Part shown: positions 1-64,000 of the stretch, piece by piece
Layout: every line of letters starts with the position of its first letter
Position numbering within the stretch: position 1 is the first letter of the stretch
From: Candidatus Latescibacterota bacterium
GTDB lineage: Bacteria > Latescibacterota > UBA2968 > GCA-2709665
Reading direction: 5' to 3'
Assembly (NCBI GenBank): GCA_963667175.2
Contig: CAXXXF010000003.1
Location: 224,001 to 288,000, forward strand
DNA length: 64,000 bases
Position numbers and translations under genes: made by a program
Notes under the pieces: generated by a model
What the model saw: the letters and a program-made list of their open reading frames with translations, nothing else
Database searches by the model: none
What the model was told of the DNA's origin: nothing

Positions 1-1
1 T

Positions 2-3000
2 CTCGTCTCCGAACTTCGTGATTGGCGCAATAAATGGGCGCACCAGGAGCACTTTTCGAGCGATGATACAGACCGGGCCCTCGACTCCGCGGAGCGACTG
101 CTTACGGCGGTTTCGGCATCCCAGGCGGGCCAGGTCAATCGAATGAAAGTGGAGCTTCGCCGTCTGGTAATTGACGAACAGGTCCGGGGGGAACAGCGCA
201 AGGCGGGCGCGCTTATCGAGTCCCCGGGCGCCAGTGCATTGAAACCCTGGCGCGAGGTGGCAATGCCGCACAACGACGTCGCCACGGGCGGGTACCAGCA
301 GGCGGAGTTCGCAGCGGATTTGTGGCAGGTACACCTCGGAGAAGGGTCGGACGAGTATCGCGACCCGCAGGAGTTCTTCCGCCGCACGTATCTCACTGAA
401 AGCCTGAGACGTCTGCTGGAAGGCGCGGTGAGACGTTTGGCAGGTACGGGAGGCGACCCGGTGGTGCAGTTGCAGACCAATTTCGGCGGCGGCAAAACGC
501 ACTCGATGTTGGCGCTCTACCATCTGTTTTCCGGAATGGCGCCAGGAAGGCTCGAGGGCATGGACGAGGTGCTGGCGGGCGCGGCGGTCGAAACGCCCCC
601 GTCCGTACGGCGCGTGGTGCTGGTTGGAAACCGAATCTCACCCGGGAATCCGACGGAAAAATCGGACGGCACGGTGGTGGGCACGTTGTGGGGCGAACTC
701 GCGTACCAGCTTGGCGGTCGGGATGCGTTCGAGCGGGTCCGCGCGGATGACGAGAAGGCCACAAATCCCGGCGATACGCTGCGGGAACTGTTCAACGATT
801 ACGGACCGTGCGTCGTGCTCATCGATGAGTGGGTGTCGTACGCGCGGCAACTGCACGATGAAGGCGACCTGCCCGGCGGCAGTTTCGAGACGCAGTTCAC
901 GTTCGCGCAGGCCCTCACCGAATCGGTGAAAGTCACGGGCAACTGCCTGCTGGTGATATCGCTACCGGCCTCGGACACGTCGGATTCGGGTTCGCCGCAT
1001 ACGGAGGCTGACGATGCGGAGGTGGGCGGTATTCGGGGCCGAAGCGCCCTCGAACGCTTGCGAAATGTACTCGGACGGGTGGATTCGCCCTGGCGTCCGG
1101 CGAGCGCCGAGGAAAGCTTTGAAATCGTACGGCGCAGGCTGTTCGAGCCGCTCGCGGGGACGGACGCATTTAAGCAGCGCGATGTGACCGCCCGCGCTTT
1201 CGCGGATCTCTATCGCGTACAGCAGGGAAATTTTCCGGCTGAGTGCCGCGCCATGGATTATCAGAAGCGCATGATGGCCGCGTACCCCATCCATCCGGAG
1301 ATATTCGACAGGCTTTACACGGACTGGTCCGCGCTCGCCAGGTTCCAGCGGACGCGCGGCGTTCTGCGACTGATGGCCGCGGTCATCCACAGTCTTTGGG
1401 AGCGTGGCGACCGCAATCCACTCATTCTGCCGTCCACCATACCCATTGACGATCAGCGGGTTCAGAATGAACTGACGCGGTATCTGCCCGAGAACTGGAC
1501 GCCCGTTATCGAGAAAGACGTTGACGGTCCGGGCGCATTGCCGCTCAGGATCGACGCCGAAGTACCGAACCTTGGCAAACTCTCCGCGACGAGACGCGTG
1601 GCGCGTACCGTCTATATCGGATCGGCGCCGACCCGCGCGGCGGCGCAACGGGGTATCGACGACGCGCGGGTTAAACTGGGGTGCGCCATGCCGGGGGAGA
1701 CGCCAGCGGTCTTTACGGACGCGCTTCGCAGGCTAGCGACGGCGGCAACCTATCTGTACCAGGACGGGCCGCGCGTGTGGTACGATACGCAGCCGACGGT
1801 CACCAAACTGGCCGAAGACCGCGCCGAGCAGTTGAGGACCCATCCCGACGAGATGGCGAGAGAACTGGAAAAACGACTCGAATCGGACTTGCGCACGGCC
1901 GGAGATTTCGAGCGAATCCATTCACTTCCCCGTTCGGGGGCGGACGTACCGGACGATCTGGACGCACGGCTCGTGGTGCTTTCAGCGGAGCAGCCCTACT
2001 CGAGAGAGCCGGACAACGCGGCGGAAGCCGCCGCAAAAGAGGTCCTGGAAATGCGCGGCAACACGCCGCGTCTTTACAGGAATACATTGGTCTTCCTCGC
2101 AGTGGACAAGGTGCGATGGCAGGACCTGGATGAGGCCCTGCGCAAGTATCTGGCGTGGAAGTCGATTGTCGAAGACAGGGTCGAACTCAACCTTGATCCG
2201 CATCAGGCCCGCCAGGCCGAAACTCAAAGGAATGCGGCTGACGACACGGTGACCGCGCGCCTGCCAGAGGCGTATCAGTGGCTGCTCGTGCCCGAGCAGT
2301 CCAACCCACAGGCGGCGATGTCATGGAATGCAATCCGTCTCACGGCCTCCGGCGGCCTCGCCGAACGGGCTTCCAGGCGGCTGCGAAACGACGAGACGAT
2401 GATTTCCTCACTCGGCGCGACAATACTGCAAAAGCACCTCGACGACGTGCCGCTCTGGCGCGGCGAACACGTGGAGGTGCGTCAACTGATTCAGGATTTC
2501 GGGCAATTTCTCTACCTTCCCCGCCTTGCCGGGCCGGACGTTCTCACGCGCGCAATTCAGGACGGCGTGGGATTGATATCCTGGAAATCCGATAGCTTCG
2601 CCTATGCCGAGAGTTACGACGAATCCGAAAGCAGGTATCGCGGCCTGCGAGCGCCATCGACCGTGAGCGTTACGCCCGAGAGCAACGCACTCCTGGTGAA
2701 GCCGATTGTCGCTGGCGAACAGTTGGACGCGGAGAGACAAAAGCAAGAAGGATCGGAGACGGCGGGCGGTGGCAGCGAAGAAGACGGTAGGGAAGATCAG
2801 CCACATGTTGCGGACAAGCCACCCGAACCGAAGGCCACGCGGTACCATGGCGCGGTGACGCTGAATCACCAGCGTGTGGGTCGCGACGCCAGTCAGATTG
2901 CCGACGAGGTGATCGCGCATCTATCGGGGATCGTGGGCGCGGACGTGACGGTGACGCTGGAGATTCACGCGGAGATACCCGATGGCGCCCCGGAAAACGT

Positions 3001-3067
3001 CGTGCGGACGGTTACCGAGAACAGCCATACTCTAAAGTTCGAGAGCCACGGGTTCGAGGAGTCGTAA
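2..3067 (+). CDS. Swt1-like HEPN + DUF499 AAA+ ATPase (5' truncated by window edge)
   Basis: Frame is open from nt 2 (LVSELRDWRNKWAHQEHF..., RxxxxH HEPN motif) into the 143..3067 ORF. Walker A QTNFGGGKTHS, Walker B VLIDEW, and the EFAADL, YPIHPE and FQRTRGVLRLMA motifs typical of DUF499 ATPases. Confidence 0.88.
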   Translation, partial: LVSELRDWRNKWAHQEHFSSDDTDRALDSAERLLTAVSASQAGQVNRMKVELRRLVIDEQVRGEQRKAGALIESPGASALKPWREVAMPHNDVATGGYQQAEFAADLWQVHLGEGSDEYRDPQEFFRRTYLTESLRRLLEGAVRRLAGTGGDPVVQLQTNFGGGKTHSMLALYHLFSGMAPGRLEGMDEVLAGAAVETPPSVRRVVLVGNRISPGNPTEKSDGTVVGTLWGELAYQLGGRDAFERVRADDEKATNPGDTLRELFNDYGPCVVLIDEWVSYARQLHDEGDLPGGSFETQFTFAQALTESVKVTGNCLLVISLPASDTSDSGSPHTEADDAEVGGIRGRSALERLRNVLGRVDSPWRPASAEESFEIVRRRLFEPLAGTDAFKQRDVTARAFADLYRVQQGNFPAECRAMDYQKRMMAAYPIHPEIFDRLYTDWSALARFQRTRGVLRLMAAVIHSLWERGDRNPLILPSTIPIDDQRVQNELTRYLPENWTPVIEKDVDGPGALPLRIDAEVPNLGKLSATRRVARTVYIGSAPTRAAAQRGIDDARVKLGCAMPGETPAVFTDALRRLATAATYLYQDGPRVWYDTQPTVTKLAEDRAEQLRTHPDEMARELEKRLESDLRTAGDFERIHSLPRSGADVPDDLDARLVVLSAEQPYSREPDNAAEAAAKEVLEMRGNTPRLYRNTLVFLAVDKVRWQDLDEALRKYLAWKSIVEDRVELNLDPHQARQAETQRNAADDTVTARLPEAYQWLLVPEQSNPQAAMSWNAIRLTASGGLAERASRRLRNDETMISSLGATILQKHLDDVPLWRGEHVEVRQLIQDFGQFLYLPRLAGPDVLTRAIQDGVGLISWKSDSFAYAESYDESESRYRGLRAPSTVSVTPESNALLVKPIVAGEQLDAERQKQEGSETAGGGSEEDGREDQPHVADKPPEPKATRYHGAVTLNHQRVGRDASQIADEVIAHLSGIVGADVTVTLEIHAEIPDGAPENVVRTVTENSHTLKFESHGFEES

Positions 3068-3201
3068 CGTCGGGCGGGTTGTGTGGGCAATGCAATGATT
3101 GAATTGCTGCCTTGTAGAGTTATATTGAGTGTTGAGAGAGAGACCGAGGGAACCACGTCCCGAAGTAGCGGTCTATTCATATATGATTTGGAGGGCCCAA
3201 T

Positions 3202-3414
3202 ATGCGGACGAGCGAAGTTATATTCGAAGTGACCGAAGCCATTGAAGGCGGCTACGATGCCAGGGCGCTGGGTCATGCAATTTTCACCCAGGGACAAGAT
3301 TGGACCGATTTGAAGTCTATGGTCAAGGACGCGGTACTCTGCCACTTTGATACTGCGGATTTGCCCAAAGTAATCCGGCTGCATCTCGTCAAGGATGAAG
3401 TGATCGCAGTATGA
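3202..3414 (+). CDS. HicB-like antitoxin
   Basis: 70 aa, IFEVTEAIEGGYDARALGHAIFTQG..L..MVKDAVLCHF; GGAGG RBS upstream; stop overlaps the next ATG (ATGA). Confidence 0.75.
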   Translation: MRTSEVIFEVTEAIEGGYDARALGHAIFTQGQDWTDLKSMVKDAVLCHFDTADLPKVIRLHLVKDEVIAV

Positions 3415-3452
3415 GACTGCCTCGGGATCTTTCCGGCGACGAATTGGCTGGA
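3411..3452 (+). pseudogene. HicA-like toxin, only the N-terminal ~13 codons remain
   Basis: MRLPRDLSGDELA is a typical HicA N-terminus coupled to the HicB-like gene. The following sequence lacks the GSH motif and looks unrelated. Confidence 0.6.
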
Positions 3453-3620
3453 TTCCCGCATATGCCGAAAGCGGGGCGTCGAGGCCAGCCCCCGACATTT
3501 ACATTGATGATGGGACTCTTGTCGAGTTTGCAATTCGTTAAATCGTATGCCTCTCGTTCAATCGGTCACAAAACGAAGCGGTTGTCAAGCATATATTCTG
3601 TGGAGACCCATTGGTCGAAC

Positions 3621-3770
3621 ATGAAGACGAATTTACATGCGCAAGCGGAGCGATTTGACACCTCTGTAAACCGAAACGATTCCTGGAGCGAGCAAGATCA
3701 AAGAGATTTGACGAAAGCCTCCTTACAGCATGCGGTGACACGCTACCCCGAGGATGAGCATCTTGTTTAA
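3621..3770 (+). CDS. small putative antitoxin of the PemK-like toxin
   Basis: 49 aa acidic ORF (DSWSEQDQRDLTKASLQHA) overlapping the start of the PemK-like gene. Confidence 0.5.
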   Translation: MKTNLHAQAERFDTSVNRNDSWSEQDQRDLTKASLQHAVTRYPEDEHLV

Positions 3771-4104
3771 TCCGGGCGACGTGGTAGTGCTTGAATTTCC
3801 TGGTGCGAAGGAGATCAAACGCCGACCGGCGGACCTCGTCTCGTCTTCGGTTTATCATACTTCTCGACCTGATGTGGTCGTCGGCCTGGTTAAAAGCCAA
3901 ACCATGGAACTCGAGCCCGCGGACTATGTATTGCAGGATTGGCCGCAGGCGGGTTTGAGGATTCCGTCTGTTTTTCGCGGTTTTTTCGCGACTCTGCCCA
4001 CTGCTACCCATCATGCGGTTGTCGGCCGTCTGTCGGAACGCGACTGAATCGAAGTATGTGGGCGTGTGAGAATTGCCCCGGAGCCACTGGCTTCCATTGA
4101 GTGA
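3754..4104 (+). pseudogene. PemK/MazF-family toxin with probable premature stop
   Basis: PGDVVVLEFP..KRRPA..VS and LQDWPQAGLRIPS motifs. TGA at 4045-4047 sits where GRLSERD-W is expected, and the frame continues IEVCGRVRIA. Confidence 0.7.
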
Positions 4105-4225
4105 CGGGCTCACAACGGCCCCACAATGCGGGCGGAGCGCCAGTGGGTATTGCGGCAATCGGAAAGATTGGAGATTGACCCCCTGCCACGATCAGCATGC
4201 CAGGGTCCAGGGCGTTAATTTCCCT

Positions 4226-4480
4226 GGGAGCGAGGGCATCCCTGCCCTCGCCGGCAGATGCGCGGGGCCTTGGCGCCGTCATTTCCGATATGGAATTGGC
4301 TGCAAAGGAAGCGGTAGGCCCTTGATTTAGACATTGGTGGGTGATGCGAAGTTCGAGGGCAGGGATGCCCTCGGTCCGGAAACTGGTGGATCATGAACTG
4401 ATGTAAGGCAGAATTGGCTCGGTGTTGGGGATGCCCTCGGTCCGGGGATGCCCTTCGGTCCCGGGGATGCCCATCGTTCT
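4226..4480. repeat. REP/REPIN-like palindromic repeat cluster
   Basis: cgagggcatccctgccctcg (4231-4250) is the exact reverse complement of 4354-4373. Three further gggatgccc..ggtcc-like half copies lie at 4428-4479. Confidence 0.75.
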
Positions 4481-4676
4481 GTGGATGCGGCGTCTCCGGC
4501 CGAGGATGGGTCGAAACCTTAGCTGGCGCATGATTTAGACATACTTATATTTAATACAACCCAGCGGTCCGTGCAGAGCGGCCGATGTGAATTCTCATTG
4601 ACGCCCGGCGCGCGCGGTTCCGGGTGTCTTTTAGTTGCGATCGAGAGGGATTTCGAGTCGCGAGGAGGGCTGTGCG

Positions 4677-7600
4677 ATGGCATTTTCACCTGCGGTTCAC
4701 GAGACGAATCTGGGGCAGGGGGTCTGCATATCGGCGCCGGCGGGGGAATCCTACCAGGATGCGGCCCGCAGTCTGAAGGAGTCACTGGAGGACACGCTTT
4801 CGGCGCCCGTGGACGTGCTTCCGGACGGAGAACTGGATGGCGGCGGCCGGCACGTGATCGCGCTGGGGAACATGATGGACAGCGCGTTCCTGCGAACGCT
4901 CTATTTCCGGGCCTACGATCTCACCGACCGGGTATGGCCGGGGCCTGGCGGGTGGGTGGTGCGCACGGCGCCTCATTCACTGGACGGCGCGGATCACGTG
5001 CTCGTAGCGGGCGTGAGCAGCGCGGAGGATATCGGCGAAGCGGCCGGCGCGCTGGCGGGCGCGATCGCGGAAAGCGGTCCGGTCCTCCCGTACCAATACG
5101 AGGTGCATCCGGGCAGCTGGTCGGACCTGTACGTGACGCCGGCGAACGAGTTGATCGCAAAGAGCGAAAGGGACCTCGAGCAGGAATCCATCGGCGGTGG
5201 ATCGGGCGACTGGACCTACATGATGGTTGTGGCCGATATGGGGATGTTGGCGGTGCAGACGGGAAACGAAGCGTTGACGTCGACGTTCTGCCGGCAGATC
5301 TGCCACTTCGCCCGCACGCGCTGGTTCGAGCGGACGCTGGAGGACCCCACGTTGATCCACGGCTTCATCCGGGTTCTTCTGCTGCCGTTCACGATCCTGG
5401 AAAACCATCCCGCGCTTCCCGCCTCACTCCGGGAGCAGACGCTGGAGGCGCTGCTGGGGCTCTTCAGGTCGGCGGAAGGGGCCGGCAATTCCGGGTTGCT
5501 GTCCTGCGTGGGCGTGGACAGGGTGCGCCAGAACCATCAGACCCGATCGGCGCTGGATATGTTCTACGGAGGCCGCTACTTCCACCAGGTGCATGGGCTC
5601 GCGGAGGGGTTGGCGTGGATGAAGCTGGCGGAGGTCTTCTTTGCGCCGCAGATGGGATCCAACAAGCCCGTGTGCGACTCGTGGGGCCACCAGTGGGGGG
5701 CCTCGCTGTTCAACACGGCGGATTACGCGCTGGCGGCGGGGAAGACCGACTACTTTTCAAGCCAGGCCTATCTCGAGGGCGTGGACCGGGCGCTCGTCGC
5801 GCACAGCAACCTGGAGCGCGGCCCGGAACAGTACTGCCGCATGGCCGCGGCGGTTACGGGCAATGATGAATACCTGCAGCTTTGTGAATCCATCGACGAA
5901 GAAGCCACGGCGGAGCGGACCATTCGAGGGGCTGAGGAACCCCTGCGGACATGGGTGACGGGACGGCGGGCGGTGGCGCCGGAGAGGTTGGGACGGGTCG
6001 GCGTGGCCCCTCTCTCGCGGCTTTTCTACGATTCGATCGAAGAATATACGACGTTTGCGCCGGAGAATGGCATTTATCTGCGGAATCTGCCCTACGAACA
6101 GACGTTCGACAAGGTGTACTTCCGGTCCGGATGGACGGACCAGGACGATTACCTGTTGCTGGACGGGATCTCGGGCGGCTCTCACTCCTACCAGGACGGC
6201 AACTGCATTGTGCGTTACACCAGTCGCGGCGTATCCTGGTTCAGGTTTGCCGGCGGGCATTCGCCCGCAACGGTTCGAGATTACACGGGCGTGAGTGTAT
6301 CCGTGGACGGCGCCGGGCCGGGGTGCGAGTCCAGGTACGCGGCGTTGCGTTATCTTCACGAAGGGGAGTCCCTTTCCGTGGCCGGTACGTCGATGACCTA
6401 TCCGGAGCAGGGGGACTGGTACCGGCATATCGTGTACAGCCGTGACGGATGGTTTCTTGTGATCGACGAAGTCTGGCCTGTGGTGACGGGCGACTTTCTG
6501 GTGGAGTGTCGCTGGCACCTTCTGGGCGAAGCGGACCTTTCCGATGGGCTGTTGCGTTCGGTTCAGAACGATGCGCAACTGAATATGCGCCACTGTGGAA
6601 GCGGTCGCCAGGAACTGATTGCGTCGGACGATTGGTGCGCGGAGGACTACGCGAAATGGGTCCAGCGTTCCCTGGCGACGCTCCGGCCCGGGACGGGGAT
6701 CCGGTTCGGGACGCTTTTCTGGACCGGCGCGGTGGGAGACGGAAGGGATTTCAGCCTGGTCGAGGAAAAAAGCGGCTTCCGGATCGAGGGGGATGGCGAC
6801 CCCGTCAGGATCGTCCTGGAAGAGGAGGTAGAGAGCCCCGCCGTTGCCGCCTCCGGCGCGACGTTACCCACAGCGAGCGGGGGCGTCGTTGCGTCCGATC
6901 CCACGCCATTCCAAATTGCCGGCGGCGAAGCCAGGCCTGAATGGAGTACGCGGTGTGCAAACGCCGTGACCGCGCTGGATATCGGGTCGGAGAGATGGTT
7001 CGGCGGCGACGACGGCGGGGTGACCGCGTTCGATCCCGCCGGAGACGTACTCTGGAAACGGGAGATCGAAGGCGGCGTCGGCGCCATTGCGGCCCTGGAC
7101 GACGGCGGCGCTGCCGCCGGGGGCGGCGGAGAAACCGTGTACCGGCTGGATGCCTCCGGAGATACGGTCTGGTCGCACCGGATCCAGTGGCAGCCGATGA
7201 ACTGGGATAGCTGGTCCAGGAAGAATTGTGAGGTCTTGAGTCTGGCCTCGGGCGATATCGACGGGGACGGACGGGAGGAGATCCTGGTGGGATGCGCGGA
7301 CCGTCACGTGTACGCGTTTGATGGCGAGGGCAACCAATTATGGCGTTCCCCCTGCCAGTGGGGACCGCCGGTCTGTCTGGATACGGCGAGGCTGGCGGAC
7401 GGGCCGGAACGGCAGACGCTCGCCGGCCTGGCGGACCCCGCCATCCACGCGCACACCCTGGTCTTCGGCAAGGACGGGACGCTGGGGCGGCCGCTGCGGC
7501 GGCCGGATATCGTCAGCTGGTCGATCCCTTCGTGGTCCCGGTGCCTGAGGGTGGCGGACGTGGACGGCGACGGCCGGGACGAGGTGATCAGCGGGGTGGA

Positions 7601-7991
7601 TACCAACCACCGGCAGTTGATCGTGTACGGCCGGGACGGCGAGGTGGTCTGGGACGCGGACATGGGCGGAGGGGTACTCGCGGCCGAAGCCTTTGACGGG
7701 CGTGTCGTTGCGGGGGCGTCGAACGGATTCGTGCAGTGCTTCGACGCCGGTGGCGGGTTTCTGTGGCGCCGGTTTCTGACCCAACGTGTGGCCGGTCTTG
7801 CGCCAGTTGGCGATGGAGGTTGTCTGGCGGCCCTTCGAGGCGGAACCGTCGTGGGTCTGGACGGCAACGGAGAGATCCGGGCGACGCACTCCGGAAACCC
7901 CGAGATTGCGGTAACGGGCTGGGCGTCGGGATGGCCGGACGGGGGCCTGCTGGTGGGCCGGAAGGATGGCGCGCTGGATTTCTACCGGTAG
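4677..7991 (+). CDS. heparinase II/III-like (polysaccharide-lyase-type) protein with C-terminal PQQ/FG-GAP beta-propeller, paralog 1
   Basis: GAGGAGG RBS before ATG 4677. RQNHQ motif in a helical region, FDKVYFRSGW..DDYLLLDG..GGSHSYQDGN, and C-terminal GDIDGDGREEI / ADVDGDGRDEVI repeats. No signal peptide. Confidence 0.65.
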   Translation: MAFSPAVHETNLGQGVCISAPAGESYQDAARSLKESLEDTLSAPVDVLPDGELDGGGRHVIALGNMMDSAFLRTLYFRAYDLTDRVWPGPGGWVVRTAPHSLDGADHVLVAGVSSAEDIGEAAGALAGAIAESGPVLPYQYEVHPGSWSDLYVTPANELIAKSERDLEQESIGGGSGDWTYMMVVADMGMLAVQTGNEALTSTFCRQICHFARTRWFERTLEDPTLIHGFIRVLLLPFTILENHPALPASLREQTLEALLGLFRSAEGAGNSGLLSCVGVDRVRQNHQTRSALDMFYGGRYFHQVHGLAEGLAWMKLAEVFFAPQMGSNKPVCDSWGHQWGASLFNTADYALAAGKTDYFSSQAYLEGVDRALVAHSNLERGPEQYCRMAAAVTGNDEYLQLCESIDEEATAERTIRGAEEPLRTWVTGRRAVAPERLGRVGVAPLSRLFYDSIEEYTTFAPENGIYLRNLPYEQTFDKVYFRSGWTDQDDYLLLDGISGGSHSYQDGNCIVRYTSRGVSWFRFAGGHSPATVRDYTGVSVSVDGAGPGCESRYAALRYLHEGESLSVAGTSMTYPEQGDWYRHIVYSRDGWFLVIDEVWPVVTGDFLVECRWHLLGEADLSDGLLRSVQNDAQLNMRHCGSGRQELIASDDWCAEDYAKWVQRSLATLRPGTGIRFGTLFWTGAVGDGRDFSLVEEKSGFRIEGDGDPVRIVLEEEVESPAVAASGATLPTASGGVVASDPTPFQIAGGEARPEWSTRCANAVTALDIGSERWFGGDDGGVTAFDPAGDVLWKREIEGGVGAIAALDDGGAAAGGGGETVYRLDASGDTVWSHRIQWQPMNWDSWSRKNCEVLSLASGDIDGDGREEILVGCADRHVYAFDGEGNQLWRSPCQWGPPVCLDTARLADGPERQTLAGLADPAIHAHTLVFGKDGTLGRPLRRPDIVSWSIPSWSRCLRVADVDGDGRDEVISGVDTNHRQLIVYGRDGEVVWDADMGGGVLAAEAFDGRVVAGASNGFVQCFDAGGGFLWRRFLTQRVAGLAPVGDGGCLAALRGGTVVGLDGNGEIRATHSGNPEIAVTGWASGWPDGGLLVGRKDGALDFYR

Positions 7992-8068
7992 GCGACGGGC
8001 GCGCCTGTTCATCCATGTGAACTCCCGGACCATGATATATATGTAGCACACGGAGAAAGGATTGCGAT

Positions 8069-11000
8069 ATGAACTTCCGCAAACCGATCCACCAGACGGA
8101 TCTCACTTCGGGCGTTTGTATATCCGCGCCGGATACCCAGCCATACCAGGAAGCGGCGCAGCGTCTTCAATCTGCCCTGCAAGGCGTGCTTTCGGACAAC
8201 GTGGAGATTTTGACGGACGCACGGCTCGACGCGGATGGACGCCACGTGATCGCGTTGGGCAATATGATGGACAGCGCGTTCCTGAAGACCCTGTACTTCC
8301 GGGCATACGATCTGACCGACAGGGTCTGGCCCGGTCCCGGCGGGTGGGCGGTCCGCACCGCGCCGGACTCCCTGGACAACGTAGGGCACGTGATCGTCGT
8401 TGGTGTGAGTGGCGCCGACGACGTTTCCGAGGCGGCGGATGCGCTTTCCCGTACGATAGAGTCCGAGGGCGCCACCCTCCCGTATCAGCATCGGGTGACG
8501 CTGGGCAAGTGGGCGGACCTGTATCGGAAGCCGGCGCGTGATCGGCTGGACCAGGGGGACGAGGCTCTGGAGCGGGTGTTCACGAGCGGCCCCGGGGACT
8601 GGACCTACATGTGGGCCATCGCCGAGATCGGGATGCTGGCGATACAGACGGGCAGGGAGGAACTGATCCCGATGTTCTGCCGTCAGGTCTGTAACTTCGC
8701 GCGCACGCGGTGGTTCGAGCGTCACCTGCCGGACCCGCCGCAGATCCACGGGTTCCTGAGGACCATGCTGCTGCCCTTCACCGTTCTGGAGAACCATCCC
8801 GCCCTTTCCGGTGACCAGCGACGGGAGACGCTGGAGGCATTCCTGGGGCTGTACCGGTCCACGGAGGGCGCAGGAAACGCCGGGTTTCTCAACCACGTGG
8901 GGGTCGACCGCGTGCGGCAGAACCACCAGACGATGTCGGGACTGGATCTGTTCTACGGAGGACGGTATTTCCACCAGGTCCACGGGTTGGCCGAAGGGCG
9001 GGCGTGGATGAAGCTGGCGGACGTGTTCTTCGCGCCTCAGATGGCGTCGAACAAGCCGGTCTGCGACTCATGGGGGCACCAGTGGGCGTTCTCGCTCTTC
9101 AATACCGCCGATTTCGCCCTGGCTTCGGGAAAGATGGACTATTTCTCCAGCAAACCGTACCTGGAAGGCGTGGACCGGGCGCTGATCGCGCACAGCAATC
9201 TGGAGGGAGGGCCCCATCAGTACATGCTGATGGCCGCGGCGGTCACGGGAAACGACGAATACCTCCGGCTGTGCGGGGCGTCGGATAGCGACACCCTTGC
9301 CGAGCGGGCCGTGCGGCCAAACGTGGAGCCGTTCCGGACCTGGGTCACGGGGCGGGAGGCTGCAACGCCGGAGCGGATGGGCCGTGCGGGCGCTGCGCCG
9401 CTCTCGCGGCTGTTTTACGATTCCCTCGAAGATTTCGGTGGATTCGCGCCGGCGGGCGTGTACCAGCGTGACGTTCCGTATGAAAAGACGTTCGACAAGG
9501 TGTATTTCAGGTCCGGGTGGACGGATGAAGACGACTATCTGCTGCTCTGCGGCATATCGGGCGGCTCCCATTCCTACCAGGACGGCAACTGCATCGTCCG
9601 GTATACCGGACGCGGGCGGAACTGGTTCGGAGGTCGGTTGGGTCCGGCCTCCGTAAGGGATCACAACGGCGTGAGTGTCGCGGTCGACGGCGCGGGGCCG
9701 GGCTGCGAGGCCCGGTACGCCGCGCTGCGATACCTGGAGGAGGGAGAAGGCCTGTCCGCGGCCGGGACGTCGATGGCTTATCCCGGACAGGCGGACTGGT
9801 ACCGGCATATCGTGCACGGCAGGCAGGGGTGGTTTCTGGTTATCGACGAAGCTTGGGCGAAGGCGGAAGGCGAGTACCTGATCGAGTGCCGCTGGCACGT
9901 GTACGGAGACGTGGAAACGGTCGATGGCGGGATTCGCGCCGTCCAGGAAGACACGAGGCTGGAAATGCGGCATTCGGGAAGCGGATCCCGGGAGTTGATT
10001 CCGGTGACCTCGGCGCTGGCAAACGAAGGAACGCGGTGGGTGCAGCGCTCGCTGAAATCGCTTCGGGCCGGAGAAGGCGTGCGGTTCGCGACACTTTTCT
10101 GGAGTGATCAAGAGGCGCGGCCCCGGAATTACGCACTGGTACCTGAAGCGTCAGGTTACCGGATTGAAGGCGAGGGCGAGGCGTCCACGGTTTCGCTTTC
10201 GGCAGGATGTGAGGATGTCAACATCGAGGCTCAGGTGGCCGTACTTCCAACGGCCGGTAACGCCGAGGATGCGTCGGACGCCGGGCCGTTCATCGCTTCG
10301 GACGGAGACGCGAGGACGGACTGGCGCGGACAGTGTGGCGCGGCCGTGACAGCGGTGGACGTTTGGGCGGAAGGATGTTTCGCGGGAGATGACAGCGGAG
10401 GCATCACGGCGTTCGACCGGAACGGCGGGAAACGGTGGACCCATTCCGTGCCGCGGGGAATCCGGACGGTCCTGGCCCTTGCCGACGGCGGGGTGGTGGC
10501 CGGCGGGGAGGCGGAGGCCGTGCACCGGCTGGACGCGTCGGGCAGGGAGGTGTGGTCGTATCCGCTCGAGTGGCAGCCGATGAACTGGGACTACTGGACG
10601 TGGCTGAACTGCAAAGTCCTCAGCCTCGCGGCCGCCGATATCGACGGTGACGGCCGGGAGGAGATCCTGGCGGGTTGCGCGGATCGTCACGTGTACGTGT
10701 TCGACGAGGACGGCGGTTTGTTGTGGCGTTCGGCCTGCCAGTGGGGTCCCCCCACGTGCCTTGAGGTGGCGCGGCTGCGTGACGGGAAAGGCCGGCACGT
10801 GCTGGCCGGGATGGCGGACCCGTCGATTCACGGGTGCGTGCGGGTATTCGATGCCGATGGCGCGTGCGTGGAGACGCTGTCGCGGCCGGATATCATGAGC
10901 TGGTCGATCCCCTCGTGGTCGAAGTGCCTTCGGGCGGTGGACCTGAACGGGGACGGCCTCGACGAGGTGATCAGCGGCGTGGATACGAATCACAGGCAGT

Positions 11001-11362
11001 TGATCGTGTACGGCGGTGACGGCGAGGTGATGTGGGATGCGGACGTAGGGGGTGCAGTACTTTCGGTAGCGGTTGCGGACGGAAGGGTGTACGCGGGCGC
11101 TTCGAACGGTTATGTGCAGTGCTTCGATACCGGGGGCTGCCGGACGTGGCGCCGTTTTCTCGCGGCGCCCGTTGTCGGTCTGTCGCCAGCAGGCGGCGGC
11201 GGGTGCCTGGCGGCCCTTGGGGATGGACGGACCGCGGGACTGAATGGAAACGGCGGGATGGCGTGGACCAGTGGCGGCACTGCGATCGCCGCCGCGGCAG
11301 CGTGGCCTGATGACCGGCTGCTCGTGGGCAGGCGGGACGGAACGGTGGAGTGTTTCGGATAG
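8069..11362 (+). CDS. heparinase II/III-like + beta-propeller protein, paralog 2 (tandem duplicate of paralog 1)
   Basis: Colinear with paralog 1 over its whole length, with long identical stretches (RHVIALGNMMDSAFL, SNKPVCDSWGHQW, GGSHSYQDGNCIVRYT). Confidence 0.65.
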   Translation: MNFRKPIHQTDLTSGVCISAPDTQPYQEAAQRLQSALQGVLSDNVEILTDARLDADGRHVIALGNMMDSAFLKTLYFRAYDLTDRVWPGPGGWAVRTAPDSLDNVGHVIVVGVSGADDVSEAADALSRTIESEGATLPYQHRVTLGKWADLYRKPARDRLDQGDEALERVFTSGPGDWTYMWAIAEIGMLAIQTGREELIPMFCRQVCNFARTRWFERHLPDPPQIHGFLRTMLLPFTVLENHPALSGDQRRETLEAFLGLYRSTEGAGNAGFLNHVGVDRVRQNHQTMSGLDLFYGGRYFHQVHGLAEGRAWMKLADVFFAPQMASNKPVCDSWGHQWAFSLFNTADFALASGKMDYFSSKPYLEGVDRALIAHSNLEGGPHQYMLMAAAVTGNDEYLRLCGASDSDTLAERAVRPNVEPFRTWVTGREAATPERMGRAGAAPLSRLFYDSLEDFGGFAPAGVYQRDVPYEKTFDKVYFRSGWTDEDDYLLLCGISGGSHSYQDGNCIVRYTGRGRNWFGGRLGPASVRDHNGVSVAVDGAGPGCEARYAALRYLEEGEGLSAAGTSMAYPGQADWYRHIVHGRQGWFLVIDEAWAKAEGEYLIECRWHVYGDVETVDGGIRAVQEDTRLEMRHSGSGSRELIPVTSALANEGTRWVQRSLKSLRAGEGVRFATLFWSDQEARPRNYALVPEASGYRIEGEGEASTVSLSAGCEDVNIEAQVAVLPTAGNAEDASDAGPFIASDGDARTDWRGQCGAAVTAVDVWAEGCFAGDDSGGITAFDRNGGKRWTHSVPRGIRTVLALADGGVVAGGEAEAVHRLDASGREVWSYPLEWQPMNWDYWTWLNCKVLSLAAADIDGDGREEILAGCADRHVYVFDEDGGLLWRSACQWGPPTCLEVARLRDGKGRHVLAGMADPSIHGCVRVFDADGACVETLSRPDIMSWSIPSWSKCLRAVDLNGDGLDEVISGVDTNHRQLIVYGGDGEVMWDADVGGAVLSVAVADGRVYAGASNGYVQCFDTGGCRTWRRFLAAPVVGLSPAGGGGCLAALGDGRTAGLNGNGGMAWTSGGTAIAAAAAWPDDRLLVGRRDGTVECFG

Positions 11363-11394
11363 ATTGCGACAGTACGTGGAAGGAGGGATCGGCG

Positions 11395-14300
11395 ATGCAT
11401 ATCGAACGTCCGCGCGCGCTCGAACCGGAAACCCAATTAAACGCGGCAACTCAGGTGCTCGTGGCGGCGCCCCGGTCCGAACACGGCCGGGCGGCGGCGG
11501 AAAGCATCCGCAGGGCGCTGGGCGACCTGAGCGTTCGCGTCGAACTTCTGGATGATCCCACCGGCGACGTGATGACGGCGGCCAACGGGCCGGTGATCGT
11601 CGTCGGCAACCTGGCGGACAGCCGGTGCGTGCGTGAACTCTACTTCCGTTTGCTGTGCGCGACGGACCTGTGGTACCCGGGTCCCGGTGGATATGAACTT
11701 CGCACGCTGTGCAACCCGTTCGGGACGGGCAACAATATCATCCAGGTGGGATACAGCGACGCCGCCGGGGCCGCGAAGGGTACGGCGGCGTTCCGTTCCC
11801 GCCTGGACGACCCCGTTCCGCACCTGGCAGATCTCGAGGTTACCCGGCTTCCGACGTCGGCGCATGAGGCGGCGCAGGTCCGGGAGGAGCCGCTCCTGCC
11901 AACGGCGTGGCAGATCGCGAATACCATGCAGGGAGACCAGAAAGGGTATCTCTACTATCTGACGGGAGAGCCCGAACTCGGAGCGGAATACCGCCGGGCG
12001 TGGGAGGCCGTTGTCGAGAGCGGGTATGTAAAATCGGAGAAAATCGTCCAGGCCCACCTCTACAGCCTCAGCCGCCTGCAGCCCTGGCGGCTGGTGGAAC
12101 ACATGGACCTGTTCAGCGAAGCGGAACGGCTCGACGTCACCCGGTTCATCTACGGCTGGGCGGAAAGCGAGGAGGGCTGGCGCCACGTCCAACGCTGTCC
12201 CCGCGTGGTGAGCATGCACGTTCCAAGGCAGAACCACGAACTCATTCCCGCCCTGGCGTTGACCTGCGCGGCGGCGTATTTCCGGACGCACTTCCCGGAA
12301 CTTGACGGCCCGGAGCAGTGGGAGCAGGTCGCCCGTCGAGCGTATGCTCCCTACGGATCCTCCTGGAAACCGCTGTGCGACGGACTCTGCCACGGATGGT
12401 GGATGTCGCAACCGGTGATCGTTGAGTACGGCCTGAACGATCCGGAACACGCGTACTTCGAGCAGGGCGGCGCCAGGCAGGCCGCGGACGCGGCGCTGGC
12501 CGTGGTGAACAACGAGGGATGGCTACCGTCGGCGGGAGACAGCGATCTGAACCGGCAGTTTCCGGGACCGAGCCTGCGTACGGCGGCGGCTTATTTCAAC
12601 GACGGGCGGTACCGTTTCGTCCACGACCTCGCGCCGCCGGAGCGTCGTCTGGTCAGCCTGACGTCACTGCCGAGGGCATTCGACGCCGGCGTGGTTCCGG
12701 TAGTGCCGGACGACCGGCTGGGTGTGACCGTCGTTCCGGTGGACCCGCTGCTCTATCACGCGTGGGAACGGGACCCTCGCGGCGCGCCGGGCGTGGTGAC
12801 CACGCCCCCATCGGCGCCGATCGACCGGTGTTTCGACAAGCTCTCGGTGCGTACCGGATGGGAGCCCGACGATGACTTTCTCCTGATCGACGGACTTGGC
12901 GGCGGCAGCCACTCGTACGACGACGCGGGCGGCATACTGGATTACGCGCGTCTGGGTCTCTCGCTGATCGTGCAGGAGGACAGTTTCGTACACTCCGCGC
13001 CCGAACATATGTCGGCCGTTACGGTCGTCCGGGACGGTGAATTCGGTGAGATACCGGGATTCGCGGTTCTGGAGGCGAACGAGACCGACGCCGAAGGCAA
13101 CGTTTATCTGCGGATACGGCTGAAGGACTACGCGGGCGCGGACTGGGTGAGGGAGGTCTACCTGCGCCCGGGGTGCTGCGTTGTTTTCAACGATACGGTG
13201 ATTGCGAACCAGGCGGGAGACTTTGCGGTGGAAGCCCGCTTCCGAACCCCCGCCCTGCTGGTTCTTAACGGGAACGAGGCGCGTTGTGCGAGGCGGAGCC
13301 CCACCGCCGGGGACGTGACGTTCCGGATCCGGAGCCTGGGTGAGGCCGCTTCGCTGGCGGTGGAGGAAGATCCGGTCCATCTGCGGTACAAGAACGCGGT
13401 GGACCGGGAGCTCTGGAAGGAGCGGTACCATACGGACGACGTCGTGCTTTCCACGTTTGTGGCCCGGCGCGCCCAGCGCCTGGAAGCCGGGGAGGGCGTG
13501 CGCCTCACCCACGTCGCGCAGGCGTGCGGACCGGGAGAAGCAGGCCTTCTCGAGAAAGAAGGCGAGGTCTGCCTCGTGCAGGAAGAGATCTCGCGGCGGC
13601 TGGAGACGCTGCCGGTGCGGGCGCCCGCGACCGGGAGATTGACGGGTGACGCTCGTTCGGAACGGGCCGATGCCGCGCTGGTTTTCACCGCCGGGGATCC
13701 CATCCGCGCAATCCGCCCGCTGGCGGACGGGTCTGTGGTCGTGGGCGCCGAAAGCGGCGGCGTCACTTTCCTCGATCCGGAGGGTCGGGCGGCCTGGTCG
13801 GCGGCGCTGGACGGCCCGCTGTACGACGTCGGCGCCGCGGAGGGAGAAGCTGTTGTACTCGCGGTCGGGCACGGTCCGAGCCGGTTGACGGGGTTCGACG
13901 TCGAAGGCCGGCAATTGTGGCAGACGGACGTCGAGCGGGAACCCTGCCCGTGGCCGTGGTGGGAACTGCCGACGCCGGCGCCCGTGCAGGTGGAGGGCGG
14001 CGTACACGAGGGTTCGGCCTTCTTTGCCGTCGGGTGCGGGGACATACAGATCCGCGGCTTCGACGGCGCCGGACGAGAGCGGTGGCGGCAGCGCTACAAT
14101 GAAGGGGTGCCCGGTCGCATCCGGGTGGCCGACGTGGACGGTTGCGGCGGTCCGGAAATCGTCGCCGGGGGCGAGGTGCTCAGCGACACGTCCAAATGCC
14201 GTATCCTGGACCCCAAGGGGGATTTTCTCGCCCACCTGGACGTGGAGGGATGGACGAGCATTCTGACGGCGCTGGCGTTCGCCGAATTCGACGGACGGCG

Positions 14301-14712
14301 CGTCATCGGATGCGGCGCGAACCGGGGCCGGAACCTGCACGTGTACGAACACGGTGACGGTGAGGGCTGGCAACGGCGCTGGATGAAGCGCCTGGGCGGG
14401 CGGGTCACTGGCATCTGGTTCCTCGGGTCCGACCAAAACGTGATCGTGTGTACGAGCCAGGGATTCCTGCTCTGTTACGACCTGGACGGGAACCGAATCT
14501 GGCGCCGGCTTTTCGAAAAGGGCATCCGCCACCTGGCGCCGTTTGGAGACGAAACGCTTGTGATCGACGATCAGGGACAGCTCAGCGCGGTCACCGCACC
14601 CGGAGACGTCCGGACGCTGGGCCGGTTGCCGGGACCATGCGCGATCGCGGAACCCTGCGGAGCAGGGGTGCTCCTGGCGTGCGGGCGCGAGATCTGGCGC
14701 ATCGATGTTTGA
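11395..14712 (+). CDS. heparinase II/III-like + beta-propeller protein, paralog 3
   Basis: AGGAGG RBS before ATG 11395. YPGPGGYELRT, RQNHE, FDKLSVRTGW..DFLLIDG.GGGSHSYDDAG, and a C-terminal propeller with ADVDG. Confidence 0.62.
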   Translation: MHIERPRALEPETQLNAATQVLVAAPRSEHGRAAAESIRRALGDLSVRVELLDDPTGDVMTAANGPVIVVGNLADSRCVRELYFRLLCATDLWYPGPGGYELRTLCNPFGTGNNIIQVGYSDAAGAAKGTAAFRSRLDDPVPHLADLEVTRLPTSAHEAAQVREEPLLPTAWQIANTMQGDQKGYLYYLTGEPELGAEYRRAWEAVVESGYVKSEKIVQAHLYSLSRLQPWRLVEHMDLFSEAERLDVTRFIYGWAESEEGWRHVQRCPRVVSMHVPRQNHELIPALALTCAAAYFRTHFPELDGPEQWEQVARRAYAPYGSSWKPLCDGLCHGWWMSQPVIVEYGLNDPEHAYFEQGGARQAADAALAVVNNEGWLPSAGDSDLNRQFPGPSLRTAAAYFNDGRYRFVHDLAPPERRLVSLTSLPRAFDAGVVPVVPDDRLGVTVVPVDPLLYHAWERDPRGAPGVVTTPPSAPIDRCFDKLSVRTGWEPDDDFLLIDGLGGGSHSYDDAGGILDYARLGLSLIVQEDSFVHSAPEHMSAVTVVRDGEFGEIPGFAVLEANETDAEGNVYLRIRLKDYAGADWVREVYLRPGCCVVFNDTVIANQAGDFAVEARFRTPALLVLNGNEARCARRSPTAGDVTFRIRSLGEAASLAVEEDPVHLRYKNAVDRELWKERYHTDDVVLSTFVARRAQRLEAGEGVRLTHVAQACGPGEAGLLEKEGEVCLVQEEISRRLETLPVRAPATGRLTGDARSERADAALVFTAGDPIRAIRPLADGSVVVGAESGGVTFLDPEGRAAWSAALDGPLYDVGAAEGEAVVLAVGHGPSRLTGFDVEGRQLWQTDVEREPCPWPWWELPTPAPVQVEGGVHEGSAFFAVGCGDIQIRGFDGAGRERWRQRYNEGVPGRIRVADVDGCGGPEIVAGGEVLSDTSKCRILDPKGDFLAHLDVEGWTSILTALAFAEFDGRRVIGCGANRGRNLHVYEHGDGEGWQRRWMKRLGGRVTGIWFLGSDQNVIVCTSQGFLLCYDLDGNRIWRRLFEKGIRHLAPFGDETLVIDDQGQLSAVTAPGDVRTLGRLPGPCAIAEPCGAGVLLACGREIWRIDV

Positions 14713-14747
14713 GACGTTTATCTTCCGTGTAAATTAAGGAGGGACGT

Positions 14748-15614
14748 ATGGACGCCTATGAGCGATATCATTTCGACGTGAACGGGTACATTGTGGTCGA
14801 GGACATACTGACGCCGGACGAGGTGGCGGCGCTGAACGAGGCGATCGACCACAATCCGGATCATGTCCACATCCGAAAGGGCGAATTGTTGCTCTCCGGC
14901 GCGGCCAAACAGCACGGGGGCAAGGCAGCGCCGTTGTTGAAGGGCACCCACGGCCGTGGGGACATCATGGATATACTGAACTGGCCCAAACCCTGGCGCC
15001 AGCCCTTCCGTGACCTGCTGACGCATCCGCGGGCCATGCGGTACATGCTGGAACTGATCGGCGACGGGTTTCGCTACGGCAACGCAAACGGGATCAGCAT
15101 GACGGCAGGCGCCGAGGGGTTCCTGTTTCACGGCGGGGGCACGCCCAGGGGTCCGTATTATTACGATTTTCAGGACGGGCGGATGTGGAACGGGCTGATG
15201 GCCGTCTGCTATCAGTTGACGGACGTCGGTCAGGGCGACGGTGGGTTCGCCTGCATTCCCGGCAGCCACCGGGCGAACTACCCCTGCCCCAATGACGTTC
15301 GCCGGCTGGACGTCCATCCGGAGTGGTTCAAACATCTCCCGATGAAGGCGGGTTCGGCGCTGATCTTCACCGAGGCGCTCACCCACGGCACGCTTCCATG
15401 GACGGCGTCCCACGAGCGGCGAACGCTGCTCTACAGGTATGGCTCCGGGGATATGGTCTTCGGGTCCGGGCCGGCCATCCACCCGGCCGGTTACGAGTCG
15501 TTCAAGGACGAGTTGACGCCCTTGCAGCGCGCGCTGATGGAGCCGCCCTACGCCAGCAGGCGGCCCAGTCTCCTGCCGCTGATGGAAGAAGAGGAGAAAC
15601 GACGGGGAGGGTGA
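14748..15614 (+). CDS. phytanoyl-CoA dioxygenase (PhyH) family Fe(II)/2OG oxygenase
   Basis: FDVNGYIVVEDIL, GGFACIPGSH, KAGSALIFTEALTHG and ERRTLLYRY motifs; AGGAGG RBS. Confidence 0.85.
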   Translation: MDAYERYHFDVNGYIVVEDILTPDEVAALNEAIDHNPDHVHIRKGELLLSGAAKQHGGKAAPLLKGTHGRGDIMDILNWPKPWRQPFRDLLTHPRAMRYMLELIGDGFRYGNANGISMTAGAEGFLFHGGGTPRGPYYYDFQDGRMWNGLMAVCYQLTDVGQGDGGFACIPGSHRANYPCPNDVRRLDVHPEWFKHLPMKAGSALIFTEALTHGTLPWTASHERRTLLYRYGSGDMVFGSGPAIHPAGYESFKDELTPLQRALMEPPYASRRPSLLPLMEEEEKRRGG

Positions 15615-15657
15615 GCCGGATATAGCGCACAATGGAATCACACGGAATGTCACGAAT

Positions 15658-17643
15658 ATGACTCAATCCGCGGCGAAGTCCCCGCCGGAGACGCAGCCCT
15701 TGAAACTGAGGGAAGGGATCACCCTTCGAGCCGTGGTCATCGGCGTGCTCGCCGTGGTCGCCATCAATCTCTGGGTCACCTACGCGGAGACGGTGGTACG
15801 GTCCTCCCGGCTCAACCTGAGTTTCTTTCAGCTGACGCTGCTCAGCATTTTCATTGCGCTGGTGGGCGGCGTGAACCCGTTGCTCCGGCGAATCAGGCCC
15901 CGCTCCGTTCTGTCTCCGTCCGAACTGCTGACGGTGGCGGCAATCGGCATGGTCGGGTCGGTGGCGCCGACTTCCGGAGTTACCGGGTTCCTGGTGGGCG
16001 TGATCGGCAGCCCCATCTATTTCGCAACGCCCGAAAACGGGTGGGCGGAATACTACCACCCGCATCTCAAGCCGTGGATGGTTCCGTCGGACAGCGGCGC
16101 CCTGCGGGCCTTCTTCGAGGGGAGCGCCGGCGGCCTTCCGGCATGGAAGACCTGGCTGGCGCCGCTGGCGTGGTGGAGCAGCCTGGTCGCGGCGCTTCTG
16201 GCGGGCTCCGCGTGCGCGATGGTGATACTGCGAAGGCAATGGGCGGAGCACGAGAAGCTGGTCTATCCCCTTGCCGCCGTGCCGGTCGAAATGGCGGAGG
16301 GCGCGTCGTCCCGAAGCGCGCTGCCCGATTTCATGAAAGGCAAGCTCTTCTGGCTCGGGGCGATTCTTGCGTTCGGGCTCTTCGCCTGGCACGCGACGTC
16401 CTGGTTCTTTCACGGGATGCCGGGCATCCGGTTCTTTCCCCACGCCGGCTACTTCCGCTTTACCCGCTATTCTCCAGGCGTCTACATCCAGCCCCTGCAG
16501 TTCTATACGATCGGGTTCGCGTATTTCGCCAACCTGCAGGTGTTGTTCAGCATCTGGTTCTTCTTCCTGGCGCACGTGGTGGAGGGCGGAATCTTCAACC
16601 GCCTCGGGTATCAGATCGAACGGTCCACCGATACCTTCAGCGCGGACCCGCCCACCGAAGCGTGGCAGTGCTTCGGCGCGCTGGCTTGTCTGGTCGCCTG
16701 GCGACTCTGGGTGGCCCGGACCCACCTGCGGGACGTGTTCCTCAAGGCGATGCGGGCGGACCATCCGCTCGACGACGGCCGGGAGGTCCTTTCGTACCGG
16801 GCATCGGTCCTGGGGCTGCTGCTGAGCGCGGTCTACGCGCTGTTCTGGCTCCAGCGGTCCGGTATGGACGCGCTCTCGGCGGCGATGTTCCTGTTTGCCC
16901 TCGGCATCATATACATCGGCCTGGCGCGGGTCGTTTCGGAGGCGGGGGTGGCCTACGCCCAGGGCACCGTGACGCCGCAGGCCTTCGTGATGGACCTTCG
17001 GGGTACCTACGGGCTCTCCGGCGCCTGCCTGACGTCCATCGCGCTCTCCTACGCGTTGATCGACTATATGCGCGGCCTCTTCACGCCCGGTCTTGCGCAG
17101 GCGGTTCGAATCGCGGACCGGATCCGGGGGAACCGGCGTCTCCTGTTGTTCTGCGTGACGGTGGGGGTGTTCGCGGGGCTCGCGTCATCGGTCTGGTTCA
17201 CGCTACACCTTGGCCATACGCACGGCGCGTACAATTTCTCGCGTCTGTTTTTCAACGGGAACCCGAAGGCCGTCTTTTCCACCACGCTGGGACAGATGCG
17301 AACGCCGGGGGCGCCCGAGTTGAGCCGGGTGTTGTTTTTCGGGATCGGCGCGGGCCTGATGGGGGCGCTCACCTTTCTGCGCTACCGGTACTCCTGGTGG
17401 CCGATCCATCCCATCGGGCTGGCCGTCGCCGCCGCCGATAACGTGTACAGCCTGGCGATGCCGGTGTTCATGGCCTGGGCCGCCAAGGCGGTGGTCATGC
17501 GGGTCGGCGGGGTTGCGCTCTACCGGCGGTCCAAGCCGCTGTTCCTGGGCCTGCTGGTGGGATATACGGCGGGCGTGGTGCTGGCCTTCACGGTCGACGC
17601 CGTGTGGTTTCCCGGCCAGGGACACCAGGTGCACTGGTGGTAG
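15658..17643 (+). CDS. DUF6785/DUF6784-like polytopic membrane protein (putative transporter), paralog 1
   Basis: Many hydrophobic segments; YFATPEN.W, ILRRQW.EHEKLVYPL, WWPIHPIG and LFLGLLVG motifs. Confidence 0.75.
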   Translation: MTQSAAKSPPETQPLKLREGITLRAVVIGVLAVVAINLWVTYAETVVRSSRLNLSFFQLTLLSIFIALVGGVNPLLRRIRPRSVLSPSELLTVAAIGMVGSVAPTSGVTGFLVGVIGSPIYFATPENGWAEYYHPHLKPWMVPSDSGALRAFFEGSAGGLPAWKTWLAPLAWWSSLVAALLAGSACAMVILRRQWAEHEKLVYPLAAVPVEMAEGASSRSALPDFMKGKLFWLGAILAFGLFAWHATSWFFHGMPGIRFFPHAGYFRFTRYSPGVYIQPLQFYTIGFAYFANLQVLFSIWFFFLAHVVEGGIFNRLGYQIERSTDTFSADPPTEAWQCFGALACLVAWRLWVARTHLRDVFLKAMRADHPLDDGREVLSYRASVLGLLLSAVYALFWLQRSGMDALSAAMFLFALGIIYIGLARVVSEAGVAYAQGTVTPQAFVMDLRGTYGLSGACLTSIALSYALIDYMRGLFTPGLAQAVRIADRIRGNRRLLLFCVTVGVFAGLASSVWFTLHLGHTHGAYNFSRLFFNGNPKAVFSTTLGQMRTPGAPELSRVLFFGIGAGLMGALTFLRYRYSWWPIHPIGLAVAAADNVYSLAMPVFMAWAAKAVVMRVGGVALYRRSKPLFLGLLVGYTAGVVLAFTVDAVWFPGQGHQVHWW

Positions 17644-17764
17644 CCGGGAACGGTCTTCGTTCTCCCGCCGGTCGTACCTGGTGATACGCCGTCGTCCGCA
17701 CAATCGGACGGAATACCCACGCGTTCCTGATCTTCCCGTCTGAAACACGTTCGAAACGAAATTC

Positions 17765-19736
17765 ATGGAATCGTCGCCGATACATAGCGGGGCGCCACAC
17801 ACCGGAAGCCCCGAGGACAAACCGGGCGGAGTCACCGCGAGGTCGGTGGGAATCGGCCTTCTCATGGTGGTGTTCGTCAACTTCTGGATCCTCTACTCGC
17901 TGTACCTGATCCGGGCGTCCTGGCTGCAGGTGACCCATTTTCCGATGGGACTGTTCGTGCCCTTCATGCTCCTGGCGCTGTTTGCGAATCCCGCGCTCAA
18001 GGCGCTCCGGCGCGGCAGGGGCCTGTCCCGTTCGGAGATTCTGGTGGTGGCCGCGATGGGCCTGACCGGCGCGATGGCGCCCGGATTCAGCCTGATGACC
18101 ACGCTCCTGGGGACCATCTCGGTTCCGTACTACATGGCGACCCCGGAAAACCAGTGGAGCGCCTTTTTCCATCTCCACATGCCGGACTGGATCGCGCCGT
18201 CGAACCGCGGCGGCGCGATGCGGATGCTGTTCGAAGGCCTCCCCACGAGGGACACGCCGATTCCCCTTGGCGCCTGGGCCGGACCGTTGACCTGGTGGAT
18301 GGCCCTGGTGGGGGCGTTCGCGTTCGCTTCGATGTGCCTGATGGTGATCCTGCGCCGGCAGTGGGTGGAGTACGAACGGCTGGTGTACCCGCTCGCGCAG
18401 GTGGCCGCCGACATGGCCGGCGACGAGCGGGACGGGCGCTCGCTTCCAGGGTTCATGCGCGCCCGCGCCTTCAAGTTCGGGTTCGGGGCGGCCACCCTGG
18501 TCATGACCTGGAACATGATGTCTCATTTCGCGCCGGGGTTTCCCGAGATACCGCTCGGCATCCCGTCGAGGTGGACCACGTTCTTCAAGGGATTTCCGCC
18601 GCTCCACACGACCATCAACTTCTACACGATCGGATTCGCGTATCTGGCCAACCTGGACGTGCTCTTCAGCATCTGGTTCTTCCACTTCATGGCGATGTGG
18701 GAGGTCTTCGTCTTCGGAAGGCTGGGCGTGGGAAGGATCTCCGGCGGGGCGGCCGTATCGTGGCAGAGTATCGGCGCGTTGTGTGCGCTGGTGGCGTGGG
18801 GGCTGTGGACCGCGCGGAAGCACCTGCGCCAGGTCCTCAGAGGGGCGATCCATCCATCCGGGGACGATGCTCAGGAGATTCTGTCCTACCGGACGGCTGC
18901 GTGCGGCGCGGCGCTGAGTCTGATCTTCATCGTCGCCTGGTTCTACAATGCCGGCATGGGCATGCTTCTCTCAGCCGTACTGGTTCTGTTCTTCTTTATT
19001 ACCTATCTGGGCATCGCGCGGGTGGTGGCGCAGTCGGGTCTGCTGTACGTCAGCTCCCCGATGTTTCCGCAAACCGCGATCCTGCGTTCCGTCGGCCCCG
19101 CCGCGATTCCCGGGCGCGCGATGACGGCGTTGGCGTTTTCTTTCGCCCTGCGCAATGACGGCCGCGGGCTCTTCATGCCCGCCCTGGCGCACGTGGCGAA
19201 AATCGGCGACCTGATCGGCGGGGGACCGGCGCCGGCTCGGTTACGCCGTGGCGCTGGGCCTTGGCGGCGCCGTGGCGACCTCCGTCGGTCTGACGCTTTA
19301 CTGGGGATATACGATCGGCGCGTACAATTTCGGCAGTATCGCGCTGCTGCGGCGGACGGTTCCCACCTTCAACTGGTTCGCGGGGATGATGTCCAGCCCG
19401 GAACCGGTGAAGCCGGAGGTGTTCGGGTATTTCGGCGCCGGCTGCGCCGCGATGCTCGCGCTGACGTTCCTGCGTTACCGCCTGCCCTGGTGGCCGCTGC
19501 ATCCGCTGGGTCTGGCCGTGACCTGGTCGGGAATGACGGTACACTCGGTACTCTCGGTTTTTCTGGCCTGGGCGGTAAAGGGCATCGTACTGAAGGCGGG
19601 CGGCGTTTTTCTGTACCGGCGATCCATTCCTTTTTTCATGGGGTTGATGGTCGGATACGCGCTGAACGTGGGGGTTTCGTTCGTGCTGGACGTCACGTAT
19701 TTCGGCGGGGAGGGACACGGGGTGCATGCGTATTAG
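17765..19736 (+). pseudogene. DUF6785/DUF6784-like membrane protein, paralog 2, split by a +1 frameshift
   Basis: The 17765 ORF has ILRRQWVEYERLVYPL. The C-terminal part (WWPLHPLG...GHGVHAY) is in the 19248..19736 frame. Removing one G from the G5 run at 19220-19224 restores IGGDRRRLGYAVALG. Confidence 0.75.
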
Positions 19737-19760
19737 GTGAGCGGCCATTTGTGCGGTCTC

Positions 19761-20074
19761 TTAATCACCTTTTGAACAACCTGTCGCAAACACCCGACAC
19801 TGAAATATGCCTGCATCATTACAGTTTTCCAGGGCTTCTTCTTCTGCCGTCTCCCTCGAATTAGTGGACACGTAACTAAATTGACCACCGGGACTTAATG
19901 CCACCGCAATGCATGCATTCTTGAATGTGGCTTTTATCGTGCAGTCACCGTCACATCGAGCAAGTGCTGCAAGTTCTGCCTCTGCCTCGGTGTCCTTGTT
20001 GTAAGCCACGCCGATTTCAGGATACCCGTTTCCTGATCCAGCGGCTACCGCTCCCCAGTAATCCTGGTCAGGTC
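19761..20074 (-). pseudogene. DUF4189-like Cys-rich secreted domain, 5' part missing
   Basis: YWGAVA...AE.AALARC...C.....F.NAC.AVA...AEEEALENC...C....C pattern. The upstream part of the ORF is the mini mobile element, and there is no signal peptide. Confidence 0.6.
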
Positions 20075-20293
20075 CTAACGCGGCTTCACTACGCTCAGCC
20101 GCAACCAAATAGATTGAAGTGAACGTCTGAGCCCGTTTGACGTCGCAATCACTCCCCCCTTGAGGGGGAGTCGCAGAAGCCGAGCCGACCGGCGAAGGCT
20201 GATGCGGTGGGGGACTTAAACGCGTTACCGTAAGCAAACAGCACGAACAAACATGCACGCATTTTGCGTGGAAGTCTCGCTGTAAGATTCTAA
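20075..20293 (+). mobile_element. 219-bp non-autonomous derivative of the adjacent element
   Basis: Carries the 5' end (32/36 nt match) and the 3' end (41/49 nt match) of the 20406..22116 element. CTAA at both ends; opposite orientation; no transposase. Confidence 0.75.
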
Positions 20294-20405
20294 GACTCCC
20301 GTCAAAGGCCATGTCAAGGTCAATCATCGTAGCGCAGTCGCACGATTCAATACAATGGAATTCAAACAAACCCTCGGTTTCGAACACAAACAGAATTCTG
20401 CTAAA

Positions 20406-22116
20406 TTAGAGTCTTACAGTAAGACTTCAACGCAAGATGCGTAGAAGTTTGTTCATGCTGCTTGGATAGGGTTTGTGTGCTTGTGGTATAGTGTCAGTGA
20501 AGTCGCGAGTGTGACGTGTCCGGCCTGTGTGACGCGCCATCTTCTGGACCGTGGGATTTTGGCGATCAGGCCTCGGACGTGTAGGCGTTTGAGAAGTCGG
20601 CTGACGGCGTTGGCCTGCCGTCGGCGCTGGTCGAGGGTTCTGGGTTGTTTGAAGAGGTGTTTTCGGATGTCCCGATTGCGGAAGCCCATCAGGGCGTGTT
20701 CGCCTTTCAGGACGGCGGTGAAGAGGTCGAGGTCGCGGGTGTCGGCGGGATTGAAGCCCCGATAGGTACGCCCCCTGTGCCTGCGTGGTCGGGCAAGTGT
20801 GGTGAGGCTGTGACGGCTCTTCGCGGTGTCTGGTGCTGCTGCCAGCGCATGAAGGTAGTGTTGGTTGGCCTTCAATGAGATTTCCCGATAGCGGTAGAGG
20901 TTGGCCACGCCTTTGGCCATGGGATACCAGCCCATCACGCGTTGTCCTTGGCGTATGCCCCAGCGGCGGACCTTGAACTGCCTTGGATGGTTGATCACTG
21001 TCTCTATGCGTAGTACGCGCCCGTGTTTGTCGTACATTTTTATCCAGTTCTCACACATCCGGTGTTTGACCCGTGCGCCGGGTTGGCGTTTGTTTTTGAA
21101 GTCCGTGAGGACTTCGCCCTGAAAGTTGCCGTGGAGTTTGCGTCCCAGGAAGGTCAGGATGTCCTGGGGGGAGAAGCACAGCAACCGTATGTCTGAGCAG
21201 ATTTTCATACAGCACCTTCAGGGCGTGGGGGCTTGTGAACATCACGTCGGTGGCGAACTCAGCCTGGTCAACGACCCAGTAATAGTCCATTCCCGAAAGC
21301 AGGTCTTTGAGCAGGGGGTTGACCCTGCGGGCAAGCCCGGAGAGAATGCGCGGCCAATTCTTCTCGACAAAACGATCGGCAAAGCGTTGCGCCCGGGCCA
21401 CGTCGTCGATCCATAGAAACGCGTTGTCTGCTTTTTCATAGGCAATGCCGTTTTTATCGAGCTTGCGCGCCAGGTATTCGTGGCCATTGAGACAGACCTG
21501 CACCACCAGGGGGAACCAGGACTGGATGCGGATATGCAGCAACCCGAACTCACGGTCGATATAGTAGAAGTAGTAGCACAGGCACTTCCGCCGGGCGTTG
21601 AGCAGGCGAGGCCTTCCTTCCCCTGGAACCAGCTTGAAACTCTGACAGCCTTCCACGGCGCGGAACACACAGACCAGGCCGCGGGTGATCCCATCTCGTT
21701 GGGCGATGCGTCGCGCTTCCTCCTCTTTCCTGACGGTGTTGCGGTCGAGATAGAGGAACGGGCGCTTGTGCCTGCTCGCCACCGCCTCCGCGTGGGCTTT
21801 GATCGTTTTGGAATGCGACGTCACAAAACGCTTGAAGTCCTTCAACAAAAAACCCTGATTACCCATGAAACGCTCCATCGCATTGCCAAATCCCAGCGGC
21901 AGGTACCCCTTGAACAAAACCCGATCAAAACACGATACCACGCCACTGATTTTTTCATTATATTGGTCCACGAAGTCGTTCACGGCGTTCCTCCTTGGGT
22001 TGATGGCGGTTGGGACCACCATCATAAAGGACGAACGCCGTTTTTCATACCACAAAACAAACTGCTCTTGACTACCACCTTTTTGGTTGCGGCTGAGCAA
22101 AGCGAAGCCGCCTTAG
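20406..22116 (-). mobile_element. IS-like element with asymmetric hairpin ends, flanked by CTAA on the coding strand
   Basis: TTAG at 20406-20409 and 22113-22116. 5' stem GCGGCT/AGCCGC; 3' ACGCA-tct-TGCGT and GTCTTAC-t-GTAAGAC palindromes. The ends are defined by comparison with the mini copy. Confidence 0.7.
20453..21983 (-). pseudogene. ~509 aa putative transposase with C-terminal wHTH, one +1 frameshift near 21185
   Basis: GTG start at 21983 with an AAGGAGG RBS. Motifs FDRVLFKGYL, YYFYYIDREFG, LNGHEYLAR, QAEFATDVMF, IKMYDKHGRVLRIET and GFRNRDIR..LKRLHVRGLI. Deleting one G restores HTLLCFSPQDILTFLG. Confidence 0.65.
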
Positions 22117-22133
22117 GATGACAAGCGAAACAA

Positions 22134-24230
22134 TCACTCCGGTGCGATCTGAAGGGCATGGCGAATTATTGCCACGGCCGCAGGAATCTGTTGTTTCTCC
22201 CGTACATCGATGTACACGCCGCAATCCCTATGGACTACGTTGGGCAGAAACTTCCATTGAGTTACATCTCCCGCTATCTCTTCCGGATCGTATGCTTCCT
22301 CAAAGTCGATGGGAACGAGGATTCTAACGTACCCGGACATTGGCAATGTTTCTGAAACAAAGTTCGCAGATCCATCGTAGTAACAAAGCGACTTACGTTC
22401 CACCACCTCGACACATTCGCTCATCTGTCTTATCGAATCTTGGACATCGTGCATTAACGATCGTACGCTGCTGTGCATTTCTAGGTTGTCCAGGGTCTTC
22501 TCAGCAGATTTAGACCGTAGTTCACGCAATTTGTCTTCTGCTACCATCTTTGTGTCAGCCCCGTGGTTCGGCCAGATTTCGACTGCACGTCTCGCGAGTA
22601 ACTGACCTCTCTCTTGTATTTCATTGACGGTCCACCGCACCTGTTGACCAACGAAACTGTTCAGTCGCAGCGGGCTCTCCGCGAATCCACCCGTAATGGA
22701 CTTCTTTTCGTGGAATGGCCTGTTTGAATACGTACTGTTGTACGCCGTGAGCGTCAGGTTGCCCAGCCGGTTCACCCACGACGAGTGGTTAATCTCCCAA
22801 TCTTCTCCCAGCATTTTTCGCCATTCAGGCACGTCAACGATCGTTTGTGGCATTATGTGTTCGACAGAATACTCTCGGGTCGGGCTGGGCTCTTTGTATC
22901 CGGCATTCTCGAGTTGCGAAAGGATGTGCCAACACACACGAAGGCTGTAAAGATCCCGTTCTTGAACAGCCGTTTCAAATTCCTGGTCAGACGGAAATCT
23001 ATAGCTCTGTCTGGCCAATGCAACCCTTAAGGATGCCAATGGATTGTCGTCATCGATCGAATGTGCCATCCGAGCAAACACGGACCAATAATTGCGAGTC
23101 TGCAGTTGCAAGACCGACCTCCTGACGAGGAAGCTCTCAATCAGATTTAACGCTGTCACGAAATCATCTGGCTCGAGTGAATTTTTCTGGTAACATTCGT
23201 AGAGACGCATAACCAGCGTAGCGTGAACCACGACTCCCAACTGTCTCCCTTGTATCATCGCTTCTTTGATAGACCCGTTTTCGATTCGTTCTGGTTTCAA
23301 GAAGTACGCGTAGTAGCGTGCGGACCGAACCATGTCTTCGAAGCGGTCGTCAAGCGATTCGTTCCGTCGCGTTTGCCAAAATTCCTTGAATTCAGTATAG
23401 ATTCGATCCGAGCGTATCTGGATGTTGGTCTTTCGTTTTATCGCAACGAAATCGCGTAGAAACGCATCAGGGCTATTTCCAGCATCTCGGAATAACGTCT
23501 CAATTTCGCTCCAATGTTTTTCATACATCCGCGTCTGCTCGGGTTCAGGCAAACCCATGAGCAAGTAATTGCGTATCAAGTCGCTCTCTGTAAGGTCAAC
23601 GCCGGTAGAGTTCAAACTTTCGAAGACAAGCTGAGGATTGTCTATATGGCGTTCGAGTCTGACGTCGACAACATTCAGTAGCCTGATCCCTCGGTAGATT
23701 TCAGCGATATCACCATCGCATGAGTTCAACTGACTCAGGAAAAATTCGTACGCATCGACTATCATTTCCGACCGATCTGTCACATCGTCAGGGTTATTGC
23801 CATCCAACAATGCCCTCAAAGTTTCGTCATCGTGGCGTCGTAGCGCAAGTTTGTATTGCCGGCTTCCCGGCTCGTGGATATTCTTCAAATAGTACGCATC
23901 AATCCGATCGGATGTCGGATCATCCCCGTGCCAATCGGTTTCGACGATGTGGTCGCGCACTGCCGCTAGCAGGAGAGACAGTGTTGTCAACCGCTGTTGA
24001 CCGTCGATCACCAGCCATTTTGTGAAAGCGGCACCGCCAACATCACCTTCAGCGTAGACAAACGACCCCAAGAAATGGGCATCATCACCGTTCCGGCCAG
24101 TGCGTAGAACATCATCCCAAAATTGTTGGCACTGTTCAGTTGTCCAACTGTAGTCGCGTTGGAACACAGGGATAATGAACTGGTGATCACCGTTGATAAC
24201 TTTAACAAATGGATTTTTCACCACTTGCAT
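22134..24230 (-). CDS. GmrSD-type (DUF262 + DUF1524/HNH) modification-dependent restriction endonuclease with C-terminal extension
   Basis: IPVFQRDYSW, IDGQQRLTT, VFESLNSTG, SVEHIMPQ and RLGNLTLT motifs; GGAGG RBS before ATG 24230. Confidence 0.9.
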   Translation of the reverse strand: MQVVKNPFVKVINGDHQFIIPVFQRDYSWTTEQCQQFWDDVLRTGRNGDDAHFLGSFVYAEGDVGGAAFTKWLVIDGQQRLTTLSLLLAAVRDHIVETDWHGDDPTSDRIDAYYLKNIHEPGSRQYKLALRRHDDETLRALLDGNNPDDVTDRSEMIVDAYEFFLSQLNSCDGDIAEIYRGIRLLNVVDVRLERHIDNPQLVFESLNSTGVDLTESDLIRNYLLMGLPEPEQTRMYEKHWSEIETLFRDAGNSPDAFLRDFVAIKRKTNIQIRSDRIYTEFKEFWQTRRNESLDDRFEDMVRSARYYAYFLKPERIENGSIKEAMIQGRQLGVVVHATLVMRLYECYQKNSLEPDDFVTALNLIESFLVRRSVLQLQTRNYWSVFARMAHSIDDDNPLASLRVALARQSYRFPSDQEFETAVQERDLYSLRVCWHILSQLENAGYKEPSPTREYSVEHIMPQTIVDVPEWRKMLGEDWEINHSSWVNRLGNLTLTAYNSTYSNRPFHEKKSITGGFAESPLRLNSFVGQQVRWTVNEIQERGQLLARRAVEIWPNHGADTKMVAEDKLRELRSKSAEKTLDNLEMHSSVRSLMHDVQDSIRQMSECVEVVERKSLCYYDGSANFVSETLPMSGYVRILVPIDFEEAYDPEEIAGDVTQWKFLPNVVHRDCGVYIDVREKQQIPAAVAIIRHALQIAPE

Positions 24231-24607
24231 CGTTTCCTCCGAGTCTCCGGGAATTCGCATGTGTAAGGTTGATCAAGGAATCATAAACCGATAAATTTTG
24301 CGGGCAGGATGAAGCCCTCTTCAGTGCCCGTACCAACACTCCGCAGCCAGAACTGAGCAAAACGAAACCTGGGTCCGCTGAACGAGTGTGACTGTGGCAC
24401 AGAGTACGGGAATGATGCCCCCAAACTTTCTTACACTTCGAATTTCCTACCGGTTATTGTTCTACTCCGAACCATTCCCTTCCGTTCCCGCGATCGATGT
24501 GGCCTCCTGCAGGGAATCCCCTATCGAAAGAACGTCGCGCTGGAGTGGGAGACCAGCGCCCGGGGAAAATGGTTTGGGCTGCTGTTTTTCGGAGTTTTGG
24601 AAATGGT

Positions 24608-24970
24608 TCATTCGTCAGGCGATTCAGGCTCATGATCGACCAGTAATTTTTCGACGTCGGTATAGAGACTGTCCAGGTTTTCTTCAATAATGCCCCACAC
24701 GATTGTGTGATCGATACTGTTGTAATCATGTGCGAGTATATTCCTGAATGAAATGATACTGCGATGATCCCTTATTCTATTCAGTAATTGTGGATTATTC
24801 CGTTTCATTTTGTTCATGGCTTCACCGATTATTTCGAACTTTCGTTCGACACCACTCTTGAGCAGTTCGTCGTCTCGGTAATCATCATAGGTCTTGTCCT
24901 GGACAAACTTGAGGATTGCCGAGGCCGCATCTTTGATGTCATAGAGATATTTGAGTATCTCAGCGTCCAT
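24608..24970 (-). CDS. HepT-like HEPN RNase toxin (DUF86)
   Basis: VERKFEIIGEA and FRNILAHDY (RX4HXY) motifs; overlaps the MNT gene. Confidence 0.9.
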   Translation of the reverse strand: MDAEILKYLYDIKDAASAILKFVQDKTYDDYRDDELLKSGVERKFEIIGEAMNKMKRNNPQLLNRIRDHRSIISFRNILAHDYNSIDHTIVWGIIEENLDSLYTDVEKLLVDHEPESPDE

Positions 24971-25256
24971 AGATGTTCACCCTTTCGTCAAGGATGCTGC
25001 GACGAAAGTAGGGGTTCTTGAGTCCGTTGAATGTAAGCAGATCAACTCTGCAATTCAGCTTGTCCTCAAGATGGTGAAGAAGCCCGAAAAACCTCTTCGA
25101 AGGCAGCGTCGCAGGGTCTTCAAACTCCACAATTAGATCCACGTCGCTGATAGCAGTCCCCTGGTCTCGGCTCAGAGATCCAAAGAGGTCCAATCTTTTC
25201 ACCCTGAATTCCCGACACGCCGGTTCTGCGATTTCTCTTATTTTCTCTATTGTCAC
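24960..25256 (-). CDS. MntA-like minimal nucleotidyltransferase antitoxin
   Basis: LFGSLSR.....SDVDLIVEF (GSX10DXD) and VDLLT motifs. Confidence 0.9.
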   Translation of the reverse strand: MTIEKIREIAEPACREFRVKRLDLFGSLSRDQGTAISDVDLIVEFEDPATLPSKRFFGLLHHLEDKLNCRVDLLTFNGLKNPYFRRSILDERVNIYGR

Positions 25257-25300
25257 CGGCAGGAATCTCCTAACCCCATTAATTCATGAAACGGAACAAA

Positions 25301-25410
25301 CATGGATGGACAGGATGGACAGGATGAAAACCAAAAAGCGCGACAAAGGCACGAGAAAACGAACATCAGAAACTACGAAACACGCGAAAAATACGAAAAA
25401 TCCGTGGTTG
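25301..25410 (+). repeat. catggatggacaggat 9-mer-periodic intergenic repeat (copies also at 32198, 33451, 33580, 35826)
   Basis: atggacagg tandem units followed by acgaaa-type 9-mer units. aaaaccaaaaagcgcgacaaa is shared with the copy at 32198-32290. Confidence 0.75.
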
Positions 25411-25709
25411 AAGCTAATTGCCACAAGAGACGCAAGACGACAATGTTGCACGTCAGCCCGACACCCCAACATTACGCCGGCCAACTCGACTTTGGACGAA
25501 TCAAGGTTCTCGTTATATTCTCCATTCATGTTATTGAAAATCAACCGATTATACGAAAAATCCACGGGTTTTCATGAATAATTCAGGCTAATTGAGGTAA
25601 AGATACTATACCCATTAAGATACGCGAATCGACGCAAACTGTCACGCACAATTCTTCCATTCAGTCGCGATATCATCCTGCCGTGGAATTCCATCAATAG
25701 GGGCGTGCG

Positions 25710-28700
25710 ATGGCCGAGCGAAAGATCGACAGGCTGAAACAGATGCGCCTGACCACGGACCTCAGGGACGGCGCGGAGATCGTGGCGCCGGCGGACCCGG
25801 ACTGGGCGCCTCTCGGCAGGCGGCTTCAGGAGATGGTCCGCGCGCATGCGGGCGTGGTCCTGCCTGTCGTGGATCCGGCCGGCCTGCCGCCCCTGCCCGA
25901 GGGCCGGCACCGCGTCCTGCTGGGCAACGCGATGGTCAACGGTTCGATCATGGCCCTGTACCGGCGGCAATACACGTTTTTGGACGAGTTCTATCCGGGA
26001 GGGGACGGGTACGCGGTCCGGACGGTGCACAACCCCGAGAATTGCGGCCGCAACGTCTTGCTGGTCGGCGCAAGCAGCCTGGAAGGCGCGGCCGCGGCGC
26101 TCGAGGCGCTGGAGGGGATTCTGGAGGAGACGCGGGGGCGTCTGGGGTACACCAATCTGTCGCGGTCGGAGGTCCACGAAACGCTCCTGCCGGAGATGAC
26201 GCCGGATGCGTTCCGGGCGTGGGTGGCGGAGATGTACCGGGACAACCTCAGCTATTACCCGGTCGAGCAGGGGACGTTCCTGGGGCTGGTCCACCATCTG
26301 ACGAACGATCCCGGCTGCGCCCGGATGTTCCGGGACGCCCTGTTCTACTACGAGGACCTGGTGAGGAACCGCTACGGGGGGAACTGGCTGTTCGAGCATA
26401 TGCTGTTCATCTATTCGTGGGCGTGGCGGCTGTTCATGGTCTGGGATCTCATCGAGGAGAGCGATGCGTTTACGGACGCGGAGCGCCTCCGCGTCACAAA
26501 CGTGTTGTGGGGGCTCGCGAATTACGTGGCCGGCACCCGTTATTTTCAGGGCGAGGCGCCGCCCCCGCTGGAGATCCGGCAGAACCACTGGACGTTCGCG
26601 GGGTTGAGCGGGTCGTTCTGCGCGCGGTATTTCGAGGCGTATTACGGGGTCGGGGAATTCGAGAAGCAGATCCGGTTCTCGCGGGCGGTTTTCGACGGTC
26701 AGGCGGACAGCTACAAGCCGAACGACGACGCGGGGGGCGGCTGGTGGGGCTACTGCTGGCTGGCGCCTTATCACCAGGTAATCTACGATCTGAAGCGAGA
26801 CGACTTCCGTTTCCTGGAGAACGGCCAGCTCCGGGCCTTTGCCGATTACGGCATCCAGGTGACGGACAATCTCGGCGTTCCGGTGAGCTTCGGCGATATG
26901 TGGTCCTATATCGAGAAGGGTCGCTACGCGATGGCTCTCAAGAACAAGACCATCTCGCTCGAGCTGGCAATGGCCCTGTGTACGGCTTCATGGTACTATG
27001 AGGACGGGAGCTACCTGTGGGCGCTGGACTGGATGGGCGGCGCGCCGTATCCGGGCTGTTTCTACCGGGCGCTGCCGAAGCGGCCGCCCGACAGGTTGGC
27101 CGGGACTTCGATCGCGCCGTTCAACCGGTCGCTCTACGACTGGGTGGAGCGACACGCGCCTGGAGGAGCGAACGTGCCGATGGAAGAAGCGTTCGACAAG
27201 CTGGTCCTGCGCGGCGGGTTCGACAGAGACGACGAGTACCTGCTGCTGGACGGCACGTCGACGTTCGCGCACGGGCACGAGGACGGCAACTCGATCGAGC
27301 GGCTGACGTGGAAGGGGCGGATGTGGCTGGCGGAACTGGACTACATCTGGAAACGGCCCCGACACCACTGTTCGGTCGTGTCGATCTGCGGCGGCGAAAC
27401 CGCCCCGATGCCGCCGCTGGTGGCATTGAAATGGGCGGAGGCGTTCGGAGCGACCTCGTTGACGCGCACGGTTGCGCCGGAATATAACGGCCTGGACTGG
27501 ACGCGGGACATCTTCTGGGTGAAGGGCCGGTTCTTTGTGGTTGCGGACTCGCTCAGGCTGCTTCGGGACGCGGATTACGATCTCAGGTGCCTCTGGCGGA
27601 CCCTTGGCGACGTCCGGCATGACGGTCGCGAGTTGACCGTGGAACAGGAGGGAGTACACTTCCGGATTCTGAACGCGGACGATTCGGATGCGTCTCTTCT
27701 GACGGAGGAAGCCCGGGTTGCCGGAACCGACCCATACGAATTGTACCCGCACACGGACGGCCCGATCCGGATCTTCAGCCAGCACAAGGCGCTGCATGGC
27801 CGTCCCGGAGACGTGGAGCGATTCTTCAACCTGATGGTGGCGGGATCGCAGGCGGAGGTCGATGCATGGCGAATCGAACGGATCGGCGAGGGTTTGGCGA
27901 AGGTGGTCCATCCCGACGGGTCCACTGTCTTCGGCGTCCTCGATGAGGAGCTAATGATCGGTGACCTGAGGATTGCCGCCGAGGTCTTCGCGCTGACCGA
28001 AACGTCTGTGGTGCTGCTCGACGCGACGGGTTTCCAGACGGATGGCGGCCTCTTCGAGAGCGAGGCCCCGGTGCATCTGGTTCTTTATCCCGGTGCGGGA
28101 CGCGGCGAGGTCCGGTTAAACGAGTCGACCCGGGCGCGGATGGACGGACTTCGAATCGACGGGATGGCGGACCCCATACCGGACAGCCTTCCGGCCGGGA
28201 CGTACGGGATCAGCATCGAAACCGGGCTCGTGGACGTACTTCGCGAGGCGGTCCGGTCCGGCGCGCCATACGCACATCGGAGAGCGCCGAGAGTACACGG
28301 ATTCGTCCCGAAGGATACGCCGATCGCGCGTCACTGGGAGGCGCAGGTCGGGGGACCGGTCCGATGCGTCGACGTGAGGGGCGAATCGACGGCCGCCGGC
28401 GCGGCCGGAGGACAGGTGAGATTGCTGGACCGGGAGGGGCGGGTCCGGTGGACGCGCGAGACCGGCGCCGAGGTTCGCGCCGTGCATCTCACCGACCTGG
28501 ACGAAGGACGGCTTCTGGCCGGCGGACGGGACCGCGCGTTGACGATGTTCGATGCCAACGGAGGCGTTTGCTGGAAACGGTCGTTTTCGGAGTCCCACGG
28601 CGTGGACCAGAACGTGAACGCGGTGACGACGGCGGACCTGACCGGAGACGGAAACCCGGTGATCCTGGCGGCGACGGACGGGTGGCTCGTGTGGGCGCTG

Positions 28701-29357
28701 GCGCCGGATGGAGAGGAGGTCTGGCAGCGGCAGATCGAACACCACGCCGCCCGCACCCTGGTGGTCGGCGACGTGGAGGGCGACGGAATGCAGGAGATTC
28801 TGGTGGGCGCCGAGTACTATACGTCCAATCTGCTGGAGGCCGACGGGAGGATCCGGTGGACGGTGAACGGAGGCCCCTGCTTCGCGGCGCTGGCCCTCGC
28901 GGACCTGAATGGCGACGGGGTGAAGGAATCCGTCTACGGGGCCATGGATGGAAACGTCTACGCGGTGGATTCGAACTCCGGAAAGATCCTCTGGACGGCC
29001 AACCTGGGGGACGACGTGCGCCACGGCGTAACGGTTGGCGGGAACGGATTTGCGGCGGGGAGCCAGAGCGGTCACGTCGCGCTGCTGAACGGTGCTGGAG
29101 AGAAGCGCTGGCGACGGGACCTGGACGGAGGCGTGACCGGACTGGCCCTTCTCGAGGCCGACGGCGAGGAGATGATCGGGGCGGGGACCTCCGACGGTTG
29201 GATCGTGTTTCTGTCGCTTGACGGAGAAGTCGTCTGCAGCCACCGCATGGAATCCGGGGTGACCGTGTTGTCCCGCCTGTCGCCGCTCGGAGAGCCCGGA
29301 CTCCTGGTGGGAACTGACGGCGGCGCTGTGAGCGCGTTCAGCCCCGTTCTCGCATAG
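25710..29357 (+). CDS. heparinase II/III-like + beta-propeller protein, paralog 4
   Basis: YPGGDGYAVRT, RQNHW, FDKLVLRGGF..EYLLLDG..FAHGHEDGNSI (HxHxD motif of the Hepar_II_III domain), and ADLTGDG/GDVEGDG/ADLNGDG propeller repeats. Confidence 0.68.
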   Translation: MAERKIDRLKQMRLTTDLRDGAEIVAPADPDWAPLGRRLQEMVRAHAGVVLPVVDPAGLPPLPEGRHRVLLGNAMVNGSIMALYRRQYTFLDEFYPGGDGYAVRTVHNPENCGRNVLLVGASSLEGAAAALEALEGILEETRGRLGYTNLSRSEVHETLLPEMTPDAFRAWVAEMYRDNLSYYPVEQGTFLGLVHHLTNDPGCARMFRDALFYYEDLVRNRYGGNWLFEHMLFIYSWAWRLFMVWDLIEESDAFTDAERLRVTNVLWGLANYVAGTRYFQGEAPPPLEIRQNHWTFAGLSGSFCARYFEAYYGVGEFEKQIRFSRAVFDGQADSYKPNDDAGGGWWGYCWLAPYHQVIYDLKRDDFRFLENGQLRAFADYGIQVTDNLGVPVSFGDMWSYIEKGRYAMALKNKTISLELAMALCTASWYYEDGSYLWALDWMGGAPYPGCFYRALPKRPPDRLAGTSIAPFNRSLYDWVERHAPGGANVPMEEAFDKLVLRGGFDRDDEYLLLDGTSTFAHGHEDGNSIERLTWKGRMWLAELDYIWKRPRHHCSVVSICGGETAPMPPLVALKWAEAFGATSLTRTVAPEYNGLDWTRDIFWVKGRFFVVADSLRLLRDADYDLRCLWRTLGDVRHDGRELTVEQEGVHFRILNADDSDASLLTEEARVAGTDPYELYPHTDGPIRIFSQHKALHGRPGDVERFFNLMVAGSQAEVDAWRIERIGEGLAKVVHPDGSTVFGVLDEELMIGDLRIAAEVFALTETSVVLLDATGFQTDGGLFESEAPVHLVLYPGAGRGEVRLNESTRARMDGLRIDGMADPIPDSLPAGTYGISIETGLVDVLREAVRSGAPYAHRRAPRVHGFVPKDTPIARHWEAQVGGPVRCVDVRGESTAAGAAGGQVRLLDREGRVRWTRETGAEVRAVHLTDLDEGRLLAGGRDRALTMFDANGGVCWKRSFSESHGVDQNVNAVTTADLTGDGNPVILAATDGWLVWALAPDGEEVWQRQIEHHAARTLVVGDVEGDGMQEILVGAEYYTSNLLEADGRIRWTVNGGPCFAALALADLNGDGVKESVYGAMDGNVYAVDSNSGKILWTANLGDDVRHGVTVGGNGFAAGSQSGHVALLNGAGEKRWRRDLDGGVTGLALLEADGEEMIGAGTSDGWIVFLSLDGEVVCSHRMESGVTVLSRLSPLGEPGLLVGTDGGAVSAFSPVLA

Positions 29358-29494
29358 ACGAGAACGTCTCCTTTGACGAATTGAAGGGTACGTCGCGGGG
29401 TCTTCATTCTGCGTTGAGGAGATAGCGATTGTCGAGCCTGGAACAGAGTTAAAACTGTTGACAATTGACACAATTCGGCTATATTTTCGCGGCA

Positions 29495-29618
29495 GGGAGT
29501 CGCAGAATCCGAGCCGTCAGGCAACGGCTGATGCGGTGGGGGGATTCCAACACGTGAACGTGAGTAAACTGCGCGAATAAACACGCACGCATTTTGCGTT
29601 GAAGTCTTACTGTAAGAT
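29495..29618 (+). mobile_element. truncated third copy of the mini element (3' end only)
   Basis: gggagtcgcagaa.ccgagccg...gctgatgcggtgggg...acgcattttgcgttgaagtcttactgtaagat matches 20164-20288. Confidence 0.65.
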
Positions 29619-29908
29619 CACACCTGTCCAAAATCGGTTTCAGTCTTGGACAGCATCTGATTCACTTTCTCGAAGCAATCCATCGACCAAGATCGCCTGA
29701 GATTCACAAAGTGCTTATTTCACGGGCTTATTGAGACGGAAACAGCACAGTTATGGCCGCTGGAAACGTCACCTTGTTCTTGGACAGCATTGCGCAGACG
29801 ATGGCAAACCTGGTTTTCATTATCTGGGTCAAACCCGTCCAAAATCGCCTATTGAAGCCATTTTTCGGACCTTATCTCTGGGAATCCGACGGTTCTTGGA
29901 CAGCAGTG
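29619..29908. mobile_element. 290-bp MITE with imperfect TIRs and 9-bp target duplication
   Basis: ctgtaagat is duplicated at 29610-29618 and 29909-29917. Left end cacacctgtccaaaatcg versus reverse complement of the right end cactgctgtccaagaacc. Confidence 0.7.
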
Positions 29909-29983
29909 CTGTAAGATGATAATTTCAGGTCATTTTCTGCATTTTTTCGAACATGCATACCTTCTTTAGATGAGTATTACAAC

Positions 29984-30433
29984 ATGGAATACAGAAACGG
30001 TGATTTTCGCGGGCAACACCCAAAGGCTATCGACGTGGGAGTTGACGAGTCTGTCGCCGGCGATGCGGGTGGCATCGATGGCATTGTTGAGGATGCAAAG
30101 CAACGGCTATTTGCTTTAGAAGCCGATTGGGATGGCGAAGCGTCTCCTGTCTTCGATGAAATTACGGTTAAAACCGCCATAGATTTTGTCCATGAATTGT
30201 CTCTTCAAGTCAATGGCGAGAACCTTGCGAAGGACATGGAGATTTTACCGGCAAGCGCGGGAAGCGTAGACCTTCATTGGCAAACACCCCATTTCGAACT
30301 CCTGGTTGTATTTCACGCCGACGGCTCATCTTCGTTTTACGGAGATAACTGCCATGGCGAAAGATCTATTCAGGGCGAACAAAGACCCGATCCTGAGGAG
30401 ATCGCGCGCTGGATGGAGGACTTGAATGCGTAA
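29984..30433 (+). CDS. acidic hypothetical protein (putative antitoxin/partner)
   Basis: 149 aa ORF in a lower-GC patch, WDGEASP...PASAGSVDLHW...F.ADG...FY; overlaps the next ORF by 8 nt. Confidence 0.6.
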   Translation: MEYRNGDFRGQHPKAIDVGVDESVAGDAGGIDGIVEDAKQRLFALEADWDGEASPVFDEITVKTAIDFVHELSLQVNGENLAKDMEILPASAGSVDLHWQTPHFELLVVFHADGSSSFYGDNCHGERSIQGEQRPDPEEIARWMEDLNA

Positions 30434-30821
30434 GTGGGACGTTGAATGTATTCCGAATCCTGACTTGCTCTATTACCGCGTGAACAAAAAGAAATATCAT
30501 GAAATCTGGAAGTCGAAGAGGGTGAATAAAGGGCATAAATTTCCTGCCGGGTTGTTTAGCTTCGCGGGTAGTTATCTGTCTGTAGATTGGTCGAAGTATT
30601 CTACTCCCCGACAGTCGCAGAGTCGAGCGAGAATCCCCGATGACAACGGTATCGTTGAATTCAAAGTCGCAGATGTTCGTAGAGAACGTCACAAAGTGCG
30701 TCACGTTCCAACACGCGGCAATCGCGCTCATAGCGCGATCTGCGGAATACAGCCAAAGATTCGGATAACTTTGCAGCGCATTGCGCAATGGAGCGAAGGA
30801 TTTGTAATCGACCCAGACTGA
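30426..30821 (+). CDS. basic hypothetical protein, possible ART/RES-like fold
   Basis: 131 aa with a GGAGG RBS; LYYRV, YLSVDW and HVP..GNRAHSAI.G motifs. Confidence 0.55.
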   Translation: MRKWDVECIPNPDLLYYRVNKKKYHEIWKSKRVNKGHKFPAGLFSFAGSYLSVDWSKYSTPRQSQSRARIPDDNGIVEFKVADVRRERHKVRHVPTRGNRAHSAICGIQPKIRITLQRIAQWSEGFVIDPD

Positions 30822-31213
30822 GGAAGACCTGCATTTGAGATCTTTACCGACCGAATAAACTTGCCAAAGAAGCTTGATTTTCGTTAGACGTTTGATGCCT
30901 CACGCCTTGCATCCCATTATTGGCTGAGGCATTATTTGTATATGCCGTGCGTCCTTGATCGCAATGCAAAGAACAGATCGCTACATACCTGGTCTGTCAA
31001 TTGTGTCCGCCCATTTCCAGCGCGAAGTCTGTTGGTTTGCCCGGTTCAGTGCAATATTCGCTTCCGCCGTGCAGTGGGAATTGCCGGACTGTCGCGCCAA
31101 ATATTGACGATTCCGCGACCAAGCCTGCATTGATCAAACGAAACATCGCCAAACACTGCTGAAACCGGTTCGGTTCAACCGCTTTTCTAACCTCGATTTC
31201 GGAGAACTGCACA

Positions 31214-32155
31214 ATGAAATTCGCACTCGTCCTGAGTCCCCTCGATGAAGAACGGATGGCCCTCGCCCGCCAGATCGGCGTGACCGACCTGGTGACCACA
31301 CTTCCCAATGGCGGCCCGATCTGGGACTTTGACGCCATCGTGCATCACAAGCAGCGCATTGCCGACGCGGGTCTTACGTGGTCCGTGGTGGAGTCGGTCC
31401 CGATCTCAAACCGCATCACGCTGGGTCTGGACGGCCGGGACGAGGACGTCGACGCGTACTGTCAGACGATCCGCAACCTGGGCGCGGCCGGGATCGGCAT
31501 CATGTGCTGGAACTGGATGGCCGTGTTCAACTGGATGCGCACCTCCTTTACCACGCGCGGCCGGGGCGATGCGTTTGTGAGCAGCTACGACGATGCGCTG
31601 ATGCAGGACGCTCCGCATACGCAATACGGGGAAGTGAGCGAAGCGCGGCTTTGGGAAACCCTGGAGTACTTTCTGGAAAGGGTCATCCCCGTGGCAGAGG
31701 AGGCCGGCGTCAAACAGGCGCTGCATCCCGACGACCCGCCCCTGTCGCCCGTCCGCGGGATCGGCCGCATCATCACCAGCGTGGACGCGTTCCAGCGCGT
31801 CGTCGACATGGTACCCAGCGAATACAATGGCATTACCTTCTGCCAGGGCAACTTCGCCGCCATGGGCGCGGACGTGCCGGCCGCCATCCGCCGGTTTGCG
31901 GACAAGATCCACTTTTCACACTTCCGCGACGTCAGAGGCGCCGTGCCCAGTTTCGAAGAGACCTTCCACGACGAGGGCGACACGGACATGGCGGAGTGCA
32001 TCCGGGCGTACAGGGACGTCGGTTTCACCGGCCCCATCCGTCCCGACCACGTCCCGGTGCTGTCCGGCGAGGCAAACGACCCGCCCGGCTACACCCTGAT
32101 GGGCAGGCTCTATGCCATCGGCTATATGAAGGGCCTGTTGGACGGAACGGCCTGA
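31214..32155 (+). CDS. uxuA: mannonate dehydratase
   Basis: WSVVESVP, CWNWM.VFNWMRT, ALHPDDPP, NGITFCQG, IHFSHFR, RPDHVP and GRLYAIGYMKGL motifs. Confidence 0.92.
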   Translation: MKFALVLSPLDEERMALARQIGVTDLVTTLPNGGPIWDFDAIVHHKQRIADAGLTWSVVESVPISNRITLGLDGRDEDVDAYCQTIRNLGAAGIGIMCWNWMAVFNWMRTSFTTRGRGDAFVSSYDDALMQDAPHTQYGEVSEARLWETLEYFLERVIPVAEEAGVKQALHPDDPPLSPVRGIGRIITSVDAFQRVVDMVPSEYNGITFCQGNFAAMGADVPAAIRRFADKIHFSHFRDVRGAVPSFEETFHDEGDTDMAECIRAYRDVGFTGPIRPDHVPVLSGEANDPPGYTLMGRLYAIGYMKGLLDGTA

Positions 32156-32455
32156 GGCACTCGCCCTGACCTCTTTAGCTCAAAAACCGGAACTTATATG
32201 GATGGACAGGAGGAAAACCAAAGAGCACGAGAAATGCACGAGAAAACGAAGAAAACCAAAAAGCGCGACAAATGCGTGAGAGAACGAGTAAAGGCAATGC
32301 ACGAGGAAGCAAGCAACTGCAGGGTCACGGCGTTACGACACACGTCGTTCCGCAGCGGTACTTTTTGTGTCTTTTGTGCCTTTTGTGGCCGATTTAACGG
32401 TTGTCTCTTCTCGAATTAAGGTCAGACCCATCGACGGCGTTAAGGTCGGAAATCC

Positions 32456-33430
32456 ATGCGCGACATCAGAGTCGGCGCCGCCCAGTTCGAAGCGAAAGAC
32501 GCCGATAAGCCCTTCAATCTGTCCCGGATCGAGGCGCTCACGAGGCGGGCCGTCGACGAGGGCGCCGAAATCGTCTCCTTCCACGAATGCTGCATTCCCG
32601 GTTACACCTTTCTGCAGACCCTCTCACGCGCACGCATCGCCGAAGTGGCGGAACCCGTTCCGGGCGGCCCCTCCACGAGACGCCTGATCGAGATCGCAAG
32701 GGAGCACAACGTCTCCGTGCTGGCCGGCCTTGTGGAGACGGACAACGACGCCCTGTACAACACGTACGTCGCCGTGGGTCCCGACGGCTTCATCGCGAAA
32801 CACCGCAAACTGCACGCTTTCATCAGCCGGTTTATCGCGTCGGGCGATGCGTTCACTGTTTTCGACCTGTGCGACTGCCGTGCCGGCATTCTGATCTGTT
32901 ATGACAATAACCTGCCCGAGAACGTGCGGCTTACCGCCATGATGGGCGCGGAAATCGTGTTCATGCCGCACGTTACCTGCGGGCTCCCTTCCGCAATGCC
33001 CGGCCGGGGCGTCATCGATCGGGCCCTCTGGGAGAACCGCCACCGCGACCCGGTGTCCCTCCGCCAGGAGTTCGACGGGCCCAAGGGGCGGGGTTGGCTC
33101 ATGCGCTGGCTGCCGGCGCGCGCCTACGAAAACGGCGTATACGCCGTATACACCAACCCGATCGGGGTTGATCACGACACCGTCAAGAACGGCAATGCGA
33201 TGATTCTGGATCCGTTCGGCGAGATCGTGGTCGAGTCAGACGCGCTCGAGGACGACGTGGTGGTGGGATTGCTCACCCCCGAGAAGATACCGGTCTCCTC
33301 CGGGTACCGCTATCTGCGCGCCCGCCGCCCCGACCTCTACGGAAAGCTGGCGGAACCCCTTCCGCCCGGTATGCACGGAGGCACGAATCCGGGGTGGAAA
33401 CTGAAGGAACCCGATGACTCCCGGTCTTGA
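32456..33430 (+). CDS. nitrilase / carbon-nitrogen hydrolase family protein
   Basis: Glu-Lys-Cys triad contexts FHEC, HRKLH and LICYD; PARAYENG; ARRPDLY. Confidence 0.9.
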   Translation: MRDIRVGAAQFEAKDADKPFNLSRIEALTRRAVDEGAEIVSFHECCIPGYTFLQTLSRARIAEVAEPVPGGPSTRRLIEIAREHNVSVLAGLVETDNDALYNTYVAVGPDGFIAKHRKLHAFISRFIASGDAFTVFDLCDCRAGILICYDNNLPENVRLTAMMGAEIVFMPHVTCGLPSAMPGRGVIDRALWENRHRDPVSLRQEFDGPKGRGWLMRWLPARAYENGVYAVYTNPIGVDHDTVKNGNAMILDPFGEIVVESDALEDDVVVGLLTPEKIPVSSGYRYLRARRPDLYGKLAEPLPPGMHGGTNPGWKLKEPDDSRS

Positions 33431-33681
33431 TACCTCAAAAAAAAGACTTACATGGATGGACAGGATAGACAGGATAAGGACGAAATGAAAAAACCGGAAA
33501 ATTTGAACAATTCATAAATATGAGCCTGTTCGATATGAATATCTCACCCTTGCGCAGTCAATTCAGAAACTGCAACCGACATGGATGGACGGGATAGAGG
33601 CGCGAGCGGGAAAAGTGCTCTCGATTCCGCGGGTCAGCGATAAATCTCACCGCATCGAGTTGTAGGGGCGTCCCTTGTGGG

Positions 33682-33777
33682 CCTGCCTGCGGCGCCTTTC
33701 TGCGTGCCTGCCTGCGCCGAGACCTGCTCGGCAGGCAGGCGTACACGAACAGGCAGGCAGTGCGCTGCGCAGGCAGG
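33682..33777. mobile_element. three nested 30/33-bp CCTG...CAGG palindromic micro-elements inside a GTAGGGGCG REP-like sequence
   Basis: Outer 33 bp (33682-33694 + 33758-33777), middle 30 bp (33695-33706 + 33740-33757), inner 33 bp (33707-33739). Confidence 0.75.
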
Positions 33778-33818
33778 CGACCGGCCTCTCTGGCGTTGGG
33801 ATCCACGGAAAGGAAAAG

Positions 33819-35798
33819 ATGGCGCAGCATTCGGCAGTTCAGACAGCGTCCGAGACGCACGCCGCGCCGCAAACCGACGCGGTGACGCTTCGCGCCGTCG
33901 CCATCGGCCTGCTGCTGGTGCTTGTCGTCAATTTCTGGATTTCAACCACCGAGTACGTCATCCACGCCTCGCGGATGCAACTCTCCTTCTTCCCCCTCGC
34001 CCTCTTCGCCGCGTTCCTCCTGCTGGTCATCGTCAACGGTTGCATTCGCCGTCTCCGGCCGGACAGCGCCCTCCAATCGTCCGAGTTGCTCGCCATTCTG
34101 GCAATGGGATTCGTCGGCGCCGTGGTGCCCACCTCGGGCATCACGGGCTTTCTCCTGGGCATTCTTTCCGGCGTCTACTATTTCGCCACCCCGGAGAACC
34201 AGTGGGCCAACTACCTGCATCCCAATATGCCCGGATGGGCCGTACCCTCAAACGAAAACCACGCGATGACATGGTTTTACGAGGGTCTGCCCGAGGGGCA
34301 GCAGGCGCCGTACCACGCCTGGACCGCGCCGCTCATCAGCTGGATCTTCTTTCTGTTCGCCCTCTGCACGCTCCTGTTCTGCATTTCGGTCATCCTCCGC
34401 AGGCAGTGGGTGCGGAATGAGCGCCTGGTCTTTCCGCTCGCCTCGGTGGGGGCCACGCTGACGCGTGCGTCGCGCGGCGGTTTCCTGCCCGACGCCCTGC
34501 GCGGAGGCCTCTTCTGGGGCGGCTTCGGCGTGGGATTCGGCGCCATTTCCTGGAATATCCTCAACTATTTCTGGCCGGTCGTGCCCAAAATCCCTTTGCA
34601 GGGCAAATGGGTCGTCTTTGCGAAGGGCTTTCCGCGCGTCAATACCCGCATCAACTTTCTGACAGCAGGATTCGCGTACTTCGCCAACCTGAACATCCTG
34701 TTCTCGATCTGGGTTTTCTTCGTGCTCTTCTTCTGGTTCGAAAACGGCATCATCAACCGCATCGGATACGTCATCCCGCGCAAGCCGCTCAACTTCTCCG
34801 CCGAAACCGAAGTCACGGCCTGGCAGGGGTTCGGCGCGCTGACGGCGCTCGTGCTGTGGAACCTCTGGACCGCCCGCGCCCATATCAGGGCCGTCTTCGC
34901 CCGGGCATTCGGAAGAGGCGATGCTGACGATGCCGGCGAAATGCTCTCCTACCGGTTCGCCGTGTTCGGACTCATCGGCAGCCTCGTCTTCATCTGCGCC
35001 TTCTTCTCCCAACTGGGCATGCAGGGCAAGCTCGTCGCACTGCTCGTGCCCGCCCTGATCGTCAACTACCTCTCTATCGCCCGAATCGTCTGCGAGACCG
35101 GTCTGGCCTATATGCGTACCACGTTGACCGAACAGTACGCCGCACTGTATACGATCGGCACCACAGCGCTTGCGCCCGCGAGCATGTCCGGCATCAGCCT
35201 CACGTACAGCCTTGTCTGCCAGGGCAAGGGTACCTTTATGTCGCCCTTCATGCACGCGGCGCGACTCGCGGATCTGATCCGCCGCAACCGGCGACGCCTT
35301 GTGCCCGCTCTGGCACTGGTCGTCGTCGTGGGTCTCGCGGCGGACTTCGCCCTCACCATCTTCCTCGGTTATCGGACCGGCGCGTTCAACTTCAACGCAT
35401 GGCCCTTCTCCAGCGCAGGCCGCTTCGCCTACGACCTGACGGTGACCCAGATGCGGAGTCCGTTCGATACCAGCTGGGAGCGCCTGGCGGTCTTCTGCGT
35501 GGGCGCCTCCGCAATGTCTCTGCTGACCTTTCTGCACTACCGTCTGCCGTGGTGGCCCTTTCACCCCATCGCGTTTCCGATTGCCTTTTCCTGGAACACC
35601 CAGCTCACGTTCTTCTCGATCTTTGTCGTCTGGGCGATCAAGGCCATTCTGCTCAAGGTAGGCGGCGTCAACCTGTACCGGAAGTGGCAACCCGCCTTTC
35701 TGGGTCTGCTGGCCGGATATGTTCTGGCGATCACATTGTCCTTCGTCGTCGACGCGATCTGGTTTCCCGGCCAGGGACACGGCGTGCACAACTATTAG
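33819..35798 (+). CDS. DUF6785/DUF6784-like membrane protein, paralog 3
   Basis: AAGGA RBS before ATG 33819; YYFATPENQW, ILRRQWVRNERLVFPL and WWPFHPI motifs; C-terminus WFPGQGHGVHNY. Confidence 0.78.
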   Translation: MAQHSAVQTASETHAAPQTDAVTLRAVAIGLLLVLVVNFWISTTEYVIHASRMQLSFFPLALFAAFLLLVIVNGCIRRLRPDSALQSSELLAILAMGFVGAVVPTSGITGFLLGILSGVYYFATPENQWANYLHPNMPGWAVPSNENHAMTWFYEGLPEGQQAPYHAWTAPLISWIFFLFALCTLLFCISVILRRQWVRNERLVFPLASVGATLTRASRGGFLPDALRGGLFWGGFGVGFGAISWNILNYFWPVVPKIPLQGKWVVFAKGFPRVNTRINFLTAGFAYFANLNILFSIWVFFVLFFWFENGIINRIGYVIPRKPLNFSAETEVTAWQGFGALTALVLWNLWTARAHIRAVFARAFGRGDADDAGEMLSYRFAVFGLIGSLVFICAFFSQLGMQGKLVALLVPALIVNYLSIARIVCETGLAYMRTTLTEQYAALYTIGTTALAPASMSGISLTYSLVCQGKGTFMSPFMHAARLADLIRRNRRRLVPALALVVVVGLAADFALTIFLGYRTGAFNFNAWPFSSAGRFAYDLTVTQMRSPFDTSWERLAVFCVGASAMSLLTFLHYRLPWWPFHPIAFPIAFSWNTQLTFFSIFVVWAIKAILLKVGGVNLYRKWQPAFLGLLAGYVLAITLSFVVDAIWFPGQGHGVHNY

Positions 35799-35966
35799 CC
35801 ACTGAGAGTCAACAACAGGAACTCACATGGATGGACAGGATGAAAACCCAGAGACTGGAATACACTCATTTCGTGCGATAGCGTTGATTTCCTCCACCCA
35901 GGGCCGCAAATACACGGGGCCGACGAATGTCTCGTCGGCCCCTTTTTGTCACGGTTACGGCTACCG

Positions 35967-38012
35967 TCACGGCATCACCCGGAACACCGCGGAACTCGTC
36001 GCCCGGCTCTTTGCCCGCAAGTCCTCCACGACCACCCTGAAGGCCCAGGGACCGGGCTTCGACCCTTCCATGTCCAGGGTGAGATAGTGCGGCTGCCAGT
36101 CCCGGGTCTCGTCGTACAAGTTGGTCACGGCCGTGGTCCACTCCGGAATCGCGTCGTCGTCTTCCTTCCACTTCTCCGGCAGCAGGCGGGTCTGGTACGT
36201 GATCCGGTACCTTGTGGCGCCGAACTCATTCCGCTTCAGATTGTAAACCTCGAAATAGAACGACATGCTTGCGTCCCGCTGGCACTGCTTCAAAGGATTG
36301 GGCAACACCATAAATCGGTCCCGGCCGAACGGCCGGTCGTCGTGTTCGACGACCCGCTGAGCCAGCAGCAGATCGCTGATCTGCAGTCTGTCTCTGCCGA
36401 ATCCGCTGATCTCAAGCGACTCGCGAAAGGTCCCGAGGCTGTGCCGGCTGAGATCCTCCGTCTCGACCGACAGGTGGTACGTCCCCGGATCCATCGACAG
36501 ACGCTCGCCCCAGAAGAGGTATCCGTCCCGAACGGCGTTGCCTTCGATCCACGGCATTCTGTGAATGGGCGAGATGGTCTTTCGGACTTCCTTCCACCCC
36601 GCGTCAAACAGAAACAGGCCCTGCTTGAGATCCACTGCCTGTATACCGGAACTGACCTCCCGGTGCGCCACGTGTTCGCCGGCAAGCGCATAGTACAGCT
36701 CCACGCGGGTTTTGCCGTTCTCTCCCCGGAACTGCGCGATCTCGAACGGCGCATCGTACCGCTTCAGCCAGTACGGGTCGCTGTAGTACTCGGGGATCCG
36801 CGCCAACAGGTCCTTGAACTTGCTTCTGACCGAACCGCGGATGGCGACCTGCAGCACCTCCCAGTTTCGTTCCCCAAGGCGCTCGAACGTCACGCTGAAA
36901 CCGGGATAGCTCCACGTCTCGCGGAGCAGCACGTAATTCATCCGGTCCAGGTAGATGTTTCGCGCGTCGGGATGCCCGTATCGAATGTACACCTGGCCGC
37001 GGTCCGTCTCCCATCCCTCGACGCCCCGGTCCGGATCGGCGAACCTGAGATTGGCGTAGGCCACCCGCCTGCAGTGTTCCAGCATCCGCTCGTTCCCGGG
37101 AGTCAGAAACAACGGATCCCGTCCCGTCCAGAACCGCCGCAGCGTTTCCTCGTCCGGCAGCTCGCCGCCGTCTTTCAACGCTTCCCGGTCCGTCAACACC
37201 ACCACGGACCGGATGAACTGCTGTTCCAGCGGCGACATCAGGTCCAGACCTTCCGAATAGAGGGCGAAGGCTTTGTCCAGGTTCTCCCGATTCTGGTATC
37301 CCAGCCCCGTGAAGAAGTACGCGTCCCAGTCTTCCGGGTGGCGTTGAGCGTATTGTTCGAACAGCTCCACGAGTCGATCGGCCATGTGTCCTTCCAGGTA
37401 GACCTGGCCCAGCAGAATCCGCGCGGGACGATGTTCCGGATCCACCTCCAGCACACGGGTCAGATAGCCGATCGCCTGCTCCCGCATCCCCCTGCCGTAA
37501 TTCCCGTAGTGGAACCTTCGCTTGCGTTCCGGTCCCGACTTCAGGGTTTCCCGTTCCAGATTGTACATCATTTCCCGGGCCGCGTATCTGCCGGCCTGAT
37601 AGAGGGCGTCGGCGTCGTTCGGCGACAGCGCGATCGCCCGCCGGATATGCGCGTAGAACTCCTTACGGGACCCCGCCTGCCAGTAGATTTCCGCGTACGT
37701 CTTCACGTAAGCCGCGTTCTCCGGCTCCCGCTTCATCGCCCGTTGCGCCCACTGCCGGGCGAACCGCCTGGACAACACGGAGCCGCGACGCAGATAGTGT
37801 CTGGCCAGGGCGTGCATCGCCCGTCCGGACGGATCGTATCGAACCGCCCGCTCCATCAGCGATACGCGCTTCATGTGCGACAGAGAGGTATCCGCCGCGG
37901 AGGCAAGAAGGGCCGCCACTTTATACGCGTCCCTTTTGGCGGCCGGCAACGGCGCGGCGAAGCAAAGGATGGTCGGGATCAACAGCGCAAAACGCAACAT
38001 GACGCAGCCCAC
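35967..38012 (-). CDS. GWxTD-domain protein with TPR-like repeats and signal peptide
   Basis: RVAYANLRF....GWETDRGQVYIRYGHP; TPR-like helices; hydrophobic N-terminus (alternative ATG at 38000). Confidence 0.8.
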   Translation of the reverse strand: MGCVMLRFALLIPTILCFAAPLPAAKRDAYKVAALLASAADTSLSHMKRVSLMERAVRYDPSGRAMHALARHYLRRGSVLSRRFARQWAQRAMKREPENAAYVKTYAEIYWQAGSRKEFYAHIRRAIALSPNDADALYQAGRYAAREMMYNLERETLKSGPERKRRFHYGNYGRGMREQAIGYLTRVLEVDPEHRPARILLGQVYLEGHMADRLVELFEQYAQRHPEDWDAYFFTGLGYQNRENLDKAFALYSEGLDLMSPLEQQFIRSVVVLTDREALKDGGELPDEETLRRFWTGRDPLFLTPGNERMLEHCRRVAYANLRFADPDRGVEGWETDRGQVYIRYGHPDARNIYLDRMNYVLLRETWSYPGFSVTFERLGERNWEVLQVAIRGSVRSKFKDLLARIPEYYSDPYWLKRYDAPFEIAQFRGENGKTRVELYYALAGEHVAHREVSSGIQAVDLKQGLFLFDAGWKEVRKTISPIHRMPWIEGNAVRDGYLFWGERLSMDPGTYHLSVETEDLSRHSLGTFRESLEISGFGRDRLQISDLLLAQRVVEHDDRPFGRDRFMVLPNPLKQCQRDASMSFYFEVYNLKRNEFGATRYRITYQTRLLPEKWKEDDDAIPEWTTAVTNLYDETRDWQPHYLTLDMEGSKPGPWAFRVVVEDLRAKSRATSSAVFRVMP

Positions 38013-38177
38013 GTGAATCGGCGGAGACGGAAGAACGGCGACCGGCGGGATGAAGGCGCGCGCCGCATCCGCTTACGGTACGTATCCCGTGTACCTTTTG
38101 TAGACCCTGAAATGGAACGAAAGGTTCCGCTGGCTTGAGTACCGACGCTTCGACCGGAGGGGCCGGCCGCGCGCCGG

Positions 38178-40298
38178 CTACCATCGCACGCGAAAACGGG
38201 TCATGGATTCGGCCTCGGCGTCCGCCAGCAGGTCCTCGACGATCACCCGGAAGGCGCGCAATCCCGGCGCGGTATCGGCCATATCCACCCGCAGATACCG
38301 GGGTTCCCAGTCCCGAACGCCCCGGTACGTATAAGAAACCGCCGTGGTCCACTCCGGCCGCGGGTCATCCAGCCGGCTCCTCTCGGGGATCACCTGGGTC
38401 TGATAGCCAATCCTGTAGTGCGTGGCGCCGAAGGGATCGCGCGCCAGGTTGTACACCTCAAAATAAAACCACGCGCTTCCGTCGCGCGAGCACTCCCGCA
38501 GCGGGTTGGGCAGCACCATGAAACGGGCGCGGACCATCGGCCACTCGTCCCGCTCCACGATGCGCCGCGCCATCAGCAGGCTGCTGATTTCCAGCGAATC
38601 GGCGGTGAACCGCCTGACCCGCAACCGGTCCCGGAACGTGCCCACTTTCCTCGTCGCCTGGTCCTCCGCCTCTCCCGCCAGGTGATAGTCTCCGGGCGCC
38701 AGCGTCAGCTGCTCGCTCGCGAGAAGGTATCCCCTTCTGGTCGAGACGTAGTGTATCCAGGGCATCCGGCGCACGCGCCCAACCTCCCGCCGCAGCGTAT
38801 CCCACGCCGCGTCGAACAGGAACATCGCCTGCAGCACGTCCACCGCGCGGACCCCGGGGTTGACCTCTTCATGCGCGACCTGGTCGCCCGGAAGCGCGTA
38901 GTATACCTCCACGCCGGTCTTCCCGCCGTCTCGCCGGAACTGAGCAATCTGATGCGGAACGCCGTACTGATACGGGTAGCGGTAGTGGTCCGGGACCGCC
39001 TCGACAAGCTCGCTGAAATTGAGCGTCCGCCCGCCCAGCTTCGACTTGCCGAATCGCCACGAATCCCAGGAATTGGTGTTCAGGAACGACACCTCGAATC
39101 CCTCGTACGTCCACGTATCCTTTCGAGGATGGAATTCGAAGATCCCGCCTGACGGGCGCCATTGCCGCCTCCTCATCTCCGCTTCCTCTTCCAGGGTCTT
39201 TGTCAGGCCAAGATCGATGTCCGCGGGCGTCATGTGCCGCGCGACGGGGTCGCCGTACCGGATGTACGCCTGCCCCCGGGCCGTTTCCCATCCCGCGTAC
39301 CCGTTGATCGGGTCGCCGAACCGCAGGTTGGCGAAGGCCACCCGCCGGCATTGCTCCAGCATCCGTTCGTTGACCTCGCTGAGATACAGCGGATCCTTCC
39401 CGAACCAGAATTTCCGGATCTCCTCCTCGTCCGGCGGCGGCTCGTCGTTCTTCCAGGATTTCCTGTCCCGCATCAGAAAGACCGACTGCATGAACCGGCG
39501 CTGCCGGTCGGACAACTGCGCCAGCCCGTCCACGTAGGCGCGGTAGGCCGCTTCCGGGTCACCCTTCGCCTGGTGGCCGAGCCCCTTGAAGAAATAGGCG
39601 TCCGCGCGGCCCGGATTGCGTTCGATATCGTCCTTGAACAGGGAGATCAGCGCATCCGGCATGCGCGCCAGATAGTATGCCAGCCCAAGGTGCGCGCGGG
39701 ACGGCCAGTGGTCCGGATCCAGCCACAGGGCGCGGCTCAGATAGTCGATCCCGACGTCCACGTCCACGTCCGCGTACCCGCGCTGCGCGAACGTGCGCCC
39801 CGCGGTCACGTCTCCGTCGCCTGCCACACGAGTCTCGTCGCCCGCCGCCTCCCGCGTGAAGAACGTCATTTCCCACGACCAGACCACGAACCGTCCCGCC
39901 CAATAGTGCGCGCGCACGTTCTCGGGGTCCAGCGCGATGGCCTCCCGCGCCCTCTTGTACGAGCCGGACCGGGGGCCGGTGCGCCAGAGCAGTTCCGCGA
40001 AGGTCGCCACGTATTCCGAGTTATCGGGTTCGCGCCCCAGCGCCCGCTTCAAGAGCGACCGCGCCTGCTGGCGCGAAAACGTCGTGCCTTTCTCCAGCCG
40101 CAACCGCGCGAGCGCATGCAGGGCTCTTCCCGTCCGGTCGAGTTCGATCGCGTCCTTCAGCAGGTCCCGGCGTCTGTCCATCTCCAGCGAGGTGTCCGTG
40201 GATGCCTGAACGAGCGAATCCACCGTCGCCGGGTCCCCCTGCGCGGCCTGCGCGAGGACCGTTAGCGACAACAGGCAAACGAACGTGGTTCGAATCAT
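38178..40298 (-). CDS. GWxTD-domain protein paralog with TPR-like repeats and signal peptide
   Basis: Start MIRTTFVCLLSLTVLAQAAQG at 40298; RVAFANLRF....GWETARGQAYIRYGDP; colinear with the adjacent paralog. Confidence 0.8.
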   Translation of the reverse strand: MIRTTFVCLLSLTVLAQAAQGDPATVDSLVQASTDTSLEMDRRRDLLKDAIELDRTGRALHALARLRLEKGTTFSRQQARSLLKRALGREPDNSEYVATFAELLWRTGPRSGSYKRAREAIALDPENVRAHYWAGRFVVWSWEMTFFTREAAGDETRVAGDGDVTAGRTFAQRGYADVDVDVGIDYLSRALWLDPDHWPSRAHLGLAYYLARMPDALISLFKDDIERNPGRADAYFFKGLGHQAKGDPEAAYRAYVDGLAQLSDRQRRFMQSVFLMRDRKSWKNDEPPPDEEEIRKFWFGKDPLYLSEVNERMLEQCRRVAFANLRFGDPINGYAGWETARGQAYIRYGDPVARHMTPADIDLGLTKTLEEEAEMRRRQWRPSGGIFEFHPRKDTWTYEGFEVSFLNTNSWDSWRFGKSKLGGRTLNFSELVEAVPDHYRYPYQYGVPHQIAQFRRDGGKTGVEVYYALPGDQVAHEEVNPGVRAVDVLQAMFLFDAAWDTLRREVGRVRRMPWIHYVSTRRGYLLASEQLTLAPGDYHLAGEAEDQATRKVGTFRDRLRVRRFTADSLEISSLLMARRIVERDEWPMVRARFMVLPNPLRECSRDGSAWFYFEVYNLARDPFGATHYRIGYQTQVIPERSRLDDPRPEWTTAVSYTYRGVRDWEPRYLRVDMADTAPGLRAFRVIVEDLLADAEAESMTRFRVRW

Positions 40299-40363
40299 GC
40301 GCGTCTCCGAAATCCCGGCGGATTTCGATTCTCCCGGCATCGATTCATCCGATTCGTCGCCGG

Positions 40364-41479
40364 CTACGCGGCGTGAATCGTCTCGTGCGCGCGGCTGTAC
40401 CGCTCCAGGGCCGTCAAATCCAGTTCGCATCCCAGCCCGGGGTCCATGGGAACCGGCGCGAATCCTTCCGCAAAAGCGATCTGCTCCCGGATCAGGTTGC
40501 TTTCCCGGACCCAGCTTCCCACGACGTCCGACGCCATGGTGCAGTTGGGCGTCGCCGAAATCGCGTGCACGTACGACGCTTCCAGGATTCCCAGATCCAC
40601 GCCCGATCCGTGCCAGCAGCGCAGCCCGGCCGCCTGCGCCACGGCGGCGCTCTTTACGAAGCCCGTCATGCTCCCGCCCAGGTTCACGCAGTCCACCACG
40701 CCTGCCTTCACCGCCCGAATCACGTCCGGACCGCTCCCCAGGTGCATCGCAATCGGGACGTTGACGGCCTCGTAGATCGCAACGTAGCCCTCCAGGTCCG
40801 ACTTGGGTATCGGGTCTTCGAATACCTCGACGTTGCCCAGGGGCTCGAGTTGCCCGGCGAGCTCGATCGTCTGTTCGGCCGTGCGGAACCGCTCGTTGGG
40901 GTCGACGGTGACCTTGAATTCCGGGCCGGCGACGTCCCGGATCGCCCGCAGCCGTTCCACCATCGGTTCCTCGATCCTGCACTTGATCTTGATCCCCTTG
41001 AAGCCGTGTTCGAGCGCCCGCGCGACCGTCCGCTTTCCGTCCTCGGGCGTCTGGGACCCCATCCAGTAGTCCGCCCGCACCCGGTCGCGCACGGCCCCGC
41101 CGAGCAGGGCGTGCACGGGAAGTCCGCGCGCACGGCCGATCAGGTCGAATACCGCCGTCTCGAGGGCGTGATACGCCGGACCCGTTCCCGCTTCCAGCAT
41201 CGTCTCGGCGCCGTCGGCGCGGGACTCGTAGATATTCTGCAGCGTCACCGTTTCGGGGTCCCGACCCAGCACCAGGTCCGCGCCCGCGCGCACGTCCTCG
41301 ATGGGCACGCCCCGGCCGGTCTCTCCCAACCCGCAGGTTTCGGTGTCCGTATTGAGCCGGAGGATATGCTTGGGCACGACGTCCCACCCGACTTCGGGGA
41401 CCCATTCGGGGCTGTTCACGCGCCCCGGAAGACTCGGCACCACCACGGTCCACACGTCCATTGACGTCATCTTCATCAT
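40364..41479 (-). CDS. mandelate racemase/muconate lactonizing (enolase superfamily) enzyme
   Basis: GLGET, A.ETA..DL.GR..GLPV..LLGG, KIK, DPN and EDP motifs. Confidence 0.85.
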   Translation of the reverse strand: MMKMTSMDVWTVVVPSLPGRVNSPEWVPEVGWDVVPKHILRLNTDTETCGLGETGRGVPIEDVRAGADLVLGRDPETVTLQNIYESRADGAETMLEAGTGPAYHALETAVFDLIGRARGLPVHALLGGAVRDRVRADYWMGSQTPEDGKRTVARALEHGFKGIKIKCRIEEPMVERLRAIRDVAGPEFKVTVDPNERFRTAEQTIELAGQLEPLGNVEVFEDPIPKSDLEGYVAIYEAVNVPIAMHLGSGPDVIRAVKAGVVDCVNLGGSMTGFVKSAAVAQAAGLRCWHGSGVDLGILEASYVHAISATPNCTMASDVVGSWVRESNLIREQIAFAEGFAPVPMDPGLGCELDLTALERYSRAHETIHAA

Positions 41480-41571
41480 TCACTCCTCGATTTGGGGTGT
41501 TCGGAATATGAATGTATCCGTCATTCGTCCGCCCTTACTGTGATGCTGAGAAATCCGACGTGAGGGTGGGG

Positions 41572-41604
41572 CCTGCCTGCGCCAGGCGAAGCGCGGCAGG
41601 CAGG
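41572..41604. mobile_element. 33-bp CCTGCCTG...CAGGCAGG micro-element inserted in a hairpin
   Basis: Removing it restores the perfect stem gggcagacg-ttcc-cgtctgccc. Confidence 0.75.
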
Positions 41605-41687
41605 CAGACGTTCCCGTCTGCCCGCTTCGCACAAACTGCCGTCCTTCGCCAGCCCGAGAAAACCGTTTGCCATCCGCCGGCGCAAAC

Positions 41688-41716
41688 TGTATATTGATAG
41701 TAATACACTAATACAC
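41688..41716 (+). promoter_or_regulatory. putative YtrA/GntR operator
   Basis: AT-rich TGTA-N12-TACA (41688-41707) plus a taatacac direct repeat, just upstream of the GntR gene. Confidence 0.55.
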
Positions 41717-41731
41717 TTTGGAGAATCCGCA

Positions 41732-42118
41732 ATGCTGATATCAATCGACCACCACAGCGGCGTGCCGGTCTACCGGCAGTTGATGGACCAGATCAAGTTT
41801 CATATCGCCAGCGGTCTGCTGAGATCGGGTGAAAAACTGCCCGCCACGCGCGCCCTTTCCGCGGAACTTGGGGTCAACCCGATGACGGTCAGCAAAGCCT
41901 ACGGCTTTCTGGAAGCCGAGGGCGTCGTGGAACGGCGCCGCGGACGTCCTCTGACCGTGAGTTTCCTGAAACCTGAAAAGATCCACGTGCACAAACTGGA
42001 CCGGTTGAAGCAGAGCCTGGCGCCCATCGTGGCGATCGTCAGGCAGCTGGGAATCGAAAAGTCGCAGGCCCTGGACGCGTTCGGCGCAATGCTGGACGAC
42101 GCCGGGGACATGGGATGA
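41732..42118 (+). CDS. GntR family (YtrA-like) transcriptional regulator
   Basis: PVYRQL..QIK..IASG.L..GEKLP..R.L..ELGVNPMTVSKAY..LE.EG; short C-terminal domain. Confidence 0.92.
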   Translation: MLISIDHHSGVPVYRQLMDQIKFHIASGLLRSGEKLPATRALSAELGVNPMTVSKAYGFLEAEGVVERRRGRPLTVSFLKPEKIHVHKLDRLKQSLAPIVAIVRQLGIEKSQALDAFGAMLDDAGDMG

Positions 42119-43011
42119 ATCATAATATGCAAACGGCATTCGAAGTCAAGAACCTTACACGCCTGTTCGGAGACGTCACCGCGCTGGACAACGTGAGCGC
42201 GTCCGTGCCCAAACCCTCGGTTGTGGGCCTCATCGGCAGAAACGGAAGCGGCAAGACGACCCTGCTCCGGCACGTCATCGGTCTCTGCCTGCCCACGAGC
42301 GGGTCCTGCGTCACCCTGGGACGCCCGAGCGATCAGCTGGGCCCCGGCGAACTGTCGCGCATTGGCGTAGTCCACCAGGAGAACCGGTTCCTGGAATGGA
42401 TGAAGGTGGAACAGCAACTGCGCTACGTCGGCTCGTTCTATGAAACCTGGGACCGGGACCTGGAACGGCGAATGCTCGATGAACTGGAATTGGACCCCTC
42501 CGCCCGCGTCGGCGCGCTTTCGCCCGGCAAAGCGCAGAAACTGAGCATCATGCTGGCCGTCTGCCACCGCCCCGACCTGCTGATCCTGGATGAGCCCATC
42601 AGCTGGCTGGACCCGATCGCCCGTAAGCGGTTCCTGAAATTCCTCCTCGAACTCCTCCAGCAGGACGCGAATACGATCGTGATATCGTCTCACGTTTTGC
42701 ACGACGTGGAAAAGATCATCAACCGGGTGATCTGCCTGGACCGGGGCCGGATCCGGGCGGACGCGCCGCTCGACGATCTCCAGGAACGATTCGCCGAGTG
42801 GCGGGTCAACGTCAAGGCCGGCAGACTTCCCCCGCGCTTCGACGAGGACTTCGTGCGGTCCCAGCAGGGGGACAGCTACCAGGCCCGGCTCCTTGTGGAG
42901 GGCGCTTCGGACAGGCTGGAGGCGTTCAGAACCCGGCACGGCGTGGACGTGGTCAGCCGCCCGCTCAACCTGGAGAGGATGTTTCCGCTCCTCGTGCAGG
43001 AGGACGGATGA
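42115..43011 (+). CDS. ABC transporter ATP-binding protein (YtrB-like)
   Basis: GRNGSGKTT, LSPG, LLILDEP and SSH motifs; coupled to the GntR gene by ATGA. Confidence 0.92.
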   Translation: MNHNMQTAFEVKNLTRLFGDVTALDNVSASVPKPSVVGLIGRNGSGKTTLLRHVIGLCLPTSGSCVTLGRPSDQLGPGELSRIGVVHQENRFLEWMKVEQQLRYVGSFYETWDRDLERRMLDELELDPSARVGALSPGKAQKLSIMLAVCHRPDLLILDEPISWLDPIARKRFLKFLLELLQQDANTIVISSHVLHDVEKIINRVICLDRGRIRADAPLDDLQERFAEWRVNVKAGRLPPRFDEDFVRSQQGDSYQARLLVEGASDRLEAFRTRHGVDVVSRPLNLERMFPLLVQEDG

Positions 43012-44384
43012 TGGCGTTCGTCTCGATGTGCCGCCTGCTCGGGCGCCGGGCAAACCTGAGCCGCCTGGCGATGCTGGGATTCGTGGCGTCCTGGAGTCTG
43101 TTTGTCTACCAGGACCCGGAGTTGACGCTCGATCATCCGCGACCCGGGGGTTTGAACCTGTTCGTCCTGGCGACTTCGGCGCTGGCGGGTCACTTTTTCG
43201 CGGGACTCGGCGTGGTCGAACTCCAGCACGCGTCGTTTTCATGGACCCTGCCGAACCTGCGCCGACGTCTTCTTGCGTCGGTCCTCCTGCTGGGCGTCGT
43301 CACCGCCTTCCTGCTGGTTGGCGTGTACGTCCGGCTGGGCGGACCGGCCCCGTGGCTGCCGGTCTTCACGTCCGGGCTTCTCTGGTACAGCGTGGGAATC
43401 GTCATCGCCGCGGGCGACGTTCGGGGCGGTTCGGACCGGCCCTGGCGTCCGTACCTGGCCGCGACGCTCGCGATCGCCGCGCTCTTTGCCGCGGGCGTCT
43501 TTATCAATCGCATCGCCGAACTGTACGGCGTGCAACCGTTTCTCTTCGCCGCGTTGACCCTGGCCGGCGCGTCGCTGTGTCTGTTCCTGGTCTTCAACGT
43601 CGGCGCCGCCCGACAAAAATCGCTGGTTCCGACGCCCCTCGGGGGTCTGGGCGACCCAGGGTCCCTGGAGCGCGCGGCGGCGGCCCACAGGAGAACGCCG
43701 AAGCGGACCTGGCGGCTGAAGGGGCCGGTCAAGGGCCTGTTCGACTGGGTCCGCGCCGGTGAATATGAGAATTTCGCCTCGGTTCGCGGAGGATGGGCCG
43801 CGGGCGCCGTTCGGTTTTCAGCCGTTGCGGCGCTGATCGTGATTGCCCTGCCCTACGTGACGGAGGCGCCCGGCCTTTCCTACCTGAAGGGGCTGATGTC
43901 GATCGCGCCGTGCGTCCCCGCGTTCCTGGCGATGGGCTATTGCGCGAACAATTCGTTCTTCCTGCAGAAAGGCTGGCTCTATCCGCTTTCCCGCGCGCAG
44001 CTGGCGAGACTGGCGTACTGGAGCAGTCTCTCTTACAACGCGGCGATTTGCGGGATCATGTTGCTGACGTTCGCGTTGCTGGCGAGCGCGTCGGCGATTG
44101 AGGAACGGGTTGACTTCATCCGTCCGCTGGTCCTGATCTTCGTCTTCAACCCGTTCTTTCAGTGGCTGCGCCTGCGACACGGCCCGCTCTTTTTTCAGGT
44201 CCCCATCGCCGGTCTGCTCTATTTCGCCGGCGGGGTGGGCTGTGTGGGTCTGTTCCGGCTGGCCGAGAATACGGGCATGCCGTTGCCGTACGAAGCCGCC
44301 GCGGCCGCGGGCCTGGCGCTCCTGTCTCAGGGCCTGTTTCGCTACAAGATCGAGGCCTGTTTTCGAACCCGGGACCTCGTCTGA
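43008..44384 (+). CDS. ABC transporter permease-like membrane protein
   Basis: Multiple TM segments; ATGA overlap with the ATPase stop; GGAGG RBS. Confidence 0.7.
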   Translation: MMAFVSMCRLLGRRANLSRLAMLGFVASWSLFVYQDPELTLDHPRPGGLNLFVLATSALAGHFFAGLGVVELQHASFSWTLPNLRRRLLASVLLLGVVTAFLLVGVYVRLGGPAPWLPVFTSGLLWYSVGIVIAAGDVRGGSDRPWRPYLAATLAIAALFAAGVFINRIAELYGVQPFLFAALTLAGASLCLFLVFNVGAARQKSLVPTPLGGLGDPGSLERAAAAHRRTPKRTWRLKGPVKGLFDWVRAGEYENFASVRGGWAAGAVRFSAVAALIVIALPYVTEAPGLSYLKGLMSIAPCVPAFLAMGYCANNSFFLQKGWLYPLSRAQLARLAYWSSLSYNAAICGIMLLTFALLASASAIEERVDFIRPLVLIFVFNPFFQWLRLRHGPLFFQVPIAGLLYFAGGVGCVGLFRLAENTGMPLPYEAAAAAGLALLSQGLFRYKIEACFRTRDLV

Positions 44385-44414
44385 TCCGCGCGTCTGCGCC
44401 GGCAGGCGGGAATC

Positions 44415-44431
44415 TGTTGCAAAATGCGACA
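44415..44431. promoter_or_regulatory. palindromic operator-like motif TGTCGCA-N3-TGCGACA (six copies)
   Basis: One-mismatch copies at 44415, 45584, 47874, 48507, 60149 and 63537. Five lie 44-68 nt upstream of a start codon. Confidence 0.65.
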
Positions 44432-44494
44432 GTTGTGCGTTCGCCCGGATTGTCATCCATGTATCCAAACAGAAAGACGAAAGGAGGAACACCC

Positions 44495-45148
44495 ATGAAA
44501 CACCCGTTGAAATCCATCGTCCTGTGCGGCGTCGCCGCGGCGGTCATGCATTCCGGGCCCGCGCTGAGCCAGACCAAGCTCGGCGTCCGCGCCGGTCTGA
44601 GCCGGGCCACGGCGAGCGGCGTCAAGGTCGTGACGGGCGCGGCGAACGTGACGGCGCGCACCGGCCTTTCCCTCGGCGTTTCCGGGACGCTTCCGCTGCA
44701 GGACAGCTTCAGGCTCCGGGTCGACGGCGCGTACGTGCAGAAAGGGTACGGCGGCATGCTTGGTTGGGGGCGGCTCGAATTCAATCTCGGTTACATCGAG
44801 GTTGCGGGCATGGGCCTTATGGACTTCGCGCCGGACGGCGCGCCGGCCTCCTTCTACGCGCTCGCCGGCCCGTCGTTCGCGGTCAAAACCGGATGTGAAT
44901 ACACTCGGACCGGCGAGGAATCCGGCGAGTTGGAGGCCGGCGGTTCCTGCGGCGAAGACGTCAGGGGCATCGACCTGGGGATTACCGGAGGCGTTGGCGC
45001 GGAGATGCCGTTTTCGGACGACATGACGGTCTCGGCGGAACTGCGCTACACGCTGGGGTTCATGTCGATTCTCAAGGACAGCGACGAGGCCATCAAAAAC
45101 CGAAACCTCGTCCTTCAGATCGGCGTAGGCTTTCCCATTGGCGATTAG
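44495..45148 (+). CDS. outer-membrane beta-barrel (porin-family-like) protein
   Basis: AAGGAGG RBS; signal peptide ending ALSQ; alternating strands (LGVRAGLS, YVQKG, DLGITGGVG, ELRYTLG, LQIGVGF). Confidence 0.75.
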   Translation: MKHPLKSIVLCGVAAAVMHSGPALSQTKLGVRAGLSRATASGVKVVTGAANVTARTGLSLGVSGTLPLQDSFRLRVDGAYVQKGYGGMLGWGRLEFNLGYIEVAGMGLMDFAPDGAPASFYALAGPSFAVKTGCEYTRTGEESGELEAGGSCGEDVRGIDLGITGGVGAEMPFSDDMTVSAELRYTLGFMSILKDSDEAIKNRNLVLQIGVGFPIGD

Positions 45149-45151
45149 GAC

Positions 45152-45213
45152 GCGCCCGCCTGCAAAGGGACCCCTGCCTGCCCGCGCGGGGAGCGGCCCG
45201 GCAGGCGGGTTTT
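45152..45213 (+). terminator. probable rho-independent terminator
   Basis: cccgcctgc...gcaggcggg stem followed by TTTTT, just after the barrel gene. Confidence 0.5.
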
Positions 45214-45668
45214 TGATTTCTGACCCATCGGAGGATGCGCGTCCCCGGAATCGGCGACGGGCGCGACCGGGCCGGCGCTTTCTGCTCGCTCCGGAATTTC
45301 AGCGCCGCCCGGCGCCCCGCCGTCCGCGGGAAAGAGCATTCCCCAGCTTTCAGAAATCACATCCCCCGTCCCGATAAAGGCAGTGGTTAGTGATCAGTGG
45401 TTAGAAAAAGGCGGTGAGACGGCGAAAACATCGGGCGTATATCAATTCGCGGCTGCCTGATTCTATTGTAGGGGCGGCCGGCCGCCCTGCAGACGCAAGG
45501 CCGGTGGGGGGCGCTTATGGAACCGTCCATGCAGGTCAGGTTTTCCGAACGAGCGTAGCGTGACGCAGGATGAAGCGGACAACTATCGCAAAATGCGACA
45601 TTACAAAGACGGCGTTGGCGGCCGATCCGTCCACGGCGTCGGGGCCGCGTTTTCACAAGGAGGCAGCG

Positions 45669-46478
45669 ATGTTGACACGATTTCTGGTATCCGTATGCGC
45701 GGGACTCGTCTGGGCCGCCGCCGCATCGGCCGGCGAACTGACGAGCGGGTTGACCATCCGCGGAGGAAAGAACGCGCTTGCAGGCCTCAAGCTGGAGCGC
45801 GTGAACGACCCCGCCGAAGCCGACGGCACACTCACCATCCGCGTGTCGGTCGCGCGGGCGAAGGACCTGAAGGGGTACGGGTTGTCGCTCGAATACGACG
45901 CGGCGAAGTACGCGTTCGTGGAAGCCAGGGAGGCGGCCGGGAACCTGCTCGCGTCCGGCGCGGGCCGGCAGACGCTGTTTCTCTCGTCGGACCGGACGCC
46001 CGGCAGGGTGGACGTCAGCGCGTTGAAGGTGGACGGCCCGGGCGCCAGCGGCGAGGGCCGGCTGGCGGACCTTGTGTTCAGGACCGGCGGCACGCCCTCG
46101 GCGTCCGACTTCAGGGTCTCGGATGGCGTGCTGGTGGGGCTTGACGGCGCCCTCGACCTGCTGTCGCGCGTCGAGATCGGCAACCTGAAGCCACTGCCGG
46201 ACCGCTTCGGCCTGGACCAGAACGCGCCGAACCCGTTCAATCCCGCCACCGTGATCGGATATCAGCTCGCAGAGGCCGGCTCGGTCAGGCTGGCCGTGTA
46301 CAACCTGTTGGGACAGGAGGTGCGCGTGCTGGTGAACGAGACCATGGCGGCGGGATCCTTCACGGCCGCGTGGGACGGGACGGACGCGCTGGGCCGCGAC
46401 GTGGCCAGCGGCGTGTATCTGTATCGGATTCAGGCCGGGGACTTCTCCGCGTCGCGGCGCATGCTGCTGCTGAAATAG
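45669..46478 (+). CDS. secreted cohesin-like domain protein with C-terminal FlgD-Ig/T9SS-type sorting domain
   Basis: AAGGAGG RBS and signal peptide. LKGYGLSLEYDAAKYAFV...SGEGRLADLVFR is cohesin-like; LDQNAPNPFNPATVIGYQL..YNLLGQEVR..WDGTD..G..VASGVYLYRI..RRMLLLK is the sorting domain. Confidence 0.7.
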   Translation: MLTRFLVSVCAGLVWAAAASAGELTSGLTIRGGKNALAGLKLERVNDPAEADGTLTIRVSVARAKDLKGYGLSLEYDAAKYAFVEAREAAGNLLASGAGRQTLFLSSDRTPGRVDVSALKVDGPGASGEGRLADLVFRTGGTPSASDFRVSDGVLVGLDGALDLLSRVEIGNLKPLPDRFGLDQNAPNPFNPATVIGYQLAEAGSVRLAVYNLLGQEVRVLVNETMAAGSFTAAWDGTDALGRDVASGVYLYRIQAGDFSASRRMLLLK

Positions 46479-46635
46479 GGGCACCCTCACCCACCGGCCC
46501 CGTCTCCCAATGGAAGAAGGAAGAAGGAAGAAGGCCGCCCCGCGTCCACCGGAAAACGGCAGGGCCGGGCGATATCAATTCGCGGATGTAGAGTTTATCG
46601 AAGTGTTTTTCAATCGTATCAAGGAGGCGTGGGCT

Positions 46636-46785
46636 GTGTCCATCTTCAAACGAAATCCGGCGCTATCGGTGATCGGGCTTGCGGTGATCGCGTGCCTCGC
46701 CCTCGTCTGTTTCGCGCTCTGCGGACGATTCTGCGGGCGCGGGGCCCGGGGCGAATGTGAAAGTCGAGAGTCCCGGGAGCAATAG
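46636..46785 (+). CDS. small single-TM peptide (49 aa)
   Basis: AAGGAGG RBS 8 nt before GTG; hydrophobic stretch LSVIGLAVIACLALVCFAL. Confidence 0.35.
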   Translation: MSIFKRNPALSVIGLAVIACLALVCFALCGRFCGRGARGECESRESREQ

Positions 46786-46935
46786 CAGCGTCCAAACCAA
46801 ATCCGAACCACAAGGCGGCAATCCTTGGGGCCCGCCTGCTGCCGGCGGGTGAACCTGCGGAAAGGGGGATATCCCTCGGGAACAGAGTCGTGAAACCGTC
46901 GTCCATCGTTCATTCTGACGAAAGGAGCAACACGC

Positions 46936-47520
46936 ATGTATTCGACCAAGCAATTCACCGGCGTTGTCGCGGTTCTGCTGGCCATGGCCGCCACGCCGCT
47001 CTGGGGCCAGGAAATCGGATCGCGCGTTCGCGTGACAACGATGAACGGTCTGATGATCGGGACCGTTGAAAACAAGGGCTCGGATCAATTCAACCTCAAT
47101 CTGGAAGGCGGCATTTCCCGAACCGTCGCGTTCCGCGAAATTCAGGTGTTGGAGCTGAGCCTCGGAAAACGCAGCAATGCAAAGAAGGGATTCATGATCG
47201 GCGCCGGCGCCGGGGTGCTGGCTGGAGTATTGTACGGATTGGCGGTTTCCGACAATTGCAGCGATATCGCGGATGCCTTTGGGGGCAACGACCTCGGGTG
47301 CAAGGAAACCGGCGCGTCGACGATGGTGTTGGCCGCTGCGATATGGGGCGGGGTATTGGGTCTCGGTGGCGCGGGCATCGGCCACCGGCTGAAGTCCGAA
47401 TCATGGGAGGAGGTCAGGGTGCCGACGGCAAGTCGACGCTTTCAGGTCCGTCCCATGGTCGAACTGGCGTCTCTGAACGGAAACCGCCGCGCGCTGTTGG
47501 GCGCCCGCGTTCGCTTTTGA
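46936..47520 (+). CDS. secreted/membrane hypothetical protein
   Basis: AAGGAG RBS, signal peptide, two glycine-zipper-like hydrophobic helices, C-terminal strand ending in Phe. Confidence 0.7.
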   Translation: MYSTKQFTGVVAVLLAMAATPLWGQEIGSRVRVTTMNGLMIGTVENKGSDQFNLNLEGGISRTVAFREIQVLELSLGKRSNAKKGFMIGAGAGVLAGVLYGLAVSDNCSDIADAFGGNDLGCKETGASTMVLAAAIWGGVLGLGGAGIGHRLKSESWEEVRVPTASRRFQVRPMVELASLNGNRRALLGARVRF

Positions 47521-48567
47521 TGCGGCAGGCCAACGAAAACCAGCGTTCGGCGATCAGCCGTCAGCTTGAAGCAAAAGCGAACCAGCCATCCGCCCCGCTG
47601 ACCTCTCCCCCCGGCCCCGTAAAGGCAGTGGTCAGGAAAAGCAGTGGTTAGTGATCAGTGGTTAGAAAAAGGCGGTGAGACGGCGAAAACACCGGGCGTA
47701 TATCAATACGCGGATGCCAGATTTTATCGTAGGGCCGGCCGGCCGGTCGCCCCTACAATTGCAACGCCTGCGCTACGAAGGTCGGTAGCCGTCCGCCTTT
47801 GCCTTTCATCCCGTCCGACCTTGTAAGACCCGTTTTCTGGACGAATCGGGTTACGCAGGCTGAAGTCGACGACTGTCGCAGAATGCGTCACGTCGGTCCC
47901 CAACCTCCCAGGGTGGAAAGGCAGCGGTCAGCGAAAGGCGGTGAGACGGTAGACGTGAGAGGTAAGAGATTGCCCGCCTCGTGCGGTTTCATTTCTTGCC
48001 GGAGGCATATAGGAATAAACAATTCGGCAATGACGTCTTCTACCGTCTCCCGTCTCCCGTCTCCCGTCTTACGTCTCACCGCCGTCAGGCGACCTCTCCC
48101 CCCAACCTGCCTGCGCCTGCCTGTCCCGTTGGAGCGGCAGACAGGCCGAGTTCCGCTCGGCAGGCAGGCCCCCTCTCCCAGGGGGAAAAGCAGTGGTCAG
48201 TGGCCGGTGGTCAGTAAAGGCAGCGATCGGCGGTCAGCCGTCAGCTTGAAGCAAAACCAGGACACCTTGAGCGGATCACCGTTCCCCCCTTCTCGTGGGA
48301 AGGGGGAAAGGGGGTAGGTCTGGGAGGCGGTGAAAGGGAGAAAAAAACCAGGGTGTATATCAATTCGCGGCTGCCTGATTCTATTGTAGGGGCGACCGGC
48401 CGGTCGCCCCTACAGACGCAAGGCCGGTGGGGGGCGTTTTCGCAACCATCCATATAAATTCCGTTTTCTGAATGAGGGTAGCGTTACGCAGGCCGAAGCT
48501 GACAACTGTCGCAAAATGCAACATCTTTCTCGCACGCAAACAGCTCCGCATATAAGAGGATCTTGCC
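47521..48567. repeat. modular intergenic repeat block (heptamer tandems, REP hairpins, shared leader); relatives at 45360-45600, 51529-51774, 55237-55634, 59694-60212, 62928-63600
   Basis: Recurrent cagtggtcagtgg, cagccgtcagcttgaa, ccccctctccc..gggagagggg, gtaggggcg..cgcccctaca, cactccccccttggggggagtc and ccatataaattccgttttctgaa modules. Confidence 0.8.
48106..48168. mobile_element. nested 33+30-bp CCTG...CAGG micro-elements (second copy at 59898-59960)
   Basis: Inner 30 bp (48116-48145) within a 33-bp unit. Empty-site versions of the host hairpin (cccggccccctct) occur near 51621 and 55408. Confidence 0.75.
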
Positions 48568-51528
48568 ATGAACAGTCGAGGAAAAGTTGCCATCGGGTTG
48601 CTGATCGCGATGGGCGCGGTATTCGCGGGGGTTGGGTCCGTTTCCGCGCAGACCGCTGGGGACGCGGATTTTGACGACAGCGGCGAGGTGGGCTTTCAGG
48701 ACTTCCTGCTGTTTGCGGCGAAGTTCAATACCGCGAGGGGCGACGCCAATTACGACGCCAGGTTCGACCTGGACGACAGCGGCGCGGTGGGGTTTGCGGA
48801 TTTCCTCGCGTTCGCGCGGTTTTTCGGCGAGACTGTGCCCGTGCCTGCGCTGGCGCTGACCGGGATCGCGCCGTCGGAAGGGATGCCCGGAACGCTGATC
48901 GAGCTGGTGGGGCAATTTGACGCCAATACGGCGTATCAGGTGAAATTCGGCACGGTCTTGTTGCCGGTGTTCGCGCAAGACGCGGAGCGGATTACCGCCA
49001 TGGTGCCCGTGTTGGAAAGCGGGTCCGTGCCGGTGCTCGTGGTTGACCCGTCGGGCCGGGAATCTGATCCCATGTCGTTTGAGGTGCTGGCGCTCTCTGA
49101 ACCGCGGATGAACGTCGAGCAGTTGCAACAGACAGTGTCGGACGTCGGGGACGGCATCGGAAACGTGCTGGCGCCGGTGATTGACGCCGGTGTGTTTCCC
49201 AACGACGCGGACGCGGCGTTGTTCAACCAGGAAATGGATAAGCTGAACGCGGCGTGGGACATCCTCGGGCAGCGGATCGCGGCGCTGCCGCCGGAGGACG
49301 CGGCGCTGTTGACGCAACTTCTGGACAACAGCGGCGCGTTGGGGATTCTGGAGGGCCTGGGACAAATCGACTTAAGCGCGTCGAAGGTACCGGCGGAGAG
49401 CAGTTCGACGCATCAGATATTTTTTCGTGTGGATATCGTCAGTGCGCTCTTGGGCTATGCCGCCGACGTGACCATGGCATTGACGATAGCGAACGCGTTC
49501 TTCCCGGAACCGTTGTTCACGAAAGCCATGACCGCCGCACTGGGGGGGTTCAGCACGTTCATCGGTGTGGTGAAATCCGGAATTGACGCGGCCATACCAA
49601 CGGATTTGCAACGCGTCAGCAAAGTAGAGATAAATCCGACGCCGGTGCTGGTGGGGGGCGTATCCGACGTGGCGTTTTACGGGGAGTTCAAGACGGAGAG
49701 TAATTTGCTCGCTGAGCTGGGATCAGAGGGGGTTGGCAAGGGGATGGAAGAGATCGTGAAGGTCTTCATTCTCAGGAAGAAAGGCGAGAAGTTCCTGGAG
49801 GAGTTACAGGAGAACCCGGTGGTGTCCGACGCGGTCGACGAAATTGTCGGCTTTTTCTCGGGCATCCTCTCGAACGTCGGTTTTGGCGTGACGGGGTTGG
49901 AGAACCTCTTTAATAAAGTAGCGCTGCCGCGGGATGACGTGCGATTGGATATGTCGCTGTACCGTCTCAGCGCGCCAAGCATAATAAAGTGGCTAATACC
50001 GCCGTTCCCCGCCGAAGAGATTGACAAGATGTTGCGCGTTCTGGAAAGAGTCGGAATTGACGTGGTTTCCGAATCGGTGGAGGTCGTGGATCGTGACGAC
50101 GACGTGAATGAAGACGTGGCGGTGTATGATCCTGCAAAGGTTCAACTGACGGGAAAGACAGCGGGCGTGATGCGGCTGAAGATGCGGGCATTTCGGTTTG
50201 TGGAGCCGGGAGGCGAGTCGGGTGATGAGCCGGGAGAAGAAAACAGGAGTTTTTGGGGCCGTGTGTGGGATCGCGCGAAGCAAATCGCGGCAATTCCGTT
50301 GGACTTTCTGAAAAACCTTCATCCTATCTTTCGATTTTCCAATTCGATGGAGCGTCTGGATCCAGTGTACGTTGAATTTGCGGTGAAGGAGCCCGGGTCC
50401 GACGTCGAGGGACCCCTCGAGGTCGAGTCGATACGTAGACTGACCAACTTCAACAGTGGCAATGTCAAGGATTACCAATGGTCGCCGGACGGTCGTCATA
50501 TCGCATTCGATCTGGTTTTTTACGACGAACGCATCGAAAGAGACCGAGAGATCTACGTGGTTGGATTGGACGGGAGTAATCCTCGCAACCTGACCAACAG
50601 CGATTCCTTGGACACAGGTCTCGTTTGGTCTCCTGACAGCCGCCACATTGCCTTCTACTCCAACCGGGACGGCAATACGGAGATCTACCTGATAGGATCG
50701 GACGGGAGCGACCTGCGCAACCTGACCAACAATGACGCCCCGGACGGACATCCCTCGTGGTCGCCTGACGGGCGGCACATCGCCTTTACATCCAAACGCG
50801 ACGGCGACGGCGAGATCTACGTGATGCGTTCGGACGGGAGCAGGCTGCGCAACCTGAGGTACCTCCGCCTTAGCTCTGAATTCTCTCCCGTTTGGTCGCC
50901 GGACGGCCGGCACATCGCGTGCTCATCCTATCGCGACCGCAAACACGAGATCCGCGTGATAGGATCGGACGGGAGGAACCAGCGCAGATCGTCAAACAGC
51001 CACTACCCATTGTGGCCATTCTGGTCGCCGGACGGCAGTCATATCGCCTTCGAATTTTACAACGACCGCTCAAGAGATCGCGAGATTCGCATATTGAGAT
51101 TGGACCCGCACAAATGGGTCACAATGTACCAGTTTTCTAATTCGTTTATTCAACTCAGTTGGTCGCCGGACGGTAGTCATATCGCCTTCGTTAACAAAGC
51201 CACGAGAGGCAGCCGGGCGGGAACCTCTAGCATCAACGTAGCGAGATCGGACGGTAGCGGCAGGTTCAACCTGACAGAGAATGCTACCTCGAGAAACCAT
51301 TGGCCCGTCTGGTCGCCCGATGGCCGGCACATCGCATACGTCTCCCGAAGCGGTAGTTACTTTGCGATTCACATGATGAGGTCGGATGGGAGCGACCTGC
51401 GCAGACTGACCAGCTACGTTGCCTACGACCAGAGGCCCTCGTGGTCTCCTGATGGCCGGCACATCGCCTTCGGTTCCGAGCGCGACCGCGATCTCTACCT
51501 GATCACATTTAAGGGCGGCGGACAATAG
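48568..51528 (+). CDS. secreted dockerin-like/EF-hand + IPT/TIG-like + helical region + TolB/PD40 beta-propeller protein (array member 1)
   Basis: Signal peptide ...VSA|QT; paired ADFDDSGEVGFQDF / FDLDDSGAVGFADF loops; repeated WSPDG.HIA units. Confidence 0.8.
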   Translation: MNSRGKVAIGLLIAMGAVFAGVGSVSAQTAGDADFDDSGEVGFQDFLLFAAKFNTARGDANYDARFDLDDSGAVGFADFLAFARFFGETVPVPALALTGIAPSEGMPGTLIELVGQFDANTAYQVKFGTVLLPVFAQDAERITAMVPVLESGSVPVLVVDPSGRESDPMSFEVLALSEPRMNVEQLQQTVSDVGDGIGNVLAPVIDAGVFPNDADAALFNQEMDKLNAAWDILGQRIAALPPEDAALLTQLLDNSGALGILEGLGQIDLSASKVPAESSSTHQIFFRVDIVSALLGYAADVTMALTIANAFFPEPLFTKAMTAALGGFSTFIGVVKSGIDAAIPTDLQRVSKVEINPTPVLVGGVSDVAFYGEFKTESNLLAELGSEGVGKGMEEIVKVFILRKKGEKFLEELQENPVVSDAVDEIVGFFSGILSNVGFGVTGLENLFNKVALPRDDVRLDMSLYRLSAPSIIKWLIPPFPAEEIDKMLRVLERVGIDVVSESVEVVDRDDDVNEDVAVYDPAKVQLTGKTAGVMRLKMRAFRFVEPGGESGDEPGEENRSFWGRVWDRAKQIAAIPLDFLKNLHPIFRFSNSMERLDPVYVEFAVKEPGSDVEGPLEVESIRRLTNFNSGNVKDYQWSPDGRHIAFDLVFYDERIERDREIYVVGLDGSNPRNLTNSDSLDTGLVWSPDSRHIAFYSNRDGNTEIYLIGSDGSDLRNLTNNDAPDGHPSWSPDGRHIAFTSKRDGDGEIYVMRSDGSRLRNLRYLRLSSEFSPVWSPDGRHIACSSYRDRKHEIRVIGSDGRNQRRSSNSHYPLWPFWSPDGSHIAFEFYNDRSRDREIRILRLDPHKWVTMYQFSNSFIQLSWSPDGSHIAFVNKATRGSRAGTSSINVARSDGSGRFNLTENATSRNHWPVWSPDGRHIAYVSRSGSYFAIHMMRSDGSDLRRLTSYVAYDQRPSWSPDGRHIAFGSERDRDLYLITFKGGGQ

Positions 51529-51774
51529 CCGAGAAGCAGAAGGCAGCAATAAGCGGTCAGCATTCAGCCGTCAGCTTGAATCAAGAGTCAAACCTCCCAT
51601 CCGCCCCGCAGACCTCACCCCCCGGCCCCCTCTCCCAGAGGGAGAGGGGGAGCAGACAGCTTAAAGCAAAACCAGGACACCGCGAGCGGATCACCGTTCC
51701 CCCCTTCCCTCCGGGAAGGGGGATAGGGGGTAGGTCGCACGGAAACCGCTCCGCATACAAGAGGAGATCTCGCC

Positions 51775-54700
51775 ATGAACAGTAAAGGAAGATTTGTCAT
51801 CGGGTTGCTGATCGCGATGGGCGCGGTATTCGCGGGGGTTGGGTCCGTTTCCGCGCAGACCGCTGCGGACGCGGATTTCGACGACAGCGGCGAGGTGGGC
51901 TTTCAGGACTTCCTGCTGTTTGCGGCGAAGTTCAATACCGCGAGGGGCGACGCCAATTACGACGCCAGGTTCGACCTGGACGACAGCGGCGCGGTGGGGT
52001 TTGCGGATTTCCTCGCGTTCGCGGGTCTGTTCGGGCAGCCTGCGCCGCGAGGCAAGCCCCCGGTTGCGGACGCGGGAGCGTACCAGAGCGTGGACACGGG
52101 CGACGTGGTCACGCTCGACGGCTCGAACAGCAGCGACCCGGAAGGGCAGCCGCTGACCTTCGCGTGGCGTCAGATCGACGGGCCGCTCGTCGCGCTATCG
52201 GACGCAAGCGTTGCGCGTCCCACGTTTCGCACCGGCCAGGCCGGGCATTATACGTTCGAGCTTATCGTAAACAACGGCGCGGCTGAGAGCCTGCCCGATA
52301 CGGTTGCCGTCGACGCGGCGACGATCTCGGAGGCGGCGGTGTTTGCGGGCGGCCCCGACGCGTCGTTTACGTATAAGGAGACGTCGGGCGATCAGATGGT
52401 CTTTGCGGTGGGGTCGGGCGCGCCCGAGGTGCAGGTGGGCGCGGTGATGGTCAACACCGTGGATCCGTTCTTCCTGAAGAAGGTGACGCGCGTGGTCAGC
52501 CGGGATGCGGCCGAGCTGGTCGTCGAAACCGAAGACGCCGCACTCACCGACGTCGTGGAAGAGGCCTCGGTACGACAGACGCTCACGTTTCCGGATCCGG
52601 CGTCGAAGGTGGCCCTGATCGACCTTGTCAGCGACCCCAGGCAGGTGTGCACGGACGAGACGGAGGCGTTGTGCGCCACGGCTTCGAACATCAGCCTGTC
52701 TCCCAGAATCCATTTCGATATCAATATCGAGGACGGGGGCGTCGATAGCCTTGTCGTTGCGGCCGGGGTCGAGTTCAAGGCCGATTTCGAGTTCCAAATG
52801 GAAGCGGCCGCGGGCTTCAGCCGGGAGCGCGAAGTCGATCTGAAATTGGGTCCATTGGCAGAGAAGCTGAAGGGCGCCCTTAAGTTCGGTCAGAGTCTGT
52901 CCATCCCGGTAAACGTGACGCCCGAACTGGGCTTTGGTGTGAAAGGAAGCATCCAGGTGGCCGGCAAGTTCAAGGCCGGCGTTAACGTCAACAGAACCAT
53001 CAACGTGGGCATCAAGTACAAGGACGGCCAATTCCACAACTTCGGCACGGGGGACGACGGAGACGCGCAGGACGGGATCTCCCCTGAAATCGGCCTGTAC
53101 GGGAGCGTCAATCTGAGCGCCTACGCGTACGGGAGGCTCAACGTCGGGTTGGGCAAAGGCACCGGCAACTGGGAGGCCGGGGTGGGCGCAGTCAGTTTCG
53201 GACTGGTTCCGTACGTGGGATTTGACGCTGAAGCCAGCGCGACGTCCAGCCGGCGGCAACCGACCCTGGATTGGGCAATCAGCATGGGGGTCAACGCGGA
53301 AGTGAGTGTGAACGGCCCTTATGTCAGGTTTTTCAGCTTGTCACTCGAGACGTTTGCCAGAGATTGGGAATTTGCCCTGTTTCAGGTGACCCTCTCGAAT
53401 GGGAACGCGCCCGTGAGGACGGGACCGGTATTGGTGGACCTTAATCTGGAAGGCGTCACGTATCATGGCGGCGATTTATATGCGCTCTATGCGAAGGAAA
53501 ACGGCGGCAGGGTCTACGCGGAGCGACGGAACCCATGTGGTTCATGGGAATATCGGGAGCTGTTTGATCTTGCAACGGTGGAACATCTGACAGATCGAGA
53601 AAAGGAGCTGAACCGGCGTATCTTTTACGCGATGGGGATCGCCTCTGCCAGCCCCGGTCCGAGCACGAAGATCCTATACGTGGTTGGGCTGGACGACATG
53701 CCGGTCGGGGATGGCGTGAATAGCGTCCCGAGGCTGTATAAATACCAGAATCACAGGACGGAACAGGGATGGGAGGGATGGAAACAGGCTAACGTCTACC
53801 ATTTGTCCGAAGAAAATGGGTTCCCTGTGGGTATCGCCTACGATAACGAAGGGCACTTCTATGTCGTTGACCGCGAGACAAAAAAGGTCCACGTGTATTC
53901 GGAATCCGCAAAGGACGGCATGAACCTCACGTCGGTCAGGACCTTCGATCTGGACTCCGGGAATGGCATTCCGTACGGCATCGTGTACGGCGAAGACCGA
54001 ATCTACGTGGTGGATCGCGCCGGCGACAAGGTCTTTGCATACGCCCGTTCCGGCGAGCGCGTAACGGGCGCGGACTTCAGTCTGGATGACGACAACGGCG
54101 ATCCGTCCGGTATCGCGTATGCCAACGGCGGCTTCTACGTGGCGGATTCCGAAGACGGGATATTCTATGAATACGCGGGTACGGTGACAGTACTTTCAGT
54201 ACGCAGACTGACGAACAACGACGCCGGGGACAGTGGTCCCCAGTGGTCGCCTGACGGCCGGCAGATCGCCTTCAATACCGACCGCGACGACGGCAATTCT
54301 GAGATCTACGTGATGGAATCGGACGGGAGCGACCCGCGCAACCTGACCAACAATGACGCTTCGGACTTTCATCCCTCGTGGTCGCCTGACGGCCGTCAGA
54401 TCGCGTTCACCTCCTATCGCGACGGCGATTCTGAGATCTACGTGATGGGATCGGACGGGAGCGACCCGCGCAACCTGACCAACAACCACAGCGACGACGA
54501 CGAACCTTTTCCGGGGTGGTCTTCGGACGTTAATCCCTGGTGGTCTCCCGATGGCCGACAGATCGCCTTCAGATCCAGACGCACAGTTTTTGGCTATTAT
54601 GATCGCCGGCACCGGCCCTGGAATGTCTGGGTGATGGAATCGGACGGGAGCAACCCGCGCAGTATTTCCTATAACATTACACTGTGGGCCAACAGTTCAG

Positions 54701-55236
54701 GTTGGCCTTACCCCTGGTCGCCTGACGGCCGGCTTCTCGCGTTCACCGACAAAGACGACGAGCACGGCCATATCTACGTGACTGATTCGTATGGGAGCTT
54801 TCGCCGCGCACTGAACGGCGGCGCCTCCGTTCACGCCAGTAACTCTCATCCCTCGTGGTCGCCTGACGGCCGTTATATCGCCTTCCATTCCGACGATTGG
54901 GTGTACAGAGAAGGGGTGGAAATCTACGTGATTGGGCCGGATGGTCGCAACCCGTGCAACCTGACCAACAACAGCAGGAGGGCCTACGAACGCGATCCCT
55001 CGTGGTCGCCTGACGGCCGGTATATCGCGTTCACCTCCTATGGCGACGGCAACAGCGAGATCTACGTGATGGGATCGGACGGGAGCGACCCGCGCAACCT
55101 GACCAACAATGACGGTAATGACGGGTACCCCGTCTGGTCTCCCGATGGCCGGCGGATCGCGTTCATCTCCGATCGCGACGGCAACGTCGAGATCTACGTG
55201 ATCGATCTGCAGATCGTCAACGCAGGCGGGCAATAG
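51775..55236 (+). CDS. secreted dockerin-like + PKD-like + beta-rich + NHL-like + PD40 protein (array member 2)
   Basis: Same N-terminal ~88 aa; PVADAG..VTLDGSNSSDPEG..LTFAW.Q..GP (PKD-like); P.GI.Y....YVVD repeats; WSPDG repeats. Confidence 0.8.
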   Translation: MNSKGRFVIGLLIAMGAVFAGVGSVSAQTAADADFDDSGEVGFQDFLLFAAKFNTARGDANYDARFDLDDSGAVGFADFLAFAGLFGQPAPRGKPPVADAGAYQSVDTGDVVTLDGSNSSDPEGQPLTFAWRQIDGPLVALSDASVARPTFRTGQAGHYTFELIVNNGAAESLPDTVAVDAATISEAAVFAGGPDASFTYKETSGDQMVFAVGSGAPEVQVGAVMVNTVDPFFLKKVTRVVSRDAAELVVETEDAALTDVVEEASVRQTLTFPDPASKVALIDLVSDPRQVCTDETEALCATASNISLSPRIHFDINIEDGGVDSLVVAAGVEFKADFEFQMEAAAGFSREREVDLKLGPLAEKLKGALKFGQSLSIPVNVTPELGFGVKGSIQVAGKFKAGVNVNRTINVGIKYKDGQFHNFGTGDDGDAQDGISPEIGLYGSVNLSAYAYGRLNVGLGKGTGNWEAGVGAVSFGLVPYVGFDAEASATSSRRQPTLDWAISMGVNAEVSVNGPYVRFFSLSLETFARDWEFALFQVTLSNGNAPVRTGPVLVDLNLEGVTYHGGDLYALYAKENGGRVYAERRNPCGSWEYRELFDLATVEHLTDREKELNRRIFYAMGIASASPGPSTKILYVVGLDDMPVGDGVNSVPRLYKYQNHRTEQGWEGWKQANVYHLSEENGFPVGIAYDNEGHFYVVDRETKKVHVYSESAKDGMNLTSVRTFDLDSGNGIPYGIVYGEDRIYVVDRAGDKVFAYARSGERVTGADFSLDDDNGDPSGIAYANGGFYVADSEDGIFYEYAGTVTVLSVRRLTNNDAGDSGPQWSPDGRQIAFNTDRDDGNSEIYVMESDGSDPRNLTNNDASDFHPSWSPDGRQIAFTSYRDGDSEIYVMGSDGSDPRNLTNNHSDDDEPFPGWSSDVNPWWSPDGRQIAFRSRRTVFGYYDRRHRPWNVWVMESDGSNPRSISYNITLWANSSGWPYPWSPDGRLLAFTDKDDEHGHIYVTDSYGSFRRALNGGASVHASNSHPSWSPDGRYIAFHSDDWVYREGVEIYVIGPDGRNPCNLTNNSRRAYERDPSWSPDGRYIAFTSYGDGNSEIYVMGSDGSDPRNLTNNDGNDGYPVWSPDGRRIAFISDRDGNVEIYVIDLQIVNAGGQ

Positions 55237-55634
55237 CCGAGAAGCGGGGGGACCTTCATTCGGGGAAAGGCAGTGGCCGGTAGAGGCAGTGGACAGTGGT
55301 CAGCGAAAAGCAGCAATCAGCATTCAGCCGTCAGCTTGAAGCAAGAGCGAACCAATTGCACTAAGCGCCGGGACGTGGCAGGAATAAACGGAACGTGGCC
55401 CTCACCCCCCGGCCCCCTCTCAAAGGGGAAAGGCAGTGGTCAGTGGTTAGTGGCCAGAGAGAGGCGGTGAGGATATCGACTGTCACTCCCCCCTTGGGGG
55501 GGAGTCGGCAAGGCAAGGGCGCCAGCCCGAAGGCGCGCCGGAGGGGGGCGCTTTCGGGTCTACCCATGTAAATTCCGTTTTCCGAACACAGAGGTTGACG
55601 CAAGCCGCCCAGCATACACGAGGGAAATCTCGCC

Positions 55635-58600
55635 ATGAAAAACAAAAGAAAATTCGTCATCGGGTTGCTGATCGCGATGGGCGCGGTATTCGCGGGGGTT
55701 GGGTCTGTCTCCGCGCAGACCGCTGCGGACGCGGATTTCGACGACAGCGGCGAGGTGGGCTTTCAGGACTTCCTGCTGTTTGCGGCGAAGTTCAATACCG
55801 CGAGGGGCGACGCCAATTACGACGCCAGGTTCGACCTGGACGACAGCGGCGACGTGGGGTTTGCGGACTTCCTCACGTTCGCGCGGTTTTTCGGCGAGAC
55901 TGTGCCCGTGCCTGCGCTGGCGCTGACCGGGATCGCGCCGTCGGAAGGGATGCCCGGAACGCTGATCGAGCTTGTGGGGCAATTTGACGCCAATACGGCG
56001 TATCAGGTGAAATTCGGCACGTTCTTGTTGCCGGTGTTCGCGCAAGACGCGGAGCGGATTACCGCCATGGTGCCCGTGTTGGAAAGCGGGTCCGTGCCGG
56101 TGCTCGTGGTTGACCCGTCGGGCCGGGAGTCTGAGCCCACGTCGTTTGAGGTGCTGGCGCTCCCCGAGCCGCGGATGAACCCCGAGCAACTGCAACAGGC
56201 GGTGTCGGGGGTCGGGGACGGCATCGGGAACGTGCTGGCGCCGTTGACCGCGCCGGACAGTCTGTTCAGCGCGGCGGACGCGGCGATGATCAAGGATGAA
56301 ATGGGCAAGCTCAACGCGGCGTGGGGCATCCTGGGGCAGCGGATCGAGGCGCTGCCGCCGGAGGACGCGGCGCTGTTGACGCATCTTCTGGACAACAGCG
56401 GCGCGTTGGGGATTCTGGAGGGTCTGGGAACAATCGACCTGAGCGCGTCGAAGGCGGTGGAGCTGGGCGCCGCCTTCCGTCATCAGAAGTTGTTCCAGGC
56501 GGACGTGGTGAGCTTTCTGATGGGGAACGCCAGCGCCGCGACTTCAGCAGCCACGTTGATCGCGGCGGTGGTTCCTGGCGGGCAGGCCTTACTCCCGATT
56601 CTGGCGGCCATCGACGCCGTCAGCGGCGTGACGAAAACGGTCATCGACGCGATCTTTCCAACGGATCTGGAGAACCTCAGGGTCGAAATATCTCCGACGC
56701 CGGTGGCGGTGGAGGGCGCGTCCGACGTGTCGTATTACGGGGACTTTGTCACGGAGAGCGACGCCATACGCGCGCTGGGGGACAAACTGCTGGAGGGCGC
56801 CGTAGAGGAACTGTTGGACGAATTCCTCAAGATACCGAAGGTGTCCGAGAAGGCGGCGGAGGAAATCGTCGGTTTTGTCACCGGCATCCTTACTTCTGCG
56901 GGTATGAAGGGATTCGATTGGGCCCTGCGCGGCGCGACGATAAGCCCCGCGCTGAAGGACGTGCCATTGGATATGTCGGTGTATCGACTCAGCATATTCG
57001 ACGTTCTGCAGGTCGTACCGACGTTGCCGGGCAAGGAGACGGCGGACGCGATCGAGTATCTGCTGGGAAAGGCCGGGATCGACGTGACGTTCTTCGATCC
57101 GGTGGTGGTCGAGAACGAGGCGGTGGCGGCGTACGACAAGCTGAATGCTCGGCTGACGGGAAAGACGGCGGGGGCAACGCGGCTGACGGTGCGGGCGATA
57201 CGATTTGTGGAGTGGGACTCCTGGTGGAATTGGCTCGGTATCTGTGTGTGGGAGACGGTCGGGCCCGTGTATCAAAATATCAACGTCGGGACGACGTCAA
57301 CCAGCCCACCCTTTGATCTGGATAGCGACAACACTTGGCCGCATGGGATCACGTATGTCAACAACCGGTTCTACGTGGTTGATGATCGGCATGATAAGGT
57401 TTTCGCGTATACGGTTTCGGGGCAGCGTGACGCGGCTTCGGAGTTCGATCTGAATGACGAAAACGGGTCTCCGAAAGGTATCACGTATGCCAACAACCGT
57501 TTCTACGTGATTGATAGTTGGCCTGATGATAAGGTTTTTGCGTATACGGTTTCGGGGCAGCGTGACGCGGCTTCGGAGTTCGATCTGAATGACGAAAACG
57601 GGTCTCCGAAAGGTATCACGTATGCCGACAACCGGTTCTACGTGGTTGATAGTTGGCATGATAAGGTCTTTGCGTATACGGTTTCGGGGCAGCGTGACGC
57701 GGCTTCGGACTTCGATCTGGATAGCGGAAGGGCATATCCGCGAGGTATGACGCATGACAACGATCAACCCGCCGGTATCACCTACGCGAACAACCGGTTC
57801 TACGTGGTTGATGATTATGATGCTAAGGTCTATGTGTATACGGTTTCGGGGCAGCGTGACGTGGCTTCGGAGTTCGATCTGAATAGCGACAGCCGTACTC
57901 CGCATGGGATTACGTATGCCAACGATCGATTCTACGTCGTTGATTATTCCGTGGAAAGGATCTTCGTGTACAAACATTCAGGCCAGTATAGAGCGAGACC
58001 GGACCTGGTTGCGCAATCTTCGACCAGTGAGGGTCTATTGACGCCTGGCCAATCATTCACCCTCTCCGCGACTGTAGAGAACGTCGGGGACGCGCAAGCG
58101 TCTTCCACAATGCTGCGCTACTATTACTCCGACGATTGGTCTATTTCGCAGAACGACACGCTTCTGGGGTCGGCTGCAGTGGGCGTTCTGAATCCATCGG
58201 ACAGGAGCCTTGTCAACGTAACGTTAACCGCGCCATCGGCAGTAGGTACGTATTACTACCGGGTATACGCAGACGTGGTTGATGGGGAAGAAATAACGTA
58301 TAACAACCCTTCGGTGGCATCGGTTGTCTCCGTATCTTCGGAGACGCCTGCAACCACGGGTTTTTCTATCGCTACCAACGTTCATCCAACCAGCATCACG
58401 TATGCCAACGACCGATTTTACGTGGCTGATTTGCTTAAAAGAAAAATCTTCGCGTACATGAGTTCGGGCGAGCGTGATGAGGCTTCGGACTTCGGGGTCA
58501 ATGTTGCTTCGTATGGTATCACGTATGCCAATGACCGATTCTTTGTCGCCGGTCCCGACACCGTCTATGCGTACACGGTCTCCGGTCAGCGAGATGCGGC

Positions 58601-59693
58601 TTCGGATCTGCCTTTCGGCAGTAATCGTTTGACGGGTATCACGTATGCCAACGACCGATTTTACGTCGTACATGACTATTCCGATAAGGCCATTGCGTAT
58701 ACGAGTTTGGGTCAGCGAGACAGTCGTTCAGACTTCAGTTTGCAATACGATGGACCGGCGGGAATCACCTATGCCAACGGGCAGTTCTACGTGGCCAACA
58801 ATGATCTGGGCGGCGGTTGGCAAAAACTCGAGGTCCATGCGTATGGAAGTTCCGGCGGGCGTGCCGCGGCTTCAGATTTCGTTCCGAGATATGGCCCGTT
58901 CTTTGACACCTTTTCCGGAGGTATCACGTATGCCAACGATCGGTTTTACATTGTTTCAGCGGGCAAAGTTGACAAGCTCGGCGACGAGGTAGTCCGTGCG
59001 TATTCAAGCTCCGGTGGGCGTCATTCAGCTTCAGACTTCAGGTTGGAGTTAACTCTTCCGAATGGCATCGCCTATGGCAACAACCGATTCTACGTCGCTG
59101 ACGACTCGCGCAGGGTACTTGTGTACACGAATTCGGGGACGCGTGACGCCGCCTCGGACTTTCTCGTCCGCTATGGTAATCCAACTGGCATCACGTATGC
59201 CAACAATCGACTCTACGTCGTTCATCGCAATTCCAGTACGGTCAGCGTGTATACGCGTTCGGGGCAGCTGGAATCGGATTCAGGCTTCCGTCTGAGTTCC
59301 AACAACGACAAACCGGCCGGTATCACGTACGGCAACCACCGATTCTACGTCATTGATGATAATGATAATAATACTCGTACCTTTGTTTACACGAGATCGG
59401 GAGAGTATTTGGAGACCTTCGATACGGATCGCGCCCTCGAGCCGGGCGGCATCACCTACGTCAACGGCAAACTCTACGTCCCCGACACGTATACGACCTA
59501 CGTGTACACGGATTTGGGACTTCGTGATGCAGATTCGGAGTTCACGCATGGTTTTCAGTCGACTGGAATCGCGTATACGGATAACCGGTTGTTTGTCGTC
59601 GGTCTGTCCTATGGTAAAGTTAGTCCATCGCGCGGTTGGAGTGATATTGCATTTGGCGGCATCGTGAGGGCGTACACGCTTTCCGGGCAATAG
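55635..59693 (+). CDS. secreted dockerin-like + IPT/TIG-like + NHL-like repeats + CARDB-like Ig + NHL-like repeats (array member 3)
   Basis: Same N-terminus; many GITYANNRFYVVD repeats; PDLV...PGQSFTLSATVENVG (CARDB-like). Confidence 0.8.
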   Translation: MKNKRKFVIGLLIAMGAVFAGVGSVSAQTAADADFDDSGEVGFQDFLLFAAKFNTARGDANYDARFDLDDSGDVGFADFLTFARFFGETVPVPALALTGIAPSEGMPGTLIELVGQFDANTAYQVKFGTFLLPVFAQDAERITAMVPVLESGSVPVLVVDPSGRESEPTSFEVLALPEPRMNPEQLQQAVSGVGDGIGNVLAPLTAPDSLFSAADAAMIKDEMGKLNAAWGILGQRIEALPPEDAALLTHLLDNSGALGILEGLGTIDLSASKAVELGAAFRHQKLFQADVVSFLMGNASAATSAATLIAAVVPGGQALLPILAAIDAVSGVTKTVIDAIFPTDLENLRVEISPTPVAVEGASDVSYYGDFVTESDAIRALGDKLLEGAVEELLDEFLKIPKVSEKAAEEIVGFVTGILTSAGMKGFDWALRGATISPALKDVPLDMSVYRLSIFDVLQVVPTLPGKETADAIEYLLGKAGIDVTFFDPVVVENEAVAAYDKLNARLTGKTAGATRLTVRAIRFVEWDSWWNWLGICVWETVGPVYQNINVGTTSTSPPFDLDSDNTWPHGITYVNNRFYVVDDRHDKVFAYTVSGQRDAASEFDLNDENGSPKGITYANNRFYVIDSWPDDKVFAYTVSGQRDAASEFDLNDENGSPKGITYADNRFYVVDSWHDKVFAYTVSGQRDAASDFDLDSGRAYPRGMTHDNDQPAGITYANNRFYVVDDYDAKVYVYTVSGQRDVASEFDLNSDSRTPHGITYANDRFYVVDYSVERIFVYKHSGQYRARPDLVAQSSTSEGLLTPGQSFTLSATVENVGDAQASSTMLRYYYSDDWSISQNDTLLGSAAVGVLNPSDRSLVNVTLTAPSAVGTYYYRVYADVVDGEEITYNNPSVASVVSVSSETPATTGFSIATNVHPTSITYANDRFYVADLLKRKIFAYMSSGERDEASDFGVNVASYGITYANDRFFVAGPDTVYAYTVSGQRDAASDLPFGSNRLTGITYANDRFYVVHDYSDKAIAYTSLGQRDSRSDFSLQYDGPAGITYANGQFYVANNDLGGGWQKLEVHAYGSSGGRAAASDFVPRYGPFFDTFSGGITYANDRFYIVSAGKVDKLGDEVVRAYSSSGGRHSASDFRLELTLPNGIAYGNNRFYVADDSRRVLVYTNSGTRDAASDFLVRYGNPTGITYANNRLYVVHRNSSTVSVYTRSGQLESDSGFRLSSNNDKPAGITYGNHRFYVIDDNDNNTRTFVYTRSGEYLETFDTDRALEPGGITYVNGKLYVPDTYTTYVYTDLGLRDADSEFTHGFQSTGIAYTDNRLFVVGLSYGKVSPSRGWSDIAFGGIVRAYTLSGQ

Positions 59694-60212
59694 CCGCGAT
59701 GCGGGGGGGACCGTTACCAGGGGAAAGGCAGTGGCGAGGAAAAGCAGTGGTTAGTGGCCAGTGGTCAGTAAAGGCAGCGTTCAGCCGTCAGCCACGACCT
59801 GTTGACGATAGGGATTGGCGATAACAATTCAGGAAAATCCGTCGGTTTGTAGGGGCGGTTCGCGAACCGCCCGATTTGCGCAGAGCTCTCCCCCCGGCCT
59901 GCCTGCGCCTGCCTGTCCCGTTGGAGCGGCAGACAGGTCGAGTTCTGCTCGGCAGGCAGGCCCCCTCTCCCAAAGGGAGAGGGGGAGCAGGACAGAGTGT
60001 ATATCCATTCGCGGATGCCTGGATCTTGTGTAGGGGCGGCCGGCCGGTCGCCCCTACAGATGCGACGCCGGTGGGGGGCGTTTTCGCAACCATCCATATA
60101 AACTCCGTTTTCTGAACACAGAGGTTGACGCAGGCCGAAGCCGACAACTGTCGCAAAATGCGTCATCTTAACTCGCACGGAAACCGCTCTCCATACAAGA
60201 GGAGGTCTCGCC

Positions 60213-62927
60213 ATGAACAGTAAAAGAAAAGTCGTCATCGGGTTGCTGATCGCGATGGGCGTTGTCTTCGCGGGGGTCGGGTCTGTTTCCGCGCAGACCG
60301 CTGCGGACGCGGATTTTGACGACAGCGGCGAGGTGGGGTTTCAGGACTTCCTGCTGTTTGCGGCGAAGTTCAATACCGCAAGGGGCGACGCGGATTACGA
60401 CGCCAGGTTCGACCTGGACGACAGCGGCGAGGTGGGGTTTGCGGATTTCCTCACGTTCGCGCGGTTTTTCGGCGAGACTGCGCCCGTGCCGGCGCTGGCG
60501 CTGACCGGGATCGCGCCGTCGGAAGGGATGCCCGGAACGCTGATCGAGCTTGTGGGGCAATTTGACGGCGATACGGCGTATCAGGTGAAATTCGGCACGG
60601 TTTTGTTCCCGGTGTTCGCGCAAGACGCGGAACGGATTACCGCCATGGTGCCCGTGTTGGAAAGCGGGTCCGTGCCGGTTCTCGTGGTTGACCCGTCGGG
60701 CCCGGAATCTGATCCCATGTCGTTTGAGGTGCTGGCGCTCCCTGAACCGCGGATGAACGTCCAGCAATTGCAACAGACCGTGTCGGACGTCGGGGCGGGT
60801 ATCGGGAATGCCCTGGCGCCGGTGATGGACGCCGGTGTGTTTCCCAGCGACGCGGACGCGGCGTTGTTCAGCCAGGAAATGGATAAGCTGAACGCGGCGT
60901 GGGGCGTCATCGGGCAGCGGATCGCGGCCCTGCCGCCGGAGGACGCCGCGCTGTTGACGCAACTTCTGGACAACAGCGGGGCGTTGGGCATTCTGGAGGG
61001 CCTCGGGAAAATCGATCTGAGCGCGTCGAAGGTACCGGCGGAGAGCAGTTTGACGCATCAGGTATTTTTTCGGGTGGATATCGTCAGTGCGCTCTTGGGC
61101 TATGCCAGTGAAGTGACCATGCTAATCACGATAGTTTCGGCGGTGGCGCCGGAACCGTTGTTCACGAAAGCCGCAGCCGGCGCACTGGGGGGTATAGGTA
61201 TATTAACCGGTACGTTGAAACTTGCAATTGACGCGGCCATTCCAACGGATTTGCAACGCGTCAGCAGAGTGGAGATAACTCCGACGCCGGTGCTGGTGGA
61301 GGGCGTATCCGACGTGGTGTTTTTCGGGGAGTTTAAGACGGAGAGTAATTTAGCCAGTGAGCTGGCGTCGCAGAAGATTGATGAGGGGATTACGACAATT
61401 TTGGAATTTGTTATCAAAAGGAAGATACCGGCAGCCAAGAAGCTGCTGGAAGATAGAGATAAAGGGATAGAGTCGCCGGCGAGCGAAGCGCTGGATGAAA
61501 TTGTCGGCTTTTTCTCGGGCATCTTCTCAGAGATCGGTATTGACGAGACGGGGTTGAATACCCTCTTGGAGAAAGTGGAACTGTCGCGCAATGACGTGCG
61601 ATTGGATATGTCGCTATACCGTCTCAGTGTGCCAAGCATAATAAAGTGGGGTATACCGATATTCCCCGCCGAAGAGATTGACAAGATGCTGGGCGTTCTG
61701 GAAAAAGTCGGAATTGACGTGGTTTCCGAATCGGTGGAGGTCGTGGACAGTCGGGACGTCGCAAATGAAGACGTGGCGGTGTATGATCCTGCAACGGTTC
61801 AACTGACGGGAAAGACAGCGGGCGTGATGCGGCTGAAGATGCGGGCATTTCGGTTTGTGGAGCCGGGAGGCGAGTCGGGTGATGAGCCGGGAGAAGAAAA
61901 AAAAGGACTTTTGGGCCGCCTGTGGGATCGCGCGAAGCAAATTGCGACAATTCCGTTGGACTTTCTGAAAAACCTTCATCCTATCTTTCGTTTTTTCAAT
62001 TCGATGGAGCGTCTGGATCCAGTGTACGTTGAATTTGCGGTGAAGGTGTCCGGCTCCGACGTCGAGGAACCCCTTGTGGTCGAGTCAATACGCAATCTGA
62101 CGCGAGGCCATGACGGCTTAGGACCCTCGTGGTCGCCCGATGGAAGGCGCATCGCCTTCTCATCCGAGCGTGGCGCCAACTACGAGATCTACGTGATGGG
62201 CTCAGACGGAAGCAATCCGCGCAGCCTTACCAACGCCATTGGAAGCGACATGGACCCCTCGTGGTCGCCCGATGGAAGGCACATCGCCTTCTCATCCGAG
62301 CGTGACGGCAACGACGAGATCTACGTGATGGGCTCAGACGGAAGCAATCCGCGCAACCTTACCAACGCCATTGGAAGCGACAGGTACCCCTCGTGGTCGC
62401 CCGATGGAAGGCACATCGCCTTCTCATCCACTCGCGACGGCAGATTGGAGATCTACGTGATGGGCTCAGACGGGAGCAATCCGCGCAGACTCACCAACCA
62501 CAGTGGAGGCGGCTGGGACCCCTCGTGGTCGCCCGATGGAAGGCACATTGCCTTCACATCCGGGGGTGATGTCAACTCCTTTTGGGAGTCCGAGATCTAC
62601 GTGATGGGCTCAGACGGGAGCAATCCGGGCAACCTTACCAACCAAAGTGGAATCGACATGGGCCCCTCGTGGTCGCCCGATGGAAGGCGCATCGCCTTCA
62701 CATCCGACAGTGGCGCCAACTACTACAACATCTACGTGATGGGCTCAGACGGAAGCAATCCGCGCAGCCTTACCAACGCCATTGGAAGCGACAATGACCC
62801 CAATGTAATGGACAGGTACCCCTCGTGGTCGCCCGATGGAAGGCACATCGCCTTCTCATCCTTACGCGACTTCGACTTTGAGGTCTTCCAGATCTACGTG
62901 ATCACCTTTCAGGGCGGCGGGCAATAG
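60213..62927 (+). CDS. secreted dockerin-like + IPT/TIG-like + helical region + PD40 protein (array member 4)
   Basis: Same N-terminus; middle region closely related to member 1; six PSWSPDGR.IAF repeats. Confidence 0.8.
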   Translation: MNSKRKVVIGLLIAMGVVFAGVGSVSAQTAADADFDDSGEVGFQDFLLFAAKFNTARGDADYDARFDLDDSGEVGFADFLTFARFFGETAPVPALALTGIAPSEGMPGTLIELVGQFDGDTAYQVKFGTVLFPVFAQDAERITAMVPVLESGSVPVLVVDPSGPESDPMSFEVLALPEPRMNVQQLQQTVSDVGAGIGNALAPVMDAGVFPSDADAALFSQEMDKLNAAWGVIGQRIAALPPEDAALLTQLLDNSGALGILEGLGKIDLSASKVPAESSLTHQVFFRVDIVSALLGYASEVTMLITIVSAVAPEPLFTKAAAGALGGIGILTGTLKLAIDAAIPTDLQRVSRVEITPTPVLVEGVSDVVFFGEFKTESNLASELASQKIDEGITTILEFVIKRKIPAAKKLLEDRDKGIESPASEALDEIVGFFSGIFSEIGIDETGLNTLLEKVELSRNDVRLDMSLYRLSVPSIIKWGIPIFPAEEIDKMLGVLEKVGIDVVSESVEVVDSRDVANEDVAVYDPATVQLTGKTAGVMRLKMRAFRFVEPGGESGDEPGEEKKGLLGRLWDRAKQIATIPLDFLKNLHPIFRFFNSMERLDPVYVEFAVKVSGSDVEEPLVVESIRNLTRGHDGLGPSWSPDGRRIAFSSERGANYEIYVMGSDGSNPRSLTNAIGSDMDPSWSPDGRHIAFSSERDGNDEIYVMGSDGSNPRNLTNAIGSDRYPSWSPDGRHIAFSSTRDGRLEIYVMGSDGSNPRRLTNHSGGGWDPSWSPDGRHIAFTSGGDVNSFWESEIYVMGSDGSNPGNLTNQSGIDMGPSWSPDGRRIAFTSDSGANYYNIYVMGSDGSNPRSLTNAIGSDNDPNVMDRYPSWSPDGRHIAFSSLRDFDFEVFQIYVITFQGGGQ

Positions 62928-63600
62928 CCGCGAAGCAGGGTGACCCTCATCGGGGGAAAGGCAGTGGTCGGGAAAAGCAGTGGCCAGTGATCAGTGGTCA
63001 GTAAAGGCAACGGCCAGTAAAGGCGGTGAGAGGGTAGACGGGAGATGATATGAATGCCTCGTGCGGTTTCATTGCTTGCCAAGGGCATAACGGGAAGGTC
63101 ATCCGGGCAAGGATCTCTTCTCCCGTCTAACGTCTTCCGTCTCACCGATTTCAGGTTTTTCATCTACCGTCCACATGCGGCTTACCGCCGTCGGGCGACC
63201 TCTCCCCCCGTCCCCCTCTCCCAGGGGGAGAGGGGGAGAACAGCAGGCGTTTCGCCATCAAGAGACTTCGCGTGTGGTTGTTGCGTCACTCGAAGCGTGT
63301 TCAGCAGGCGACAATTCCCCCCTTCCCCCCGGGAAGGGGGAAAGGGGGTAGGTCTGGGAGGCGGTGAGAGGGGGAGAAAACCGGGCGAGGGTATCGACTA
63401 TCACTCCCCCCTTGGGGGGGAGTCGGCAAGGCAAGGGCGCCAGCCCGAAGGCGCGCCGGTGGGGGGCGTTTCCGCAACCATCCATATAAATTCCGTTTTC
63501 TGAACACAGAGGTTGACGCAAGCCGTAACCGACAACTGTCGCAAAATGCGTCACCTGATCTCGCACGCAAACCGCTCTCCATACAATAGGAGGTCTCGCC

Positions 63601-64000
63601 ATGAATAATAAAAGAAAAGTCGTCATCGGGTTGCTGATCGCGATGGGCGTTGTCTTCGCGGGCGCCGGGTCCGTTTCCGCGCAGACCGCTGCGGACGCGG
63701 ATTTTGACGACAGCGGCGAGGTGGGCTTTCAGGACTTCCTGCTGTTTGCCGCGAAGTTCGGGCTGAGCCAGGGCGACGCGGATTACGACGCCAGGTTCGA
63801 CCTGGACGGCAGCGGCGCGGTGGGGTTTGCGGATTTCCTCGCGTTCGCGCGGCTGTTCGGCGAGACTGTGCCCGTGCCTGCGCTGGCGCTGACCGGGATC
63901 GCGCCGTCGGAAGGGATGCCCGGAACGCTGATCGAGCTGGTGGGGCAGTTCGACGCCGATACGGCGTATCAGGTGAAATTCGGCACGGTCTTGTTGCCGG
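63601..64000 (+). CDS. array member 5, truncated by the window end (absent from the ORF track)
   Basis: AGGAGG RBS; MNNKRKVVIGLLIAMGVVFAGAGSVSAQTAADADFDDSGEVGFQDFLLFAAKFGLSQGDADYDARFDLDGSG... open to nt 64000. Confidence 0.85.
   Translation, partial: MNNKRKVVIGLLIAMGVVFAGAGSVSAQTAADADFDDSGEVGFQDFLLFAAKFGLSQGDADYDARFDLDGSGAVGFADFLAFARLFGETVPVPALALTGIAPSEGMPGTLIELVGQFDADTAYQVKFGTVLLP

Follow-up and report, generated by a model that had tools for sequence, protein, structure and literature searches.

Short palindromic repeats found in the window (the whole stretch of DNA analysed, 64,000 nucleotides) are probably non-autonomous miniatures of a 279–285-bp element encoding a GIY-YIG nuclease, by which they would be moved in trans. 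A common origin of the miniatures and this cassette is very likely. On a modest balance of the evidence, the pair represents a new class of transposable elements, in which a 93-residue GIY-YIG nuclease is the sole protein and candidate transposase, the 282-bp autonomous form resides in host proteins, and duplication-free miniatures of 19–36 bp are distributed across phyla and phages, possibly via a closed DNA dumbbell. If this reading is true, the miniatures are among the smallest mobile DNAs. The movement of 20–30-bp bacterial repeats has been an open question since SDR-type elements were described, and a miniature together with a 93-residue candidate enzyme with the same ends and target rule makes this question testable with oligonucleotides and one small protein.

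Micro-elements of the window, the genome and other phyla

The window contains eight units at four loci, the nesting of which was recovered by recursive removal of inner units: 33[30[33]] at 33682, a single 33-bp unit at 41572, and 33[30] at both 48106 and 59898. At the first locus, the outer 33-bp unit (33682..33777, no strand assigned; 33682–33694 and 33758–33777) is situated at a G^C site of a GTAG-type REP, a hairpin with a GTAG foot (33662..33782, plus strand), which is split by the nest and the class of which follows the accessible part of PMC3733652. This unit encloses a 30-bp unit (33695..33757, no strand assigned; 33695–33706 and 33740–33757) with a degenerate left end, CCTTTCTG, and an inner 33-bp unit (33707..33739, plus strand), identical over its first 15 and last 14 bases to the ends of the 282-bp GIY-YIG cassette of the relative G009. 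The lone unit (41572..41604, plus strand) is located at a G^C site within a GTGG-foot REP (41566–41623), of a type that flanks RAYT genes in relatives. The outer 33-bp unit at 48106..48168 (plus strand; 48106–48115 and 48146–48168) is inserted at an A^C site in a CCCTCTCCC hairpin, and its first 16 and last 14 bases are identical to the ends of the G009 cassette; in its bulge, at a G^C site, is a 30-bp unit (48116..48145, no strand assigned). A further CCCTCTCCC hairpin carries, at a G^C site, the outer 33-bp unit 59898..59960 (plus strand; 59898–59907 and 59938–59960), with an inner 30-bp unit (59908..59937, no strand assigned) of the same subtype and at the same site as the unit at 48116; the T of the G^T junction inside this nest is likely a later C>T change in the host unit. 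Empty host repeats are represented by a CCCTCTCCC repeat at 51613..51650 (plus strand; G^C site at about 51625/51626) and a partly degenerate one at 55399..55433 (plus strand; G^C site at about 55412/55413). The units, loci, nesting and empty hosts of the sequence-only reading were all found again in the window, as was its list of junctions, namely, six G^C, A^C at 48105 and G^T inside 59898. A scan of the window against Rfam gave 0 matches. Positions 48568–64000 are occupied by a tandem array coding for five large paralogues (900–1350 aa) that look secreted and have the same N-terminus; the spacers between them contain heptamer repeats and CCCTCTCCC hairpins.

The genome searched comprises 5.5 Mb in 18 contigs (label G000; the window is C3:224001–288000). 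The pattern has 449 matches on both strands and the reversed-pattern control has 0, so the micro-elements are not a product of chance. The strict pattern yields 300 units and the relaxed one 302, of which 40 surfaced only once inner units had been removed. The ends common to the family are CCTGCCTG...CAGGCAGG. Lengths fall into discrete classes of 19 (51 units), 20 (16), 21 (8), 27 (9), 28 (34), 30 (54), 33 (114) and 36 bp (16); the fixed length of 30 or 33 bp proposed for the family therefore fails outside the window. Keeping of the reading frame is likewise not intrinsic, since about a third of the units (101/302, all of 19, 20 or 28 bp) are not multiples of three, against 201/302 that are.

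What stays constant among the units is a terminal stem of 8 bp, to which most units of 27 bp or longer add a bulge of 2 nt and an inner stem. Among 47 distinct 30-mers, inner-stem pairs 11–22 to 14–19 are Watson–Crick in 44, 34, 36 and 27, with shuffle means of 37, 26, 23 and 12; 69 distinct 33-mers show a similar trend, with one pair not significant, and the figures of this test, which took in both lengths, are inflated by related sequences. Circular folds are predicted to be stable (−7 to −10 kcal/mol) for five of the eight window units. Two CCTG repeats can form a minidumbbell, according to the consulted portion of PMC5661647.

In G000, a MITE-like repeat some 150 bp long, with ends GTTGAAAAA (e.g., C2:175476–175660 and C3:521669–521850), has three separate hot-spots for micro-elements; in chimeric copies of it, the stretch from one hot-spot to another is gone, as would follow from a deletion by recombination between micro-elements. 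The same genome contains eight near-identical copies (C2:256808–259921, C4:83652, C4:341733, C6:444397, C9:14893, C14:379688, C15:871973) which, by motif, we take to be of the IS110 type; their right ends, the ends compared, are unrelated.

Micro-element counts in 30 relatives range from 0 to 392. A GTDB scan gave at least 115 loci in Verrucomicrobiota, Bacteroidota, Patescibacteria, Planctomycetota, Desulfobacterota-type and other genomes, and an identical 30-mer occurs in several phyla among the loci listed. Two scans of viral contigs revealed 47 and 40 loci with micro-elements, where 20-mer junctions are purine^pyrimidine in 30/49 cases, duplicates included. Contamination may affect some metagenome-assembled genomes; on its own, it does not account for so wide a recurrence of the pattern. 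The runs that hold the window DNA best are sponge metagenomes, and the source organism may be sponge-associated. One 23-bp subtype makes up nearly all listed matches in G552 (116 in all), which reads as a recent burst or host amplification. A kin family of hairpins, with a stem, a 3x3 internal loop and a CAAG tail, is inserted in heptamer arrays of phage contigs (L237–L239, L005) and was not found in G000; it may have a nuclease cassette of its own.

Target sites and filled and empty alleles

The preference for G^C noticed in the window holds genome-wide (254/302 copies; 44/70 distinct sites; background 10%), and purine^pyrimidine junctions account for 57/70 distinct sites (background 23%). 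A 2-bp GC duplication would be invisible at a G^C site, because the micro-element starts with C and ends with G. The absence of target duplication, claimed from the window, is settled instead by sites of other types in multi-copy IS hosts (presumably IS256, IS630 and IS3-like, by motif). At G^T sites, compared with empty copies 98, 99 and 97% identical, the unit lies between two bases with nothing duplicated, and the same was found at G^G (empty copy 96%), A^T (97%) and A^G (90%) sites.

Filled and empty alleles were found at several levels. An empty paralogue exists for 219/264 outer loci; among 11 loci fetched from relatives, the host REP of 33682 is present and empty at six and absent at five; and a 33+36 nest, in frame in a 1050-codon single-copy gene, is missing in 14/14 relatives of the genus, although this nest fits a 2-bp AC duplication and a terminal substitution equally well. 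In metagenome runs X2 and X4, contigs pass over the entire REP surrounding 41572 and, in X4, one contig lacks the nest at 48106; all of these are low-depth single contigs. The clean inserts and filled/empty alleles support the proposal of a minimal mobile family.

Hosts are represented by REPs, MITEs, IS copies and other micro-elements, as well as by genes, in frame. The statement that hosts are always palindromic repeats was thus too narrow, transposase ORFs and one ordinary gene being hosts too, and targeting of hairpin loops found no support, since the junction bases are no more unpaired than the same dinucleotide nearby (pairing probability 0.63 vs 0.68). No bias of micro-elements to the transcription strand was detected (73 vs 56; 22 vs 21). 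Units of triplet length are also seemingly in frame in core genes at L074, L096 and L065, presumably TsaD-like and Mur-ligase-like ORFs and a DnaE-like context, as named by sequence.

Repeats hold 19,903/474,612 GC steps (4%) but 223/261 outermost units and 45/69 sites. Such a skew is expected if the miniatures are immobile, being scars of cassettes that lost their middle and spread only by host-repeat amplification and gene conversion; also consistent with this are one MITE site common to 55 copies, common ends that permit core swaps, with chimeric flanks occurring, and entire host REPs that are present or absent between strains. However, scars would have to account for the number of distinct sites, about 70; for subtypes that recur unchanged at unrelated sites and across different phyla; for the three units of one IS copy (a single transposase copy at C15:115495–116750 of G000, with micro-elements of 30, 20 and 19 bp within 450 bp); for the nest in a gene present once, the counterparts of which are empty in 14/14 relatives; for self-insertion at several different positions; and for covarying inner stems. 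All this makes immobility quite improbable. Movement in trans by a nuclease-encoding element is preferred.

The GIY-YIG cassette and other candidate movers

A profile of 12 small Slx1-like GIY-YIG proteins (tRNA-fragment type) was searched in 31 genomes, and its first and third best hits were domains within long ORFs of G009 and G016. In both genomes the type I hsdM gene contains a 282-bp in-frame insert, starting with CCTGCCTGCGCCGA and ending with CTCGGCAGGCAGG, at sites A^C and A^T. The hsdM of G000, with 91% protein identity to that of G009, is empty at this point, and the comparison of filled and empty genes shows a cassette without target duplication. Cassette ends were confirmed at the DNA level at 8/10 cassette loci in three phyla, L419 and L422 having no complete ends; the eight junctions are A^C (4), A^T (2), C^C (1) and G^G (1). 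The cassette is 279–285 bp in size, with the nuclease ORF in the loop; none of the intact copies seen has its own stop codon. Similar to the miniatures, it has the ends CCTGCCTG(CG)...CAGGCAGG and a predicted fold consisting of an 8-bp stem, a bulge of 2 nt and an inner stem that covaries. Both forms are situated between two target bases, mostly of the purine^pyrimidine type, without duplication or loss of target sequence.

At the protein level, the terminal peptides LPA...RQAG are both present in 37/39 fusion proteins, at four host sites. At 1e-10, an exhaustive protein search returned 346 clusters; among the 153 proteins examined, parsing succeeded for 123, and both ends were present in 82. 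Flank contexts number 77 distinct ones in 32 clusters, that is, about 32 different host-protein sites, and the residue before the cassette is D, N, H, G or R in 66/77 contexts, which implies a purine before the cut. Among 46 scanned fusions, hosts are HsdS (29), as well as HsdM, HsdR, type III Mod, DUF1156 methylase, trigger factor (two sites), QueC, ArgRS, TrmD and TatD. In the hsdM of G016 (L392), three in-frame passengers were found, namely, a CCTGCCTG micro-element, a DUF559-type domain with CCCTCTCCC hairpins, its label carried over from the close relative P0003, and the GIY-YIG cassette. No cassette was found in the viral contigs or plasmids searched.

The 93-aa product is PF01541 GIY-YIG alone, according to a domain scan; Y22, G24, R32 and E69 are invariant across 38 aligned rows, and the values dN 0.10 and dS 1.14 (dN/dS about 0.09, G009 vs G016) indicate purifying selection. 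The structure model has a pLDDT of 91.5, with UPF0213 and Slx1 as the best fold matches at a Foldseek E just above 0.001, while the single-sequence fold was poor (pLDDT 46). The cassette product contains no HUH, DDE or splicing domain, and the cassette has no single fixed home site; about 32 different sites and an insert consisting of GIY-YIG alone set it apart from inteins and homing introns.

Cassette carriers make up 2/168 genomes of the phylum of the source organism, ranking 2 and 4 of 31 by micro-element count, and 7/401 and 1/401 genomes of two other phyla. The eight outside carriers have 32, 14, 15, 8, 8, 116, 24 and 0 micro-element matches, the last belonging to a copy with an internal stop in the ORF, and 12 non-carriers of the two phyla have 0–6. 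The five best-scoring carriers differ from the ten first-listed non-carriers with P = 0.0003, in a set of incomplete genomes of unknown kinship, two weaker carriers having been counted afterwards. In three carriers, micro-elements cluster around the cassette, at most a few kb away. It is absent from G000 and from element-rich G015, G011, G006, G021 and G098 (48 matches), and no cassette of close similarity was found in G097 (149 matches) or G099 (190 matches); the cassette must accordingly be a visitor or have functional kin. Subtypes 27, 28 and some 30-mers match known cassette ends over only 4+9 bases. In run X1, one 311-base contig crosses the cassette–hsdM border with 96% identity, so the cassette occurs in a community that also holds the source organism or a close strain; X1 may be the very sample from which the window derives. 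One contig of run X4 has the empty allele. The family had been described with an unknown mobiliser, for which the cassette, with the same ends, is now a candidate.

Around the micro-elements, no recurring neighbour gene was found in G000 or at 162 public loci, a Pfam search of 114 short ORFs near elements gave one GIY-YIG, and neither Y1 transposases nor small GIY-YIG genes track element load in 31 relatives. At L240, L245, L250, L257, L088, L199, L333, L362 and L411, a small GIY-YIG gene is flanked by an intact tRNA on one side and a broken tRNA fragment on the other, and the fragment often holds a micro-element. It is conceivable, though rather unlikely, that a related free-standing Slx1-like nuclease beside duplicated tRNA fragments is the mover, the in-frame cassette being one passenger with the same ends. 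Of 28 such loci (about 22 distinct), four distinct ones have an exact micro-element in the tRNA fragment, no more than about 60 bp from the gene, and more have degenerate or kin hairpins; for 4/53 element places in 61 genomes of the phylum Patescibacteria, a small GIY-YIG gene among those listed is at most 300 bp away, as counted by eye, and such genes are present in element-rich G099, G100, G034 and G086. At control four-helix-bundle genes, a short element variant was nearby at 1/30 loci. However, the element lies in the tRNA scar beside the gene and not at the gene ends, 0/30 best GIY-YIG loci of the Patescibacteria sample have an element nearby, genomes of this sample also hold elements in heptamer arrays and other repeats, and G009, G015 and G011 have no small free-standing GIY-YIG.

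The absence of duplication, the bulged hairpin and the REP hosts recall a REP-associated HUH (Y1) transposase that moves hairpins as single strands, in the manner of REP and IS200-like ends. RAYTs cleave and rejoin single-stranded DNA near bulged REPs, according to the accessible part of PMC8266576, and RAYT-type matches were found in 5/6 of the most element-rich genomes of the genus. Such a mover is nevertheless very unlikely: all RAYTs inspected (20 loci) are flanked by their own REPs and not by micro-element ends, the micro-elements have no GTAG foot, the reported cuts are C|T or CA rather than purine^pyrimidine, no leading/lagging bias was detected by GC-skew strand in the draft genome (93 vs 93), and G017, with up to 32 Y1 matches, has 2 elements. 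RAYT-like Y1 domains also occur inside ORFs of 1200–1440 codons (G011:C2:170050, G007:C1:1912863, G009:C1:4547970 and G016:C1:3072165; REP-flanked in L387), possibly representing a parallel in-frame lifestyle of HUH domains.

Proposed movement and comparison with known systems

For the preferred mover, the nuclease of the cassette, the following course can be proposed. The enzyme would recognize the terminal stem when the DNA is single-stranded or extruded as a cruciform, cutting on both sides at the stem foot; the freed strand could close into a dumbbell, the G^C joint of which would be a step of the target type. A nick at a purine^pyrimidine step would then receive the strand, with joining by host ligase or by direct strand transfer, and the insert would be fixed by replication. 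The cassette may visit a genome, often on restriction-modification genes, seed miniatures and then be lost, as in G000, while later growth in copy number would come chiefly from hitch-hiking, with MITEs, REPs and IS copies as vehicles, and from exchange between common ends. GIY-YIG enzymes are known as hydrolytic nucleases, which weighs against this account, the joining activity being a proposal; part of the selection on the ORF could stem from the need to fold within the host protein, and the direction may be the reverse, with the cassette being a micro-element that captured a nuclease gene. The literature searched, excluding subscription papers and supplements, contains no description of these ends or of the cassette/miniature pair, and a mobiliser role for GIY-YIG enzymes of this kind is not established in it. 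The system is categorically new if the nuclease is the mover, and otherwise a new SDR-like family. In the former case, GIY-YIG would join the enzymes that drive insertion, and an explanation would be at hand for the GIY-YIG 'domain fusions' scattered among restriction-modification and housekeeping proteins as well as for the stray LPA/RQAG peptides in annotations; a very small tool for scarless insertion may also be on offer.

Among known systems, MITEs and Rickettsia palindromic elements are gene-less derivatives with the inverted ends of a parent and include in-frame insertions in genes; MITEs are 70–300 bp in length and normally duplicate the target. Micro-elements share with MITEs the terminal inverted repeats common to an autonomous element, but they are 19–36 bp long, with no duplication and no DDE parent.

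IS200/IS605 elements also insert without target duplication. A likeness of REP/REPIN-RAYT and IS200/IS605 to the present pair lies in small bulged hairpins, an autonomous partner in trans and patchy copy number (available text of PMC8266576, PMC3116915, PMC3733652). As described there, these systems use an HUH tyrosine enzyme and a 5' tetranucleotide guide, whereas here a GIY-YIG enzyme and a blunt 8-bp stem are found, and REPs are targets. No GTAG or CGTC foot was found 5' of the micro-element hairpin; the ends are those of a blunt stem, and the flanks vary by host. The pair works like REP-RAYT or IS-MITE pairs but lacks what defines them, namely, the foot, the HUH or DDE enzyme and the duplication.

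SDRs of cyanobacteria are mobile repeats of about 20–30 bp, of which SDR5 inserts precisely at one HIP1 position (PMC4390886, PMC2884548, in the parts available). Compared with SDRs by this description alone, micro-elements are cross-phylum and have a candidate enzyme.

In the HsdR protein MCA0838, a Slx1-like domain was recently inserted in frame, and the authors ask if such domains are parasites (Dunin-Horkawicz et al. 2006, PMC1564403); this is one protein-level case, for which DNA ends, a target rule or miniatures are not described in the accessible text. Ssn proteins bind hairpins of single-stranded DNA and cut beside them (Chenal et al. 2025, PMC11893778). Similar to the cassette, Ssn (cd10448) with NTS/SRM combines a single-domain GIY-YIG with hairpin repeats of its own, and its authors note an IS-like layout and repeat expansion, mobility of Ssn being a hypothesis there. 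The Ssn gene lies between two separate GTC-foot hairpins, whereas the cassette ORF is the loop of one stem, stop-less and in frame in its host; the consulted portion of that paper does not describe the Ssn repeats as clean inserts, and its GTC-foot consensus of Ssn/SRM is missing from the micro-elements, as compared by eye. The cassette protein is 31% identical to an Ssn-like protein of G000, and Ssn is the closest enzyme precedent for the cassette nuclease.

Follow-up and report, generated by a model that had tools for sequence, protein, structure and literature searches.

This locus raises the question of how a row of secreted proteins with neither a sorting domain nor a membrane anchor might be held at the surface of a diderm cell. 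In the window (the whole 64,000-nucleotide stretch analysed), a small protein, here called the adaptor, precedes five array ORFs, A1 to A5, all of which carry a doubled DFDDSGEVGFQDF...DLDDSG.VGFADF module at residues 34-87, directly after the signal peptide (Table 1). A preliminary description had pointed to this duplicated Ca-binding loop, to PD40 or NHL-like propellers and to the lack of a sorting domain or CAZyme module. All three observations stand: the four complete ORFs (A1-A4) have PD40 and/or NHL matches, accompanied by PKD, TIG or CARDB domains, and show no T9SS-type C-terminal domain (CTD), no C-terminal membrane segment and no catalytic CAZyme or glycoside hydrolase family. Pectate_lyase22 was rejected for the array (best E 2.5e-6, below the cut-off, at the positions of the propellers). 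A2 is 89% identical to A1 over residues 1-91 and then unrelated to it up to the propeller; its region between the PKD and NHL-like domains differs from that of A1. The fifth protein, 1267 aa in full, ends past the window at contig position 291404, and A6 and A7 lie downstream, outside the window, giving an array of six tandem paralogues and a seventh dockerin protein. The array is probably a recent local expansion in which binding heads were exchanged on a constant dockerin-stalk base. An ESM Atlas search with the stalk region gave no usable match, promoter and terminator scans did no better than chance, and a search for long inverted repeats turned up none.

Table 1. Features of the locus (positions within the window)
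Feature	Position	Strand	Length	Remarks
Outer-membrane beta-barrel, OMP_b-brl_2	44495..45148	+	217 aa	probably outside the system
Adaptor: signal peptide - cohesin - T9SS type A CTD	45669..46478	+	269 aa	
Cohesin domain of adaptor, residues 36-176	45774..46196	+		AF2 model and VIA-align
T9SS type A CTD of adaptor (FlgD_ig-like), residues 178-269	46200..46475	+		TIGR04183 and structure
Secreted ORF between adaptor and array	46936..47520	+	194 aa	no family; membership uncertain
A1 (cargo): signal peptide - dockerin - TIG - uncharacterised stalk (175-610) - PD40 propeller	48568..51528	+	986 aa	
Dockerin of A1, residues 34-87	48667..48828	+		Ca ligands at loop positions 1/3/5/12
A2 (cargo): signal peptide - dockerin (51874-52035) - PKD - NHL-like - PD40	51775..55236	+	1153 aa	
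A3 (cargo): signal peptide - dockerin (55734-55895) - TIG - stalk - NHL-like - CARDB - NHL-like	55635..59693	+	1352 aa	
A4 (cargo): signal peptide - dockerin (60312-60473) - TIG - stalk - PD40	60213..62927	+	904 aa	
A5 (cargo), N-terminal part: signal peptide - dockerin (63700-63861) - TIG - stalk - NHL-like/CARDB	63601..64000	+		

In its model, the adaptor joins a cohesin to a T9SS type A CTD. Its N-terminus is signal-peptide-like, judged by eye and by the N-terminal helix of the model. When the beta-sandwich that follows (residues ~36-176, AF2 mean pLDDT 82.7) was compared by VIA-align with 48,161 chains, the top 20 were all cohesin-containing (Z 14.1-10.2), led by 5nrk_A (Z 14.1, rmsd 3.0, 130 aligned), and the best non-cohesin chain over the domain reached Z 9.5. 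Structural matches include 2bm3, 3ul4, 4dh2 and 2zf9, and Foldseek concurs, so that the cohesin-like domain suspected earlier has, in the model, the nine-stranded jelly-roll fold of cohesins. The HMM search proposed at that time gave a divided answer: Pfam Cohesin (PF00963) does not match the window adaptor, while two paralogues lie above the cut-off (40.5 and 30.1 bits) and 59 of 74 aligned homologues match at E<=0.1. Adaptor homologues number 370, the best with 60-83% identity; the search for related loci gave matches almost only to the CTD. The tail scores 32.4 bits against TIGR04183 (cut-off 23) and matches PorU (6za2 residues 1056-1157, Z 10.0) and PorZ (5m11 residues 684-776, Z 9.0) in structure. 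That it is a FlgD-Ig/T9SS-type tail, as first described, is further borne out by the genome, which encodes SprA (TIGR04189, 638 bits, cut-off 200), PorV-family barrels (PorV_fam, 226 bits, cut-off 90) and a PorU-like C25 peptidase with its own CTD (Peptidase_C25 above cut-off; PorU equivalog score 296, below the cut-off of 420). GldM had no match in this genome or in 61 genomes, nor did any control genome exceed the cut-off; the searches for PorP and ShlB, likewise with no control above cut-off, found no homologue.

The array module is, by its sequence, a putative type II-like dockerin with Phe kept at both binding-critical positions. In the PDB, the three sequences closest to it are type II dockerins (E 1.5e-12 to 1.4e-10), with 2y3n in front at 1.5e-12. 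Across 83 full modules, Asp occupies loop positions 1 and 12 in 100% of both repeats and D/N position 3 in 98-99%; Phe is found at position 10 in 90%/87% (repeat 1/2) and at position 20 in 86%/96%, as it is in both repeats of A1. Positions 10 and 20 correspond to Met17/Met50 and Phe27/Phe60 of BcDocCel48 (2y3n), double mutants of which abolish binding according to the mutant data in PMC8063739. A paralogue dockerin is modelled with helices at 170-178 and 203-212. Matches and conservation thus agree with the dockerin identity first proposed for the module; the accompanying Pfam search, as with the adaptor, missed the window and succeeded elsewhere, Dockerin_1 (PF00404) failing to match the five array modules and placing 13 of 34 genome-wide matches above cut-off. 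A complex prediction for the A1 dockerin and the adaptor cohesin (28-175) scored 0.05 and 0.03 (mark 0.32), for this one pair and with controls not folded, and counts neither for nor against pairing.

A profile built from the array module finds 49 dockerin ORFs in this genome, 23 of them with the module N-terminal. About 50 secreted proteins here lack a CTD and have, at their N- or C-terminus, a single symmetric dockerin of type II-like kind. The cohesin-CTD carriers number four, and it speaks against the display reading given below that these would have to serve 49 cargoes. The single locus singled out in the preliminary description is not the unit; the dockerin is a genome-wide tag. Membership in NF041540, the GC-type dockerin domain-anchored proteins, which we take to be defined by a terminal dockerin ending in Gly-Cys, was rejected: 39 of 43 modules match at E<=0.1 (one with bit score 19.5 vs a cut-off of 29), but a terminal GC is absent from all 49 ORFs, and the module is N-terminal in 23. 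The cargo of 45 scanned dockerin ORFs includes two heparinase II/III-like lyases, two subtilases, one M10 peptidase and seven FGE-sulfatase-like proteins; no glycoside hydrolase family was found among the 45 at E<=1e-4, and 12 have no Pfam family at all. “Propellers instead of enzymes” thus describes the window and fails genome-wide, where lyases and proteases are among the cargo. Tandem-cohesin scaffoldins were not found in this genome or the fetched loci, where each chain has one full cohesin and a few have an additional partial repeat. We rejected a cellulosome, having found neither tandem cohesins nor, among the ORFs scanned, dockerin-borne cellulases or hemicellulases. The window is a single island in a system that runs through the lineage: the dockerin module and SprA each occur in 61 of 61 genomes searched and the cohesin in 60, with 23 to >100 dockerin ORFs per genome in the order.

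Extra adaptor genes adjoin dockerin genes. In five single-contig genomes, 13 of the 18 small genes for cohesin-CTD proteins have a CTD-less dockerin gene at most 1 kb away, compared with 5 of 54 other CTD genes, which bears out as genetic linkage the association first proposed; the p value of 7e-7 overstates the case because the five genomes are kin. The sample excluded 7 rows for giants as well as one cohesin-only ORF, and one PF13860 match (G029:5025671) escaped the CTD profile. In all fetched loci, 16 of 18 linked cohesin-dockerin cases are on the same strand, and linked copies from families f1 and f2 group separately in the cohesin tree. This near-complete adjacency test supersedes one at 20-kb scale, which gave no enrichment: a dockerin gene was present in 13 of 40 cohesin-centred loci (best matches, 29 being a solitary copy beside hemA-hemC-hemD), 5 of 20 antipode controls (one of them at the locus of a giant dockerin-cohesin-CTD protein) and 5 of 20 controls at other CTD genes. 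In the window itself, adaptor and array are not directly adjacent, being separated by the 194-aa ORF and about 2.1 kb. That ORF matches no Pfam or NCBIfam family and has one homologue among the fetched loci (L193), about 1 kb from a cohesin-CTD gene. The neighbouring barrel, for which a role had been considered, was rejected as a conserved partner, its homologues occurring in only two loci fetched from relatives (L187 and control locus L210), of which only one has a cohesin at its centre.

We consider it fairly probable, from these sequence and structure comparisons, that the locus belongs to a non-cellulosomal cohesin-dockerin display system built on the T9SS, in which adaptors anchor dockerin-tagged cargo at the cell surface. 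Adaptor and cargo would cross the inner membrane by Sec, and the adaptor would pass through SprA on PorV. The PorU-like enzyme would cleave off the CTD and might then link the cohesin to a glycolipid at the surface, as happens with type A cargo. The Ca-loaded dockerin would bind the cohesin through Phe10/Phe20 in either orientation; therefore any tagged protein, be it propeller, LRR, lyase or protease, could be surface-held. The arrangement suggests that a socket protein makes its tag for export and anchoring available to any protein plugged into it.

As to how CTD-less cargo would cross the outer membrane, the route we prefer is with the adaptor through SprA. It is tempting to speculate, if doubtful on present comparisons, that the dockerin acts as a trans-acting type IX export tag: the cargo would bind the cohesin-CTD adaptor in the periplasm, be pulled through SprA behind it, and stay anchored through it. 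One branch of the class would therefore have given up most in-cis CTDs in favour of a plug that a few adaptors read. The partition of the two tags speaks for display by adaptors as well: 49 ORFs of this genome have the dockerin and 14 the CTD, none having both. Dockerin and CTD counts vary inversely across the class: 51 genomes of dockerin-rich families have 6-34 CTD matches (median 15), and 53 of 54 genomes of family f3, in the same class, have 47 or more; median dockerin matches are 40 and 9, respectively. Export in trans fits because CTDs are few and dockerins many in the dockerin-rich families, the reverse of f3, and also because no secretin was found in this genome, its 14 congeners or 21 genomes of genus g6. 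Exceptions to the partition are one CTD-dockerin ORF in G016, CTD-like and dockerin N-termini in P0292 and P0295-7, and a PF00404 match inside a 732-aa CTD protein of G007 that the module profile missed.

The missing CTD and secretin would also suit an unlikely alternative, namely that the modules pair while the cargo stays periplasmic or leaves only in vesicles or by lysis, the dockerins organising periplasmic complexes through the second cohesin class described below and the CTD adaptors serving mainly the giant surface protein. PD40 propellers do resemble periplasmic TolB, and relatives of the heparinase and ASPIC/UnbV proteins are mostly untagged. Among 30 ASPIC/UnbV homologues of family f3, the two best-scoring have a CTD, none has a dockerin and 28 have neither tag (one of these incomplete); 11 of 102 heparinase homologues have a dockerin, none a CTD and 91 neither, and such enzymes may therefore simply be periplasmic. 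This tag-swap test is weak. A periplasmic location leaves unexplained, however, both the inverse counts and the repeated duplication of CTD-bearing cohesin genes beside cargo genes.

Two further components could extend the display system. Besides the small adaptors (single cohesin, 270-380 aa, several copies per genome), there is a conserved giant X-dockerin-cohesin-CTD protein of 1500-1800 aa, which occurs, often twice, in all five closely examined genomes and also in G009 and G017; 9 giants from relatives join dockerin, cohesin and CTD in one chain, a Rosetta stone in favour of the display system. Of 93 pre-dockerin segments, 36 hold a second cohesin class immediately ahead of the dockerin; it is modelled as a cohesin (Z 15.2; pilin domains up to Z 11.5). 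Kinship of the two cohesin classes is proposed on structure only, a profile comparison giving a probability of 5.5%. Giant and cargo with the second class before the dockerin could chain into a branched coat. Taken further, the same components have the giant polymerise head to tail into an S-layer-like coat, with small adaptors as caps or spacers and cargo as decoration. We think this quite unlikely; it is compatible with the display system and adds only a lattice, while the giant is frameshifted in this assembly and no cargo gene is as close as 1 kb to any of 7 giants. Least probable is that the module is an EF-hand-like Ca stabiliser, with the cohesin-fold domain serving as spacer or lectin-like sandwich ahead of the CTD and the two not binding each other: EF-hand_1 matches 43 of 43 modules and Dockerin_1 36 of 43 at E<=0.1, and cohesin-like folds do score against pilin domains, but calcineurin and calmodulin chains match the module at 1.2e-6, four or more orders of magnitude behind the dockerins, the binding-critical positions are conserved, and the linkage is specific to cohesin-bearing CTD genes.

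Display by adaptors would offer a candidate surface route, by way of a 54-residue plug added to any protein, for the many eukaryote-like repeat proteins of sponge symbionts across a whole bacterial order. Should the adaptor indeed carry cargo through SprA, T9SS targeting would be supplied in trans, of which we found no description in the literature searched, and the cohesin-CTD adaptor would make a simple display tool for T9SS hosts. Even without export in trans, cohesin-dockerin assembly on a cellulosomal scale (>100 dockerins in some genomes) would extend to diderms and to mostly non-catalytic cargo.

Several known systems resemble parts of this one. The clostridial cellulosome has single-cohesin anchoring proteins (SdbA, OlpA, OlpC, ScaE) that likewise combine one cohesin with a cell-surface anchor and whose structures (2bm3, 3ul4, 4dh2, 2zf9) are among the matches of the adaptor. 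These are fixed to the Gram-positive wall by SLH or sortase, and their cargo is outside by Sec alone, whereas here an outer membrane lies between cargo and anchor. The BcCohScaA-DocCel48 pair of Bacteroides (Pseudobacteroides) cellulosolvens (2y3n), as its structural account in PMC8063739 presents it, shares the symmetric repeats, the lack of an X module, hydrophobic positions 10 and 20 and a type II-like dockerin directly on cargo; our system differs in having Phe at position 10 where that dockerin has Met, in a cohesin only about 13% identical, in the absence of glycoside hydrolase cargo and in a diderm host. The T9SS, described for Bacteroidota with type A cargo and type B carrier proteins in the relevant sections of PMC10994853, has the same type A CTD, SprA, PorV-family barrels and PorU-like C25 peptidase with its own CTD; its known substrates carry the CTD in cis.

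The host bacterium is uncultured and probably sponge-dwelling, and its WD40, NHL, LRR and ASPIC/UnbV cargo recalls the eukaryote-like repeat proteins of sponge symbionts (described in parts of PMC3909097 and PMC12993501). WD40 proteins of Poribacteria carry TIGR04183, their export route being left open in the passages of PMC3909097 that treat them; the words “dockerin”, “cohesin” and “secretion” do not occur in the main text of PMC12993501 on sponge Latescibacterota. Non-cellulosomal cohesin-dockerin pairing in a diderm symbiont, with an adhesin tether proposed, is known from Cag_2037/Cag_2038 of Chlorobium chlorochromatii (bioRxiv 10.64898/2026.03.19.712371), which in the section on that pair is a single, T1SS-linked one with neither CTD adaptor nor genome-wide tag. 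A CTD-anchored cohesin system as such is not new: for Candidatus Stygibacter (Cloacimonadota), a CTD-bearing cohesin protein was proposed, from genomes only, to serve surface attachment, and it too goes with signal-peptide-bearing dockerin enzymes, S8 peptidases included (PMC8542988). In the passages on that system, a single scaffoldin of 3,755 aa bears tandem cohesins as well as CBMs, and the C-terminal dockerins amount to a handful; here, in contrast, we find single-cohesin adaptors, a giant dockerin-cohesin-CTD protein and, per genome, cargoes by the dozen to beyond a hundred, mostly non-catalytic and with dockerins at either terminus.

The 269-residue secreted protein encoded ahead of the array, hereafter the adaptor, is by its predicted structure a cohesin with a type IX secretion (T9SS) tail. 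In a comparison of its AlphaFold2 model (mean pLDDT 82.7, from an alignment of 74 sequences) with 48,161 solved structures, cohesins were present in each of the 20 best-scoring chains (best Z 14.1, rmsd 3.0, 130 aligned), residues 178-269 resembled the tail regions of both PorU (Z 10.0) and PorZ (Z 9.0), and Foldseek agreed; the tail also passes the cut-off of TIGR04183, the type A C-terminal sorting domain (CTD), with 32.4 bits against 23. The cohesin-like, FlgD-Ig/T9SS-type secreted protein of the preliminary description is thereby borne out. The Pfam Cohesin search suggested there succeeded only in part: the window's own copy is unmatched, but two paralogues exceed the cut-off, and E<=0.1 is reached by 59 of 74 homologues. 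NCBI labels the homologues Gemmatimonadota or Ca. Latescibacteria, and we place the host genome, probably, in Latescibacterota. Near-identical pieces spanning most of the adaptor (835 bases, 6 differences) occur in a sponge metagenome run that is perhaps not independent of the source.

As had been described, at least five secreted proteins with a doubled Ca-loop follow the adaptor; in each of the five the module (residues 34-87) comes after a signal-peptide-like start, and past the window's end come one more paralogue, the sixth, and then a seventh protein with a dockerin. When PDB sequences were searched with a profile built on 43 modules, the best matches were the dockerins 2y3n_B, 4wi0_B and 4u3s_B (E 1.5e-12 to 1.4e-10); calcineurin and calmodulin chains scored no better than 1.2e-6. 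The Ca ligands are conserved in a set of 83 distinct, complete modules, in which Phe occupies position 10 in 90% of first and 87% of second repeats and position 20 in 86% and 96%. These positions are the equivalents of Met17/Met50 and Phe27/Phe60 of the 2y3n dockerin; PMC8063739 reports that their double mutation abolishes cohesin binding and that repeat symmetry gives dual-mode binding. The duplicated loop, called dockerin-like from the start, thus has the sequence features of a type II-like dockerin, even though Pfam Dockerin_1, also suggested earlier, leaves the window's copies unmatched and has its cut-off passed by 13 of 34 matches in the genome.

Pfam finds PD40, NHL, PKD, TIG and CARDB domains in the window's array proteins and no catalytic CAZyme family, in line with the earlier reading. 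Over its first 91 residues the second protein is 82-89% identical to the first, third, fourth and fifth. A TIG domain and an uncharacterised stalk region (about residues 175-550) are common to five of the six paralogues, whose C-terminal heads differ; the stalk, which has no Pfam family and no Atlas match, recurred in 27 homologues among 8,000 candidates scored (heads LRR, WD40, PD40, NHL or vWA) and is present in 2 of 61 genomes. The closely similar N-termini, differing heads and narrow distribution indicate that the array has expanded locally and recently, with exchange of heads. Around residues 300-320 the stalks have a stretch that is hydrophobic and helical. Repeated non-coding elements are common to the intergenic regions before all five genes; their high depth in metagenome contigs makes them probably dispersed repeats, which could drive recombination in the array.

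Features of the window (plain coordinates) and of the genome beyond it (C-numbers, contigs)
Feature	Position	Strand
Adaptor, 269-aa secreted protein (ORF call)	45669-46478	
194-aa ORF, no assigned function	between adaptor and array	
Five large secreted array proteins	starts 48568, 51775, 55635, 60213, 63601	
Stalk region (paralogues likewise)	49090-50397	
DUF499 ATPase	143-3067	
Four paralogous 1,100-1,200-aa proteins, PQQ_2/FG-GAP propellers	4635-14712, 25710-29357	
Three DUF6785 membrane genes	15658-19864, 33675-35798	
GmrSD restriction gene	22134-24260	
Two tandem TPR proteins	35967-38012, ~38178-40265	-
Gene resembling the TPR pair	C3:301960-304602	
SprA	C5:38871-45095	
PorU-like peptidase	C2:223567-229470	
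PorV	C2:244095-245138	
Giant gene locus (L108)	C15:370991-386409	
Cohesin-dockerin tail, frameshifted	C4:149451-151553	
Cohesin-dockerin tail, 136-aa fragment	C4:158123-158530	
Five dockerin-FGE-sulfatase-like genes (L093)	C4:356861-371808	
Solitary cohesin-CTD gene (L117)	C16:305996-306838	

Elsewhere in the window, the DUF6785 genes, two of which also match DUF6784, lie near the propeller paralogues. GC content is low (about 50%) around the GmrSD gene; its region and that of the DUF499 ATPase, at the window start, are possible defence islands. The first TPR protein also matches GWxTD.

Genome-wide (5.5 Mb, 95% complete) there are 49 dockerin ORFs, with the module N-terminal in 23, C-terminal in 23 and internal in 3. 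A hydrophobicity heuristic, not SignalP, finds a signal-peptide-like core in 47 of them, one doubtful; none has a C-terminal membrane segment. The CTD occurs in 14 ORFs, and no ORF bears both tags; there are four cohesin-CTD carriers. Among 45 dockerin ORFs scanned we found two heparinase II/III-like lyases, two subtilases, one M10 peptidase and seven FGE-sulfatase-like proteins, besides HmuY, Cache, LRR, WD40, NHL, FN3 and ASPIC/UnbV families; 12 had no family and none was a glycoside hydrolase. The notion of propellers instead of enzymes therefore holds for the window's array but not for the cargo at large. A second array consists of five tandem dockerin-FGE-sulfatase-like genes, and a relative (G009, locus L196) has this array too. 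Counts by independent Pfam models in 105 genomes at least 90% complete trade off across families, in essentially one phylogenetic contrast: in the 51 genomes of families f1, f2 and f4, CTD matches number 6-34 (median 15) and dockerin matches 18 to at least 55 (median 40), whereas f3 (54 genomes) has 2-22 dockerin matches (median 9) and, in 53 genomes, at least 47 CTD matches. In a weak test for tag swapping, 2 of 30 f3 ASPIC/UnbV homologues, the two best-scoring, carried a CTD; heparinase homologues outside the lineage carried neither tag.

The genome encodes SprA (TIGR04189, 638 bits), PorV-family barrels and a PorU-like C25 peptidase, whose gene directly follows a polysaccharide biosynthesis cluster. 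This peptidase ends in the same FlgD_ig-type tail as the adaptor; the tail is therefore the organism's T9SS CTD. GldM and PorP were unmatched in searches in which no control passed the cut-off either, and this set outside Bacteroidota may be a T9SS that is powered in another way. Taking folds, binding-critical residues, machinery, linkage and tag partition as computed, we infer the rest of the model and consider it fairly probable that adaptors display dockerin-tagged cargo at the cell surface. The adaptor would be exported by SprA/PorV, and Ca-loaded dockerins would plug into its cohesin. Cohesin-dockerin pairs withstand mechanical force unusually well. According to PMC10994853, type A cargo is released or linked to surface lipopolysaccharide, as the adaptor might be, and substrates are inferred to be extracted CTD-first, with their carrier, by energy input. 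On these grounds cargo without a CTD could ride behind the adaptor across the outer membrane, a tentative and rather doubtful step; in the literature searched, with term searches of bioRxiv 10.1101/031039 and PMC3909097, we met no description of a T9SS exporting proteins in trans. Secretin searches were negative for this genome, for 14 of 14 congeners (control matched in 6 of 14) and for 21 of 21 genomes of genus g6, and positive for 18 of 61 genomes searched. That the modules form complexes in the periplasm instead is improbable.

Surface display may involve larger assemblies. A giant X-dockerin-cohesin-CTD gene is in principle an exception to the separation of tags. Here it is split by a frameshift within a G-rich run, possibly an assembly error since the protein is intact in relatives (about 1,200-1,800 aa); no Pfam family matches its N-terminal 1,300 aa. 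The giant gene is flanked upstream by a paralogue that has the dockerin but neither cohesin nor CTD, and downstream by a gene for a CTD protein of 523 aa. A lattice built of the giant protein is slightly less probable still than periplasmic complexes. Of 93 segments preceding a dockerin, 36 contain a second kind of 150-aa domain, whose model likewise has the cohesin fold (Z 15.2, rmsd 2.5, 132 aligned) and which forms a second cohesin class; the seventh array protein appears to bear a divergent copy, its score inflated by an alignment that takes in the dockerin. Two broken copies of such a cohesin-dockerin tail lie on contig C4, one frameshifted inside the dockerin. The giant and the cohesin-dockerin tandems may branch the assembly. 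Some relatives join dockerin and CTD-like domain in one chain: in P0292, P0295-P0297 and the protein at L227:9342-10376, a CTD-like FlgD_ig domain near the N-terminus precedes the dockerin, and four have the window array's stalk after it.

All 61 genomes searched contain dockerins (in the order, between 23 and at least 103 matches per genome) and SprA, and 60 of the 61 contain cohesins; phylum-wide, dockerins were found in 141 and cohesins in 130 of 153. Within 20 kb, dockerin genes were not enriched around cohesins (13 of 40 loci vs 5 of 20 and 5 of 20 controls), 29 of the 40 being the solitary copy beside hemA-hemC-hemD; this cohesin-CTD gene lies directly downstream of the hem genes in two families. 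A further test took in almost every CTD gene, seven giants excluded, from five genomes that each form a single contig. A dockerin gene without a CTD lay no more than 1 kb away from 13 of 18 small cohesin-CTD genes and from 5 of the 54 remaining CTD genes, a difference with a nominal p of 7e-7 in genomes that are kin; the unlinked copies number exactly one per genome. That cohesins and dockerins do not pair at all is a marginal reading. In a tree of 62 cohesins the window copy, a flagged long branch, groups with other extra copies in a set of 15 rows (support 97/90), of which 13 have a dockerin gene at most 1 kb away. Linked f2 copies instead nest with f2 rows, a placement which suggests that linkage arose more than once.

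Our searches for Latescibacter* with dockerin and cohesin or with type IX secretion, and for sponge with dockerin, found no paper; the main texts of the Latescibacterota genome papers PMC4454575 and PMC12993501 contain neither dockerin nor cohesin, and by a term search the cellulosome survey PMC11557425 does not mention the phylum. One anchor serving many dockerin cargoes recalls the clostridial-type single-cohesin anchoring proteins. Unlike a cellulosome, an identity we ruled out, the system has neither tandem-cohesin scaffoldin nor glycoside hydrolases. In Chlorobium, a T1SS-linked cohesin-dockerin pair has been proposed (bioRxiv 10.64898/2026.03.19.712371). The closest published case is that of Ca. 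Stygibacter, where enzymes carry dockerins and the scaffoldin has a CTD (PMC8542988). The cohesin-adaptor/dockerin-cargo system is real and lineage-wide, a variant of an already known kind.
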